Positions 1 to 64,000 of a stretch of DNA of 64,000 nucleotides are shown in pieces (positions within the stretch are counted from its first letter, which is position 1; the number at the start of each line of letters is the position of its first letter). The stretch comes from Girardia tigrina. Taxonomy: Eukaryota. The stretch spans positions 7,127 through 71,126 of the forward strand of contig MQRK01217099.1 in the NCBI GenBank assembly GCA_001938485.1, given 5' to 3'. The translations under genes were made by a program, and so were the position numbers. The notes below the pieces were generated by a model that was given only the letters and a program-made list of their open reading frames with translations, searched no databases and was not told where the DNA came from.

Positions 1-89
1 ATTAAATTAAATTAACAGGAAAATTTGTTTTAGAAATGTGAATTGTTATATTAATAAAATTTTGGTGTTTAAAAAAATGAATTCGGATA

Positions 90-1459
90 TAGACGTTGCA
101 ACCACTTCTCACAGATACATTGTTGTGGCTTCCAAATTTAGTGACTTCATCCAGGCTCGGTAGGAAGTTTATGCAGTTGAAGTCATATTTGTGCTGCAGA
201 TTGTCGTATTTAGATACTCGTGATTTGACAATATAGCATACTTGAAGCACATGATGTCATTATTTTTTACATTAATGCATGCTTCTTTCTTGAATATCCA
301 TTCAGGAAGCCGTATATAGGAGCAGCCTCTCATTGGGGAATATTTATAAACATGAATTATCAATTTGATTAACGGATGCAAGAGTCCATCCACTCTTTTT
401 TTCCTTGCTCTCATCAGCTTCCTTCATTATCTTGGCATATTCTTCATTGAACCAGTTCATAATATCATCGGATTCTAACATTGGTCTATTTTTGGTCTTG
501 AAGGCTCTATGTGATAATTCATCATCAACATTGGTGAATGTTGCCTCCAATTTAATGTTGACTTTGGTAGCCTTGAAATCAACCATATTGTCTTGTAGAA
601 TCTCCATGGTTTCCTTCTTGGAATATTCCAGAAACTCATAGAGACTTGTAACCTTGCTGTCTAGGCTGCCTAGGTTAGCCTGGGGAGACTTGATAACATA
701 TTGACGTACTTTGTTATTCAATGAAGCTTTATGAATTGGTCTCTGTCTTGAGCTTTTTGATGGAAAATTTATGATGTTCGTATCATTGGCACGTTTTGAT
801 GAAATATTTGCAGCCTTGGCAGCATTCGAAACAGGTATCTCCATTGGAATATTTGTAATATTTACATGTTTTAAGGGAACTTTTATCGTATTTGAAAGAT
901 TATTCTCAATTGGGACATTTAACACATTCTTCTCAATCGGAACATTCGAAACATTTAGTGGTGCGAGAACTGGATACATTGATGATGGGAAAATTGTCTT
1001 CTTGGACTTTATTGAAAAGTCACTCAAATGGTCCATGTGGCTATCATAAAATTGATGATAGTCACCACTACTTGCATTTTGACATACTGGACAAATGTAA
1101 TACTCACATCTATTGAACGCATATCCATAGTAGCGCTGCATTGTATCATGACAAATTTGTGGATTGTGAATATTTGCCAGGTAACATCTGTATAATGGAC
1201 ATTGTTGAATTTTCGTAGGAATTTTCTCTTGAATCATCTTTGACATAATTTCTTTGAATATATTCTTTTTAGATTTGGTGAAAGGAACTAGATGTTGTTT
1301 ATGGTCATTGTAAAATTCTTCAAAACTAGTTCTGTACACTGACTCACATGTTGGACATATAAAATATTCTTGTGAAGAGAAATTGTATCTGTAGTATTGT
1401 GATAAATTTGAATTCTAAAAAAAATTATTTTTTTACAGAGCTGAAAAAAAACTCACCAT
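90..1459 (-). pseudogene. Polinton/Maverick-type protein-primed DNA polymerase B gene, N-terminal part, with two frameshifts; ATG-only first exon plus 42-nt intron (1415-1456)
   Basis: Joining ORFs 344..1339, 169..414 and 2..250 gives KSGWTL..(fs)..YSPMRGCSYIRLPEWIFKKEACINVKNNDIMCFKYAILS..(fs)..RVSKY..DFNCINF...KF..NNVSV, the motif string found upstream of invertebrate Polinton pPolB. ATG|gtgagt...ttttag|AAT is in frame with the long ORF. Confidence 0.75.
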
Positions 1460-2184
1460 TTTCTTAACAGGATTTTGAAATAATGATAGATGTCTGATTA
1501 GAAATTTAAAATATTGATTAAAATTCAAATTTGAAATTTAAATTTCGTTAAAATAATGAATGATATTATAATGAATGCAATTTTGTTGACATGAATGATG
1601 CATACAAAATACATGTTGTTATGTTTGCTGTCTAGAAAGCCTATGCATGTTTTATGTATTCCATAGGATTTTATATATAAAATTAAGGTTATATCAAATG
1701 GTTACGGTAACCAAGGTGCTTTGATAATTGATGTCTTGGTTCATTTACTTTACCAGATCATGCACATGTTATGTATAATGTATATGCACGTTTTAAGTAC
1801 AATATGAATTTTATAAATGTAGATTTTACATATAATATAAAAGGTTATTTATCTTGGTTACGGTAACCAAGAAACTTGTAATTGATGATTAGGTATATTA
1901 GGCAATTCATGAGGTATTTTTTGATGGTAAACAACATACATATATGATAGGGGTTTCAGATATATTCGAAAAAATTGATTTTTGAGATATTTTTTAAGAA
2001 TTTCCAAAATGTTCGAAAATATTGATTTATCAGCACTTTTTTGAAAATGTTGATATGGAATCTGAATGTACGTATATTGGTTATTATTCAAGTGCATGAG
2101 CACTTTTTTAATATTTTGCTTCCTTGTATTTCTAAAATCGATGTGCATTTTATGTAAATTTAAATTTCTAGGGTGTTCGGAACC

Positions 2185-2313
2185 GTTGCTTTGGTAACCG
2201 GAACCTTTGCTGTCTAGGGCTAGGGTGATCAGGACTGTTTTCATGCTAACCGCGACCGTTGCTATGGTAACCACGACTATTGCCATGGTAGCCGGAACCA
2301 CTACCATGGCAAC
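2185..2313. promoter_or_regulatory. 21-bp-periodic array of RFX X-box-like palindromes
   Basis: GTTGCTTTGGTAAC (2185), GTTTTCATGCTAAC (2237), GTTGCTATGGTAAC (2258), ATTGCCATGGTAGC (2279), ACTACCATGGCAAC (2300). Confidence 0.55.
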
Positions 2314-3974
2314 GGGCTACCCCCCGGGGGGAGGTGGTAACGAACATGCATTTTACCCCTACTTACACAACAATTGTGTTACCTGACTATGACATTCTAA
2401 ATACATTTGAATATATAGAAGTACTTATGTCAAAATCGATTTTTCAATGGCAGGGTGAACGTTTTTGAAAAGATGCAAATAAGAGTTAATTTCAAGTTTT
2501 TTAAGTAAAAGTTCATCAAACTACAGAACAGAAGAATGGGGTTGAAAAAAAAGCCATAACCCTAATATTCATTCTTCCAGTTATAAAAAAAATCATTAGT
2601 TTATGAATAGTTCACGAGTTACTTTGATAACAAATTTTAAATTGTTGAAAATGCAGAAAAGTAACAATAAAATTATAACACATTAATTTTCGATTAATTT
2701 CATTATTGCTATACTTACTGGAGAAAATTTTAGATGATTGACCGAATTTTGAGGCATATCTGCTTTTAATTAAATTAATTAACTTTACTTTTCTTTAAGA
2801 ATGAATGATATTGTGGATATTGATTGGACAGAATATTATTGAACAATTGATGAAAAACAGTTTTAAAATGATTAGTTTAATAATAAATAAGTAAATTAAA
2901 ATTTAATATTAAAAATTCATTTTGCAATGACATTTGAGAAATTCTTTGCTGCTGGCCGGAAGGATAATTAAAAATTGTATATAAAAACTGTTGATTTGTT
3001 TTTGTTATAATAAAATGTAAAGTAGTGGAAACTCTTCACATTTTTTTCTCAATAAAAATAATCAATTTAAAATTCAAATGACGAACATTTATTGTAAATC
3101 TCTACTTTAATCTCTACTTTACGTTAAAAGCTATGAAAAAAGAACCCGATAATCTTTACGAATTCGCTGTAAACTATTTTCGAATGCTATTGAAATTTCA
3201 TTTGGCCGAAGTACAAAAATCGTCATCGTTTTGTTGTGTGTATTGGAAAAATAAAGATTTCGTTGATATTGCTGATTTAATTGATGAATTTAAATGATAA
3301 AAGTTCTTATGGGGAGAAATTATCGGAACAGATTGAGCGTAACAGTGAATCATTGGGATTTATGAAAGAAAATGCCCAAGGGTTAGAAAATCAGATATTT
3401 TGTGTCGCGATAAAAAAAATTATGATCGTGAAGCGACTGGTCAGACTGTCGGTGATTTAATGATAAATAAATTCTATTTTAACTGTTTCGTTCGATTTTA
3501 ATTCATATCGAGAGAATGGTACTTTATTTTGATAATTTCCTGAAGGGACTGAGACGATAAAACCATGGCGACAAAGGATGACTACTACGAATCTACTCCA
3601 TCTCTGCAATCACCTACTTATATATTTTGAAGTAGCATAGCATTATAAAAAAATATTTATCCTTTTTTATAGTTAGAACTTTGTTTTTAAATATTTTAAA
3701 TAATTTGTGAATTTAAATAACATCTTCATCAAGGAACATAATTTTTAAAACGAAATTTAATCTTCCTTGTGATAGGAAGCCTGGCCTCCATCGAGAAGAA
3801 TGTTTTGAAAAATATTATTAATAAAAAAATTTTTTTATAAAAACAACCACGTTTTTCAAGCATCACCAATGCACTAAAAGGAGGAAAATAATTTTTTTCT
3901 AGACATGTGAGAAATTTTATACCTNNNNNNNNNNNNNNNNNNNNNNNNNNNNNNNNNNNNNNNNNNNNNNNNNN

Positions 3975-4510
3975 TTTTCTCTTTACTGCTTTTTAGTAAC
4001 AATCGATCATTTCTATGCCCCACGTTTTTGGTTAGGTATAAAATTTCTCACATGTCTAGAAAAAAATTATTTTCCTCCTTTTAGTGCATTGGTGATGCTT
4101 GAAAAACGTGGTTGTTTTTTAAAAAAATTTTTTTATTAATAATATTATTTAACTATTTTTAGTTATTATTTAGGAATTTTTTTTTCAAAATTTTTTTTAT
4201 CAAATTGTATTGTCATCGGAAGCAAGCCTGTATAAAACTTCATTCATGAAAATAAACGAAAAGATTGCTATTTAATACAGTGTATAAATTTGTAGATAAT
4301 CGTAAGTGGTTTTTTGCAAAAAAAATTAGAAAAAATTATTTTTTTTCAAAAATTTTTTTTATCAAATTGTATTGTCATCGGAACCAAGCCTGTATAAAAA
4401 AATCAGCTCAATTGGATGACTAAAAGTGGTCGAAAAATCGATCGCAAGATTTACAAACAAACAGACAGACAGACGTACAAGAAAGTAAGTTAAGAAAAAC
4501 GTGGTAATAA
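3975..4510 (+). mobile_element. Non-autonomous Helitron/Helentron-like interspersed repeat with internal tandem duplication
   Basis: Duplicated ~60-bp unit (about 4178 and 4340); aaatcagctcaattgg...(ACAG)n microsatellite...aagttaagaaaaacgtggtaat 3' architecture. Confidence 0.35.
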
Positions 4511-5264
4511 AATACCACACACTGAAAAAATTTAAGTATATTCGAGCATATAAGTTGTTATTTTGATATATTTCAATGCATTTGTACTATATGCAAACAA
4601 AGTAATGGTAGACATTTGATATTTTACAAATTTTTTATTAACTTTTATAGGGACTACTTTTTGTACCTTTCACTAAATTAGTTATAGATTTAGTTATAAA
4701 TTACTGACAAAAAATTAGAGTTCAAATAATCGCCCATTATAAGTCTTTAAAATAATATATCTTTTGATGAAAATTTTTCATAGTCATTTTAGTTTTAGTT
4801 ACTTTACTTTTATTTAGTAATTTTTATTTAAGAAAATAATAAAAATATTTTATATACTTAAATCTTGAGTAAATAAAATAAATAATGAAAAAATATGTCT
4901 ATAGGAAATTTGATACTTCAGTTTAAACTACATTTCTCAAATCCTATTTTGGTTTTATTTAAATAAATAAATTCATTAAAATGTTGATATTTTTACATCA
5001 AAATAAAGATAATTTAATTTATATATAAAAAAGTTTTATTCTTAATTAATTCCATAAATTTTATGTACCTCCTATTCAATTTTCCTCGGGTTGTATTAAA
5101 ACAAGGATAATTATATTTAAATGTTACTAAATACGCTGAAGCGACTTGATGGGGCTTGGTCATGTAACTGTCAGTAAAACGATTGCGGAATTTTGATTTA
5201 ATTTAATTAATTTCTAGAAAACCATCACATAAGTCAATGTTGATCTGAATATGCAAGTCTTATG

Positions 5265-5431
5265 AGTAGGGAAAAAATTTGCATTCTCCCCCATGACCCC
5301 CAGATGAGAATCCGTTACCATCACATTGGGTACCATAGCAACGGTCGTGGTTACCATGGTAACGGTGGCGATTTTCATAGTAAAGGTTCCGATTCCCCTA
5401 GCAACGGTTCTGATTACTATAGTGCCCTACT
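5265..5431 (+). mobile_element. 167-bp mini-element, AGTAGGG...CCCTACT, homologous to the Polinton-like terminus
   Basis: Same start and same 21-bp X-box repeat units as the reverse complement of 2185-2363; flanked by TATG on both sides. Confidence 0.55.
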
Positions 5432-6469
5432 TATGTTGTGAATATTTTTATGTCTTTTATTTTTGTGATAAATTTTATTCCTGGTTTAATGTACAAATGT
5501 ATTTTTTTTAGTTTGACCATGTAAAACAGCATGTTATTTTTTTTTAATTCTTTTTGTCAAGTCTAAAAAGTGATTTATTTATTTATTCTTTTTTAACGCA
5601 AGTAAGAAATTAAATGATCAAATAAAGAAAATTTAAAAGAAGGTAAAAGAAAGAAAGAAAGTTAAAAATCAAAAGAAAGGAAGAATCTACTGAATCTACT
5701 GGAAAAAAATTCAAATGAATTTATTTTTAATTATTTTATGATNNNNNNNNNNNNATGGCTAATCTAATTCGATATTTATCCGTTAGCTCGTTAGGAATCA
5801 TTTCTAATTCAGTGAAGCAGTTTCAAACATCAACTGTCATACTTTGTCTAAATCTCGATATACAGTTTTCTACATTTAAAGAGAGTTTGTCAGTTTGATC
5901 AACAATAGTTCGTGTCATATAAAAATTTTGGAGACTCAAAAGACTAAAATCAACGGAAGATTCGCTTTATACTCATCATCTTTCTGTAATTAATCGGATA
6001 TACATTATATGACGGTAATTCATACATAATATGAATTAAAAATTAAAATCGATCACAATAAACGATAATAATATTATGTCGATGGAATAGCTGCCAAGAC
6101 TGCCACTATCCTCAAATTCTGTTTCGAACAACATTTAAACAGTTGAAAAAACAACGACAGTTACCGACGAATTCTTCGAGCCTTTTGACAATTATTAAAC
6201 GGTTTACCGATCAACGACATTTACCGACGATTTTTTGAGCTCTGTATTTATTATTTGTATTGTTACGGTTAATTCAATTTATTGTTTAATCTAGCTTCTT
6301 ATTTTTTGAACGACTAAACAGATTCACCTGACCACATTTTAGCGCGGTTAATCTGTTTAGGATTTTATCATTTAATTTTTTTTGTGTGAAGGGAAAACCC
6401 TACATCCTTGTTAGAAGTAATAATTTCGGTTTACCTACAATTATTGTTAGTGGAGCGAAATTATTATAT

Positions 6470-6915
6470 CAACAATTACCTTAGCAACGGCTCCAATCAT
6501 CATAGAAACGCTTTTATGATGAATCATAAAATCACCGAAACAACCTTAAAATAACGTTGACAACCATCGAAAACACCTTAAATTACCTTGACAACCGTCA
6601 CCGCGACCTTAAAAATCATCAAAACACCTTAAAATCACGTTAACAACTGTCAAAATCACGTTACCGACCATCGAAAACACCTTGACAACCATCACAGTTA
6701 CCTTAAAAATCATGAAAACAAGTAAAAACCATCAAAATTTCACGAAAAGGTGCAAATCAATACTAGACATGTGCTAATCAATACTTGCACAAGTGTAAGT
6801 GGCCAATTTAAAAACCATCAAGGTCAGAAAAAAGTGCAAAAAGTGCTAATCAATACTGCACTGTGCGGCACACGTTCTAATCAATACTGCACATGTGCAA
6901 GTGTGCAAAATCATT
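6470..6915. repeat. Degenerate ~21-bp tandem repeats followed by GTGCTAATCAATACTGCAC repeats (probable Polinton subterminal array)
   Basis: caattaccttagcaacggctc-like units decaying into accttgacaaccatc units; four copies of the (g/t)taatcaatact core at about 6750-6900. Confidence 0.55.
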
Positions 6916-6990
6916 AAATTCAGAATTGTGTAAAGTGCAATTATAATTGTGATATATTTATTTTTTTTAATATAAAACGCAAAGACAAAA

Positions 6991-7312
6991 GTGTTGACAA
7001 GTGAGCAATTTAGCGAGTGGTTTCAGTCATCAGTAGGAGTAAGACAAGGTTGCATGGTTTCACAAACACTGTTCAACCTTTTCCTTGAGAGAATTGTTAT
7101 GGAAGCAATAGACGATCTAGACGATGTTGGAATAATCTGCGGAAGAAAAAGAATAACCAACCTACGATTTGCTGACGACATTGACCTAATCGGTAAAGAT
7201 GAGGCAGAGATTCAGGAACTCACGAATAGATTACACTAAGCGTCAAAAAAATTTGAAATGGAAATCAACAGACAAAAAAACTAAATAATGGTTTCAGGAA
7301 ACCAGGATCAAG
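6991..7312 (+). mobile_element. Non-LTR (RTE/CR1-like) reverse transcriptase fragment
   Basis: GVRQGC..S.TLFN and NLRFADDI motifs; in-frame stop. Confidence 0.88.
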
Positions 7313-7934
7313 AAAGACCTGCACCCGATGAAGACATTGATTTGCGTATGGTGGGATTGGGTAGGTCTAATCCCTTGGGAAATGCTTGAAAAGAACCTGA
7401 CAGTAGAAAAGAATCTCTATAAAGCCCAATTGCATCGAGTCAATGAGGCAATTCAACAAAAAAGACCGGATCGACAAGGTCAGGTGATCCTCCTCCATGA
7501 CAATGCTCGATCACACACCACAAAAACTGTCAAGATGGCACTCCAAGAGCTTGGTTGGGAGGTCCTTCAACATCCTTCCTATTCCCCAGACCTCGCCCTG
7601 ATGGATTACCATCTCTTCCGCTGCCTTTCATATGAAATGAGGGGTCTTAGCTTCGAAAATCAGGATCATCTTGCGAATTTGGCTCAACAACTTCTTCGAG
7701 ACTCGACCTAAGGATTTCTGGCGAAATGGAATCAACAAACTGGTGGAAAGATTGTAAGGAGTGAACAATGAAGGAGAGTACATAATTGATTGAAGTGTTA
7801 TTATTTTTACTGTTAAAATTTTATGATTTCATTAAATATATAATTAACTGAGTCATTATTTTGGTTGTTAAAATTCTTTGATTTCTTTGAAAATAAATGT
7901 TTAAAAAACGGCGGGAACTTATGCAACAACCCAA
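7313..7934 (+). mobile_element. mariner (DD34D) 3' half with right TIR
   Basis: CVWWD, HDNARSH, YSPDLA.MDYHLF motifs; TIR ...cgggaacttatgcaacaacccaa-TA. Confidence 0.9.
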
Positions 7935-9002
7935 TAGATCCATAAAAACAGTATCGATTTTATTTTCATTAACAAGAGAGGTTGATGTTGATTGAATGAA
8001 GTTGTGCTTCATCTTGATAAAGAATAGGATTCTCCATTAATTCATTTAAAGTTCTTTTAGCAGTTGATATGAACTCCTCCCTTCTCACAAGAGTAGATTT
8101 TGAAGACTGTAGCTGATTTGATAAAACAAACAGAGAATGAAGACCACCAGCTTCTGATGATAAGTCACCACCACCTGCATAAATTTCTTGCAAGGTGATT
8201 AATATTGATTCCAAAAATTTGATTTTTGATACAATCCACTTCTAGTTGGATGTACATTTCGTGTTGTCACACCAGATTCATGTCTGGTCCATCAAGAAAG
8301 TCTTGAATTGCTTTAAATTTTCTGAGGTTCTTCGGATGGTTGTAGAGGAACCAACTAAGGTTGCTTAGGACATAATTTGCTAAATTTTAAACTTTAAGAT
8401 AATTTTTAAATAAGTATTTAGTTTTTATGATATTTTTACTTTACTTTTGAATTTAATTTTTTTTAACTTTCAAATTAAAAAATAATGAACTATTTTGGCG
8501 AAATGTAAATTTAAATTAACAAAAATTTCTTTTTTCATTTTGAGGGAAATTTGATCTTTAATTGTCTTTCTAATATGAAAAGTTTTATTATTTCGTAGAA
8601 TTATTATTAAAAATAATGAATTTGTGAGTTGGGTTGAATTTTTACAAGATTTTTAGATGCTTCATACTTTTGTCCAACTACCAGGCATGTTACATTATGG
8701 TTTAATCGGCATCTTTTGCTATTTTGTTTCTTAGTTGTAATTCATATTAATATATACAACTAACACTTACTACATTAAAAATTAAATAAGTGAACGATAC
8801 ACCGATGTTATTTGAAATGGATAAATTGAAAAACAAGAAAGTCTAAGTTTTTATATTTATATTAGTGACAAAATATTACATTTATTTTCAAACAAAATAA
8901 AAGGAATATCCAGCTCTAAAGAATAAATAAATTTTAGTACAATGAAAAACAGTTTTTCAAAAGAATGTTTTAATCTGTTCACCAAAAATTTGACCATTTT
9001 GT

Positions 9003-9068
9003 TTATGAGAACATTTCTTTGATATCTTTGAAAGATCTGAGCAATTCATCTGCAAATCCTTTTGAACT
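9003..9068 (-). CDS. CPT1: CPT1 terminal coding exon ([21 protein letters not shown])
   Basis: tag acceptor; matches the C-terminal helix pattern S..F...L...F.DI..MF; TAA stop; minus-strand AATAAA at 8881-8886. Confidence 0.85.
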   Translation of the reverse strand, partial: SSKGFADELLRSFKDIKEMFS

Positions 9069-12000
9069 CTAGTTTATAACTTATTTTTATTGAAACATGT
9101 TATTATAATTAATCAATTTGTTACAAAAATTATATCAATTGAATTTTTCTTTATTGAAAAATTTACAAGCGATATTTTGTTTTTATCATGCATAAATATC
9201 AACACACTTCGTCTGTCCATTTGCTTGCATCAAATATTGCAAATGATTTCCCCCGGTTCCTATTGTTCTATTGAACAGAAATTTCGTACAGTTGTGTAAT
9301 TAAGTAATCAATTTAGCAATTGGTAGCTGCAAATGTTTGGTTTGTGAGAATGGAAACGATCGCGTTAAATGTATTGCTGCTTCAATTTTATGAAAAATCC
9401 AATGATTTAATCATTAAAATGATTTTAAATTATTTTATAGTTCCGTATAATGTGTTAGTTTAATACATGTGTGGAATGGCCTGATGTTAAGATTATTATC
9501 TGAAAACGCGTTATCTTCTTATCCATACACAATTTTGATTTTCCCCTTCATTATCCTTTATTTATACATTAAAGAGAAAACTATTAAATTCAATATTTTC
9601 TATGTCAAAACTTTTGAATTTAAATATTTGTTTTCGTAAAATATACATTTTAAAAAATTGTTTTTAATGAGAGAATTAATATGAGAGAAACGATAAAGGA
9701 AATCGTACAAAGCTGTGTAAATTGTCAGAAGAGAAAGACCCTAACAACTAAAACAAAAGAGAAGCACATGAAACAATTTGCAGATGAACCCTTCCAAAAA
9801 CAGTATTGTGCACACTGACAGATTTCTGCGGACGGTTTAAAAGAAATATTAATGGATATCAATACATACTAGCGATAATCGATCAATTAAGCAGATACAT
9901 AAGTTTAAATGTCGTTGCCCATCAAGATGAGAAAATCGTAAGAAAAGTATTACTAGACAAATGGATTTGGAAATTCGGACCACCAAAAGAAATCCATGTC
10001 AATAGAGGAAAAACATTCGAATCAGCACTTTTTACAGACACAATGAATAAGTTTAAAGCTGAAATAGTATATTCCAGTCCCTACCACCACAATACCAACG
10101 TGATCGTGGAGCGACAATTCAGAACAATTAGAGATGCCATAAATATACGAATGAAGGATGAAACTAACAAATACTGGACGGAAATTTTGCCAGAGGTAGA
10201 ATTTATGTTAAATAACAGAATTCAAGCTACTATATGTGTCTTACCAGCGGAAATAATATTTGGCAGGAAGTTAAGACATTGGTGGAAAAATACCAAGGAA
10301 GAAAAAGTCCGGAAAGAAAAGAGCAAAAATGTAGTAGAGAAAAAACGAACTTTTCAAGTTGGTGACAAGGTGTTGATAAAGAGAGAAAACATAACAAAAG
10401 AAGAAGATCGATATATGGGTCCGGCAACAATAAAGAACCGTAGACACGAAAGAAGTTATGAATTGGAATTAGATGGTAGAATTTTGATAAGGAATGTAGA
10501 ATGGCTAAAGCCATTTAAATCGAGGGGGATGTGAGGAATATTTTTGGATGGTGTTTATTGTGTGTTGTTTGGTATGTTGTTTAAGGATTATGCTTTTCCC
10601 ACCCAGATGGTAGATTGATATTTTAAATATTTTAAAACGTCGGGTTGTTTAATCAATTATTAAAATTTAAATAATCACTTTAAAATTAAATTAATATTTC
10701 ATAAATAATATTTTAATAATATTTTCTTAANNNNNNNNNNNNNNNNNNNNNNNNNNNNNNNNNNNNNNNNNNNNNNNNNNTAAAATTTAAATAATCACTT
10801 TAAAATTAAATTAATATTTCATAAATAATATTTTAATAATATTTTCTTAAAATAAATAAAAATTATTTTAAATTTAATGAATAAATTATTTTTGTAATAA
10901 TTAAATTGTAATTTAAATTTGTTTGAATAATAAAACGTTAAAGAATTTTATTAAAGATTATCAATCAAGAACGATGACGAGTTACGCAAGTTTTACGGAG
11001 AATTGTTCTAGTAACAATTCAAATTGTGGTGAAAATAAATGTAAAGAAAATTCAATTAATGTTCTTAATAACGTTTTTTAATTAATAAAAGATTTTAACG
11101 TTTTATTTATTATCAATTTTTCAGTTTAAAAGTTTTTATTACCTAAAATTATTTTAAATACAAAAATATACAAGTTTAAATACAATTTGTTTTAAATACA
11201 ATTTAAATACAAAAAATAATTTACAGTATTCAAATTTTTATTATTATTACGATACATTAATGATAAAAGTTTTAATTTTAATTTTTTTACGAAACTGTTT
11301 AGAATTAAGTATTTGTCAAATCTTTAATTTGCAGAATTTTAAACTGACTTTAAAATTTAAAATTATCTGTTTTTTTTAATTTACATCTCTGGCAACAAAG
11401 TTCATTATTTTATTTTTTAGAATAACTTTTAAAATTAGTACAAACATAATTATCCTTATCTTTATATATTTCTTTTAAATCAATTATTTAAAAATCCATT
11501 ATTTCCCAATTAATTTCATTTTAATTTTTTACTCTACAATTAAAATTCGATTATTTCCGAAAATATCTTTTTAAAATTAATTAAGATATATTTTTTAAAT
11601 ATAGTTGCTTAGAGAACTTTTGATTTTAAATATTTCCTTATTTTAGAAAATTCTTTGTAAAAATTAATTGTTTCAAAAATTTTAAGAGTGAGCCTTCACA
11701 ATTTCATTACGTGCATCATGTGACAATGATGAAATTTCCACAAGAACATTTAGGTTTTTATGCAAACACTCGATTTAAATCTGGTACACTAGTAAATGAC
11801 ATTTTTTATAGAACTGAAGGCTGTTCGGGCAGGAAAAGCTCTTGTATATATTTACGAACAATATAAAGATTGGTTAAGGATTTTAAAGATGGAGCAAGAG
11901 AAACATTCGGCGATGAAGCTCGTCTTAGAATACCGCACATTTCAACAAACGGGGACTCAAAAGAAAAGGGGGAAGAAGCACTTTTAAGGTATCCATTTAT

Positions 12001-15000
12001 ATCACTATGGAAACTTGCTTATATGATTGCCTCTGATAAGGATAGTTGTACAAGAATGCTGCATGAAATGAACTACAAAAATGTTTATGACATGTGTGTT
12101 CCAAATATTCTGAATGAATAAAACAAGATTTAAAGAGTACAATGTTGTCAAAATCCTTTACGTGAATAAGTCAACCATAAATATGCAGTACAAAATGAGT
12201 AACTCGAAGCTTCGAGCATGAATCCTAGCAAATAGCAATCGTCCTCAAATGCAACGTTTTTCTCCTATGACAAAGAACAAAACAATGCTGTAAATTTGTC
12301 TATCCAAACGAAAGATACTATTAAGAATATCTCAAGAATCATCTATAAACCACGAGTAATTTGTAAATTTCTTAACAAGTGTGAAAGAGCTCTGGAAGAA
12401 AAGAAGAAGAGATCCAATCAAATTCTCAGATTTACAATGTTACATTACACGCTGTTTGTATTATTCAGCAATTTATTGAAAAAAAAGCTTTGAAATGGTC
12501 AATATTACCTTAGTGGCCTAGCTTAAATCTATGTGACAGATTTCTTTTAACGAACATGAAGCATAACTTAAAAGTGTTCAGATTTAATCTGAGAATAATA
12601 TGGTTGATTCAGTGACTAGATCGTTTGCTAATTCAAGAACAGTTAAAAAAGTTAAAATTACATTGTAGTAAAGTTATTTTGTTTCATGGTTGTTAAATTG
12701 ATTGTGAAAATTAAAATTGTTAAATATTCCTTTTTTCTTTACAACAAAACTTTTGTGACAACCTAGTATTTCGACTAACGTATTAAATTTTTGAGTAGGG
12801 AAAATTAAAAATATTGAAAAATTCTGAAGATTATTTGGTTCTCATGAAATACTTAAATTTAGCCAGAAATTAGAATTAAACAATTTCAAGACAAGTGGAG
12901 TGCATTGTATATTTTCAAAAAATATTTGATAGAGGATATTTTAAAAATTATCTTGTTACATGTTCTAAACTAAATTGATCATCATTAGCGATTAATTATT
13001 AAGCTATTAGAATGAAATACAGGATACGGTAGAATATGAACTTTTTCTTTATTATATACCCGTAGGAAAAGGTAGCATGAAGGTAGGTCGGATGACGTGG
13101 CACGTCCAATACAGAGAGCAAGATTTTCAGCAGATCTTCTACAAATCTCTCCCTGATGCACTTTTTCATTTAAACAAGTTTAAAACTTGAGCTGCAAATA
13201 TAGCGGTGTCCAATATTTTTGAAAAATAAAATCATTTTAATCTACTTGCAATGAAGCATTGATAACAAATTAATTACAATTATTTAATATTGAGATTGCT
13301 TTACTTTTCCCATTTTATATATTAATCAATTATTTACTGTATTATTTATCACGCTATAGCTTATCCTAATGTAAATCGAATTTCTATTAGATTACAGAAA
13401 ACTAATATTTTGAAATCAATGAGTTTCTGTTTAAGCAAAATTTGTAGAGATCTAAATATTTATTATATTTGCTTGATGGTGAATGTTAACAAATTCTTAA
13501 TTTTAGGTATGACGATGTGCCTATCTAATGTGATCATCTTATCCAATAAGATATTAAGCCCTAAGCTTTTTCTGAGGTCTGAGATTATGATAATTCTTTC
13601 ATATCACTCTGTTCATATCGAACATTCTCGTAAATATTATCTCGATAGTGGGTTTACCGCACCGAAACTAAGTACGATGATCAACACATCTTTTGACAAC
13701 CTTGTCAATTAAATTAGAAAATATATAAAAAAACTTTCATGCGTAGTCGGTGGCCACTTTCACTGTAAGGAAATCTCTTCTATTAGATGTCCTTGATCAT
13801 ATTAATATTCTTATATAAAAATCTTGTACAACAGTAATTTTAAAATCTGTTTTAAATATATATAATTTACAAATTTACAATTACCGTTTTTTTGCAGCTT
13901 AATTTTGATGATATATGAAAGAATATTCTATCTTCACCAGCAATTATGTAACTAACTCCATAACCATCATCTGCTACCGGACCGAAACCTCCGCCTGCTG
14001 AGACGAAGTTCGGATACCGACTGTTTTTGGGATATTTTATTTAATTAAATAATAATAAATTAATAAAAATGTTATTCAATAAAAATAAAAAATTATAAAG
14101 TTTAAAAAATTTAAAATATTAATACTATAATAGAATTATGATTTCTGTCTGTCATTCTAAGTGACGTTCCTGGTGTTCAGTAAAACAAATTTAATTATTT
14201 TATTTTAATTGTACTTATAATTTGTTAATTTTACATTCTATTAATCAACAAATTACAACTATCAATTTTAATCAAATTTTTAAGTAAATAATTAAATAGT
14301 ATATATTGAAAATTTGATCGTTTGTTTAAATGCATCATTTAATAACCTTATCAACTAAATATGAAATGCATCATTTTTTTCTCTGTGAGCAAAAGTGCCC
14401 GGTTGGTACATAAATAAATTCGCCGCATGCATCGGCCCTAAGGCGTTCTCTGCACCGGCCCTGGTTTCCACAGGGGTTCTTTCACTAGCAGCCTCCCCCA
14501 GCACTCATCACTTGGATGAACGTCTCCGCTAATAACCTTATCAACTAATTATTAACAGTCTCTTTCAATTAAAGCACGCTTCACATTTGATTATTTAATT
14601 TCTATAAAAAACTAGATTTTTTAAATTTCCTTACATGCATTTAGTTAACAAAAAAAGCGCCAGACGTGGCGACACGGGTTCACCCTAGTAAATAAATATT
14701 GTTTATAAAATATATTAATTCAACAATAAATTATTTTAATTTTCAAAAAAAAATCATTTTGAGAAATCACACCTACCCAAATAAATTATTTATTACATTA
14801 TTATTTTTCTTTATTATAATATTTTGTTAAGAATTATTAATTAGATAATTTATAAATTATATTATATTTAATTTTGTCATAAATCATTAATTTGACCCTG
14901 TAAAGAACGCAAACTGTATAATAAAATTTATTATATAAAATATTGATCGGGGTTTGCTAACCAATTAAACTTGGAAATCTTCCCCTTTTATATTAAGGCA

Positions 15001-18000
15001 ATATTATATAATATGCCCCAGGGTCAGTTGATGCAATTGGAATTGACCTTGCAATTGCACATTCCGGTAATGTCATGATATATGAAATCACAGGAATTTG
15101 AACTCTAGTGATGTCATGAGATTTGACATTATTGGAGTTCAATATTACTGAATGTGGTGAGGAATGACATCACCACAGACCCATTTTACCATGTATAAAT
15201 TATTAGGAAGAAAAATAACTAATATTTGGACCACGTATCTTTCGTATTAAGAGCATTAAGAAAAGCTATTTCAAACAGCTTGTTTGTTAAATTCGTATTC
15301 GTAAATTAACTTTTAGTATCGTTAATTTTAAAGTTTTCAGTGACATTAATATTAGGGTGGAGTCATAAGTTGTGGGGCACTTTTTATTAAAAATTAAAAT
15401 GTTCATAAAACAACGCACAATAAAGATTATGATTCGAAATAAAGTCCATTATGTTCAATACATTGTACCCAACGTTCNNNNNNNNNNNNNNNNNNNNNNN
15501 NNNNNNNNNNNNNNNNNNNNNNNNNNNNNNNNNNNNNNNNNNNNNNNNNNNNNNNNNNNNNNNNNNNNNNNNNNNNNNNNNNNNNNNNNNNNNNNNNNNN
15601 NNNNNNNNNNNNNNNNNNNNNNNNNNNNNNNNNNNNNNNNNNNNNNNNNNNNNNNNNNNNNNNNNNNNNNNNNNNNNNNNNNNNNNNNNNNNNNNNNNNN
15701 NNNNNNNNNNNNNNNNNNNNNNNNNNNNNNNNNNNNNNNNNNNNNNNNNNNNNNNNNNNNNNNNNNNNNNNNNNNNNNNNNNNNNNNNNNNNNNNNNNNN
15801 NNNNNNNNNNNNNNNNNNNNNNNNNNNNNNNNNNNNNNNNNNNNNNNNNNNNNNNNNNNNNNNNNNNNNNNNNNNNNNNNNNNNNNNNNNNNNNNNNNNN
15901 NNNNNNNNNNNNNNNNNNNNNNNNNNNNNNNNNNNNNNNNNNNNNNNNNNNNNNNNNNNNNNNNNNNNNNNNNNNNNNNNNNNNNNNNNNNNNNNNNNNN
16001 NNNNNNNNNNNNNNNNNNNNNNNNNNNNNNNNNNNNNNNNNNNNNNNNNNNNNNNNNNNNNNNNNNNNNNNNNNNNNNNNNNNNNNNNNNNNNNNNNNNN
16101 NNNNNNNNNNNNNNNNNNNNNNNNNNNNNNNNNNNNNNNNNNNNNNNNNNNNNNNNNNNNNNNNNNNNNNNNNNNNNNNNNNNNNNNNNNNNGGTCGTCC
16201 CGGTCGTTCTTGATCCTCGAGGCTTATGTCACCTTCGTTAAATTTTTTAAACCATCTTGCTGCCGAAGATTTGGAGACAAAGCCCTTCCCTTCAACTTGG
16301 GAAATTTCCTTCAGCAACGTAGCAACAAAACGTTATTTTTCTGCCATCGTAACTTTCATTAAAAATTCTTTAAATTTTCAAATTAATAAAAAGAATTTGT
16401 TTTAAAAATGTACTGATTAATCGATTGAAATATTATTTTGAGATTCCAAATATGGAATTTAATAATAAATGTATTAAAAAACAGATATTCCGATTCGTCT
16501 CCAATTATATTCTCTTCCAAGTATGTTTCTGTTCAAGTTCAAATGAGTGAGCAGAAATTGTCACACGAGGTTAGTCATACAAATCCTGATTTCCTTGTTT
16601 AGTCTATTAATAAATATTCGTCGGGTGAACTTTCAATGCAAGTGAATTAGTGTCCGGTAATTTGATGGAAATTCGTCGGCGAGAATACACAGTGAAACGA
16701 ATTTCCAGTTCCGGCTAATCCTGAAAACCCGAATAATGAATAGTGATCCGATTGGATGATTCTTGAATGGATGAATTTGAAAGATTCTTCATCACAAAAT
16801 CTTGTTAAGAAAATGGATGTAGGAAGTTTATACTGACTTCAGAAACAAAGGCAAACTACCACCTCTATTTATGCTAAGCAATAAACAATGTTTATTAAAC
16901 ATTAATGCTCATTTGAAGCACAATCAAACATTTGTTAGGTAATTTTTGTTTATCTTGTTTTTTGTTACATAAGCCAAGAATCGATTTCTGGATTAGGAGG
17001 TGGCTTATATTCAAAAAAATATTAAAATGATATTTCATTTCGTTGTTTTTTAGTAAAATTTCATCTAAGTTACATGAGGTTGTAAAACATTATGTAAACT
17101 ATATTAATAATTAAAATATTTTAGATAAAAATTATTATTTTCAAACCTCAAATCTAAAGTTTTTGTTTGACCTAGAGGAGTTTGTGAAGTACTCAACTTC
17201 CATGGCTGACTTAAAGCATTATTCAAAAACTCGCTATTGATGTTCAGAAATTGACATATGACGTACATACAAAACAAATGTCGATCAACACCTTTCCCAA
17301 TCATTGCATTACGGTACAACTGTTGATGGTGATCAGCAGCATGACGAAAATACAGTATTTTAGTGGATTTCTAAATAAAGATATATCCGAAGTCAAAATG
17401 ACTTTTTATATATTAAATCTTTTTAAATTTACTGGAAGGATTTTGTCATCCATTGCTTTGACGATTTCACAAACCTCAGCACTACAGCTTCGAACAGTTT
17501 CAGTTCGACCATCTCGAAATAGCCTGGTCATTGAGGATTCATAAGTTTGACAAAATTCACCGTTAAGCTTATAAAATAATTCTGTTTAGAAAAAATATAT
17601 AAATAAAGATATTATTACTTTTTATATTTGGAAACACGAAATAATGAAGTAATAAGTTTATGAAGAATGAATAATATCTAAGGTATCGAAACAGGAATGT
17701 ATTGAAAGAAAGAAGTAACTTTTACAACAAAATATGTTTTAAGAACATTGAGACAATTCTAATTTGAATTTTTATTTCTACAACATTTAGATTCATTACA
17801 ACTCTCGGAAGATCTTTCATCGTTTGACATTGCTCCAATTGGTTTCGTTATTTCTCTTTTAAATCATGATTATTCGAACAATTTTTCGAAATCTTTTAAA
17901 AATACATAATATTTAAAAAATATTAATTCAAAATAGTAATTTAAATCACTTCTAAATAAAAACACAAAATTATGAAAATGTTATCAAATTATTAAAATGA

Positions 18001-21000
18001 CTTTAATTTAAATTTTATTAAATTTATTTAAATTTAATTAAATGCTTTTCTTTTCTTAAAAAAAATACACCAAAGCCCCGCTATGCGTCTATTCGTTATG
18101 CATCGCTTTTGCGTCGATTGATTTTTTATTTTTTGTCATATAAAATTTAATATTAAATAAATAAATTAATTAATTAACATTAATTTAAACATTAAATTTG
18201 TTTTTATTAATTAGTGTTAATGGATTAAGAGCCCAATTTTCGTACTATTTCTTGATAAACATTTATTTTGATTTTTATTTAGATATTGGGTTTGTCAAAA
18301 AGTCATTGCGTTTTTGAGTACGTCCTAATAAAAAGCTTGAAAATATAAAACGATGTGATAAAATTTAATTTCAATTATATATTCTGAAACTTTAATTTTC
18401 AGACTATGTTTATATAAAATATTAATTGATTTTGTTTTAATTTATAACTTAACGTCAATTCGAAATGGAAAATCAAAAGGAGCATATTCGTCATGTTTTG
18501 TTGCATTATTTTCGCAAAGGGAAAACTGCTGTGCAAGCTCATAAGAAGATATATTTTGTATATGGTAGTGACTCCTTAAAACTTCGACTAATTTTCTAAA
18601 TTTCGTTCTGAAAAATTTCATCTGAAAGATGCAACACGCTCCGGTCGACCAGTTGAAGTTGATGGCGACAAAATACCAGCACTGATAAAATCTAATCCAC
18701 ATATGATGACAAGAGAAGTTGCGGAGACTCTGGAAATATCAAAATCAAGTGTTGGAAGTCAGTTAAAGAAACTTGGATTCGTCAGTAAATTCCATATGTA
18801 GTTACCACATGAACTTAAAGAAATTCATTTGGTGAAACGTATAGACATTTACGATTCCCTTTTGAAGCGAGAACAAAATGATCCATTTTTGAAGCGCTTG
18901 ATTACGGGTCACAAAAAATGGAATGTTTACAACAATGTGGAACACCAACGATCATAGACAAAACGTGGTGAGCCTGCCAAAACGATCTCAAAAGCAGAAA
19001 TTCACCAAAAGAAGGTTATGCTTTCCGTCTGGTTGGATTTTAAAGGAATTATGTTTTTAGAACTCCTTCCGAGGAATGAAACTATCAATTCAGACAGATA
19101 TTGTGGTCAGCTGGAGAAAGTGGCTCATTCAATTCAACAGGAACGTCCTGAATTGGCAAATCGAAAAGGAGTTGTAATTCAGCATGATAACGCAAGATGG
19201 CATACAAGTTTGACCACTCGCTAGAAACTCGTATCACTGGGTTGGGAGGTTTTGCCGCACCCACCGTATTCTCCAGACTTGGCCCCATCGGATTTTCGCT
19301 TATTTAGATCACTGCAGAATTCCTTAAACAGAAAAACATTCACCAGTGATGATGACATCAAATCGTTCCTAGACGGCTTTTTTCCTCACTAAGGCAAAGG
19401 TTTTTATGAATCAGGAATAATGAAGCTACCGAAAAGGTGGAAGAAAGTGATTGAAAATAATGGACAGTATATCGTGTAAAAATATTTGTGCATTCATGTC
19501 ATTTTTTGATAATAAATATTTTAGTAAAAAACGCAATGACTTTTTTGCCAACCTAATAGATATATTGTAATAGTCTTTCTGATCAATATTACCACATATT
19601 CGTTATGCGTCGAAACTCATTTATTGTCTCAACTTTCGGAACCAAATAGAGATGCAAAGCGGGGCCTTGGCGTATTAAACTTAATTTAAACTGTTAATTT
19701 AAAAAAAAACAAAAACTTATTATTTTAATTATGGTCGAAGAGTCATTCACTTTTAATTTAAAAAAATACCAATTTCCATCTGGGTAGGAGAATCACCATT
19801 CTAAGTTCAGCATACTCAAATCAACATACAGCATCAATACATTCACACATTCAAACAATTTAAAATCTTCCTCACATCCCCCTCGATTTTAATGGCTTTA
19901 GCCATTCTACATTTCTGAACAAAATCCTACCATCCTCTAGTTGTATCTCATAACTTCTTTGGTGTCTTTACTTTATAATTTTAGCTGGTCCCATATAGCG
20001 GTCATCATTTTTTGTTGGGTTAACTTTCTTTATCAAGACTTTATCTCCGACCTGAAATATTCGGTTTGTTTCAATTGTATTTTTATTTTCTTTTTGGCCA
20101 CTTTTTCTTTCTGTGGTGTTTTTTCTACCAATGTCTTAGTTTTCTACCAAAGATTATCTCGGCTTGAAGGCAAGACATTTTACCAATTCAATGAGGAATA
20201 AACGCCGTTTGTGTGATTTGTTTCCACTCCAATTCAGATTTAAGATTTTCAAAATTACCAAGGCATTTACAGCAGAGATATTGACGATGTTTGAAAAAAA
20301 CACATTGACTATCTTCTCGTTTTCCGCTTCATTGTAACTAACGACGAGCTTTTCAAAATTGTCGACACCTCCTTTGTGATGTTATAATATAATACGATGT
20401 CTGATTTGTTTGTTTCAGTATCAACTGTTCCACACGCCCGGAATCCATGGATGAGAGGAGAATCACATTGTGCCCTTGTTTTGGTTTGTAAGACCCAAGT
20501 ATAGCCTCTTCTTTGTAAGCATATAGTCAGGTGCAAAATTTTGTGAACGCTTGTTGTTAAATTGTATTTTGCACCCAACTGCAATTATATTGACAAAACC
20601 ACACCAAAATACAAAGATTTTATTAGAACATTATAATAAGACACAAATTTATCAAAACTTGTCATAACTGGCGCATAAACCACGAAAACCCAGTATATAT
20701 TTAGTATTTTGTGTGTTTACCCTTATTTTTGAGAACAGAATGAATTCGGTCAGACATCGAACGGCATAATTTTTTTACAATAGTCTGGTGACACTTTTTG
20801 AGTCCAAACAGTTTCCACTGCTTTCATCATATTTTTCAGGGAATTTGGGTGCATGGTAGCAACCTGTTTCTTCACTGGGTCCAGGCAAAAAGCAGTATAG
20901 AAACAAGCGTTCACAAACTTTTGCACCTGAATATAGATAGAAGATGAAACTATACGGTCTTTGCTTCGAAAATTATTGGTGGAATCTCCTTTCTATTGTG

Positions 21001-23361
21001 TCATCGTTCCAACTAGTGTCAATCTTTTTCGCTTCAAATTCCGTGCAAGGGCAAAGCTTGTGAAAAGTTGTCCATCGTAACATAACATCCACTGTCCTCA
21101 ATGGGTACTGCTAACTCTGGGGAAAATGAAAGCAACTGATCCACCGAAGAAAACACATAGAATGAGTGCAGATATTGAAGTTTGATCTTTAATCTTCACC
21201 ACTCAAACTTCAATATCTGCATTCACATCTTAATTTCTTTCCAGAAAATAAAGGTGCTGATAGTGAAGAACATGTGGAGATATTCAACCAGAGAATACAT
21301 TTGATGGAGAAACGTTATCATGGATGATGGGATAAAATCTTGGTGAGAGACGATAATACAAATAATAAAAAAAATCTAATACACATGTTAGGTGATAGGG
21401 ATGATAATTTTTTAAAAGAAAATTTGTGAGTTCCAATAAATAAGTTAAGAAGAAATTATTTACATTAGGTTTAATAAGACTATAAAAGAAATAAATTAAA
21501 TGTAGTAATAAAATTAAATTTTATTAAAGAAATTGAATATAATATTTAATTAAAGAAAAATAGATTAAAATAAGAACGTCCGGTTTAACATTAGAAAAAC
21601 TGAAAACTTAAGTTCCTCAATTAATAAAAGTAATAAATTTTAGATAATACAAAATTAAACTTTTAAGTTCGAAAAAGTTTTGTTTAAATATTACACAAAT
21701 TGGAAGAACGTGCGTCTTGTTAAAAGAAGAAGAAGCAATCTGAACAGAATATTGGAATATCAAATAATTCTCAAAATGATTAGCTGCAGAACTACAATCC
21801 AGATTATTGATAATTGATTGATGCAAAATAAATTGCCAATTTTAACAAGATTCAATTTATTGTGTTGGTGAAATTCAATCCAAAAATCCAAAGTTAAATA
21901 TCTCTTGTCAATTGGATAAAAAAGTTGTATAGTAATAGTAATTAGTTGTAATTGTATAAATATAATTTTGTATAAAATGGTGCCCTACGTTCTTTCTGAT
22001 GGAGTTCCCATCGATTCTAACAAAACACTTTTAAAATGTAAGACATCCTAATATAAAATTTTTACTATTGCTTCATATTACGTATGAAATTACAAATCGT
22101 TACTATTGCGTTTTTATAATACATGTTATTCTTTCATATAAAGTAAGATTAAGATAAGATAAGTTTCTGAAAGAAAACTTATAGTTAGATAAAACAAATG
22201 TTATTTTCGGTTTCAGCATCTCGAAGTTAATAAAGCAACATCGAAAATTCCAATGAAACAGGTATTTCATTAAATGTTGTTGTCAATCAATAAGGATCTT
22301 TACGAGTAAAATTGTATTTTTAATTGTAAATTAAAATTAATATTACAAGTATTTATTTGAAAAATTAAGTGAACTGAAAATAAAAGGTTTCATATGATAA
22401 GAAGCTTAATTTTCGAAAATTCATGCCTCAATTTGATCAATTAAGAATTTAACACTATTGTAAATAAATGTTTATAAATAAATTAATTAAAAACATATTG
22501 TTTAAACAAAGCAAAAGAAATGATTGCATGAAGCTCAAAAATAAAGCTAATTGATTTTGTAATACTATTTCTTTATTCCTTCAACATAAGATTTTAAATT
22601 TCACATACTCGATAATAAGTTAATTGGATTGCAATTTGAATATATGCATCGGGTGAGACTTTACACTTTTTCATGAACCCTTTTCCATATTTGTTGTGTA
22701 CAACAACATGAATGTCAAAATCTTCGATAAGTTCTTTTACAACATTCATTGAAATATGTATACAGTCCGATAACTAAAGTTGTTATATTAATATTTTTAT
22801 GAAATAGTAAAGTCACTCCATCATTAATTTCCCATTTCAGTCTTTCAGGTACCGGTATATGTAAAGCCGGAATCCCTCGACAATGTCCATCAGGAGTATA
22901 TCTATTTTTATGTTAATATTTGATTTAAATACATATCATGTATTCACCCATATTCCCGACTTAATACATCTTCAAGAAGAATGTATTCCCACATATGCCC
23001 AACGATGGGAGCATCAGCCCTAAAACAATAAAAGCAGCATAATTTTTTAAAAAGTAATTAATCAACACTTTATTCTTGCTAAATTGATAGTTAAAATGGA
23101 TAATAAAACGATAGATATATGTGGGCAAAACATGTAACAAAAACATTATATATTCATGCATCTGATAACAAATATATATTTATTCCGGGATAATAGTCAT
23201 AATGTGTAATCACACTATGAGAACATTTCCGCGCCTTAAATATTAACATGGGAAGAAAGTTTTTTTCCGTTACTCTCCACTCTTAAATAAGAAAGAAAAT
23301 TACCATTCTAATGCTAATTTTTTGTTAATTCATGTTTATAAATATTTTTTTGCAAAAAATC

Positions 23362-23409
<48 letters not shown>

Positions 23410-26400
23410 TTTGTCATATGATCACTTTTCATATTGGATTTAAAAGGTTGTGGGTAAAAATGGAGTTTTCAAAATCTAACAGTCGATTCTATGCATACGT
23501 TGATTGGAAAAATGGAACGACTGCAGCTGAAACCTATAGAAAGTTGTTCAATGCCTTCCCTGATGATTGTCCAACGGAACGCACAATAAGAAACTGGTTC
23601 TCTGATTTTACCTCAGGCAAGCGGCTATTGTTGGATTTAACACGAAGTGGACGTCCTTCAGCAACAACAACTGATGATTTGATTTAAAAAGTTAGGAACA
23701 TAATTGAGCAGGATGAAAGAATGCCTTTAAGACACAAGTGCTTGATGTCAACAAAGAATCAATAAGGGCAATCCTCCATGAAAATTTGAACAGGAAAAAA
23801 ATTTTGAGCATCTGGGTGCCTTATCAACTGACTGATGATCACAAATGACGACGTATTGAATCCTCAAGAAATTTTTTGCAACAATATGGGAAAGAATACT
23901 TGATGAAACGATGAATAACAACGTGGATATCATTTTTCCCTACATTATGGAGATCCGATTTACGAGTATGTGGCAAGTGGAGATGATCCTCGACCACGTG
24001 CTGTTCAAAACAAAAAATTTAGACGAAGAACAATTCTTATTTTGGCATTCACATCTGATGGAAAGTTTCACATCGAAGTAACAAAATTTGGTGAGGCTAT
24101 CAATTCTGAAAGATTTACAGAATTCATTCAAAATAGTCTTACAAAGTTTAGTAAAGACAGACGACGAGTAAATATTCGAGAAATTCTTTGGCAGCATGAT
24201 AATGCTCGACCACATTCATCCAAGTTTACCACAGAGTTTTTTCAGAAAAAAACATGTTGAATTGATTAAACAAGCTCCATATTGACCTGATTTAAATCAG
24301 TGTTACAAATGGCTATTCAAATTTTTAAAAGGATCACTAATAACACCATCCTTTGCACGTGAGGAAGAGGTCTTACAAGCGGTCAGTGATATTATGAGGA
24401 ATCTCTCACGAGAAAAACTTTCACATGAATTTGATAAACTTTTTACACATGCTGAAAATGTTATTTGTTCTAATGGTGAATAGACTGTTGTGTAGAAATA
24501 TATATTTGTTGTTTTATATTTGTTTTATTTAGAAATTAGAAATACAGAGGAGTAACGGAAAAAACTTTTTTGTCATATATGTTATTTGTTCATATATTAT
24601 ATATTAGATATATTAGATTTAAACAATTTTTTTCGTATTTCACACTTTTCTTCTTGAAAATTTAATTTATTCATATTTAGTAAAATATTTTTCATTAAAT
24701 TTTATACGCTTGTCATTCTATCAATGAAAGAGGAAAACAAAAAGAATTTTAGTATCTAAAAATTTGAGATAGGGGTCGAATTTATTTTATAGTTATCAAT
24801 TTAATTTGACAATTGTTACTCACGAACGTTTTTCGAACGTTTTTACTTCTCCTTTTCCTCTCATTTTCTCACCGACATGTGGATGATTTTGCTGACGCCT
24901 CTCTCAAACATACAGATCTTTTTGTCATCCCGTCCACTCTCTCTAGAGCCATTTCTGTTTGGAACAGAAATTCATCATGAAAAACCTTTGTCTAAGAGAT
25001 CTTGCTCATAAAAAGAAACTTTTATTTCCTGTGTTCTTCCGTTAGACACGGTGAATTTTGATCTCTTGTGATCTAATGTCTAACACAATCTCTCTTTGGG
25101 ATCTGATTGGCCTCCAACAACTTTCTATATATGAATCGATTATTGATAAATTCACCCAGTTTTGCTCTAATATTTGTCTTATCGAGATGGTTTCTTCTGA
25201 CTCTCCGCCTAATATAGTCACTTCCTTCAAGTTTATTGACAGTGGTCCACTTATCTGTGGGTACCTGAGAAATTTATCGGTGTCTCTTTTGATAATCGGA
25301 TTAACATAGACGCTATCCGTGCTCGGGATTCGAACTGTTGAATTATTATATTTTTTTAATTATATTATTATTATTATTTATATTATCGTCGAAATTGTTT
25401 TCTATCAAATCGAAATTGCGTACGTGATTTGGAGAAAAAAATCGAATTATGTTAATTAATTGGTCGAAACTGAAATTGATTGGGAAAATTTGGGCAATTT
25501 GTGATTATGAATTTTTTGAATGTAAATTTTTTTATGATTGATTTGTGTCACGGAATTTTTTGTTGTAAAAAAATTAGTTTCATGTAAAAAATTGTTGAAA
25601 TTATGATAACCTATCGAGTTGTTTTATCGTATCCATTAAATCAAAGTTGTAATTAAAAAGATTTGTACAGTTAAAAATAAAGTTGGTACGTGATTTAATA
25701 TCGTTCTGAATTGTTTAAAAATGAATTCTTTTCTGGATGCTGAATTATGTGATTTAGTTTCATTAAATATATTTTAGTGCAGATCTTTTGTCTTCTAACA
25801 TGGCAAAAATTTCCTCTACGCAAATTTCCTCAGTCATATGAATCCGGAAGCGTTCAATGGACAATAAGACATCAACGAATTTATTACGGATTGCAATAGA
25901 TTCTTTGATATTTCCAAAATTGAAGGAGACGTCCAAAATCTTTCCCAAATTTCGCATCTATGTTGCAAATATAATTATTTTGAATATTTTCGCAGTCATT
26001 ATCTTTACATTTATTTAAATTCTCTTCTAAAATTAATTTGAAGTTAAATTTCTTTAAGAAATTCATTCCTGCAATTATTTTTGGCGTAAAATATATTTAT
26101 TTATATTTATTTATATGTTAAAATAAGATTTTCAGAAATTTAATGTAAAAAATTAATTCATGTAAGAAATAAAATAAATTTTACGATAGGTTTATTAAAA
26201 GATTTATTATAAAGTAAAAAAAGTTAATTTCAAATTTGATGAAAATATTTAAGTGAAATAAAATCAAAAGTAATATAAAGTTTAATATTTTATTTGCGAA
26301 ATTAAATTAAACTAAAATATTTTTGTAACTTTCTTTTATTTTACACGATTAAATCGAAATAAATTAAAAATATCACTATAATCTTATTTTTTGGAAATTT

Positions 26401-28823
26401 TAATTGGAATCAAAATATAATTGTAAAACCATTATATTTTGATTTAAATGAAACTGCGGTTTTAATTTTATTTTGGAAAACGTAATTATTAATGGAAATA
26501 TTATTTTATTTTTTATGTAAAAAATGGGTAATTTAAAAAATTAAAAAGTGAACGCCATTTTTCACAATTTATTTTCGTAATTAATTTCGGCGGATTACCC
26601 GCCATCTTCAGACTAAATTAACACTTGCTTTTTGCAGCTTATATATGAGAAAGGTGATNNNNNNNNNNNNNNNNNNNNNNNNNNNNNNNNNNNNNNNNNN
26701 NNNNNNNNNNNNNNNNNNNNNNNNNNNNNNNNNNNNNNNNNNNNNNNNNNNNNNNNNNNNNNNNNNNNNNNNNNNNNNNNNNNNNNNNNNNTCTCCAATG
26801 TATGTGGCGTTACACCCATTACATGTATATTTATAAACAAGATCGGAGCACAAACCGAGAGGAGTGGGAGATTTATTACTGAACATATCACGAATTTTAT
26901 ATGATTTAAATTCCTTAGTTAATTTAAAAAATGTTAAATTAAACGAAATTGCGATTTTAAATTATATTTTCAAAATATTATTAAATCCAAAGTAATTTTT
27001 AAATTTATTATGAAAACGAAATGAAAAATACTAATGTATAGAATTGGGAAATTTAATTGAGAAACAGGTAAATTTCAAAGTGCAATAAAATTGAAATTAA
27101 ATAAAAGACGAAACAAAATCTTTGTGACAAAATTTTAATTCACTTTATAATTTTTTTAAAAAAAAAGTATAGAATTTTAATTCGAAAAGAATACGATAAC
27201 CATATTTATATTTATATCAATTCTTATTTATAATGGTCTGTGTAAAAAGAAAGTGCAAATGTTCCTAGGAAATATTTGTTTAAAAAAACTCAAATTATGG
27301 TAGAAATAAAGTTTTGTGTTCATGACAACGTCTTTTGATCAAGAACCCAATAGCAGTGATCGCAGCTTGCCTTTTAATCCGATTCATTGACTGAAATAAA
27401 TAAAATACAATGCAAGTAAATGAAAAGTTACAAATTGTGAATAAGGTAAGATAGCCGTATTTTGAATAGGGCTCAAATTTTGAACGATTAAAATACCTGA
27501 GTCCTGAAGATGAGTAATGCTTGGTGACTTGATTACCTAATCCTGATTGAAGATAATCAGCGCCTTATTGCAGTTTCTTTAATAAATTACTGTAAATATT
27601 TGCATGAATGAATCTTATTAGTTATATATGTTTATAATGCATTAAATTATAACCAGGGGTCAGGGTGTGACCCCATGGAACCTAAGTGCGATATTTTTAT
27701 AAAAATAACTCTCTCATCATACAAATAAAATAAATTCGGCATTATCAGCCAGATTTATCTTCTTCTTTATGTCAAAAAAAATGTCACAGAAAACCAGAGC
27801 CAAGTAATATTCCATTTTTGGGCAATACCCCTTTTAAAATATCCCTGGGGGTCATACGCTGACCCCAGGGATCCTCTAAGGGTTAAATATATTTTAGTGC
27901 AGATCTTTTGTCTTCTAACAACCATAAAAAAATTTTCCGTCTGGGCAGCTGTATAATTTTAATAATAATAAATATTTATGATTTTTAATTTTTATAATTT
28001 TTTAGATATTTTTTCAAATGAGGAAAATCAACCAAAATGCAACAACCAAATTATTTAAATAAAATCTAAATTTTAAGAAAATAACTATTAAAAAAATGGA
28101 AGGGGATAGCGTACCCAAAATTTTACTGTGAATTTAAAATTCTGATAAAAGACATTTTGTCAAATCCAGAAAAAAACAATAAAAACATTGTGATAAATAA
28201 TATTTTATAAATTAAATATTGTTGAATAAATTTTTGTTTAATTATATTTTCGTATATTTAAAGTTTAAAAACTCTTATAAATTCACTAGTAAATAACCCG
28301 TCATGTATGACGGATATAATTATATAGTTATATAATTATATAATTACAATTGTAAGTAGATAATTATATTAATAATAATTCATATGGAAAATTATCATGA
28401 ATAATTCTGCTAATAATAATTTTCCATATGAATTATTATTAATATAAATATCTACTTACAATTGTAAGTACATAATATGAGCGTTAGTGAAGCAGTGAGT
28501 GACTTGGGCTTTTATAATATAATAATATAATTGCTGATGTAGGAAATACATCAAAACATGTTTTCAGATCATATTTTCAAAAAACTTTATTTTTCGTTTC
28601 AATTATAGTAAGAATAACATTTTTTATTACTTTCTATACTAAAACAAAACTTTTTGATAATTTCAATAATATAACTTTCATAACATACCACGAGTGTTCA
28701 GCATTGAATCCTGCCTACAAAGAAATGATTTTAATTAATATTAATTCATTTACACTATATAAACTTGTCAATAGTAATTTTAGTCTTTAAGTTTAATAAA
28801 ATTAGAATAATGTTTTTGCATAA

Positions 28824-28872
<49 letters not shown>

Positions 28873-31149
28873 TATGTAAGTTTTCAAAAGCTCGCGTTAA
28901 GAATAAAGACACGCAGAATTGCCATATATTCAAAATAAGAATTATTTAAAATTCTTATCTTATCATCATATTTAGATACTGATAATTTATTTTTATATAA
29001 AATGATAGTAATGAGTTATTACATTACAAATATGTTTTGACAATTTATATATTATTTACATATTAAAGGGTGTTTCAAAAAGATAATGGTTTTAAATTTA
29101 ACTATCTTATTTTACTTGAAGATTTTCATCACTGATCCTTTCATTTTCGTGATCTTTTATCACTCTAATAAGATAATTATTTATCGTTTTTCTATTTTGT
29201 AACCATTGAGCGCTTGCTCAAATGCTTGCTCAAGAAACGCATTCTTATTGAAAACTCAGGACAAAAGACAAAGGCATTCCATAAAATTCACGCGATTTTT
29301 AAATAGCGACAGTTTTCTTAATACAACTGGGGCACTTTTTATTGCATAATGAGAAAAAAACATGAAATATAGAGAATAAATTATTTCAATAGGAAGTTGT
29401 ACTTCCCTTAGCAGGTAAAAGTTCTTTCATGTGGCGAGACATGCTTTCAGACGCAGCAGAACAAAAGTTACGTACGGCTGAAGAGGAAAACCATACTTCC
29501 TGACATTTTTCCCACAGTGCCTCCTTGGGAACATTTCGTTTTCGAACCTCACGTTTCAACAGGTTCCAGACTGTCTCTATCGGATTCATGTCTGGGCTGT
29601 TTCCAGACCAAGAAGACTCGGATACTACATTGTTCTCCAAGTGTGATGGCGTTGTTCTTGAGATGTGACATAGAGCGTGGTCTTGTTAGAAGATCCACTC
29701 CTCAATGCCGTACCAGTTCTCTACCTGTGATAGAATACATGTGTCAATGATTTGACAGTATTGTTGGGATGCCATTGACCCTTCCACTCTGGGTAGACGT
29801 CTAGGTCAGCTGCTGGAGATGCATCCCCAGATCATAAATTCAAGGAGGAAATGCTTGCCGACTTTGCACATGGCCTTGTTTAGTCCGCTCTCCAGCACAT
29901 CTTCGAGAGAAGATGCTGTTCAGTGCACATGTTACTTTGCCCACTGAAGTCGTCGTAATTCATGAATATTCATGAATGGTCTTCATCCGAATATTAAATT
30001 TACCACAGAATTGGAAGTAGATAATAAACTTCCCTTTCTGGACATTCTTGTCACCAGGATGAATGGAGGCTATAAAACTGAANNNNNNNNNNNNNNNNNN
30101 NNNNNNNNNNNNNNNNNNNNNNNNNNNNNNNNNNNNNNNNNNNNNNNNNNNNNNNNNNNNNNNNNNNNNNNNNNNNNNNNNNNNNNNNNNNNNNNNNNNN
30201 NNNNNNNNNNNNNNNNNNNNNNNNNNNNNNNNNNNNNNNNNNNNNNNNNNNNNNNNNNNNNNNNNNNNNNNNNNNNNNNNNNNNNNNNNNNNNNNNNNNN
30301 NNNNNNNNNNNNNNNNNNNNNNNNNNNNNNNNNNNNNNNNNNNNNNNNNNNNNNNNNNNNNNNNNNNNNNNNNNNNNNNNNNNNNNNNNNNNNNNNNNNN
30401 NNNNNNNNNNNNNNNNNNNNNNNNNNNNNNNNNNNNNNNNNNNNNNNNNNNNNNNNNNNNNNNNNNNNNNNNNNNNNNNNNNNNNNNNNNNNNNNNNNNN
30501 NNNNNNNNNNNNNNNNNNNNNNNNNNNNNNNNNNNNNNNNNNNNNNNNNNNNNNNNNNNNNNNNNNNNNNNNNNNNNNNNNNNNNNNNNNNNNNNNNNNN
30601 NNNNNNNNNNNNNNNNNNNNNNNNNNNNNNNNNNNNNNNNNNNNNNNNNNNNNNNNNNNNNNNNNNNNNNNNNNNNNNNNNNNNNNNNNNNNNNNNNNNN
30701 NNNNNNNNNNNNNNNNNNNNNNNNNNNNNNNNNNNNNNNNNNNNNNNNNNNNNNNNNNNNNNNNNNNNNNNNNNNNNNNNNNNNNNNNNNNNNNNNNNNN
30801 NNNNNNNNNNNNNNNNNNNNNNNNNNNNNNNNNNNNNNNNNNNNNNNNNNNNNNNNNNNNNNNNNNNNNNNNNNNNNNNNNNNNNNNNNNNNNNNNNNNN
30901 NNNNNNNNNNNNNNNNNNNNNNNNNNNNNNNNNNNNNNNNNNNNNNNNNNNNNNNNNNNNNNNNNNNNNNNNNNNNNNNNNNNNNNNNNNNNNNNNNNNN
31001 NNNNNNNNNNNNNNNNNNNNNNNNNNNNNNNNNNNATAGAAAATTGCTGATGATGATTTTTTTAAAAATCGAAACGTGTCCAATAGTTGTATTAAAAAAG
31101 CTTTGATCAAATTATATTTTCGAAATACTAAACTTGCGTTCACAAGACT

Positions 31150-31189
<40 letters not shown>

Positions 31190-34100
31190 TTCATATTATA
31201 AACTTTTTTGATGAAAAATAAACGCAAACTTACTCTGCCATTTTTAAATACAATGATATTAAAAGACTTATCAAACCATCGATCATATCCTTTACCATGT
31301 ATTAAGGAGTGAGCTATTTCATCAAGTTGTTTTTCGTCAGTCGGTAAGAAGTTTCCATCTGTTTCATCGAGTACCAATATGAAAGCAGCCTAAATAATAC
31401 ATAGTATTTTGAAATGTCGCGTCTAATTTAAAGCTCTATAACTTAGCAAATAAATTATTTAACGTCTTTCAGTAAGTCAGATATATTAAGTCAAATATTT
31501 TCATTATTTATTGATTAATTTGAACCGATGGATTCATTAAAGAAAATGTTAAATTTTCATTTAAGATAGTTATCATGTAATATTATCACAAAATTTGTTG
31601 AAAGAGTTGATTGTATAAAGCTATATAAAGTATACTTTTCATCAATGCGAAAACACAAGGCACTGTTGATTTATCTGTAATGAGTGAATGGAATGTATAT
31701 AATTGTGAATAGCCAGCAGGTTCTACTCTAAAACACCATCACCAAAAACTTGAGAAGATGCCGCAAGAATCAAAAAAGCTATGTCACTTGAAAAATTAAT
31801 AATTCAACATTTTCTAATAATAAAAAACGAAGTCCATTAACTGTTTGTTGATAACGGTTAGGAACCACTGATGTGTTGTGAGGTCCATCATCGTTATAGT
31901 TCTTGATATTCCTTAATAGAGTAAGAGCTAATAAAAATGCAATTCCAGCTTGTAAATCCAAGTATAAACTATATAATCGTAATGTTTTTTTTCTAAAGTA
32001 AGAAATTATGATTCAACTACTCAAAAATTGGTTATTTGAAAAATATTGCTACTAATTCAACACTAAATTTTCTTGCTGTATTTTGATGCAACAAATGTTA
32101 TGGAATTAGACTTTAATATGTTTACTTATATTTTGTAGTTTTAATATTTTTTTAGAAATTGTGTTCTTATGTTTTAAATTTCAATGTTTATAATTGTGAG
32201 TTTTACATAAAAAATTAATTTTTTTTATTAATAAATATAAAACAAAATGATTTTCGACAAAATGAATTCGACGATATGATACGGAACCATGAAATCACGA
32301 TTTCAAGAATCAAGAAGTAATTTTTGATCAATTAAAATAGGAGGATACCACAAAGCAATTATTCAAATTGTTTTTCAAATCAAATTTTAATTGAATAACT
32401 TAATTTCACAATTTCTCGAAAAAGAAAACATTTAATGAATACAAATTTTCAAATATCTCATCGAAGAAAATCGTTGAAAAATTTTTATTGATTCACTTTT
32501 GAGTTTCATTTAAAAATAAATTACCGTAATTTCCGCACTATAAGACCGTATTATAAGCCGCACACTAAATATAAGGATTTTAAGCCCATTTTAAATAAAT
32601 CAGTTCAAAGGAAATAAACTAATAACACTAAATAATATATTCACCAAAATATTTTATTAGTTTTCTAAGAAAGCATTTAAATTTTCATGATACTCAGAAT
32701 TGCTATCAGTTACTATATCTGAATCCACAGCTTGATTTTTGGTCTCAATTACACCTTGTACGCCAGAACTATTAATAATGCCTGCCTTAATGAAACCGTT
32801 AATGATTGTTGATGTTGGAATAGTGTTCCAACTTTCAAGAATCCATTTAGTTATAGTAACAAAGTCAACTGTTCGCTGTCTACCTGTTTTAGTAAAAGTA
32901 TGATCTCCGGACATCCTCCACTCTTCCCAAGTGTTTCTTAATTTGGCTTTAAATGATTTATTGACTGAGATATCTAGAGGTTGAACAATCTTAGTCAATC
33001 TGCCAGGGATAACCGATAAGACAGTATTGGCACATCTCAGTAATGACATTACAGCTTCGGTAAGATGTACACGCATTGAATCACAGATAAGCATTGATGA
33101 TGATGTGTGGAGGAACCCACCTGGTCTCTTAATAAAAACTTCACCAACCCATGCTTGCATTAATTTTTCGTACATCCATCCTTTTTCATTTGCCTTTACT
33201 ACAACTCCATCAGGAAATTTACCTTTAGGCAACGTTTTCCTTTTAAAAATTACCATTGGTGGTAACTTTAATCCACTCGAAGAACAAGCTAAAACAACAG
33301 TACAGGATGTTTTTTCGTTTCCCGTTGTCATAATTGGAACTGATTTAGCACCAACCTGTTCAATGGTGTGATTAGCTGGCATATCAACAGGGATAGATCC
33401 AGATTGAAAATGTTATCATGATGTATATTCTTCTATGTAATTTTTGTTTGACAAAACTCACGGAATATGCTGGCCTTTTCTTCAAATTCTGCAGGAAGGC
33501 GTTGGGCTAATGTCGTTTTGCACCGAATTGAAAGATTATTTCGTTTCATGAATCTGGTGCACCAAGATTGTCCTCCTGAGAAATTCTTAATTCCCAATTC
33601 TTTAGCTAGTGTCTTGGCTTTGAGCCGTATAGAGACCGTTGAAATGCTTCTACCAACTGATCTCATTTCATAGACTCAATTCTTAAGATCATCTTCAAGA
33701 TGTGCCCATCTTGGAGTGTTTCCACGAAAGCTCTTACGAGATTTTTTAACTTGTCTCAACTCATCTTCTTGCTTTCTCCATCTTCTGATCATTGACTCAT
33801 TGACATTGAGTTCTAATGCAGCTTTACGATTTCCATTTGATTGAGCTAATATACCTCTTAATTTCCACTCTGATGTATATGAAGATCGGATCATGGCTAA
33901 AATTGAAATAATTTATTATAAAGTAAACTAACCGTAAAATAAAAATATACCGTAAAAAATTTTGAATTATGACTTGTTTAAAGAATATTTAAACAAATAT
34001 TTAAATTAATTTAAAATATTTTTTGAGCACTTAAAACATTAACGTATAAGCCGTAACTCTTAAATTATGACTCATTTCAGGTTTTTAAGTGCGGCTTATA

Positions 34101-37100
34101 GTCCATAATTTACGGTGGCTAAAATTTAATTTGAAAAGAAATTGTTATTTAAAAAAATTATTTCTATTATATAAATAAAAGAAAAATTATAATGAAAATT
34201 AATTTATAACTAGTAAATCAAAAAAAATTTAAATCCATTCTTAGTCGGCAGAACTCTACCTACCCAGGAGAATTTTTTAAAGTTTTATTGTTTATTTTGA
34301 TATATTTTGATTAAAATTTCTATACTTAAGTTAACTAAATTTATATTTTCAATTCCTTGTATATTTTACAATTAACTAGAGGTGTATGTGTTTTCTTATT
34401 TTTTTTCTCATATGAAGGTGTGAAGCATTCTCATCATTTCAAGGTAACGATTTTTTTCAAATTTTATTATTTTTATTACATTATTGTTTAATTTAAAGAA
34501 ACTTGGATTAACAAAATATTTTCAAAAAGCACAATAAAAAATTAAAAAATTCTATTGACCAAGTAGAGTTCTGCCCACATAAAGCATGGATATAAAAATG
34601 ATTTTTGATTTACTAGTTAGGCTTTAAATTGGTTTACTGGACTTTATTTTTCAATTTATTTTTTGTATCATATAAACTACTTATCATTTATAGGCAGATC
34701 TTTTTATTCTAATACTGTTTAGGAACTCCAATTTGACCATTTTGATTCAATTCTGAGACCTAAAAAAGTTTTTTTTGATCAAATTTTCACATTATTATTT
34801 ATTTTCACCCTATTGAGTTCTTGATCAAAAGATGTTGTCATTAATACAAAACTTTATTTCTACCACAATTTGAGTTTTTTTAAACAAATATTCCCGAGGA
34901 ATATTTGCACTTTCTTTTTACACAGACCATTATAAATAAGAATTGATATAAATATAAATATATTTATTGTATTTTTTTACGAATTATATATATATATANN
35001 NNNNNNNNNNNNNNNNNNNNNNNNNNNNNNNNNNNNNNNNNNNNNNNNATATATATATATATATATATATATATTACGAATTAAAATTCTATACTTTTTT
35101 TTAATAAAAAAATATAAAGTGAATTAAAATTTTGTCACAAAGATTTTGTTGCGTCTTTTCTTAAATTACAATTTTATTGTACCTTTAAATTTACCTGTTT
35201 CTCAATTAAATTTCCCAATTATATACAATAGCATTTTTCATTTCGTTTTCATAATAGTTTTAAAAATTACTTTGGATTTAATAAAATAATATTTTGAAAA
35301 TATAATTTAAAATCGCAATTTCGTTTAATTTTAACAACTTTTAAATTACCCCTTTTTACATAAAAAATAAAATAATATTTCCATTAATAATTACGTTTTC
35401 CAAAATAAAATTAAAATCGCATTTTCATTTAAGTCGATTTACTTGTTTTACAATTATATTTTGATTCCAATTAAAATTTCCAAAAAAAAATTATAATTAC
35501 ATTTTTAATTTACTTCGATTTAATCCTGTAAAATGAAGTTACAAAAAATAGTTTCATTTAGAAAATAAAATATTAAACTTTATTTTACTTTTGATTTTAT
35601 TTCAATTAAATATTTTCATCAAATTTGAAGTTTACTTTTTTACTTTATAATAAATCTTTGCATAAATCTTTTAATAAACCTACCGTAAAATTTATTTTAT
35701 TTTCTAACATAAATTAATTTTTACATTAAATTTCTGAAACTCTTATTTTAACATATCTATAACAATATTTTACGGGATGTAATTGTTTAATTATTTATTT
35801 GATAAGATTGTAAATTCAAAAATTTTATGAACTCAATAACGCTCCCAAAACACCAAAAATGAGTAAGTGTGCGAATTTTGGAGAAAATTGCTTGCGTATA
35901 AAGTCTTCAAAAATAGGTTTCTAAATTACATGGGTATATATATATATATATATACAGGGTGCCCATAAAGTCACTTGACATGTTTGAAATCTTTTTTTGA
36001 AAAATCTGTGAATGCTAGCAAAGCAATTTATTAATAATATACATCGATAGGTACTACCAAATTATGTAATATAAAAATTTTAACTTTTTATAAAATATTT
36101 TGTAAGTAGTATTTCGTAATTAAATTATTTAAAAATTTCGAAAATTGTAACAAAATTTGTAGAGCCAAACTTAATCGAAAATTCGTACATTAATTGAAGC
36201 AAAATAAAATGTTTACATAATTTGTTTGTCTGAACCAAATNNNNNNNNNNNNNNNNNNNNNNNNNNNNNNNNNNNNNNNNNNNNNNNNNNNNNNNNNNNN
36301 NNNNNNNNNNNNNNNNNNNNNNNNNNNNNNNNNNNNNNNNNNNNNNNNNNNNNNNNNNNNNNNNNNNNNNNNNNNNNNNNNNNNNNNNNNNNNNNNNNNN
36401 TTCAACTATATTATGCAAACAACAAGTCAATTACTGCAACGATCCGCTTATACAGATTGCAGTATGGAATTCAAAACATTTGCTCAAGACAAGGGTTGAC
36501 GAATTTGATTCACAAATTTGAAAACAACAGGATCAGTTAAAGATGCTGACAGGAGTGGTCGTCCAAGCGTTTCGAAAGAAACGCTAGCTGAGGTGAATGA
36601 AGCAACAACCAGAATCCAAGAATTAGATGCTCAAGGTACCTCAAGCACAAGAATCATTGCCAGAGATTTGAATCTTTCAAAGTCAACAATTTGGAATGTT
36701 CTTCGCACAAAATTAAAACACCATCCATACAAAATNNNNNNNNNNNNNNNNNNNNNNNNNNNNNNNNNNNNNNNNNNNNNNNNNNNNNNNNNNNNNNNNN
36801 NNNNNNNNNNNNNNNNNNNNNNNNNNNNNNNNNNNNNNNNNNNNNNNNNNNNNNNNNNNNNNNNNNNNNNNNNNTGGCCATGTTAATACCAAAAACTGTG
36901 TGGTATGGGCTGATCAGAATCCTCACCGACTTCATTCACGACCCTTATTTTCTCCTAGAATTACCGTTTGGTGTGGTTTCACAAGTAATTTCATGCTTGG
37001 TCCTTACTTTTTTGAAGAACGTGCTAATGGGACTGTTCACACTGTTACTGTTACTGGTGCTAGGTACCTGGACCTTTTACAAACATTCATCATTCCTCAA

Positions 37101-40100
37101 CTCCAACAGTTGCAAGTCCTGCAAGAAACTACATTTCAACATGGGGCACCCCCACATAATACAATCGCGGTTCGCAGATTTCTCGCAGAACACTTTGGGA
37201 ATCGGATCATTTCACGAAATTTTGACTTTCCATGGCCAGCTAGATCACCAGACTTAAATCCTTNNNNNNNNNNNNNNNNGGGGTTCCTGAAAAGTAAGGT
37301 CTACGCACCTGCTCCTGCAACACTTAATGAACTCAAAGAGCGTATCACTGACTGCATTGCTCATATTAACATTGACATCCTTCGAAATGTTGTGGGTAAT
37401 TTTGATGATAGAGTGATATTATGTGAAGCTCGTGGTGGTTCACATTTTGAAAATTATATGTAGCATTTTTAATTAAAACTGGATATTTTTTATTACATAA
37501 TTTGGTAGTACCTATCGATGTATTTTATTAATAAATTGCTTTGCTAGCATTCACAGATTTTTCAAAAAAAGATTTCAAACATGTCAAGTGACTTTATGGG
37601 CACCCTGTATATATATATAGATAGATAGCAAGCTAATAAAAACAATAGATAAATTGTTTTTGTTAAATAAAAAAATAAAATGAATTGGTTTTAAAAAATA
37701 TTATTGATATTTTAATAAAAAATGGAAAAGATGGTCCAAGAAGAGCGTCGAATTACAATGAAAATGCTGTCAACGAGGCTCAACATCAATTTCGATACAT
37801 CCCAAGCCAAATTGAAACCCATGGGTATCAAAAAACTGTGCTCCAGATTCGTACCCAGTTTTTTGACTGGAGAAATGCAAACCGCTTGGATTGCATTCAT
37901 AATAACTTGAACTTGTGACACAAGCATGGTGAGACTTTCCAGGCAAATTTATTATAGAGAATGAAATCTAACTCAGTATGAATTGACCGAAAACAAAGCA
38001 CAAGTATGAAAAGTTCAAACTGCCTCAAGAGAAGCCATCTTTGAAGATGCGAACAGGGACAAGTCATGAATAAGCGGTGATGCTTTCCGTTTTCTTGAAT
38101 CGTAAAGGTGTTTTTCTCATAGATTTCACGGATTAAGGTATCTCTGTCAACGCTGCATATTACAGTCAACTTGTGGCAACCGGCAGAAAGAATAGACAGA
38201 AGCAGAATAACTCTCTACTATGATTTCTTCACCAAAATGCACTAGTACACAAAGTTGGCATTTCTCCGGTCATAATTGCTGGACTACTCCTAGTGGATCA
38301 TCCACTGTACGGCTCAGATTTTAACTCTTAAGAGACCTAAAGAAGCATTTGAAAGGCATTTAGTTTGAATTCAAAAACGATTTGAAGGTTGCCATAAAAG
38401 ATATTTTGGCAGAATGCGTTCCAGAATTTTTTAAAACGCATTTTATGAGTTGATTATTCGTGGACTGAAGGGTGTGGATCGAAATGACATTACGTTAAAA
38501 AATAACGCCTAAATATGTAAAGCTTGTTGTGTTTAAAAATGGCCCTTTATGGAATTCGTTTTCTTCGTTAGGCCGGGTACTAATTGAACGCACCACGTAT
38601 ATTTAAATATCAATATAGATACAAATAACGTGTAATAAAACATTACAATACCAATAGAAATAAAATAGGTAATTATTAGTTAATAATTTGTAATAATAAA
38701 TTAATTAATACAAGAATTTAAAATAAAAAGTTTGAGTAATACCTACAGATTCAATGCAATCCAATGAATATTTATTAAGTCCAGAGCTAAAATATTTTTC
38801 TCGAGTCAGAGCCCAGTGATTTCTTTCACCAGCAGTTAAAACAGGAAGATATTTCTCATTGGAATCGGCTCTCTCCGTGTTTTGAAGAATTGATATAATA
38901 ATTCTAAAATAAATATGTATATAGATGGAGTATTGTTTTACTGTATTAATGCAGTTTATAATTTGTTTTGATTGAAAGAATTTTTCGTAATTTGAGTGTT
39001 GTTGATACAGTAGAACCTCCATTGTCACACTCAGGGTACTCACTCAAAACTGTGACTATATGGAGAGTGATTTTATAGAGTTTATCCAAAAATTTTCTAT
39101 ATGACCTTTTCGAACCATTTAATAACTATAGTAAACTTACTACTTATATTAGATTACGTCATAAGTTCATGCGTTTTTTATAATAAAATAATGAACGATA
39201 TAGAATAATCAAAAAAGTTAGAAATTATTCAAAAGTCTTATATTTGCTGAATTTTATCATTTAAAATTTATGGAAATACAGTGGAATGCGCGTTCGAACA
39301 AGTTTCTTTTCCACCACGGAATCAATTAAGTAAGCCATCTGCCTTAGTGCTTCTTGATCATTTTCACCAAGAACACAATTTTTCTCCAAAAAGCAGCGAA
39401 GCTTCTCAAATTGGTTATAAGTTTCAGCAGTATTTTTATAGGTGTCTCCATTTCATAAGGATCCTCTGAATTACTTTTATTTGATTCCCTCAACCACTGC
39501 AGTGAAGAGACCTAAAGATAAATATAAAAATGTGATAGTTTATTGAAATTTAGAATGCAAAATTTTATTTGATCCACCAACTGATTTTACCTCTTATTTT
39601 TGTAATCACAAGAGCACAGCCTCATCAACATTTTTGTACTTCACAGATCACATACGCTTTCTACTAATGTTTTATTTCTACTACTTCCACTTTTGCTAAA
39701 ATAGTATCCTTCTTTTTCACGATTTTTAAAATGGTTGATTTATTCACATCATATTGTTGTGCTACAGCGCTGGGCTTTAATCCCTCCACAGTACATTTGC
39801 AAATGATGTCTCCTTTACTTTCTAAAAATATCGACTTGCATTTTGTTGCCATTGTACGTCAGTAAAATAATCAATCTAATTAATCTATTAATCTAAATTT
39901 TTTTAAATTTTATATTATTTTTTATATTAAAATTAATACATTGGAAAGAATATTTTACATAAAATTCACTTGAATCCAAAAATTTCTGTGACTGCATGAA
40001 GGGGGATTTTGTCGATTGGACCATAATTATTCATTGACTATATAGAGGTTGTGACTGTACAGAGTGTGACTATTAGGATGTTTTTAATATATTTAAAACA

Positions 40101-43100
40101 TTAGAAATTTGCCAGGACCATAAAATATTGTGACTATATGGAGAGTGTGACAACATAGAGGTTCCACAGAAGTTAAAAATTATTGCGAATTTTCGATCGC
40201 TAGTCATAGATAATGAATATTAATGTGATCAAATAAAATGGGAGAACTTTTCAAATTGATAATAAATTACAAAAAATGCGGATTCCTGATTTAGAATAGA
40301 CATTTAATTTGTATTTACAGTCAGTACAGCTCCCATCACAGAAGATCTGAATGATTTGAAACTGAAAATTGAAACCTTCATAAAAAAGTGAAGCAAAGAA
40401 ATAACAAAACGCTCTTTCGTTTCGATCAAAATCCATGGATAAAGGGCTCAATGATTGGTGGTTCGAAAAAAGTATTTAAAATCTTAAGAGCTTTTTATTT
40501 CATTTTAGAACATTTCTGGATACTCTTCTTTGCTACCATTATTTAAATCTTTCATGAAAAATAAAGAATTTACATTTAATAATTGTTAGGTTCGTGATCC
40601 ATAAGTAAATTTGAGTAAAAATGAGTAAATTTCGTTTGAAAAATCATTTTTCCTGACGATGAGGGTTAAACCGTCGAAATTAATAAATTTTGATTGGCTA
40701 GGAATTTTTTTGTAAATAGAATATGATTTTAATTTTTTAATTCTTATATTTTTCTATTCAAATAAAATTAAATTACAATATGTTTTTAATTTTTTAATTC
40801 CTAAATTTTAAATTCAAATGATATTAAATAAAATATAGTTTTTAATTTATAAAATTTATCATGATATATTTTTAAAATATTTTAAACGTTTTTAAAATTC
40901 AAAAATTTACGAGCGCATCTGAATCCTAACAATCATTCTCATCGAGATAATTATGCTTTAATAAATTTTTGGCTATGTTTGAGGTTAGAATTGGTTGCTC
41001 CAAGTGTGACACGGGAGAAAGAACCTTTATCCACTAGAGTGAACCCGTTTCGCCTGGTCTGGCGAATTTTTTTGTTAACTAAATGCCTGTAATTTTTTTT
41101 CATCCGAATTCATCATATTCCCTTCTTCGGGTTTCGTATTGTTGACATTGATTTTTTTGAATTTATGTTGACGCTTTTCATCGTTGATTCATCGACTTCT
41201 CCTCGTTAGATCGGCGGCGGATGTACATCGTTGGAATCACCTCGTCGCGTAGATTCCGAATCAATCGGTTATTTTGTCATTTAAAAAAATTTGTTTTACT
41301 GAACTCCGGAAACTTCACACAGAATGACATACAGAAATCATAATTCTATTATCGTAATTTTTAATTTCTACAAAATCAATTTTTAGCAAAATAATTAGCG
41401 AATAAATGATAAAAATGATCATTTATCAAATAAAATAGTATTTAATTAGTATTTTCATAAAAATTTTCAAGAAATTCCGTGTAAGAATCATCAAAATTGT
41501 CATTATTCGAAATCAGTGCTAATTTAACCATTTAACGATTTTTGATCGATTTCATCGGCTTCCGGGCGTTTTTCGGTCAAGGCGCTGTACCGAAAAAATT
41601 GTATTGATGCGGGTTATCCAGATTGATGTACCGCAGTGGATTCACTCCGGTTCCTCCGCAATATTCCAATTTAATTGTTGATATTAGTTCATAAATACGA
41701 AAATTTGTAATTTCTACAAAATCGATTTTTAGCAAAATAATTAGCGAATAAGTGATGAAAATCGTAATTTATCAAATAAATTAATATTTTCATAAAAAGT
41801 TTCATGAAATTCCTTGTAGGAATCGTAAATATCATCATTCAAGATTGACCACGATTTTAAATTGATTCGCTCTGGTTCCTCCACATTTTCACAATTAAAA
41901 GCGTGACCGACAAACAAACACACTTTTTAGACAAATATTATATATATATATATATATGTATCGCAAACGAGAATGATTGTCAATTATAGTCCAGACATCT
42001 GTTATAAAACATAAGAAAATTATCAAAACTCAAACATAACAGTGAGTAATTCATAAGAATTGTATCGCTCCATTAAATAAACATTAAACCTATGATTACA
42101 AATTAAGAATTTCATTTTATTTAATGTATAACTTGCAAAACTTACTCTTCAATATCAACTGGCCTCAATTTTTTATAATTAGAATACAAACTACACTTAA
42201 AAAATCTTCCTTTATGAAGAATCACAATATGACCTGAATCAGTGTTTTGGACTAATTCATCTGCACCTTTAGAATTTTTGACAAATTTTGGAATTCTTGT
42301 TGTACCAAACATTTTTTGGTATTGAGAAGAACAAAGAGGTATAACATTTTGTAATAATAATGGTTGAAATTCTTCAGTTTTAATCAAATTCATAACATCT
42401 GTTGCTGCACAGATTAAATTGGCAGCTCTTGCAGACTGCAACCACTTATGTGTAACATAAAGTGCATCCATTCCATAATAATTAGAATTTATAATTAAAG
42501 GAGCTCTGCATGATAGATATACGAATTGTTCCCACCAATCAGACACCTAAAATTATAAATCATCATTCAGAATGAACTAATAATAATAAACATTTTGAAT
42601 ATAAAACAACAGCTTTTATATGTTATTGGTACGTTGCGTTCGGACGTGGATATTATTTTATTCAATTATCAGAAGCTGATATTTGAATTTGATCAACACA
42701 AAATCTTTCACTCGCAACACTGACAATTTTTAAGAAAAAATGCAATCCACAAGAGAATTAGGTGTATAAATGCAATTAAAAATATTATCTCTGAATTCTG
42801 TAAATCGTACCTTAACTATTTTGAATGAGAAATACAAAAGATATGAATGTATTGTCTTTTTGAAAATTATTTATTAAGTGATTCTCGTGAAGGAGTCGAA
42901 GAAAGAGTTTTAATTTCTTGTCGGGATTCTAATGATAGTTTGATCAGACAAATCAATAAGATTTGGGTTGATGGAACATATATTATTTCACCACCTTTGT
43001 TTACGCTCATAATATTTTTAATGACCAAAGAGTAAGCAATTTTATACCCGTTTGTTTAATGTTTTAAAAAACAAATCTCAAAATTCTTATACTAGCATGA

Positions 43101-46100
43101 CCTAATTAATTATTAATTGTTTGCCAAATTATAATCTCAGAGATCTTTTCATCTCATAATCTTTAGATTATGAATGAGCAATCATTAATGTTTTTTCAAT
43201 TTTATTTCCAAAAATGGAGATACATAGTTGCCTTTTCCGATTGGTAAAGCATTTAAAGTTAAAGCTTCAGGAGTTACGTTTAATAAGAGAATGCAACAAT
43301 AATAGATTGTTGCCATTAGATTTATACCATTAGAAAAAATTGAGAAAGCATTCGAAGTTTTTATTAATGATTTTCAAATGATTATATCACCGTAATTATT
43401 TTGGTACGCGGGGGTTTGACCACAGGAGCTGTTTCCATAGGTGGTTTGACCTAGGGTGGTTTGTCCACAGCAGGGGTTTGACCATATGTGGTTTGTCCCA
43501 GCGACGGTTTAATATTTTTAATATTTTTAAAATATAATTTCATTAAAGCTTCTTATATATATTTATTGGACATGTTTCGATGCTTACATACATCATCATC
43601 AGCAATATTTGTAAATTTAGTATTTTAATATATGTATAATTCAATATTTTAATTGTTCTTAATAATATGATTTTAAAAGGTATATTAAGTTTAAATGGAA
43701 TAGTTTTCAGAATATATTATAATTTATAAAAGTATTATTGGATAATAACGACAAAAATATTTTAATTAAAAATTTGAAGTATTGAAATAATTTTACTTTG
43801 CCCATTTAGGTGATTTCATTACTTATAATGTTTCATTAAAATATTTTTGCCATTAGTACTCAATAATACTTTTATAAATTATAATATATTCTGAAAACTA
43901 TTCCATTTAAACTTAATATACATTTTAAAATCATATTATTAAGAACAATTAAAATATTGAACTATACATATATTAAATCGAGTAGGCCTGACACCAGCCT
44001 TTATGTGGACCATAAACTAATAAATTCTTTGTTTTCATATATATATATATATATATATATTAATTTTTGCTGAAATATATGTTTTTAAACGAATATACAG
44101 GATGATTCATAAGTATGATTCACCCCCTCATATTTTGATTACCTATTTTCTAAATTAAAATTTGACGTCATATTAATTTTGAATATTTGCTTATATATAG
44201 TTTTTTTATGCTACTCATTTGAATTTATATGTTAAATATTGAAATTTTCATTAATGACTTATTTTTTTTTAAATTTTAGATAAATTAAATGTCAAGAGTA
44301 TTTAGTGAATTTAGTGGAGAAGATTTGACGAGAAGATAAGATGTATTTGTACTGTCGCTTCTGACACTTAGTAATTCTGTTCCACCAGAGGTAAATGATG
44401 CTCAGAAGTATCTTCAAACAAAAGGCTCGATCTGCATCAAGGTTCTGTCAAGCGCATAGCACTGAGAGATTACATTTTTAAGAATAGAGAAAAGATGGTG
44501 GACAGTGCAAGGTGGTGGACGAATCCAAGAAGCTCTGCTTTGAAATGTGGATAAGCATGGAGCGTCGAATTTGCAAAAAGAAAAGAATGGAGGGCGAGGG
44601 ATCGACTGATGTAATGATGACATTTGATGCTGAGCTGAAACTGGAAAATGCTGATTGTCGTAGACAGGTTGATTGACGAAGTATATTCAAAATTTCAATC
44701 TTGCAAACAAATATGCCATCATTGCACCATCGAATTTCTTTGGTAATAATTACGATTGCCAACTTGGTGAAATAGAAGACGGGGCGGAGAAATAAGCATT
44801 CTTAGTCAAAAGAAGACTGCAGTATTTTGTCCAAGCTACAGGAAACGACAGAATCAACGGACCTTTATAACATATGAGCTTCATACAGAGATATCACCTT
44901 AGGGACTTCTTCCCTAATATTGTGATCTTGCTGCACATCTTTCTTACCCGGGATATTAGCGTTGCCAGCTACGAACACTCGTTTTCCAAATTGAAGCTCA
45001 TAAAGAATTATCTTCGATCTACAATGAGTCAATTACAGACTTACCAGTTCTCTCCATATAGAGGAGCTTGCTGTTGAACTGAATTTTGATACTGTTATTA
45101 ATAAATTTACAGAAATGAAAGGGCAAAAATTTCGCTTGTAAATTGTAAATTTTGAAACGACTTCGTTACTTGGTAATTTTTAGTATAAGAATAAGAGTAT
45201 TGCAAGAAAAATATGAAATTAAAGTAAGGATTTTGAGACTAAGAATAACAGAGCTCTATTTAATTTTTAGCAGAAACAGTAATTGAGAGTTTCGAATAAT
45301 GGTTTAATGTTACAGTTAGGGTTAGGGATGCGGCAAATCTTAGGACCGCCTTTAGCGCCACTAAAAGTTGCTACACCACTGATTACATTTATTTTCATTG
45401 TAGTGACCAAAAATTAAATATTAATATTTATAAATATATTTATATACTAAAATTCTATATCATTATTTATAAAAAAAGAATACTTTATAATTATCGTCGA
45501 TTTTAATGACAAATGATTTTATGATAACAAGTTGTTTGTCCAAATCATTTTTAATTTGGTAAAAAAATTTGAAATTCAAAATAAATCTTTCTCTTAATCG
45601 TCTCATATTTTTTATAATGAAAATAAACTCCGGAATTATCCGTTGAGTCTACTGTAACGCAATAAAATGGTATCAGAAAAAGGAAAGGATGACACTTATC
45701 CGCTATCAGTTATCCCCCCTGGATACATTCCAGTGATCGAGATTCCAGGCGACGCCAACTCTCCGATTCGACAACCGGAACTTCACACCGATCTAATCCA
45801 AATAGCCAGCGATACACAGATCGGTTGTTCGAGTCTGTTCCAAGTGTCCGACACGGCTTCAACGGATCGGGTGTGAAACTCATTTTTCCGATCAATTACG
45901 CCAATCAAACACTTCGTCCATATGCGACTAACTGCTCCTGCCAGTCCTGTCATCAACATGCCGAGCGATGATTACCTCAATATGAAACCGAAAATCCTGA
46001 ACTGACGGTTAGAAATCACAATTCCACGAACAGTCAGGGTTTAAGCCTCTTCGTCTACACCGCACCTTAAGCCAGTATGATATTATTGATAATACTGTGC

Positions 46101-49100
46101 TCAGTTGCTAATTTACCATTCTGGGGGTAGTGATGAACTGACCGACTTTAAAACTGCACCGGCTGCTGACACTAGTACCCTTAAGGCCACACCACCGACC
46201 TTCTTCACCGATCATACCGGATCCCCGAGGGTTTGACTTGAGCTCATGGTTTTCAGGTTGAAGGCGATGCATCTTTATTTGCAGAGCAGCTTGTTCCAGA
46301 ATCTGCCCAGCGCAATTCCGGCAGAACAGCTCCAGATGCTTGCACCACATCTCGCAACCATAATCCAGCACACGGAGCCGTATGATCAACTTCGGCGACA
46401 AATCATGATGGCTCACGAGCCCAAATTTGATGTTGTCTTTGAAAACTATTTCAAGACACAACAAGTCAGCATACTGAAGCCATCACAATTCCTGCAACGA
46501 GTCATCGGTGATCTGGAATTGATCCAACTGGGGATCACCCAGGACAAAAACACGGCGATTTTGAAGAAATCGTTGCCGTCGATGCACAAGGCTATTCTCG
46601 CAGCCACCAGCACCACCGATTTACAAGAACTGGCAGTAATCGCAGACACAATCGGCTAAACAATGCCTTCCAGTTCCGACAATTGCTTCAACCTGTCCAC
46701 ACCCACCACTGGATACCAGAATCCGGTGGTGGTTAAAGAACAGAATTGTCAGATTGAGACACTGACAGCTCAGATAGCTAAGATGACCACCATCATGTTT
46801 GATTTGGCATCCACTGTCGCGTTGTTCAATTCGGGACCCGACAACCGATACCGCGGCTGATCCAACGGTCGACATGACCACCGGAAGAATCAGACGAAGC
46901 AACAAACTCCCCTTTGCTATTATCACCGCAAATTTGGCACCACGGCCAAGAAATTCCAACCCAGTTGTGAGTGGAAAGGCGACCGCACGACACTCGAGAT
47001 AACCGACATTTGGCACTCAAAATTCGACAAAGAAGCCAGATCATGTGCCCCCGGGTGCAAACATTCAGCGCCAAAAAAACTGGTTTAACATTTCATCCAT
47101 GTAGCAGATGACAAAGACGAGGACAGTTGCAGCGTTTATTTACTTATGACACCCACATATGTAATAGCACCATTTCACTGGCGTCTTTTTGGTAGACACT
47201 GAATCTACACTATCCGTCTCACCACGCTTTTTCCAACCGCACAGCACCCGACATACACAGCAACTCATAACGGCGAATGGATCCAGAGTTCAAACTTTTG
47301 GCAGACAACAACTATCCTTCTCCCTGAAACAACTGAATTAAACTTTTAAATGGACATTGATAGTTGCTGAAGTCACTCAACCCATCCTAGGTGCAGATTT
47401 TTTCGATCATATCAACATCCTCGTCGACTGCAGGAATCGGAAACTAATCTTCAACGACCATATTTCCGACAGACAAAACGTGCCACCGACTCTTGCTGGC
47501 ATCCACGAAATCCGGGAAGCACCATTCGACATCAACCGCAATCACAAGGACCTGCGAGACGACACCACGCCGCTCAGAAATGTCGAGACTCAGGGATTGC
47601 GAATCCATCCAGGAAGAACATCAACCGCTCGATGTAGTGAAGGGACACCGACCCGCCATCGGGTCTATTCACGAAGGTTACCACACTATGTTATTTCCAC
47701 CGTCGATTCGACAAGAGAACGAAGAATTGTCAACCGGGTGCACATTTTCCTGTGACGAATCCGAATTTCAGATGACCGAAGTGTGCATCTGGTACACCCA
47801 ATTCGGAACAGATGCCAAAGATTGCGCACTAGGATGCTTCCATCACAAAGAAAAAAACTAGTTCCACTCCTCATAACCCCAGCGAATGAGGCAGGTGACG
47901 TTAACTACTGCAGCACCACCAAAGCGTGGTTCCGTGTAGGTGACCATAACCATATCAATCACAATACAAATTACGACCACATAAACCATAACACCCAATA
48001 CAACAATAACCATCCATCTTCAGCACGACGTTCAGTCTCCTTTGCACCATTGGTCCAGTTTAATGACTCTCCCACCTAACCATAATTCCCATCATGCTCC
48101 GCATTTATCGTTGGGGGCTGATGTAGCGACGAAAAATTAAATATTAATATTTATAAATATATTTATATACTAAAATTCTATATCATTATTTATAAAAAAG
48201 CATACTTTATAATTATCGTCGGTTTTAATGACAAATGATTTTATGATAACAAGTTGTTTGTCCGAATCACTTTTAATTTGGTAAAAATTTTGAAATTCAA
48301 AATAAATCTTTCTCTTAATCGTCTCATATTTTTTGTACTGAAAATAAACTCCGGAATTATCCGTTGAGTCTATTGTAACACAATATCCATAAATATTAAT
48401 TTAAGAGTATATTTATACAGAAGACTCCGGATAACCCGATTTCGGATAACTCGATAATCCGGTTTACTCGATACAATCTGTGAATCCCTACTGTATAAAT
48501 ATTTGCATAACCCGATATTAAAAATAAAAAAGCAAAAGCAGGGCCATCTGAGAAACATAATTTTCTATTTTTTATGTTGATTTATTAAATGTTAAAAAAT
48601 ACATGTAATATTTAATTAATGTAATATGTTATGAAATTTTAAAAAATTACAATTTGTTTAAGTGTTTAAAATTGTAAATTTGTTTAAATCAAACTTTTTT
48701 AAATTTTAAAATCTGTCTTTGTTAAATAAAATGACATTTTCTATAAAAGTGTGATTGTTTTATTTCAAGTTTGTTTAAAATCTAAAGATTTCGATTTTAT
48801 CCATAACAAAGGTTAATGCAATAAATAATACAATACAATAATTAATCACTTTTAGTTTAAAATATCCCTGTCCTAACACTGACAGTAATGGCATCAAAAT
48901 CAAGAAGCTTTAAAAGATCGTGCAGAAGCAAAGACATTCAGAAAAGCATGAGATTGTTCTATTCGTCATCTCCAATCCTCCCAGGAAACAAAAAATGTGT
49001 GCTCAAAATTCGGATTAAAGCAGTCTACATTGTCAACGTACCTGAGTAATAAAGAAAAAATCATCGAAGAGTATCAGAACATGGACTCGACACTAAAGTA

Positions 49101-52100
49101 GAAGAGAAGTCGTCCTTCGAACTACGAAGATGTAGACGCCGCTCTGCTAATGTGGTTTAAGCAGAAACGTGACGCTGGTCTGTGTTTGGATGGCGAGATA
49201 CTGCGGACTAAGGCCACTGAATTTGCAACAATGCAGGATCTAGAAAAAATGGACGAGAATGGAATAACATTGTCCTGGATCAACCGTTGGAAAAGTCGGC
49301 ATGACATTCTGTTCAAGGTCATGTGAGGTGAGGCAAGATCTATAAACAATGAAATGGTCTCGGATTGGAAGGAGAACCGTCTGCGAGATATTTTACGCAA
49401 GTACAGGGCTGAGGACATCTACAATGTAGATGAAAGCAACTTATTTTGGAAACTTCTACCAGATCAGACACTCGCTTTCAGAAAAAGAAAGGATTCATGG
49501 AGGAAAAAAATCCAAGGAGCTAGTGACCATACTTGTAAGCGCATCAATGACAGGGGAGAACCTCCCACTTCTTGTCATTGGTAAATTTAGCAATCCTCGC
49601 TGCTTTCGCAACGTTCACTATTTACCAATCAGGTACTTGGCTAATTCGAAATCCTGGATGACTGGCAGATTCTTCAAAGAATGGCTTCAATGATGGGACA
49701 ACATTTGACAAGACAAGTAGCTCTAATCGTTTCCAATTGTTCCACCCACCATCACATTAATGATTTGAAACAAATCAAGCTTCACTTCCTCCTTGAAAAT
49801 ATAACAGCACGCCCTCAGCCGATGGACTATGACATTATCAAGAACGTTAAGCACATTTACCATAGAAAACTTCCTTAAAAGCACCTCAGATCACATGATG
49901 AGAATATTGACTTCTGTTTCAACCTTCTGGATGCAATAATACTTCTCCACGAATCATGGGACTTGGTGAAATTGAGCACCATTACCAACTGTTTTCATGA
50001 GGCTGGTTTCACTGATAGAGAGAAATGTGATCCTGAACCTTACGAAGACAATAATGACTTTGACTACATTTTCACTAGACTGCGTAATCTATTAAGCACA
50101 ACCCGATCCGGAAACCAGCACCATAGCTGCACTTCAAAAACAAATGTTATGTAATTTATATAAGACTTATACAAAAAAAATAATAGAGAAATATTCAAAT
50201 AAAAATTTTTCAATAATTGTTATTTAAAATAGTGGATAAAAAATTCATTAAAAACCATGAAAATAATGATACATATTAAATTAAATTAAATGATACATAT
50301 CAAATATAAATTAAAATTTGTTTTCAATAAAAGTCTATTTAAATTCTAAAAAACATATTGAGAGATGATAAACCACTGTAATATGTATTTTTCTTTTTAG
50401 AGTAAGAGAATTCAGAGTGGATTGGCGAATAAAATTATTGATACTTAGTTCGTATTTATTTATACAGTGCGTTCAGAAAGTCACTGTGCACTTTTCATTG
50501 TCTGGTTTATTTTTAGATAATCAGCGTTGTAGCAGACTTTTTAAATGCAAATTTCTATGAAATCGAAATATGAAATAGATTCGTGAACAAAAAACATACC
50601 TACACACTTTGACCTTGACACTGAGCGTTTNNNNNNNNNNNAAAAAAAATATCATTTTGATATTCAATCTAATCATTGACGAAAGTCAATTTATTGCGAA
50701 GTTAATTCCAATTGAAAATGGTTTTGTCAACGGAGGAGAGAATATTTTTGATTGAACATGTCTTTCGTGCGAATGATGAATACACAGAAGCAGTGAATTA
50801 AAAATTTGCCGAAAAGTTTCCCGCAACAGCAAAACCTCATCGAAATGCAGTTCGAGCGTTAGTGAACAAATTCAGAGAAACTGGATCCGTTCATGATGCC
50901 TCCCGCTCAGGTCGACCAACGATTTTAACGGAGCAAAAAGTCAATGTTATTTNNNNNNNNNNNNNNNNNNNNNNNNNNNNNNNNNNNNNNNNNNNNNNNN
51001 NNNNNNNNNNNNNNNNNNNNNNNAAAACTTTAAGCTTATATCCATATCGTGTTACTTGTCAACATGAGTTGAAAGATACAGACTTTGAAAAGCGACTCCA
51101 GTTTTGTCATTGGTTCAAGGAAAATCTGAATGAGGATGACATCCTCGACAACAGCACATACTGCAAACATTTCGCTTCGTTTTTTGAATGAGATTTTCCA
51201 GAAGAGAATCATTTCCAAAGGAATTTAGCCGCCAAGATTCCCATGTCTAAGTGTTTTGGACTTTTACCTGTGGGGAGCGATAAAGCAAAAGGTTTACCGA
51301 AACAAACCACAAACTTTGCAAGACCTACGTGATAACATCCTACACCAAATTGAAGCCATCACCNNNNNNNNNNNNNNNNNNNNNNNNNNNNNNNNNNNNN
51401 NNNNNNNNNNNNNNNNNNNNNNNNNNNNNNNNNNNNNNNNNNNNNNNNNNNNNNNNNNNNNNNNNNNNNNNNNNTGTTCTTCACATAAAATTGACTATTC
51501 AAAATATTTTGTTATTGATTTTTAGAACACAGGATATCGTTCTTGTTTTGAAATTGCAGGTGCATAGTTACTTTTTGAACGCACTGTATTATAGTTAACT
51601 TTTCTCAGTAATTTCAAAAGGAGCCGCAAGGAACCCTTCAAAGAGCTGCATTTTGGCACCCCTGATATATATGATAAAGATGTAAAATATTTGAACTTAC
51701 ATAATTAGAAGAAATAAGATATTTAATATATAGAAATAGTTGAATACGAAATCCAAATTTCTTTTGAAAGTCATGGGCTAATTTCTTCACCGATTCAAAT
51801 TCTTCAGCTGTTTTTAGAGGTTTGATGGATATTAAATACTGTTTATATTAATTAAAATATTTATAATATAATAATCTGTTATTACTCTGTCGATTGTATC
51901 CTTCAGTCGAGGTAAAGGTAACTTAGGTAGAGATGATTGATAACTATATAGTTTGACATTACTACTTCTAAGCAAATGTACCAGAGCCTAAGTGATATAT
52001 TTAAATGATGACGAAATTTGATAAATTAAAATAACTGAAACATCTACAGTAAATACTAATAAATAATGTTTAAATAACTATGGGTCACAAACCGATGATA

Positions 52101-54160
52101 TTTATTTAAAAATTAGATCTTAATCGAATCACTTAATCAAACTTTTTCATAATAGTCGGGAGGCATTAAATCAATTGATCAATTAATGTTTACAGTTTTA
52201 ATCTCTTTTTAAAATAAATTTTTATCTTAATTTTATTCTTCATTGAAATATAAAACGAAATTTGAGAGACAATTTAGCGCATATATTTGAACGTGATCAG
52301 GAAGATTCGCGAAGAAGTTATTAATTTTTACTGACTCAGTTTTATATTAGTTCAGTAATTCAGTTGTTGCGAGTTGGTTGGCTCGCATCGTTGAAGACCA
52401 GAGAAAGTCGAATTAAAATAACCGGAATGAGTGAGATATTAGTCAGGAGATGTTTGGCTATGATAGACAGTAATTTAAACGAGTCCGAAATAGATTAGGA
52501 GTGTGATTGGGTTCGCTCTGAACTAAACAAGGCAGATGTCTTAACTAGAATACCAAGAAAATGAAATGAAAGGAAATGTTGTATTGTTCAACAAGAGAAA
52601 AAATTAAACGAAGCAAGAAAGAGTCATGAACGACATCATTTTGGGATCGAGAAAAGCCGTCTGATAGCAGAAAAAGGTATTTAAGTATCGAAAAAAGATA
52701 GGGAGAGTGTTGTTCAAAACTGCCAACGGTGTAGTAGTATTGATCCCGCCCCTATAAAAACACCAAAGGAATCATTAAAGGAAAACATGTTGGGAAAGAT
52801 TGGCTATAGATCATACCCATTACAAGAATAGAGTATATTTATCAGCAATTGATTGTGGACCCAGTCGATTTTCAATTTCGAAAGAAGTAAAAACTGAAGG
52901 AGCCGACGACGTAATAAAACGTCTCGATGAATTATTTATAGAGCATGGAGCTCCAATAGAAATCCTTGTTGACAATGGAGTAGCTTATACAGGGAACAAA
53001 TTCAAACACTTGTGTATTAAATGGAGTGTTAAGATAGACTATCGATATTCGCATGGTCCCAGTACGAACGGTATTGTGGAGCGCTGTCACCGTACGATAA
53101 AAAGAATAGCGAAGAGATCTAATATTACTATTGCTGAAGCTGTGCATTGTTATAACATTGGTCCTAAAAAGAAGAAAATATGGAATTAAATCTCCAAGTG
53201 ATATATTATTTAACTACAATTGGAGGATAATCGGTGAAAAAATAAACGTAGAACTGAGGAGTGACGATTGTAGAATGTTTGAAGTAGGAGAGAAAGTATA
53301 TGCCAAGCCGTGTCAACATGTTCGATGTACAAGTCAATTGGGTCGGGCTATAATCACAGCAAAAATTAGTCACAACAAATACGAAGTAGACGGAGTTCTG
53401 AGACATATTCAGGATATCAGAAAACGATCTGATGATCAGAATAATTCTGAAACGAGTTTATTGATGACTTATAAACCATGGAAGACGAGAGCGAAGCAGT
53501 AGATGAGGAGTCGAATGTTGAAGAGATTATGTACCAAGCAGATCGTGACGAGCAACACAGAAGCGATATAGAGAGAAGAGATTCTCTATTCTCGATTTTA
53601 TTCCTTAGAATTTAAATAATTTTAGAAAAATTAATTAGTAAATGTTTTAATATATTATAAAATATAATGGGAAATAAGTTTGCAAAATTTCAGTTCAATC
53701 AGATAAAGAAAACTAAGAGAAGTCATTTCTATTATATATATTATTTCTATTTCAGTACATAACATACAAACTGAGCGAATGTATATAAAACGCAGTAAAA
53801 ATAACACTTAATTCGAAAAATTTTATAATAAAAAATTGTCAATGTTATTTTCTACTAATTGTAAAATTAAAATATAGGTAATATATTTCATTATATATAT
53901 ATATATATATTTACAGATTCAAAATAAATTAAATTTAAAATTAATAACTAACAATCGATTTATTTCATAAGTGAAATTCTGTTAGTTCTTTAAAGTAAAA
54001 AATGTCAAACAGTTGTGAAGTCTATTAATAGATAATTAACAAAAAGAAACTACTTGATTAGTTTTCCTGTTGATGTATCGCTAAATGAAAACAAGTTGCG
54101 AAAACCATGGTCAGGTTTCATAGAAACACAATTACACATGTTAATTTGCATTACTTTCGA

Positions 54161-54203
<43 letters not shown>

Positions 54204-57200
54204 NNNNNNNNNNNNNNNNNNNNNNNNNNNNNNNNNNNNNNNNNNNNNNNNNNATATATATATATTACTACTCAGGGAGTGTGCACTGAAAAATCTATAA
54301 AAAATTAAAAAAATAAATTTTAAATAAAAAAACTTTAAAAAATAATTAATAATTCATTTAAATAATTATCATGTTTCAAAAAATATCAAGTAAATATTTC
54401 AATTTTATTGGAAAGTGTAATCATTTCTTTTCAGATTAATAATTTCTTAATTTCACATAAAAGTAAACAAATCATGGAACAATCTTATTTCTTTCGTGTT
54501 ATTTTCTCGGAAATTTAAAAATCAATAATAAATTAATATACTCAATTAAGTAACTCTGATATCATAACAAATAAAAAATTGGCTGAAGATTAAAATAATG
54601 AGAAATGATTAAGATAAATCAAATGTACGAGTCTAGTGAATTTTGATCGATGTATCTTTCCTTGTGATAACTTTAAAAGAAAATAAAAGAACAAATATTT
54701 AACAGACTTATTAGTTTTCCACAAAAGTAAAATTCTAAATTAATATGATTATATTACATAACAATAAAAAATTACTAAAACTCATTATAAACATAATGCG
54801 TTGGAGAAAGTCTACTAAAGAAGAAAGATTTATAAATTCACTCAGATGAAGACTATTTGAAATTTTTAGAACTAGCCGAAAATAAAGTTAAAGCTGTGTC
54901 AAGTCAAATGCGCCTGATACAAGAAAGAGTTTGATTTTACGAGCCAAGCATTGGTGAATTGTGCTAGCACCTTGCACAATTTCATATTTTGCATTTATAG
55001 TCCCACAAAAAAGCTAAATAGATTTCGACAATGAGTTTTTTTACAAATCAGGTAGCCTGATAAAAGTTTCAAAAAAAAGTACAACTCATGTTGTGAGTTT
55101 TGAAATACAAACATATTAATTATATGCTCGTTTAGAAATCGCTAAACGTTTAAACGTACTAAAAAACGAAAACGTTTAAACGGTCGTAAAAACGCTAAAC
55201 ATGACCACCTCGAGAAGCGTACCACCGTAACACAGAGATTACGAAATGGGGATCTGATTTTTGGCGGGGATTTAATAATGTTTTTTTAAATATTCATAAA
55301 TTATTAGTGTGAATTTAATAAAGCGTGTTCAGCTGGTGTTCTATTTCTGGTGACATTACATATCAATCTAATCGGAGTAGTAGATTCACCAAACAAAACA
55401 GCATACAAACAAAAAACTTACAGCATTCTGAATTTCCCCTCACAATATAGATGTTAAAAAAGTTTTTTTAATTAAATATTGACATGTAATTCTAAAAATT
55501 TATTGTATTTAAAAAAATAATAAATTAAATTTGAAAATAAGAATTTTAATAAATAAAACATCAGTATTTACAATTCAGTATTTTATGTATAATCAATCTG
55601 GTAGGAAAGAAAACAAGATAAAAATTCCTCAGCAAAAATTGTTTGTTAATTGTTATAGAAATAAAGTTTTGCGTTTTCATGATTTTAAATCTTGATCACG
55701 ATCCCAACAGTAGCAAATTTAACATGCCACTGTCTTCGTACCTCTTTATATTAGGTGTATAACTTAGTTTTTTGGATTTTCTAAGAGATGGTGTAACCTT
55801 TGTAATAAGCATTATTTACAGTTGTACGTACAGATTTTTAAAGTACTGAAATCGAGGTATTACAATTAAGTAGGTCATTGACCTTAAATGCGTCATAAAC
55901 ATGTTTTTAATCACGTTTTAGCATGACAACTTTCATACCAACAAAACAGCATTTGCGGGAAGCACTACTGTTTTGTTTTAATCAAAAGAAAAAAGCTGCA
56001 GACAGTTTTCGGCTTCTTGAAGAAACTTATNNNNNNNNNNNNNNNNNNNNNNNNNNNNNNNNNNNNNNGTATAAACGTTTCAAAAGTGGAGATTTCGACG
56101 TAAGTGACAAAGAGCGTTCCGGTCAACCAAAAAGATTCGAAGATGAAGATTTGGAATCATTACTGAAGGAAGATTCTACTCAAACAGAGAAAGTGCTTAC
56201 AAAACAGTTAAATGTTACTCAAGCAGCCATAAGTAAACATCTACATACTATGAAAATGATTCAAAAAGAACGAAAATGGATACTACATGAATTGAATCAA
56301 GCCAACATTGAAAGTCGATTACTGATATTCAATTCATTGCTTACAAGACAACGAAGATGGTCGTTTTTGCATAATATTGTGACTGGAGATGAAAAATGGA
56401 TTTATTATGTTAACTCTAAACGCAAAAAATCGTGGGTTCATCCCGGCGAACCGTCCACGTCAACAGCAAAAAGAAACATTCATGGAAGCAAGGTTATGTT
56501 GTGGTTTATTTGGTGGGATCAGAAAGGTGTACTGTACTATGAGCTGCTGAATTTGAATGAAAATGTTAATGCAGAACGTTATCAACAACAGTTAATGAAA
56601 TTGAACGATGCATTGAAGGACAAACGTCTTATTCCAGTCAACAAACAGCGCACAGGGATTTTGCTCTATGACAATGCTCGGCCACATGTCGCAAAACAAG
56701 TAAAAAACACGTTGGAAGCACTTAAATGGGAAATTCTACCGCATGCTGCCTATTCACCAGATTGTGCCCCATCAGATTATCATCTGTTCCGATCAATGCA
56801 AAGCGCTCTTCGGGACCAGTACTTCAGAAACCAGGAACATATAAAAAATGGCTGGAACAATGGATCGCATCAAAAGACCAAGACTTTTTTTTCGATGGAA
56901 TTCATAATATGTCTGAAAGATGGTCGAAAGTCATAATTAACGATGGAAAATATTTTGATTAGAATAAAACTTTAAAAATAATAATAAGTTTTTTGACATA
57001 ATAAGTTTTATTCTAATCAAAATATTTTCCATCGTTAATTATGACTTTCGACCATCTTTCAGACAAATTATGAATTCCATCGAAAAAAAAGTCTTTCTAA
57101 AACTATAAATTTTATTTTATAGAAATTTTTTTATGAAATTCTATTTGGAATCAATTTAAATGTTTTGTTCTGATTTTAAAGAAAAATTTTAATCAACAGA

Positions 57201-58729
57201 CAACAATTTATCAATATGCACGATTCTGCAATGTATTTGAAATATTTTTATACATTTAGTAAATATTTGTGCAGTATTACTTATCTGTTCTGCAAAAAAA
57301 TCCAAAAAACTAAGTTATACGCCTAATAGTTCTGGAATTGTGCGTAGAGGAGTGCCATTTTAATTCTCTTCTCAAGAGTGCGTCGTGTCGGACTATTTAT
57401 CTGGAAAAAAATGAGAATAGTCAGTGTTAAAACGTAATTACGAATTTCAGCGAAATAAAATACATTTCCGGGGATAGATTAAAACAAACATCCTCCCATT
57501 ACTTTTGGAACACCCAATATATAAAAATCACAGTCAAATTTTAAATCGTTCGAAAAATGCATTTCAAAGTTGTAAATAAATTTAATATTTTTTAAAAATA
57601 AATAAAATTCATTTTAATTTTAACCAATAAAATTTATAAAAATTTTTTTTAGTATTCTAGTAAAAAATCATGATAATTTGAAATTATAAATAATAATCAA
57701 TTGAATAATGCAAACCTACGCAAGTTTTGGTTATAATTGTTCTGATGACAAATCGACTTGTAATAATAATAGTGTCGAAAATCATATTAATGTTCTTAAT
57801 AATTATTATTTAATTAATTGAAATGAACCCCGCACAATCCTAACAAAGATAAGAACATGGAAACTTTTATTATGGCATTAACTTCCTGACACATTTGCGT
57901 TGTTTATATATTGTCTTACAAAATAAAGGAGGATAAAAGGAACATGCAATAAAATGGATGTGGTTCAAAATGATATTAAAATCGGGCCAGACAATCACAG
58001 GAGAGCTATAAGGCATTAATTGATACGTTTGAAGCAAGCAATAGCCGAAAAACGGCCAGAATGGGCGACCAGACACGAGAAATTGATTTCCCATCATGAC
58101 AATGCTCGTCCACATGTTGCAGTACCGGTCAAAAATTATTTGGAAAATGCCGGATGGGAAATTCTACCTCACCCGCCTTATAGCCCAGACAGCTCCTTCT
58201 GATTACCACTTGTTTCGGTCGATGCAGAATCACCTTTCTGGAATACGGTTCACCAATGTTGAAGGTATTAAAAAATGGCTTGATGACTTTCTCGGTGCAA
58301 AAGATGAGAAGTTTTTTTGGGATGGAATCCATAAATTGCCTGACAGATGGGAAAAAGCTGTCGCTTCCGATGGACAATATTTTGAATAAAATATTTTTTC
58401 ACTTTTATACTTAAATAAATGGTTTTTTTAACAAAAAATACGAAATTAATTAGTTGTATACCCAATACATTTTCGTATTTTTTAGAACTTGACATTAAGA
58501 GGTTAAAATCGAACATTAATATATGAAAAGCAAATTTGTATTGAAATATCTTACAAACCAAATCCTTGTTTTCCAGGTTTTCGGGCCAATAATGTCATTT
58601 ATCCATCCTTGGTAAGTTAATAATTTTTTTAATAATTGTCGTCTAACAAAACTTAAAGTTATCCATGTACCCATTGAAAAAATAAACGCAGCTACTAGAT
58701 GATCACGAGGAGATTCTAAATGAAGATGT
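9003..58729 (-). CDS. CPT1: Carnitine O-palmitoyltransferase 1-like gene, 14 coding exons, 5' end outside window. Exons: 58729-58555, 51987-51886, 51838-51701, 42546-42146, 38903-38747, 31389-31234, 28714-28689, 23019-22948, 22901-22817, 22773-22609, 17567-17433, 17370-17147, 14020-13885, 9068-9003
   Basis: Manual splicing at GT..AG boundaries with consistent phases gives one uninterrupted frame. It contains [91 protein letters not shown] and [16 protein letters not shown], all hallmark choline/carnitine acyltransferase (CPT1-type) motifs. Confidence 0.95.
9680..10620 (+). mobile_element. Ty3/Gypsy integrase, polypurine tract and start of 3' LTR (TG at 10530)
   Basis: C..C zinc motif, [32 protein letters not shown]; PPT gagggga then TGTGAGG. 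Confidence 0.9.
11700..12780 (+). mobile_element. Highly degenerate mariner-like element
   Basis: HTH remnant ([17 protein letters not shown]), many stops, mariner-like right end aaaacttttgtgacaacctagta. Confidence 0.5.
13450..13790 (-). mobile_element. Possible degenerate non-LTR RT fragment
   Basis: Minus-strand [14 protein letters not shown] resembles the LINE GFR.GRSTIDQIFTLR motif; heavily disrupted. Confidence 0.35.
13885..14020 (-). CDS. CPT1: CPT1 penultimate exon
   Basis: [39 protein letters not shown]; cag acceptor, gtaat donor. Confidence 0.96.
14121..14688 (+). mobile_element. Non-autonomous Helitron (family copy 1)
   Basis: 3' hairpin cgccagacgtggcg followed by ...ccCTAG|t; both ends shared with the inverted copy at 41034-41358. 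Confidence 0.7.
14340..14548 (-). mobile_element. Short GC-richer retroposed insertion with 19-bp target-site duplication
   Basis: taataaccttatcaactaa at 14340-14358 and 14530-14548; T-tract near the left end. Confidence 0.65.
15352..16360 (-). mobile_element. mariner element, core hidden by Ns
   Basis: N-terminal [22 protein letters not shown]-terminal [16 protein letters not shown]; TIR tattagggtggagtcataagtt. Confidence 0.85.
17147..17567 (-). CDS. CPT1: Two CPT1 exons (17567-17433, 17370-17147) with a 62-nt intron
   Basis: [21 protein letters not shown]; [12 protein letters not shown]; WKLSTSQTP. Confidence 0.95.
18068..19672. mobile_element. TA-flanked MITE hosting a nested mariner
   Basis: Imperfect TIRs CACCAAAGCCCCGCTATGC / GCAAAGCGGGGCCTTGGCG, with TA on each side. 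Confidence 0.6.
18286..19556 (+). mobile_element. Full-length defective mariner (mellifera-like)
   Basis: ~30-bp TIRs, TA TSD; transposase from ATG 18465 ([10 protein letters not shown]) to 19479 with stops and frameshifts; HDNAR and YSPDLAPSD motifs. Confidence 0.93.
19770..20195 (-). mobile_element. Gypsy integrase C-terminus, PPT and LTR start (same family as 9680-10620)
   Basis: Reverse complement matches ...[13 protein letters not shown], the PPT, TGTGAGG (19876) and the LTR motif cccagatgg. Confidence 0.85.
20196..21150 (-). mobile_element. piggyBac transposase fragment interrupted by a Tc1 element
   Basis: MDN(F)[10 protein letters not shown]...LTLVGTM | [34 protein letters not shown] motifs across frameshifts. 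Confidence 0.8.
20524..20933 (-). mobile_element. Internally deleted Tc1 element
   Basis: TIRs cAGGTGCAAAA(T/G)TTTGTGAACGCTTGTT at both ends, TA flanks; retains only the transposase C-terminus (...[11 protein letters not shown]). Confidence 0.8.
21200..21360 (+). mobile_element. Chapaev3-like transposase C-terminal remnant
   Basis: [38 protein letters not shown] resembles the HSHLDFFPENLGAVSDEHGERFHQDI motif; superfamily label is from memory. Confidence 0.55.
22609..23019 (-). CDS. CPT1: Three CPT1 exons (23019-22948, 22901-22817, 22773-22609) with 46- and 43-nt introns
   Basis: [12 protein letters not shown]...; YTPDGHC...PERLKW; ...[27 protein letters not shown]. Confidence 0.93.
23245..24582 (+). 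mobile_element. Full-length defective mariner-like element (divergent subfamily)
   Basis: TIR aaagttttttccgttactc / gagtaacggaaaaaacttt; [31 protein letters not shown]. Confidence 0.85.
25838..25970 (+). mobile_element. LTR-retrotransposon gag N-terminal fragment
   Basis: [22 protein letters not shown] resembles the gag P..F.G..D..EF...C.R.F pattern. Confidence 0.45.
26542..26919 (-). mobile_element. 5'-truncated Penelope-like element (GIY-YIG end) with 13-bp flanking duplication
   Basis: [19 protein letters not shown]; taatttaaaaaat at 26529 and 26920; the homologous copy at ~35340 lacks the insertion. Confidence 0.85.
26573..26617 (-). ncRNA. Minimal type I hammerhead ribozyme motif
   Basis: tttagt-CTGAAGA-t-ggcgg(gtaat)ccgcc-GAAA-ttaa-TT-acgaaa; palindromic stem III AUUAAU. 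Confidence 0.65.
27650..27886. mobile_element. piggyBac-like right end
   Basis: Subterminal palindromes ggggtca..tgacccc (two copies); terminus ...AAGGG|TTAA. Confidence 0.6.
28286..28523 (-). mobile_element. Short non-autonomous Helitron with internal fold-back
   Basis: Minus-strand 3' hairpin ccgtcatacatgacgg followed by CTAG|t; 5' tatattataaaagcccaagtcactcact. Confidence 0.65.
28689..28714 (-). CDS. CPT1: CPT1 26-nt microexon encoding AGFNAEHS(W), containing the catalytic His
   Basis: tttctttgtag|GCA GGA TTC AAT GCT GAA CAC TCG TG|gtatgt; exactly fills the gap between ...KNGR and (W)ADAPIVGH with the correct phase. Confidence 0.93.
29324..29965 (-). mobile_element. Tc1 (DD34E) 3' half
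   Basis: MIWGCIS, QD-34aa-E (SPDMNPIE), KGSTTSY*; TIR TA-caactggggcac. Confidence 0.88.
29972..31155 (+). mobile_element. Penelope-like element (RT C-terminus, N-filled core, 3' pLTR)
   Basis: [26 protein letters not shown]; 3' end homologous to the 43530 and 63235 copies. Confidence 0.88.
31043..31084 (+). ncRNA. Minimal hammerhead ribozyme motif (antisense to CPT1)
   Basis: attg-CTGATGA-t-gattttt(tt)aaaaatc-GAAA-cgtg-TC-caat. Confidence 0.65.
31234..31389 (-). CDS. CPT1: CPT1 exon (AAFILVLDE...[22 protein letters not shown])
   Basis: Carnitine acyltransferase RWFDKS signature; 156 nt; canonical splice sites. Confidence 0.95.
31480..31970 (-). mobile_element. Degenerate MULE transposase fragment
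   Basis: [42 protein letters not shown]. Confidence 0.6.
32524..34115 (-). mobile_element. pogo-superfamily DD35D (POGK/Passer-like) element, frameshifted and partly deleted
   Basis: TIR CCGTAA.T....ACTATAAG; Brinker-like DBD (33676-33894), CENP-B HTH (33433-33666), DDE_1 with D-35aa-D (32657-33382). Confidence 0.9.
34207..34619. mobile_element. MITE with ~55-bp imperfect TIRs
   Basis: taactagtaaatcaaaaa...ggcagaactctac / gtagagttctgcc...tttttgatttactagtta. Confidence 0.7.
34690..35940 (-). repeat. Interspersed repeat containing copy 2 (34806-35773) of the ~1 kb repeat; outer parts match the hAT-interrupted copy at 59660-59701/63053-63205
   Basis: Shared agatcttttttat..taata.tgtt.aggaactcc and aaaatgagtaa...ataggtttct motifs. 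Confidence 0.75.
35955..37607 (+). mobile_element. Tc1/mariner DD41D (rosa/Visitor-like) element with ~125-bp TIRs, inserted in (TA)n
   Basis: Near-identical long TIRs CAGGGTGCCCATAAAGTCAC...; VWCG, GPYFF, GAPPH...[10 protein letters not shown]; second catalytic D codon appears deleted. Confidence 0.9.
37715..38598 (+). mobile_element. Degenerate mariner (irritans-like)
   Basis: KKLCSRFVP remnant; right TIR ggccgggtactaattgaacgcaccacg-TA. Confidence 0.7.
38747..38903 (-). CDS. CPT1: CPT1 exon ([34 protein letters not shown])
   Basis: Conserved LTAGER...W motif; phase matches both neighbouring exons. Confidence 0.92.
39008..40169 (-). mobile_element. Internally deleted Tigger/pogo element
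   Basis: TIRs CAGTAGAACCTC...GTCACACTC; pipsqueak-like HTH ORF 39664-39852. Confidence 0.75.
41034..41358 (-). mobile_element. Non-autonomous Helitron (family copy 2)
   Basis: Ends match 14121-14688; hairpin ttcgccagaccaggcgaa plus CTAG. Confidence 0.7.
41360..41950 (-). mobile_element. Helitron-like repeat with ~130-bp internal direct repeat
   Basis: Direct repeat 41362-41490 / 41707-41830; minus-strand start tatatataat...gtgtgtttgtttgtc. Confidence 0.4.
42146..42546 (-). CDS. CPT1: CPT1 exon ([11 protein letters not shown]...TTRIP...HKGRFF)
   Basis: Coincides with ORF 42142..42546; tttag acceptor, gtaag donor, phase 2. Confidence 0.96.
42650..43510 (+). mobile_element. Degenerate MULE with terminal ~15-bp GGTTTG(A/T)CC repeat array
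   Basis: [31 protein letters not shown]; repeats at 43409-43510. Confidence 0.7.
43564..43607 (-). ncRNA. Minimal type I hammerhead ribozyme motif in a Penelope pLTR (sense to CPT1)
   Basis: tattg-CTGATGA-t-gatg(tatgtaag)catc-GAAA-catg-TC-caata; GUC cleavage triplet; palindromic ACAUGU. Confidence 0.75.
44280..45381 (+). mobile_element. hAT (ZMYM1/Tip100-like) 3' fragment
   Basis: Dimerisation motif FPNI..LL.IFLT...[23 protein letters not shown]; terminus ...gctacaccactg. Confidence 0.82.
45399..48385 (+). mobile_element. Internally deleted Ty3/Gypsy LTR retrotransposon, both LTRs present (45399-45664; 48122-48385)
   Basis: ~265-bp highly similar LTRs; PBS TGGTATCAGA at 45668; PPT tggggg; flanks ttcat/tccat; gag (CYYHRKFG), protease (FLVDT..., PILGADF); pol mostly deleted. 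Confidence 0.92.
48418..50160 (+). mobile_element. Tigger (TIGD4/6-like) pogo element, defective
   Basis: TA-CAG..GACTCCGGATAACCCG left end; [38 protein letters not shown]. Confidence 0.88.
50465..51586 (+). mobile_element. rosa/Visitor-like Tc1-mariner element with catalytic-core deletion
   Basis: TIR CAGTGCGTTCA.AAAGT.ACT.TGCAC, TA TSD; KFRETGSV...RSGRP, LYPYR, DFYLWG. Confidence 0.85.
51701..51987 (-). CDS. CPT1: Two CPT1 exons (51987-51886; 51838-51701) split by a 47-nt intron
   Basis: [34 protein letters not shown] | YLISIKPL...YLISSNY; canonical splice sites, both phase 0. Confidence 0.93.
52270..53560 (+). mobile_element. Gypsy pol fragment (RNase H plus integrase), second family
   Basis: [51 protein letters not shown]. 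Confidence 0.85.
55751..57326 (+). mobile_element. Near-intact mariner (mauritiana/Mos1-like, DD34D)
   Basis: ~30-bp TIRs, TA TSD; ORF 55923-56962 with one visible late frameshift; [29 protein letters not shown]. Confidence 0.95.
57975..58465 (+). mobile_element. mariner 3' half
   Basis: [15 protein letters not shown](fs)[14 protein letters not shown]; right TIR. Confidence 0.9.
58555..58729 (-). CDS. CPT1: CPT1 exon (TM2 region, ...LLTYQGWI...KTRIWF)
   Basis: ttttag acceptor, gtaag donor; 175 nt; resembles the CPT1 LLSYHGWM...KIW segment; not in the ORF track. Confidence 0.85.
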
Positions 58730-58869
58730 CTAAAATATGGTAAATAATAACAATAAGTAGTAAATACTAAAATAATGTTAAACGTAAAATATTAGAAATA
58801 ATTAAAAAAGAATAACTTAAATATCAATTACTAATTACGTTCATTGTGATTTTCAATGTGTTTTATTAC

Positions 58870-59508
58870 ATAGGCTTTTTTAAAGTATAAACATTTTCAT
58901 GAATGTGCTAAAAGCCATATTCAATCTTGGTGGCCCAAAGGATCTCAACAAGATACCTAAACTTTTCTGGATAAAATAATTGCAGTAAGGATTTTTTATA
59001 TCAACTTGATAATTCTATACGAACAACTATTCTGGAGAATAGAAACCAAATATATCCAATTTAATTATCCATAATAACATTTTGTGGTATGAATTACATA
59101 GCTCTGAGAGAAAAAGAAAGTGATATGAGAAATGTGCGAGATTTGTTTTCTTTTCGAATAAAAGCCAGTGATAAAGCATTAAAAACACATTTTATATACA
59201 GCTCTTCGTAACGCACGTTATACTTCCTATATGACACAAAATAAACTAATTAATATATGCGATGGTGCAGCTTGATGTAATTGCTTGAAAGATTTTACAA
59301 GTTAAAAAATTGTGTTAAAAATCATTTTTAGATCTCAATATAAACGATTCAGTTAAGGTGAATGAGTTTTGTGAGTTTCAAACAGTCGATTCTGAATTAT
59401 GACACCTAGTATAATGGTATTTAAGTTTTCAAATGATTCCCAGGGGACAACAATTTTCACTCCCGAAATCCAGGGATTGAATTTTTCCGGTATTATTGCA
59501 GTTCCTAT
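58870..59508 (+). mobile_element. Degenerate hAT remnant
   Basis: RNARYTSYMTQNKLINIC resembles the DUF4371 NA.YTS..IQNELI motif; hAT-like end ...ttgcagttccta. Confidence 0.45.
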
Positions 59509-59701
59509 GTGTACGTCATATTAATGGCAATATGAGTCACTATGATTAATTGAATTTAATCAATTTAAATAATATTTATTTCACGTTTTGGATATTTTTA
59601 TATTTTGTATGATTAGTAAAAATATATATTATATTAGTATAACCTACTTATAATTTATAAGTAGATCTTTTTTATGCTAATATTGTTCAGGAACTCCGAT
59701 G

Positions 59702-62700
59702 TAAAGATGGGTGTTCATCCGTAAAAGTCTCTCAACCCGACCCGAATTTTCATGAGTCAAACCGGAACCCAACCCGACCCGACTGTATTGCGTCAACAAT
59801 TAACTGAACTGGTTTTAAAGTTTCTTTTATGTATTGAAGTGCGGATGAATGTTGTTCAGAGGTCAGAAAAGTAGACGAATTATTAGCCCCACGATCCAGA
59901 AAAACAACAGCGAAATGAATAAAAAAACTCCACCAACCATTTATCACGAATAGCAAAACATACTTCTCGCTTTCCTGTATTGAATGAAACTCGCTGGCTT
60001 TTTTGAGAGCACAAATGCTGCAGCCGCCTTATCCAATAAGGAACATGGTGGATTGTTGGACTTCTATCACTCTCCAAATCATTTGAGGCTCGACGAAATT
60101 CTGTCAGAAAGCTAATCAAATCATCCAATAGACACTTATTGATGCCGTTCAGGAGAACTTCATTGCCACTGTTGATTATTTTTACCGGCAGTTCGTCCTA
60201 TGTGGATTCTACGCTTTCCAACATTACAGGATCACTATTTCAAAGCACAACAACCCTTTATTGCAATATCTTTCATAAATATCGATTGAAACCAGAACGC
60301 TTGACGTATTGAACCACACCTGTAATACCTTTCACAGGATCTGGAATCAGCATGCAAAATTACAATAAAGAAATTGAATATAGAATAGTGGGAGTTTACC
60401 TCGGTAGCTTCGTCACTATTTAAGATATTCCCAACCACTAGATTAATGCAATGAAAACTAGATGAAACTTGTCGAGGAAGAATATTTTTATTGGATCAGT
60501 TATCAGTAACAACCATGTGAAAGGGTAGATGTTTATCAAAAATCGTGTCATCCTACCAAGTATAAAAATTTTGTTTACTTTTGAGGTTTTTTTGTTTACT
60601 TTTTTTGTTTACTTATAAGGCAAAAGATGTGTTGTGTAAAATACTTTTCTCATAACTGTGAGGAATATTTTGAATGTTGATGTTTTGTGTTTGAATGTTG
60701 ATGTTTTGTATTTGAATGTTGATTTGAAATTGTGGAATAATTGTAAAATTTTAAATAAGTTAATAAATTTTATTTACAATTTTTAATAAATACATCGATA
60801 TGTTGGGGTCTTGTGTAAAAAAAAAGAAAGTTTTTATTAATTGTATATATAAATATATACCATACGGTTGTGTAAAATTGTGCCGTACGGCAGTCGGTGA
60901 TAGCTCTGTAGTAGTTGGAATAATATTATTAAAATATATATAAAAAAACGAATTTAATTCTTATTTGAAGTTTGGGGCTCCTCTTTCGATCATTCCTGGG
61001 AATGAGAGATTATTACATCTCATTCCCCGGAATGGTGTCGAATTTTGGGGGCCTGTATTGTTGCCTGAAAATCAGAAAATGAATTATAATATATATATAT
61101 AAAAAAAATAATAGATGTTTCGGGATCCACTTTCGATCATTCCTGGGAATGAGGAACAACCGCCTCATTCCCGGATTGATGTCGAGTTTGGGATCCCAAG
61201 TTTTGAGAAAAATATATTTGTAAAATTGAAATAAAAAAAATAAATATAAAAAAATAATACTCTTACCAGAATTTTTTTGAGGAAAAAGTGAAAATTTTTG
61301 GGAAATATTCCCTTTTTAAAAAATGTATTCCTTTTTTTAAAAAAGAAAAACGAATCAAAATTGGCCATTAGGCCATTCACTGGAATAGAATTTTGTGCGG
61401 CCTGAATGGCCTGATCAGATTAATTTACGGCCTAATGGCCTTTCGAAATTTNNNNNNNNNNNNNNNNNNNNNNNNNNNNNNNNNNNNNNNNNNNNNNNNN
61501 NGATTAGATTTTTATCGGCCTAATGGCCTGTCAAAAATATACGGCCTAATGGCCTAATTGATGTATTGGCCTTAATGGCCTGATAATTTAAAAAAAAATT
61601 AAATAAATATATTTATATATTATAATTAAAATATATATTTATATTTGTTTAGCTCTAGTATAAATAGAGCAATAATTTTTAAAAAAAGGCTACAAAAATA
61701 AAAAGCAAAAATTTTATATTAGATTCCTGTATAGGATCCAAAATTATTTTTATTTAATTTAAAAACTGTATAGCACATTATATTCTCGCCTCCAATCATT
61801 CAAGAGTTGTACAATCCTTTGCTCAAGATTGTAATTGTATATTGAAATAAACGATTATTGAAAAGTTTTTGTTATTCACTGGAGTCAAAGAGTTCATTGG
61901 GATTAAACGTTGGGTCAGTTAATTGAGCGCCAAACACCAAACAAATCCTTCTGATTTTGTGTTCAAATTCAATTAAAATTAAATACCCAACAGATATAAT
62001 ATTTTTTTTATAATTATTAGTAATTTTAATTTTTATCCAATAAGTTCTGAGTAAGTATTTTAATCAATTATTTATTTCTCCATTTGCTAAAAAATAAGAA
62101 GAATGAAGTCAATCAATTTAGTTAGAATGCACTAGTACGAAAGTTTTGACTAAGATTGTCTTCAGAACAATCAAACATGTTGTGTTAATAAAAATATGAA
62201 TATTCAAATTGGTGTTCTTAATAATAACAAAATCTTGTCAAATGTACAAGCATGACAGAGACGCGTATGGCCTGGTAAATAATGTAAATTAGGTAAACAT
62301 AGAACTTTTTCATTCACTCATCGAAGGCTGAATTACTTATTGTCCAGTAAAAGTCTCTGTCCATACATCTAATGTTTGAGCCTACCACCAAGCACATTAA
62401 TCTCAATCTCGACCTGAGATTTTTCTGCAAATTCGTTCGATCCCCTAAAAGGCTCTTTACATTAAGCCTTTCCATACCTTCCAAACCTTTCTTTGTACAT
62501 TGAACCCAAATAGTTTTTCTGCAAATTCGTTCGATCCCCTAAAATGCTCTTTGCATCAAGCCTTCCATACTGAGCCGCTACGTCGATAAGAGCTATTTAT
62601 ACATAACATTTGCATGTTAAAGATTATTCTAAAAATTTACATTGAGCATAATGCAAATAACCCATGGCTTAAAATGTGGACAGCGGTCTCATACCTTTGA

Positions 62701-63052
62701 CAGTAAAATTAACTGCACTTTTATTAACTTCAGTAATACCTTTTGTGGTATTTGCCTTGTACAAGTAATTTCCTTGGTGAAATTCAAAATGGACGTTTGA
62801 GATTTTGTCAATAAACAGGTAACATGCTTTTTTATAAATTCATCAGAATATTTAAACAAAAATATATTGAATAAATAAAATATTTTATTTTAAAATGATG
62901 TCTTAATTTTTAAACAGGAAAATCTTGGTTTTGTAACATTGTGATAAATCGGATATTTGTCAACGAGAACCCAACCCGATTTTCTAAACTGTAACCGGAA
63001 CCCGACCCGACACGATCCCGGGTCAGTTTCGGGTCACAATCGCCCATCTCTA
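59702..63052 (-). mobile_element. hAT (hobo/Hermes-like) element with 8-bp TSD; transposase split by a nested ~1.6 kb insertion
   Basis: TSD CTCCGATG at 59694-59701 and 63053-63060; TIR TA(A/G)AGATGGG; ACCCGA subterminal repeats; KGMRPLS/LIDVAAQYG/LDVWTE (62200-62830) and VTDN, FLTEFRRASNDLE...PTI (59800-60540). Confidence 0.88.
61361..61585. repeat. GGCCTAATGGCC minisatellite
   Basis: More than 10 GGCCT(A/G)AT units around an N gap. Confidence 0.75.
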
Positions 63053-63201
63053 CTCCGATGGGACAGTTTTGTTCCAATTTTGAGACCTTAAAAAGTTTTA
63101 TTTAAATCATTTTTTATCATCGAAAATGAGTAATTGTGCAAAGCTTGGAGAAAATTAATTGAGAAAAAAGCCTTCAAAAAATAGGTTTCTGAATTCCATG
63201 G

Positions 63202-63232
<31 letters not shown>

Positions 63233-63238
<6 letters not shown>

Positions 63239-63690
63239 AGTCTTGTGAATGCAAGTTTAGTATTTCGAAAATATAATTTGATTAAAGTTTTTTTTTATAT
63301 AATTATTGAACATGTTTCGATGTTTACAAACATCATCATCAGCAATTTTCGAATGTTTAGTATATGAATATTGAATTGTTTGAATAATACAATTTTAACA
63401 GATATATTTACTTTAAAAGGTAACGAATAAATTAATTATTATTATTTATCAAAGTATTATTGGGTAATAATGGCAAAAAGAATAATTTAAATAAAAATTT
63501 CTTAGAAGGCGCTTGAGGGACAATATGTATACAAATAAGCAAATAGAACACAACATTAGGGTAATATTAGACAAATTATGTACAGATGCACGAGTTAAAA
63601 AACAATTAAAAGAAGAAAATACTGAAGAATACAAACAAATCATTAAAATTCCATATTCTGAAGGATTTAGAGCATTTAAGAAGAGTATTA
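63233..63690. mobile_element. Penelope-like fragment: inverted pLTR (minus) joined to RT-EN linker ORF (plus)
   Basis: 63233-63350 is the reverse complement of 31036-31155; plus-strand NMYTNKQIE...IKIPY. Confidence 0.75.
63305..63346 (-). ncRNA. Minimal hammerhead ribozyme motif
   Basis: attg-CTGATGA-t-gatgttt(gt)aaacatc-GAAA-catg-TT-caat. Confidence 0.7.
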
Positions 63691-64000
63691 AGCCTGATAG
63701 CAGGTCCTGTCTTTGAGATGGGGTCATCTCCGAAATCCATGGCGCTATTGTTAGTGCCGATCGAACGCTTCTCTTCAGTTTACTGAAGACTGATTCCATG
63801 GGATTAAGGAATGGGGAATAAGGGGATAAGTGAACCACTTCCATATGGTTCGGAGTGGCAATGCCTGTGTGAATTGAGGCATTGTCATGAATTAAATAAT
63901 GTTTTGTGAGAGGAAGGTGGTGAACGAGTTCAGAAATGAATTCTTGGTATTTTTCTCTATTCACACTACCAACCACCACCTTAAAATGTACTGGCCCGTT
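63690..64000 (-). mobile_element. IS630/Tc1-like transposase C-terminal catalytic region
   Basis: LIHDNASIH...HLSPYSPFLNPMESVFSKLK. Confidence 0.85.

Follow-up and report, generated by a model that had tools for sequence, protein, structure and literature searches.

A phased array of X-box-like palindromes at a probable Polinton-type terminus in Girardia tigrina, with host RFX as a candidate binder

The window analysed here, a stretch of 64,000 nucleotides from Girardia tigrina (contig MQRK01217099.1), is an AT-rich animal locus with many transposon relics. It holds a multi-exon carnitine palmitoyltransferase-1-like host gene on the minus strand (~13950-51850), the introns of which are full of mariner, pogo and hAT relics and an exon of which is 43-47% identical to octopus, hydra, sponge and tubeworm proteins. 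The Polinton-type element considered below does not include the two integrase (rve) frames, 9788-10534 and 52779-53499. The first of them, on the plus strand (9788-10540), has a purine tract and then TG at its end, a pattern that suggests a Gypsy-type LTR element. At 45399-48385, long direct repeats ~2,720 bp apart enclose a stretch rich in GC (46-48 kb), several frames of which lack Pfam matches, and this is a possible unannotated LTR-like element. Near-perfect fold-back pairs (93-99%) at 3805-4152, 43624-43977 and 56880-57095, the first of which adjoins an assembly gap, are either MITEs or assembly artefacts. The features at the left edge of the window are as follows.

110-1414, minus strand: N-terminal part of a gene for a family-B, protein-primed DNA polymerase (pPolB), a broken relic
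1415-1459, minus strand: ATG (1457-1459), then a 42-nt GT-AG intron (1415-1456), with splicing predicted from the sequence
1700-1712, no strand assigned: GGTTACGGTAACC palindrome in the first copy of a duplicated ~70-bp unit, carrying the half-site of the array and not a strict X-box
1852-1872, no strand assigned: second GGTTACGGTAACC copy, here part of a longer palindrome (21 bp, 1-nt centre)
2164-2313, plus strand: array E1, in 21-bp units made of a 14-bp X-box-like palindrome and a 7-bp directional linker
2164 (degenerate), 2185, 2206-2229 (10 bp longer), 2237, 2258, 2279 and 2300, plus strand: cores of E1
2314-2356, minus strand: GC-rich terminal spacer, holding a C6G6 palindrome at 2320-2331 and a single RFX-type half-site at 2336-2341
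2357-2363, minus strand: AGTAGGG in minus-strand reading, the putative terminus of the element, pointing into the polymerase gene

Three frames on the minus strand (347-1414, 172-423 and 5-256) are colinear pieces of one protein. The pieces are 78-79% identical to the relative P0001, the third is 79% identical to P0004, and close relatives span all three. The gene is frameshifted near 363 and near 220, similarity ends near 110, and the copy in the window is dead. That it encoded a pPolB had been proposed from the sequence alone (hereafter the sequence-only reading), and the relatives bear this out. The middle piece matched 1,487 representatives in a search of representatives, and Pfam on 20 long or close relatives found DNA_pol_B_2 in one of them (P0066) and Endonuclease_7 in nine. 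All four motifs sought (ExoI/PolA/PolB/PolC) are present in P0042 and P0066, and P0004 aligns to P0066 with an E value of 6e-44. A structure model of P0042, of moderate confidence (pLDDT 61, pTM 0.32), has phi29 polymerase as its best match in the PDB (E 3e-10), with a weak match to polymerase kappa over ~125 columns (E 0.03). Among viral models it matches adintovirus and bidnavirus-like PolB with E values down to 3e-39; its three nearest structural neighbours are PolB proteins annotated as densovirus, followed closely by a bidensovirus and by adintoviruses. The terminal-protein, OTU and polymerase layout of pPolB given in the available text of PMC11161782 fits the relative and, together with the P0042 model, suggests terminal-protein and OTU labels for the relic. 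The same text describes diverse homing endonucleases inserted in polinton pPolBs. A label of adintovirus Beta PolB on the basis of an endonuclease VII domain was rejected, the word endonuclease being absent from the available text of PMC8502044, and no Alpha or Beta label is given here.

The three polymerase pieces had no Pfam match of their own, and it was the search of representatives that identified the protein. A profile of the close polymerase family had no match among PDB sequences, no longer relatives of residues 225-356 were found, and all matches of 152 relatives to the window lay below its position 1500. The relic contains a 27-bp in-frame tandem repeat in its linker region (890-955) and is CpG-poor (o/e 0.43 vs 0.98 for the window). 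The start codon placed at 1459 by the sequence-only reading is plausible, as the 42-nt intron would join it in frame to the long reading frame. Pfam matches to a capsid, ATPase or protease were absent from the 26 frames and the 148 of 170 listed frames scanned in the window, and the body of the element would lie beyond the window edge.

The array upstream of this gene was largely described correctly by the sequence-only reading. Its core positions at 2185, 2237, 2258, 2279 and 2300, the exact 21-bp period of the last four, the C6G6 palindrome and the two occurrences of GGTTACGGTAACC (1700-1712 and 1856-1868) were all recovered, and the sites lie 242-859 bp upstream of the ATG at 1459. Three further features escaped it: a degenerate unit (2164), a homologous array in inverted orientation at 5265-5431 and, at ~6474-6735, a related array that is weaker. 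Relative to GTTRCYATGGYAAC, the five cores have 1, 3, 0, 2 and 2 mismatches in the order given. With up to two mismatches allowed, this palindrome pattern occurs 14 times in the window against 1.5 expected, a number reached by none of 100 shuffles, and 13 of the 14 matches fall in three clusters. A phased pair of sites at any period from 15 to 40 appeared in none of 300 Markov-simulated windows. The phased 21-bp array is real and not a product of chance. The sole length variant inside E1 is an addition of 10 bp, one helical turn, and the two GGTTACGGTAACC sites are copies within a duplication spaced 155-156 bp. Frames running across the arrays (1861-2316, 2198-2383 and 5217-5508) belong to no family found and are by-products, because the repeat period is divisible by three. 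Rfam covariance models had no match on any array within 1400-7000, with one sub-threshold match at 3202-3318 (29 bits vs a gathering threshold of 86), and the array DNA had no match among phages and plasmids. A sigma-70 scan was set aside as irrelevant to an animal host.

Distant relatives of the polymerase (30-39%) lie on six GTDB contigs, and none of the six has an array beside the gene, just two having more than 1 kb upstream; one (L004) has an isolated site with two mismatches, and four are too short upstream to count. These contigs (L001-L006) encode eukaryote-type pPolB relatives in prokaryotic MAGs, into which DNA of eukaryotic or viral origin has probably been mis-binned. Retroelement frames and a 68-70-bp tandem array are also present in L006.

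The inverted array downstream of E1 forms part of a short element, termed E2.

5259-5264, plus strand: CTTATG, left copy of a 6-bp duplication
5265-5431, plus strand: mini-element E2, inverted homolog of E1, with an AGTAGGG start and a CCCTA(CT) right end
5314 (partial), 5329, 5350, 5371, 5392 and 5413, plus strand: six units of E2
5430-5435, plus strand: CTTATG, right copy, the first two bases of which can also be read as the terminal CT of E2, leaving a 4-bp duplication

E1 and E2 align with a score of 58 (shuffle maximum 27, 0/300), are ~73% alike and both keep the 21-bp step. Their homology stops exactly at AGTAGGG, the outer flanks aligning no better than shuffles (151/300), and it is absent inward of ~2176 (230/300 shuffles), the shared unit being just ~190 bp. 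Downstream of 2313, 32 of 46 aligned bases are identical between the two, and the C6G6 palindrome is not kept in E2. E2 is self-contained, 165-167 bp long and bounded by 7-bp inverted ends, its right end reading either as CCCTA with the 6-bp duplication or as CCCTACT with 4 bp. The chance of such a flanking duplication is 0.3% for CTTATG and 1.8% for any 6-mer within 20 positions. The right end may be a cryptic one taken from the array, as TAGGG resembles a variant of the core, and E2 is a candidate non-autonomous Polinton derivative consisting of the end and the array only. AGTAGGG matches the (AGT)2 end motif that the available text of PMC8097293 gives for vertebrate Mavericks at five of six positions, as an imperfect repeat. 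The Polinton-like terminus placed at 2363 by the sequence-only reading gains from the end that it has in common with E2, from the homology that stops there and from the 6-bp duplication around E2, and a Polinton-type end at this position is quite probable. Membership of the element among Polintons is likely. A second TIR was absent from the window for the first 25 nt of E1 at up to 7 mismatches, and the other end is expected before position 1. E1 and the polymerase gene would belong to one continuous element, a continuity that is unproven because the homology of E1 with E2 ends at ~2176.

This boundary bears on the idea that E1 and E2 are copies of an independent, non-autonomous, MITE-like family, one of which landed 0.7-0.9 kb upstream of the pPolB relic. 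Such a family would suit the confinement of the homology to ~190 bp, the self-contained form of E2 with its inverted ends and its 4-bp or 6-bp duplication, the presence of TAGGG also at the inner end of E1, and a window dense in transposon relics. However, no duplication flanks E1 at its inner end in nine of nine word tests, ends of the AG...CT type together with a duplication of 6 bp follow the Polinton pattern, and the half-site of the array recurs between E1 and the gene; we regard an independent family as quite unlikely. Among known short families, the Helentron-derived HINE/DINE-1 elements are likewise non-coding, with palindromes and central tandem repeats, but in the available text of PMC4067079 they have paired 12-15-bp subterminal repeats and insert at TT targets without duplication, unlike E2. 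The true terminal ends and flanking duplication of E2 rule against its being a Helentron or HINE.

As for the factor that could bind the array, the RFX X-box consensus is GTNRCC-N0-3-RGYAAC, and the E1 cores fit the X-box in the available text of PMC10530576. The strict consensus occurs in just three places in the 64 kb (2185, 2258 and 5350), all of them in E1 or E2, and the other 8 of the 11 scored cores lack it. The view of the cores as RFX X-boxes went too far: in strict form it stands for 2185 and 2258, two of the five cores originally named, and fails for 2237, 2279 and 2300. It also fails for the GGTTACGGTAACC sites at 1700 and 1856, which each have one good half-site and a centre too short for the RFX consensus. 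The half-site GTTRCY is matched by 9 of the 22 half-sites of the scored cores, and it occurs 6 times within 204 bp and 5 times within 167 bp, vs 68 times in the other 60,320 bp. In the left half-sites position 4 is G in five and A in four, position 6 is T in seven and C in four, and positions 2, 3 and 5 are constant in 9-10 of 11. Variation falls mostly at the two positions that RFX tolerates (transitions 10/40 vs 6/62, p=0.051) in a post hoc test on non-independent units with position 1 left out, and the signal is lost once position 1 is counted (p=0.23).

The sequence-only reading had proposed to test whether the cores are more conserved than the linkers, and had counted cores no better conserved as a refutation. 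Between E1 and E2 the cores are no more conserved (55/77 vs 25/32 identical positions, p=0.63), in a comparison of just two decayed copies that has low power. Across units, the pairwise score is 0.63 for cores vs 0.73 for the nine inner linkers with the two array-leaving linkers dropped (0.56 with these included), and for the five units originally named it is 0.69 for cores vs 0.51 for linkers. The linker positions C..AC are invariant in all nine inner linkers, though they lie outside the published X-box. Because these three positions do not vary, what is conserved is the 21-bp unit as a whole, ~18 bp with a 3-bp variable spacer, linker bases included, and not the core alone.

A conserved unit that reaches past the X-box into invariant linker bases is what could be expected if the terminus were the same and the 21-bp units were iteron-like sites for a protein encoded by the element itself, such as the zinc-finger N-terminus of pPolB, an integrase or another product, the likeness to RFX sites reflecting a shared mode of dimer binding. 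The half-site GGTAACC recurs at 1700 and 1856 in a spacing that the N0-3 rule of RFX bars, the polymerase relic starts with two C2H2-like repeats (a match that is a lead only, score 0.82), and E2, with its end, array and duplication, has the composition expected of a cis-element for mobilisation. Nevertheless, the 14-bp cores fit the RFX consensus at the usual spacing and their variation falls where RFX tolerates it, and among the window frames scanned by Pfam, which cover an element that is mostly missing, there is no RFX-like winged-helix gene. An element-encoded binder appears unlikely to us.

Equal divergence of cores and linkers could also point to a neutral minisatellite in the TIR, in which a palindrome arising by chance was amplified by slippage or unequal exchange and its likeness to RFX sites is incidental. 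Unit number and length do vary between E1 and E2, other internal duplications occur in the neighbouring DNA, and the E1 strand folds no better than shuffles (z -0.86), which speaks against a structural role; folding of E2 is marginal (z -1.93, 10/200 shuffles). Yet two copies that are ~73% alike, and perhaps a third, have retained both the unit and the 21-bp step, and a random palindrome would seldom fit the consensus of one factor so well. Neutral amplification is a rather doubtful account of the array.

The possible third copy lies further downstream.

6474-6735, plus strand: third array, more diverged, with two X-box-like units (6475 and 6496) and related repeats after them, spaced 21, 55, 31, 52, 21 and 21

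Its local score against E1 is 31 (shuffle maximum 30, 0/300) and its score against E2 was reached in 6/300 shuffles, a borderline case for relatedness to the other two. The stretch 6408-6905 around it begins with a ~68-bp hairpin (6408-6475), continues with the X-box-like units and then carries AATCAATACT repeats spaced 21, 72 and 31; it is possibly the end region of a diverged subfamily, and many of its spacings are near whole helical turns. The spacings other than 21 in the three arrays, namely 52 in E1, 15 in E2 and 55, 31 and 52 in the third, are whole turns in three of five cases, which is not significant. A likeness between 1900-2160 and 6720-6980 was discarded as not significant (18/300 shuffles).

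Between E1 and E2, a broken coding-like stretch on the plus strand (2798-3600) has a weak likeness to RIIa docking domains at 3082-3294. The Pfam RIIa match (E 0.015) and the PDB matches to PKA RII-alpha (E 0.11) and Sp17 (E 1.6) are all below cut-off, and reading through the stops gained nothing. RIIa dimerisation/docking domains occur in radial-spoke and sperm proteins, and the X-boxes could conceivably be the original or co-opted promoter of a host ciliary gene of which this stretch, 0.7-0.9 kb from E1, is what is left. Apart from the subthreshold matches in a broken frame, this would have to accommodate an E2 array with its own duplication and seven tandem X-boxes joined to an element-like end, which is unusual for a host promoter, and we consider it very improbable.

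The terminus itself compares best with those of Polintons. Vertebrate Mavericks have (AGT)2, (AG)3 or (AC)3A ends and 6-bp duplications in the available text of PMC8097293, and Polinton TIRs measure 100-1500 bp with 5-8-bp duplications in that of 10.1101/2023.08.22.554363. Like the TIR of a Polinton/Maverick (adintovirus), the present end starts with AGTAG, near the (AGT)2 and (AG)3 motifs, a duplication of 6 bp flanks E2, and the pPolB gene runs inward from an end at a distance within the TIR range. It differs in that the end is AGTAGGG, that one end and a broken polymerase are present, the polymerase expected of such elements being represented by its N-terminal relic only, and that E2 is a mini-form of 165-167 bp. 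Bidnavirus-like pPolB elements are similar in that their PolB proteins are neighbours of the P0042 model, whereas the intron, the AG...CT ends and the 6-bp duplication found here would rather suggest an integrating Polinton-type element.

Host-factor sites at the ends of linear viral genomes offer a functional comparison. In adenovirus ITRs, such sites (NFI, NFIII/Oct-1) act on replication and transcription. These ITRs, which carry NFI, NFIII, Sp1 and ATF sites in the available text of PMC5717082, are alike in being protein-primed ends of linear dsDNA with host-factor sites just inside the terminus. They hold single sites for several factors within ~130 bp, whereas E1 and E2 iterate one palindrome 6-7 times at two-turn spacing, starting ~50 bp inside. 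RFX itself has viral precedents: RFX1 and RFX3 bind the D sequence of the AAV ITR (PMC5760533, available text) and RFX1 binds the HBV enhancer, with an effect described as inhibitory (PMC7077322, available text). At the AAV D sequence and at the EF-C (EP) enhancer sites of HBV and polyomavirus, a terminal repeat or enhancer of a virus is bound by RFX dimers, which affect expression. In each of those cases a vertebrate virus carries a single site, and experiments have shown it to be bound, whereas E1 is a tandem array in an invertebrate endogenous element with binding that is predicted. In the viral precedents RFX1 is a ubiquitous activator or repressor and not a ciliary timer. The array may work like a viral ITR decorated with host-factor sites, the RFX status of its cores being read from their sequence, and it hints that Polinton-type elements, like adenoviruses and AAV, make use of a host regulator at their termini.

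Taken together, we favour a reading in which the array, lying within the TIR, is a platform for phased, multivalent binding whose likeliest, predicted occupant is host RFX, and give this reading a probability of roughly 45%. Granted a terminus, RFX is somewhat better than an even bet as the binder for which the array was selected. The array would be the subterminal block of the TIR of a decayed Polinton/adintovirus-type element with its pPolB gene reading inward, in which, 50 bp inward of the end, a 21-bp unit multiplied in tandem. The 21-bp step would present one X-box palindrome per two turns on the same helical face. In the active element this would most likely have been a multivalent landing pad for host RFX dimers, next to the protein-primed replication origin and upstream of the polymerase promoter, where the platform would set the time of polymerase transcription or help to load the terminal-protein/polymerase on the end; a role of the array in transcription or replication, like the identity of the binder, is what we infer from this layout. 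E2 would then be a short insertion of a related subfamily with an E1-like end and array. In planarians, the silencing of Polintons is lifted as cells differentiate to brain and epidermis (PMC8532177, available text). The ciliary or germ-line timer suggested by the sequence-only reading is only one option among several. In a bolder version, which we hold to be a long shot, the RFX array would be a cell-state switch, with the element firing in ciliated or spermatogenic cells rich in RFX or being silenced by RFX until released, and the element would shed 165-bp duplication-flanked mini-elements that scatter portable RFX enhancers.

In the literature searched, with subscription papers for the most part, Repbase and supplements outside its scope, we found no RFX sites or tandem palindrome arrays described in Polinton TIRs, and no cis-acting site inside these TIRs beyond the end motif. 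The available text of PMC11464507 mentions Polinton, TIR and RFX in unrelated places, and PMC5494522 does not mention RFX.

If the array were merely a minisatellite in a dead TIR, it would amount to a minor annotation. A defined, repeated site resembling that of a host factor offers a direct handle on the way Polintons are activated and on the cells in which this happens. If the favoured reading is true, the pattern of host factors at linear viral ends known from adenoviruses and AAV would extend to endogenous Polintons. The 165-bp duplication-flanked form, if it is what it appears to be, would mean that the end and the array are sufficient to integrate, and such forms could seed RFX sites near host genes.

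Follow-up and report, generated by a model that had tools for sequence, protein, structure and literature searches.

Minimal hammerhead motifs in and beside the CPT1 gene of Girardia tigrina are probably relics of truncated Penelope-like elements

Four minimal hammerhead motifs lie in, or upstream of, the known exons of a carnitine palmitoyltransferase 1 (CPT1) gene in the window analyzed here, a 64,000-nt stretch of Girardia tigrina contig MQRK01217099.1. We consider it very probable that they are the ends of 5'-truncated Penelope-like element (PLE) insertions of two families, A and B, carried as passengers that rarely, if ever, cut CPT1 RNA. They are likely inert, ordinary transposon relics and, as found, carry little weight, being additional examples of a motif that has been known since 2014 to number thousands of copies in animal genomes.

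Results

The positions and strands that a sequence-only reading of this DNA had given for the four motifs proved accurate, and all four cores are intact (Table 1). The stem II sequences that it listed are also present, but in an order that does not match the coordinates, GGCGG/CCGCC belonging to the 26.6k motif. Every motif contains CUGANGA, GAAA and NUH in type I order, a base that stays unpaired between position 9 and position 10.1, and a G10.1-C11.1 pair, and the stem II changes between copies are compensatory. Helix I comprises 4, 5 and 4 consecutive pairs in the family A motifs (31.0k, 43.6k and 63.3k, respectively), while stem I of 26.6k pairs at five of six positions with one mismatch. 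The stem III sequences ACAUGU (found twice) and AUUAAU are perfect palindromes and hence dimer-capable; the ACGUGU of 31.0k pairs with itself through two G-U pairs. A structural descriptor returned five strict matches among the 18 CUGANGA...GAAA sites in the window, and 200 local dinucleotide shuffles yielded a mean of 0.035 matches per window (maximum, one).

Table 1. Hammerhead motifs, PLE remnants and CPT1 exons, in window coordinates
Feature	Position	Strand	Description
26.6k PLE insert	26541..26920	-	380 nt, 5'-truncated
26.6k motif	26573..26617	-	Minimal type I hammerhead, PLE family B; core at 26611; UUUAGU-CUGAAGA-U-GGCGG/CCGCC-GAA-AUUAAU-U; triplet AUU; AUUAAU at 26585-26580; predicted cut 3' of U26579; coding start ATG at 26605
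31.0k truncated PLE	29969..31185	+	RT piece and hammerhead
31.0k motif	31043..31084	+	Minimal hammerhead, PLE family A; core at 31047; AUUG-CUGAUGA-U-GAUUUU/AAAAUC-GAA-ACGUGU-C-CAAU; triplet GUC
Degenerate fifth PLE-type hammerhead	40653..40685	+	CUGACGA-U-GAGGG/CCGUC-GAA-AUUAAU-A; antisense to CPT1
43.6k family A pLTR remnant	43517..43977	-	Assigned by DNA similarity
43.6k motif	43564..43607	-	Minimal hammerhead, PLE family A; core at 43602; UAUUG-CUGAUGA-U-GAUG/CAUC-GAA-ACAUGU-C-CAAUA; triplet GUC; ACAUGU at 43575-43570; predicted cut 3' of C43569
63.3k family A remnant and inverted linker	63203..63689	-	Remnant 63500-63203
63.3k motif	63305..63346	-	Minimal hammerhead, PLE family A; core at 63342; AUUG-CUGAUGA-U-GAUGUU/AACAUC-GAA-ACAUGU-U-CAAU; triplet GUU; ACAUGU at 63315-63310; predicted cut 3' of U63309
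CPT1 gene model	13885..58766	-	13 GT-AG exons
CPT1 exons 1-7 of model	58766-58555, 51987-51886, 51838-51701, 42546-42146, 38903-38747, 31389-31234, 28714-28689	-	
CPT1 exons 8-13 of model	23019-22948, 22901-22817, 22773-22609, 17567-17433, 17370-17147, 14020-13885	-	

All four motifs appear to be terminal-repeat ends of 5'-truncated PLEs. PLE protein fragments (RT, linker or GIY-YIG) adjoin three of the four. Located at 26907-26794, 29969-30082 and 63501-63689, they match proteins that carry the Pfam domains RVT_1 and GIY-YIG (of the five proteins scanned, GIY-YIG passed the curated cut-off in one and was weak in three). The GIY-YIG piece shares 95% identity over 38 aa with the RT and GIY-YIG proteins P0021/P0022; for the RT and linker pieces, identity is 53-63% and 30-54%. 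The fragments fit the order of EN+ PLEs, in which RT and then a C-terminal GIY-YIG lie upstream of the pLTR hammerhead. Protein fragments, shared DNA and the features described by Cervera and De la Pena in 2014 (PMC4209133) thus bear out the proposed PLE origin and dimer-type anatomy.

The individual insertions differ in what they retain. At 26.6k, the start of GIY-YIG is followed by a 133-N gap, the hammerhead and a 38-nt tail, and an 11-bp target duplication flanks the insert (26931-26921 and 26540-26530); its host sequence is another repeat, of which an uninterrupted copy lies at ~35.1-35.8k. At 31.0k, a C-terminal RT piece precedes a 953-N gap, the hammerhead and ~100 nt from the beginning of the ORF, which then gives way to (AT)n. 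The 43.6k remnant (43775-43517) is 75% identical to the 63.3k copy and, with no protein fragment of its own, is placed among the PLEs by the DNA that it shares with 63.3k and 31.0k (75-81%). An inverted duplication at its 5' side (43813-43977 versus 43624-43788, 93% complementary) ends before the hammerhead. Upstream of the 63.3k remnant, an RT-EN linker fragment lies inverted on the + strand (35% identical to P0025, E 4e-5). The inversions at 43.8-44.0k and 63.5-63.7k and the tail and duplication at 26.6k can be set beside the 5' truncation, inverted 5' copy and 30-40-bp tail described for PLEs in PMC8557442.

In each of the five copies, the degenerate one included, an ATG stands where the core meets stem II, and four of the five keep a perfect core although the family A copies diverge by 9-25%. 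Such preservation fits a recent origin from diverse active subfamilies and is compatible with selection as well. In a DNA-type run, summed contig depth reached 250,000-330,000 over 43.3-44.1k versus 16 on a neighboring exon bin, a quantity that is no copy number and comes from bins that also contain other repeats.

The CPT1 model is open through its 13 exons (670 codons); neither its initial ~80 codons nor its last exon was found. It confirms that 26.6k and 43.6k lie in the sense orientation within CPT1 introns, the latter in intron 51700-42547, while 31.0k is antisense in intron 31233-28715. In run X13, from a related organism, contig 1 connects 42544 to 51699 without a gap, that is, the exons that flank the 43.6k intron; the spliced contigs come from runs labeled as other organisms (B and D), whose RNA status is a guess and which may lack the 43.6k insert. 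Of the runs found to contain this sequence, none is on record as RNA, and several are RNA by guess. Reads were examined over 42100-54100, a span that ends short of the 58.8k exon and of the motif at 63.3k, and no piece from another sample bridging the site of the 43.6k insert was found among the contig pieces listed there. Run X2 has zero cover at 42902-43302, which by itself proves nothing.

The 63.3k motif lies upstream of the first CPT1 exon identified. The sequence-only reading had placed it in the CPT1 transcript on the condition that the upstream exons lie beyond the window, and it probably does lie inside the transcript. Because searches for relatives of CPT1 gave nothing close (best 49% identity, 51% over a short stretch) and none gave a homologue of the 58.8k exon, we searched 58767-64000 for the missing N-terminus with a profile of distant homologues. 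Its best score was 4.0 bits, below those of 65 of the 66 homologue N-termini that were left out as a control, one tilted toward conserved termini since the 66 profile proteins had been chosen from 126 long proteins for an MAEA-like start. In addition, the X13 contig extends 620 nt past 51838, 306 nt beyond the content of the two known upstream exons.

No single motif has stable helices I, II and III within one molecule, helix III requiring two copies, and the modeled minimum-energy folds of the 43.6k and 63.3k monomers mispair the core. In a 63.3k/43.6k double hammerhead every helix can pair, with six pairs in stem III and four and five in the two stems I. Relative to the monomers at 37 °C, this active dimer is nonetheless modeled at +3.7 kcal/mol with 10-nt flanks and +6.9 kcal/mol with 40-nt flanks, and 20 °C brings no improvement; homodimers are as unfavorable (+3.1 to +8.3 kcal/mol). 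These nearest-neighbor energies understate active dimers because they leave out Mg2+ and tertiary folding. The lowest-energy 43.6k/63.3k complex is an inactive duplex with swapped stem II strands. Over the 19.7 kb between the two copies, the effective concentration would be 34 nM for a random coil and 0.05-3 µM for a globule of 200-50 nm; in the coil model, such a tether lies ~25-fold below a 3-kb tandem and 400-fold below a 0.6-kb tandem. Further combinations were set aside: dimers of 26.6k with 43.6k or 63.3k pair at three of six stem III positions and lack stem I, and 31.0k cannot join a cis pair because it is antisense to CPT1.

Discussion

In the parent element, according to published work, the motif occupies a terminal repeat, spans the start codon and would act as a dimer in processing tandem element RNA, with the element's own protein probably assisting. 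Each copy was likely reverse-transcribed from RNA left uncut at the predicted site, since the copies retain 38 to ~100 nt beyond it. A lone copy lacks a stable stem III, and misfolding is predicted for it. All three sense copies are probably carried in the CPT1 transcript and removed by splicing. The ACAUGU common to 43.6k and 63.3k reflects membership of the same high-copy family (~75% identical) rather than selection as partners, and with one motif every ~13-16 kb such pairs are to be expected in long genes.

Lunse et al. reportedly also dealt with minimal hammerheads (min-HHRs) in PLE pLTRs. The motifs found here resemble the metazoan min-HHRs of PMC4209133 in their core, the unpaired base that follows position 9, the G10.1-C11.1 pair, a helix I of 4-5 bp, a palindromic stem III and their occurrence mostly as solitary copies of truncated PLEs; their 6-nt stem III palindrome recalls the arthropod and rotifer variants, while helix II has 5-6 bp as opposed to 7-8 bp in S. 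mansoni. With the dimer model in mind, that survey had already filtered its matches for neighbors at distances up to 50 kb; only the sequence families are new here. Poseidon of Anolis carolinensis (PAc; PMC11167929) is similar in an ORF that begins at hammerhead stem II with the ATG likewise at the core/stem II junction, in AT-rich targets and in the use of uncut RNA as template, but PAc is active and full-length whereas our copies are truncated remnants. Host-retained ribozymes such as the HDV-like ribozyme of CPEB3 and the amniote intronic hammerheads also place a ribozyme motif on the sense strand of an intron in a protein-coding gene; they are described as conserved in mammals or amniotes, with self-cleavage for that of CPEB3 (PMC6765202, PMC10274809). 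The motifs found here are transposon ends that occur in high copy number and lack a stable stem III.

An improbable alternative is that the sense copies pair with transcripts or RNPs of the abundant PLE family to which they belong and are sometimes cut in trans, at a low rate that splicing tolerates. Contigs with family A sequence do occur in three runs (X2, X7 and X13), of which two are RNA by guess; strand, level and RNA ends cannot be read from contigs. PMC11167929 reports that the Anolis PLE hammerhead cut only with protein in vitro, which would favor assisted cleavage, and that even for this active element the RNA-seq data contained no reads with an end at the site of cutting. Slow intronic hammerhead cutting is reported to leave splicing intact (Dye 2006; Fong 2009; both cited in PMC2995048); the homodimer energies, as poor as those of the heterodimer, argue against this alternative.

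More improbable still is the proposal of the sequence-only reading that 63.3k and 43.6k, two separate insertions, pair in cis on nascent CPT1 RNA and cut both introns. The sequences are compatible with such pairing, both copies are on the CPT1 sense strand, and the absent N-terminus and longer X13 contig favor a common transcript, although a 50-N gap at 61452-61501 might conceal the first exon. Timing might also allow it: the 3' splice site of the upstream intron lies 15.2 kb before 43.6k, a distance transcribed in ~4 min if the human rate of 3.8 kb/min applies, versus 5-10 min for splicing (PMC2995048). Formation and cleavage of the dimer found no support, however, given its unfavorable energy, the preferred inactive complex, the low effective concentration and 12 ACAUGU sites on the sense strand of the interval. 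According to PMC4209133, a single S. mansoni min-HHR did not cut and dimers or trimers cut poorly. Furthermore, a double cut would remove three coding exons, as the copies sit in different introns around them, and yet the gene is intact.

It is just as improbable that a PLE protein acts as chaperone when the family is active, so that the two insertions 19.7 kb apart build a double hammerhead, excise the three-exon piece and let transposon activity throttle a host gene. If this were true, many long genes here would, with one relic per 13-16 kb, be latent two-part switches. A real long-range cis dimer would mean that scattered transposon relics can form split ribozymes, with damage to host transcripts or their fine-tuning as the outcome. 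It would impose a fitness cost on sense-strand PLE insertions and would provide rare in vivo evidence of cutting by metazoan PLE hammerheads.

That the four motifs are chance matches in AT-rich DNA is refuted by the shuffles and the PLE context, with compensatory stem II changes and a constant position in PLE ends, even though an Rfam scan of the whole window gave no hammerhead family match at E<=1 and one strict match appears accidental. With no hammerhead family matched, the Infernal check proposed by the sequence-only reading came out negative, and we regard it as not applicable to minimal forms. The accidental match, at 49409+, sits in a DDE_1 transposase remnant without G10.1-C11.1 or a palindrome. 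The degenerate hammerhead at 40653 failed the strict descriptor, with a mismatch in stem II and a poor stem I.

Hammerhead motifs and their host elements

The four hammerhead motifs are, in our view, very probably genuine and ordinary Penelope-like element (PLE) relics. A sequence-only reading had placed minimal hammerhead ribozymes (min-HHRs) at four sites, named here by position (26.6k, 31.0k, 43.6k and 63.3k), and all are present as described. In each, under the conventional hammerhead position numbering, CUGANGA is followed by one unpaired U and a stem II whose first pair is G-C, GAAA accompanies a self-complementary six-base stem III segment, the base at the predicted cut site is not G, and stem I is short. 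A structural descriptor applied to the whole window accepted 5 of 18 CUGANGA...GAAA sites as strict matches, against a mean of 0.035 in shuffled controls (n = 200), and four of the five are these motifs. The fifth, at 49409(+), was rejected as chance: it lies inside a DDE_1 transposase remnant, which we take to be of pogo/Tigger type, and has neither the G-C pair nor the palindrome. A further, degenerate PLE-type copy (40.65k) failed the strict descriptor test; its ATG stands at the usual place and opens a stretch of 13 residues, and matching found no PLE protein fragment nearby. The Rfam-type check proposed alongside the motifs was run on the window and matched no hammerhead family at E<=1. 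The motifs show every min-HHR feature testable here and sit in PLE ends; they failed both the monomeric three-helix test and the Rfam test.

Three of the motifs (31.0k, 43.6k and 63.3k) belong to one repeat family, A, in which 63.3k is 91% identical to 31.0k across 148 nt and 75% identical to 43.6k across 263 nt. The 26.6k motif belongs to a separate second family, B, and the frame immediately upstream of it matches the RT and GIY-YIG proteins P0021 and P0022 at 95% identity across 38 residues. Among five such PLE proteins scanned, RVT_1 and GIY-YIG were each found in four, most GIY-YIG matches falling under the curated cut-off. The 26.6k insert spans 380 nt, ends in a 38-nt tail and is bordered by an 11-bp target duplication; the repeat hosting it has an uninterrupted copy near 35.3k. 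Truncated 5' ends, inverted 5' copies and tails of 30-40 bp have been described for PLEs (PMC8557442). The ATG begins at the junction of core and stem II in all five copies, a likeness shared with an Anolis PLE (PMC11167929). Summed contig depth across 43.3-44.1k in a DNA-type run is 250,000-330,000 against 16 in the adjacent exon bin, which marks very repetitive DNA and gives no copy number, the bins containing other repeats too.

Every copy retains 38 to about 100 nt past its predicted cut site, which suggests that the insertions here were templated by uncut RNA; uncut RNA is also the main insertion template described for the Anolis PLE (PMC11167929). The 31.0k and 63.3k copies end on the same terminal base followed by (AT)n, and this shared end suggests a preferred start of reverse transcription and microsatellite targets. 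Judged from its sequence, the inverted duplication beside 43.6k would, in CPT1 pre-mRNA, fold into a long hairpin immediately upstream of the hammerhead, a possible candidate substrate for editing or small RNAs.

Features in the window
Feature	Coordinates	Strand	Details
26.6k hammerhead	26573-26617	-	family B
31.0k hammerhead	31043-31084	+	family A
43.6k hammerhead	43564-43607	-	family A
63.3k hammerhead	63305-63346	-	family A
Degenerate PLE-type hammerhead, fifth copy (40.65k)	40653-40685	+	stem III AUUAAU
C-terminal RT piece	29969-30082		upstream of 31.0k, 953-N gap between; matches same PLE proteins
Inverted linker piece	63501-63689		adjoins 63.3k; matches same PLE proteins
Inverted duplication	43624-43977		5' side of 43.6k copy; 165 nt, 24-nt spacer, 93% complementary
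Family A copy end (31.0k)	31141-31185	+	
Family A copy end (63.3k)	63248-63202	-	
CPT1 micro-exon	28714-28689	-	26 nt, AGFNAEHSW
Carn_acyltransf-like fragment	40237-40480	+	decayed, in-frame stops
Open frame	344-1414	-	356 codons, cysteine/histidine clusters
Repeat-bounded element	45399-48385		~2.7 kb

Placement of the motifs in CPT1

The carnitine palmitoyltransferase 1 gene (CPT1) was modelled on the minus strand as 13 exons running from 58766 to 13885, GT-AG throughout and open across 670 codons, without its first ~80 codons. The claim that 26.6k and 43.6k lie in sense within CPT1 introns holds (introns 28688-23020 and 51700-42547); the 31.0k and 40.65k hammerheads are antisense. For 63.3k, the same claim had presumed that upstream exons lie beyond the window, and this premise is favoured. 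A profile of 66 homologue N-termini, chosen for a conserved start, reached a top score of only 4.0 bits on the minus strand of 58767-64000, a value exceeded by 65 of the 66 N-termini when left out, and contig 1 of sequencing run X13 (labelled organism D) extends 620 nt past 51838, 306 nt beyond the capacity of the two known upstream exons. Unless the 50-N gap at 61452-61501 contains the first exon, upstream exons therefore probably fall outside the window and the CPT1 transcript probably takes in 63.3k.

The X13 contig also joins 42544 straight to 51699, with 27 differences in 399 nt, and contig 8 of run X2 (organism B) has zero differences to the 42.1-42.5k exon and ends at exon edges. Its depth of 24.5 over two upstream exons predicts 13.3 for bin 51724-52124, the listed value, a prediction that is arithmetic from listed depth, the upstream-exon piece having no entry of its own among the listed rows. 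With the RNA status of both runs guessed and the 43.6k insert in these samples putative, the joins show normal CPT1 splicing in relatives and say nothing on the inertness of the 43.6k motif. The CPT1 micro-exon, flanked by introns of 2.5 and 5.7 kb, presumably adjoins the predicted catalytic histidine motif.

Prospects for cleavage

Cleavage of the sense copies in trans, at a low and tolerated rate, is improbable. A lone Schistosoma mansoni min-HHR stays uncut and dimers or trimers cleave weakly, which counts against a dimer in cis (PMC4209133); a review concurs on very low rates, dimers included (PMC6765202). The Anolis PLE hammerhead is described as cleaving solely with the element's protein, and its cut site shows no RNA-seq read ends (PMC11167929). 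Of nine Xenopus retrozyme dimers, one cleaved; introns hold 42-44% of the copies, below expectation for intron size (bioRxiv 10.64898/2026.07.22.740005), and this depletion leaves room for some host cost. The motifs here are unlike the intronic ribozymes that hosts have retained, for example that of CPEB3 (PMC10274809).

Still less credible is the proposal that 63.3k and 43.6k pair in cis through ACAUGU as a double hammerhead, giving long-range cleavage of CPT1 RNA. The structure can be laid out on paper, stem III having six pairs and the two stems I four and five, and timing would permit it: the 15.2 kb from the upstream intron's 3' splice site to 43.6k take ~4 min, against 5-10 min for splicing, on human rates that may not be this animal's (PMC2995048). 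However, the active dimer models 3.7 to 6.9 kcal/mol above two monomers (37 C), and since such modelling leaves out Mg2+ and tertiary contacts, so that genuine tandem dimers would score poorly too, only the relative distance penalty is trustworthy, an estimated 25-fold or so versus a 3-kb tandem. A loop-entropy formula puts the tether concentration at 34 nM (coil) or 0.05-3 µM (globule), and the predicted complex of lowest energy is an inactive, strand-swapped duplex. A double cut would also excise three coding exons, yet CPT1 is intact. At 4-5 motifs per 64 kb, same-family sense pairs are expected by chance in a 50-kb gene. Pairs within 50 kb have already been sought on a dimer model (PMC4209133), and the literature searched yielded no report of cis pairing between separate PLE insertions inside a host pre-mRNA.

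Other features

The decayed fragment antisense in a CPT1 intron, which precedes the degenerate hammerhead by ~170 nt, weakly resembles the N-terminal catalytic part of choline/carnitine acyltransferases (Pfam Carn_acyltransf, E=0.023) and may be a paralogue piece brought in by a retroelement. The 356-codon open frame had no Pfam match at E<=0.01. Within the large CPT1 intron, an element with decayed internal frames lies between ~280-nt direct repeats that start TGTAG and are 90-97% identical, and looks like an LTR retroelement remnant.
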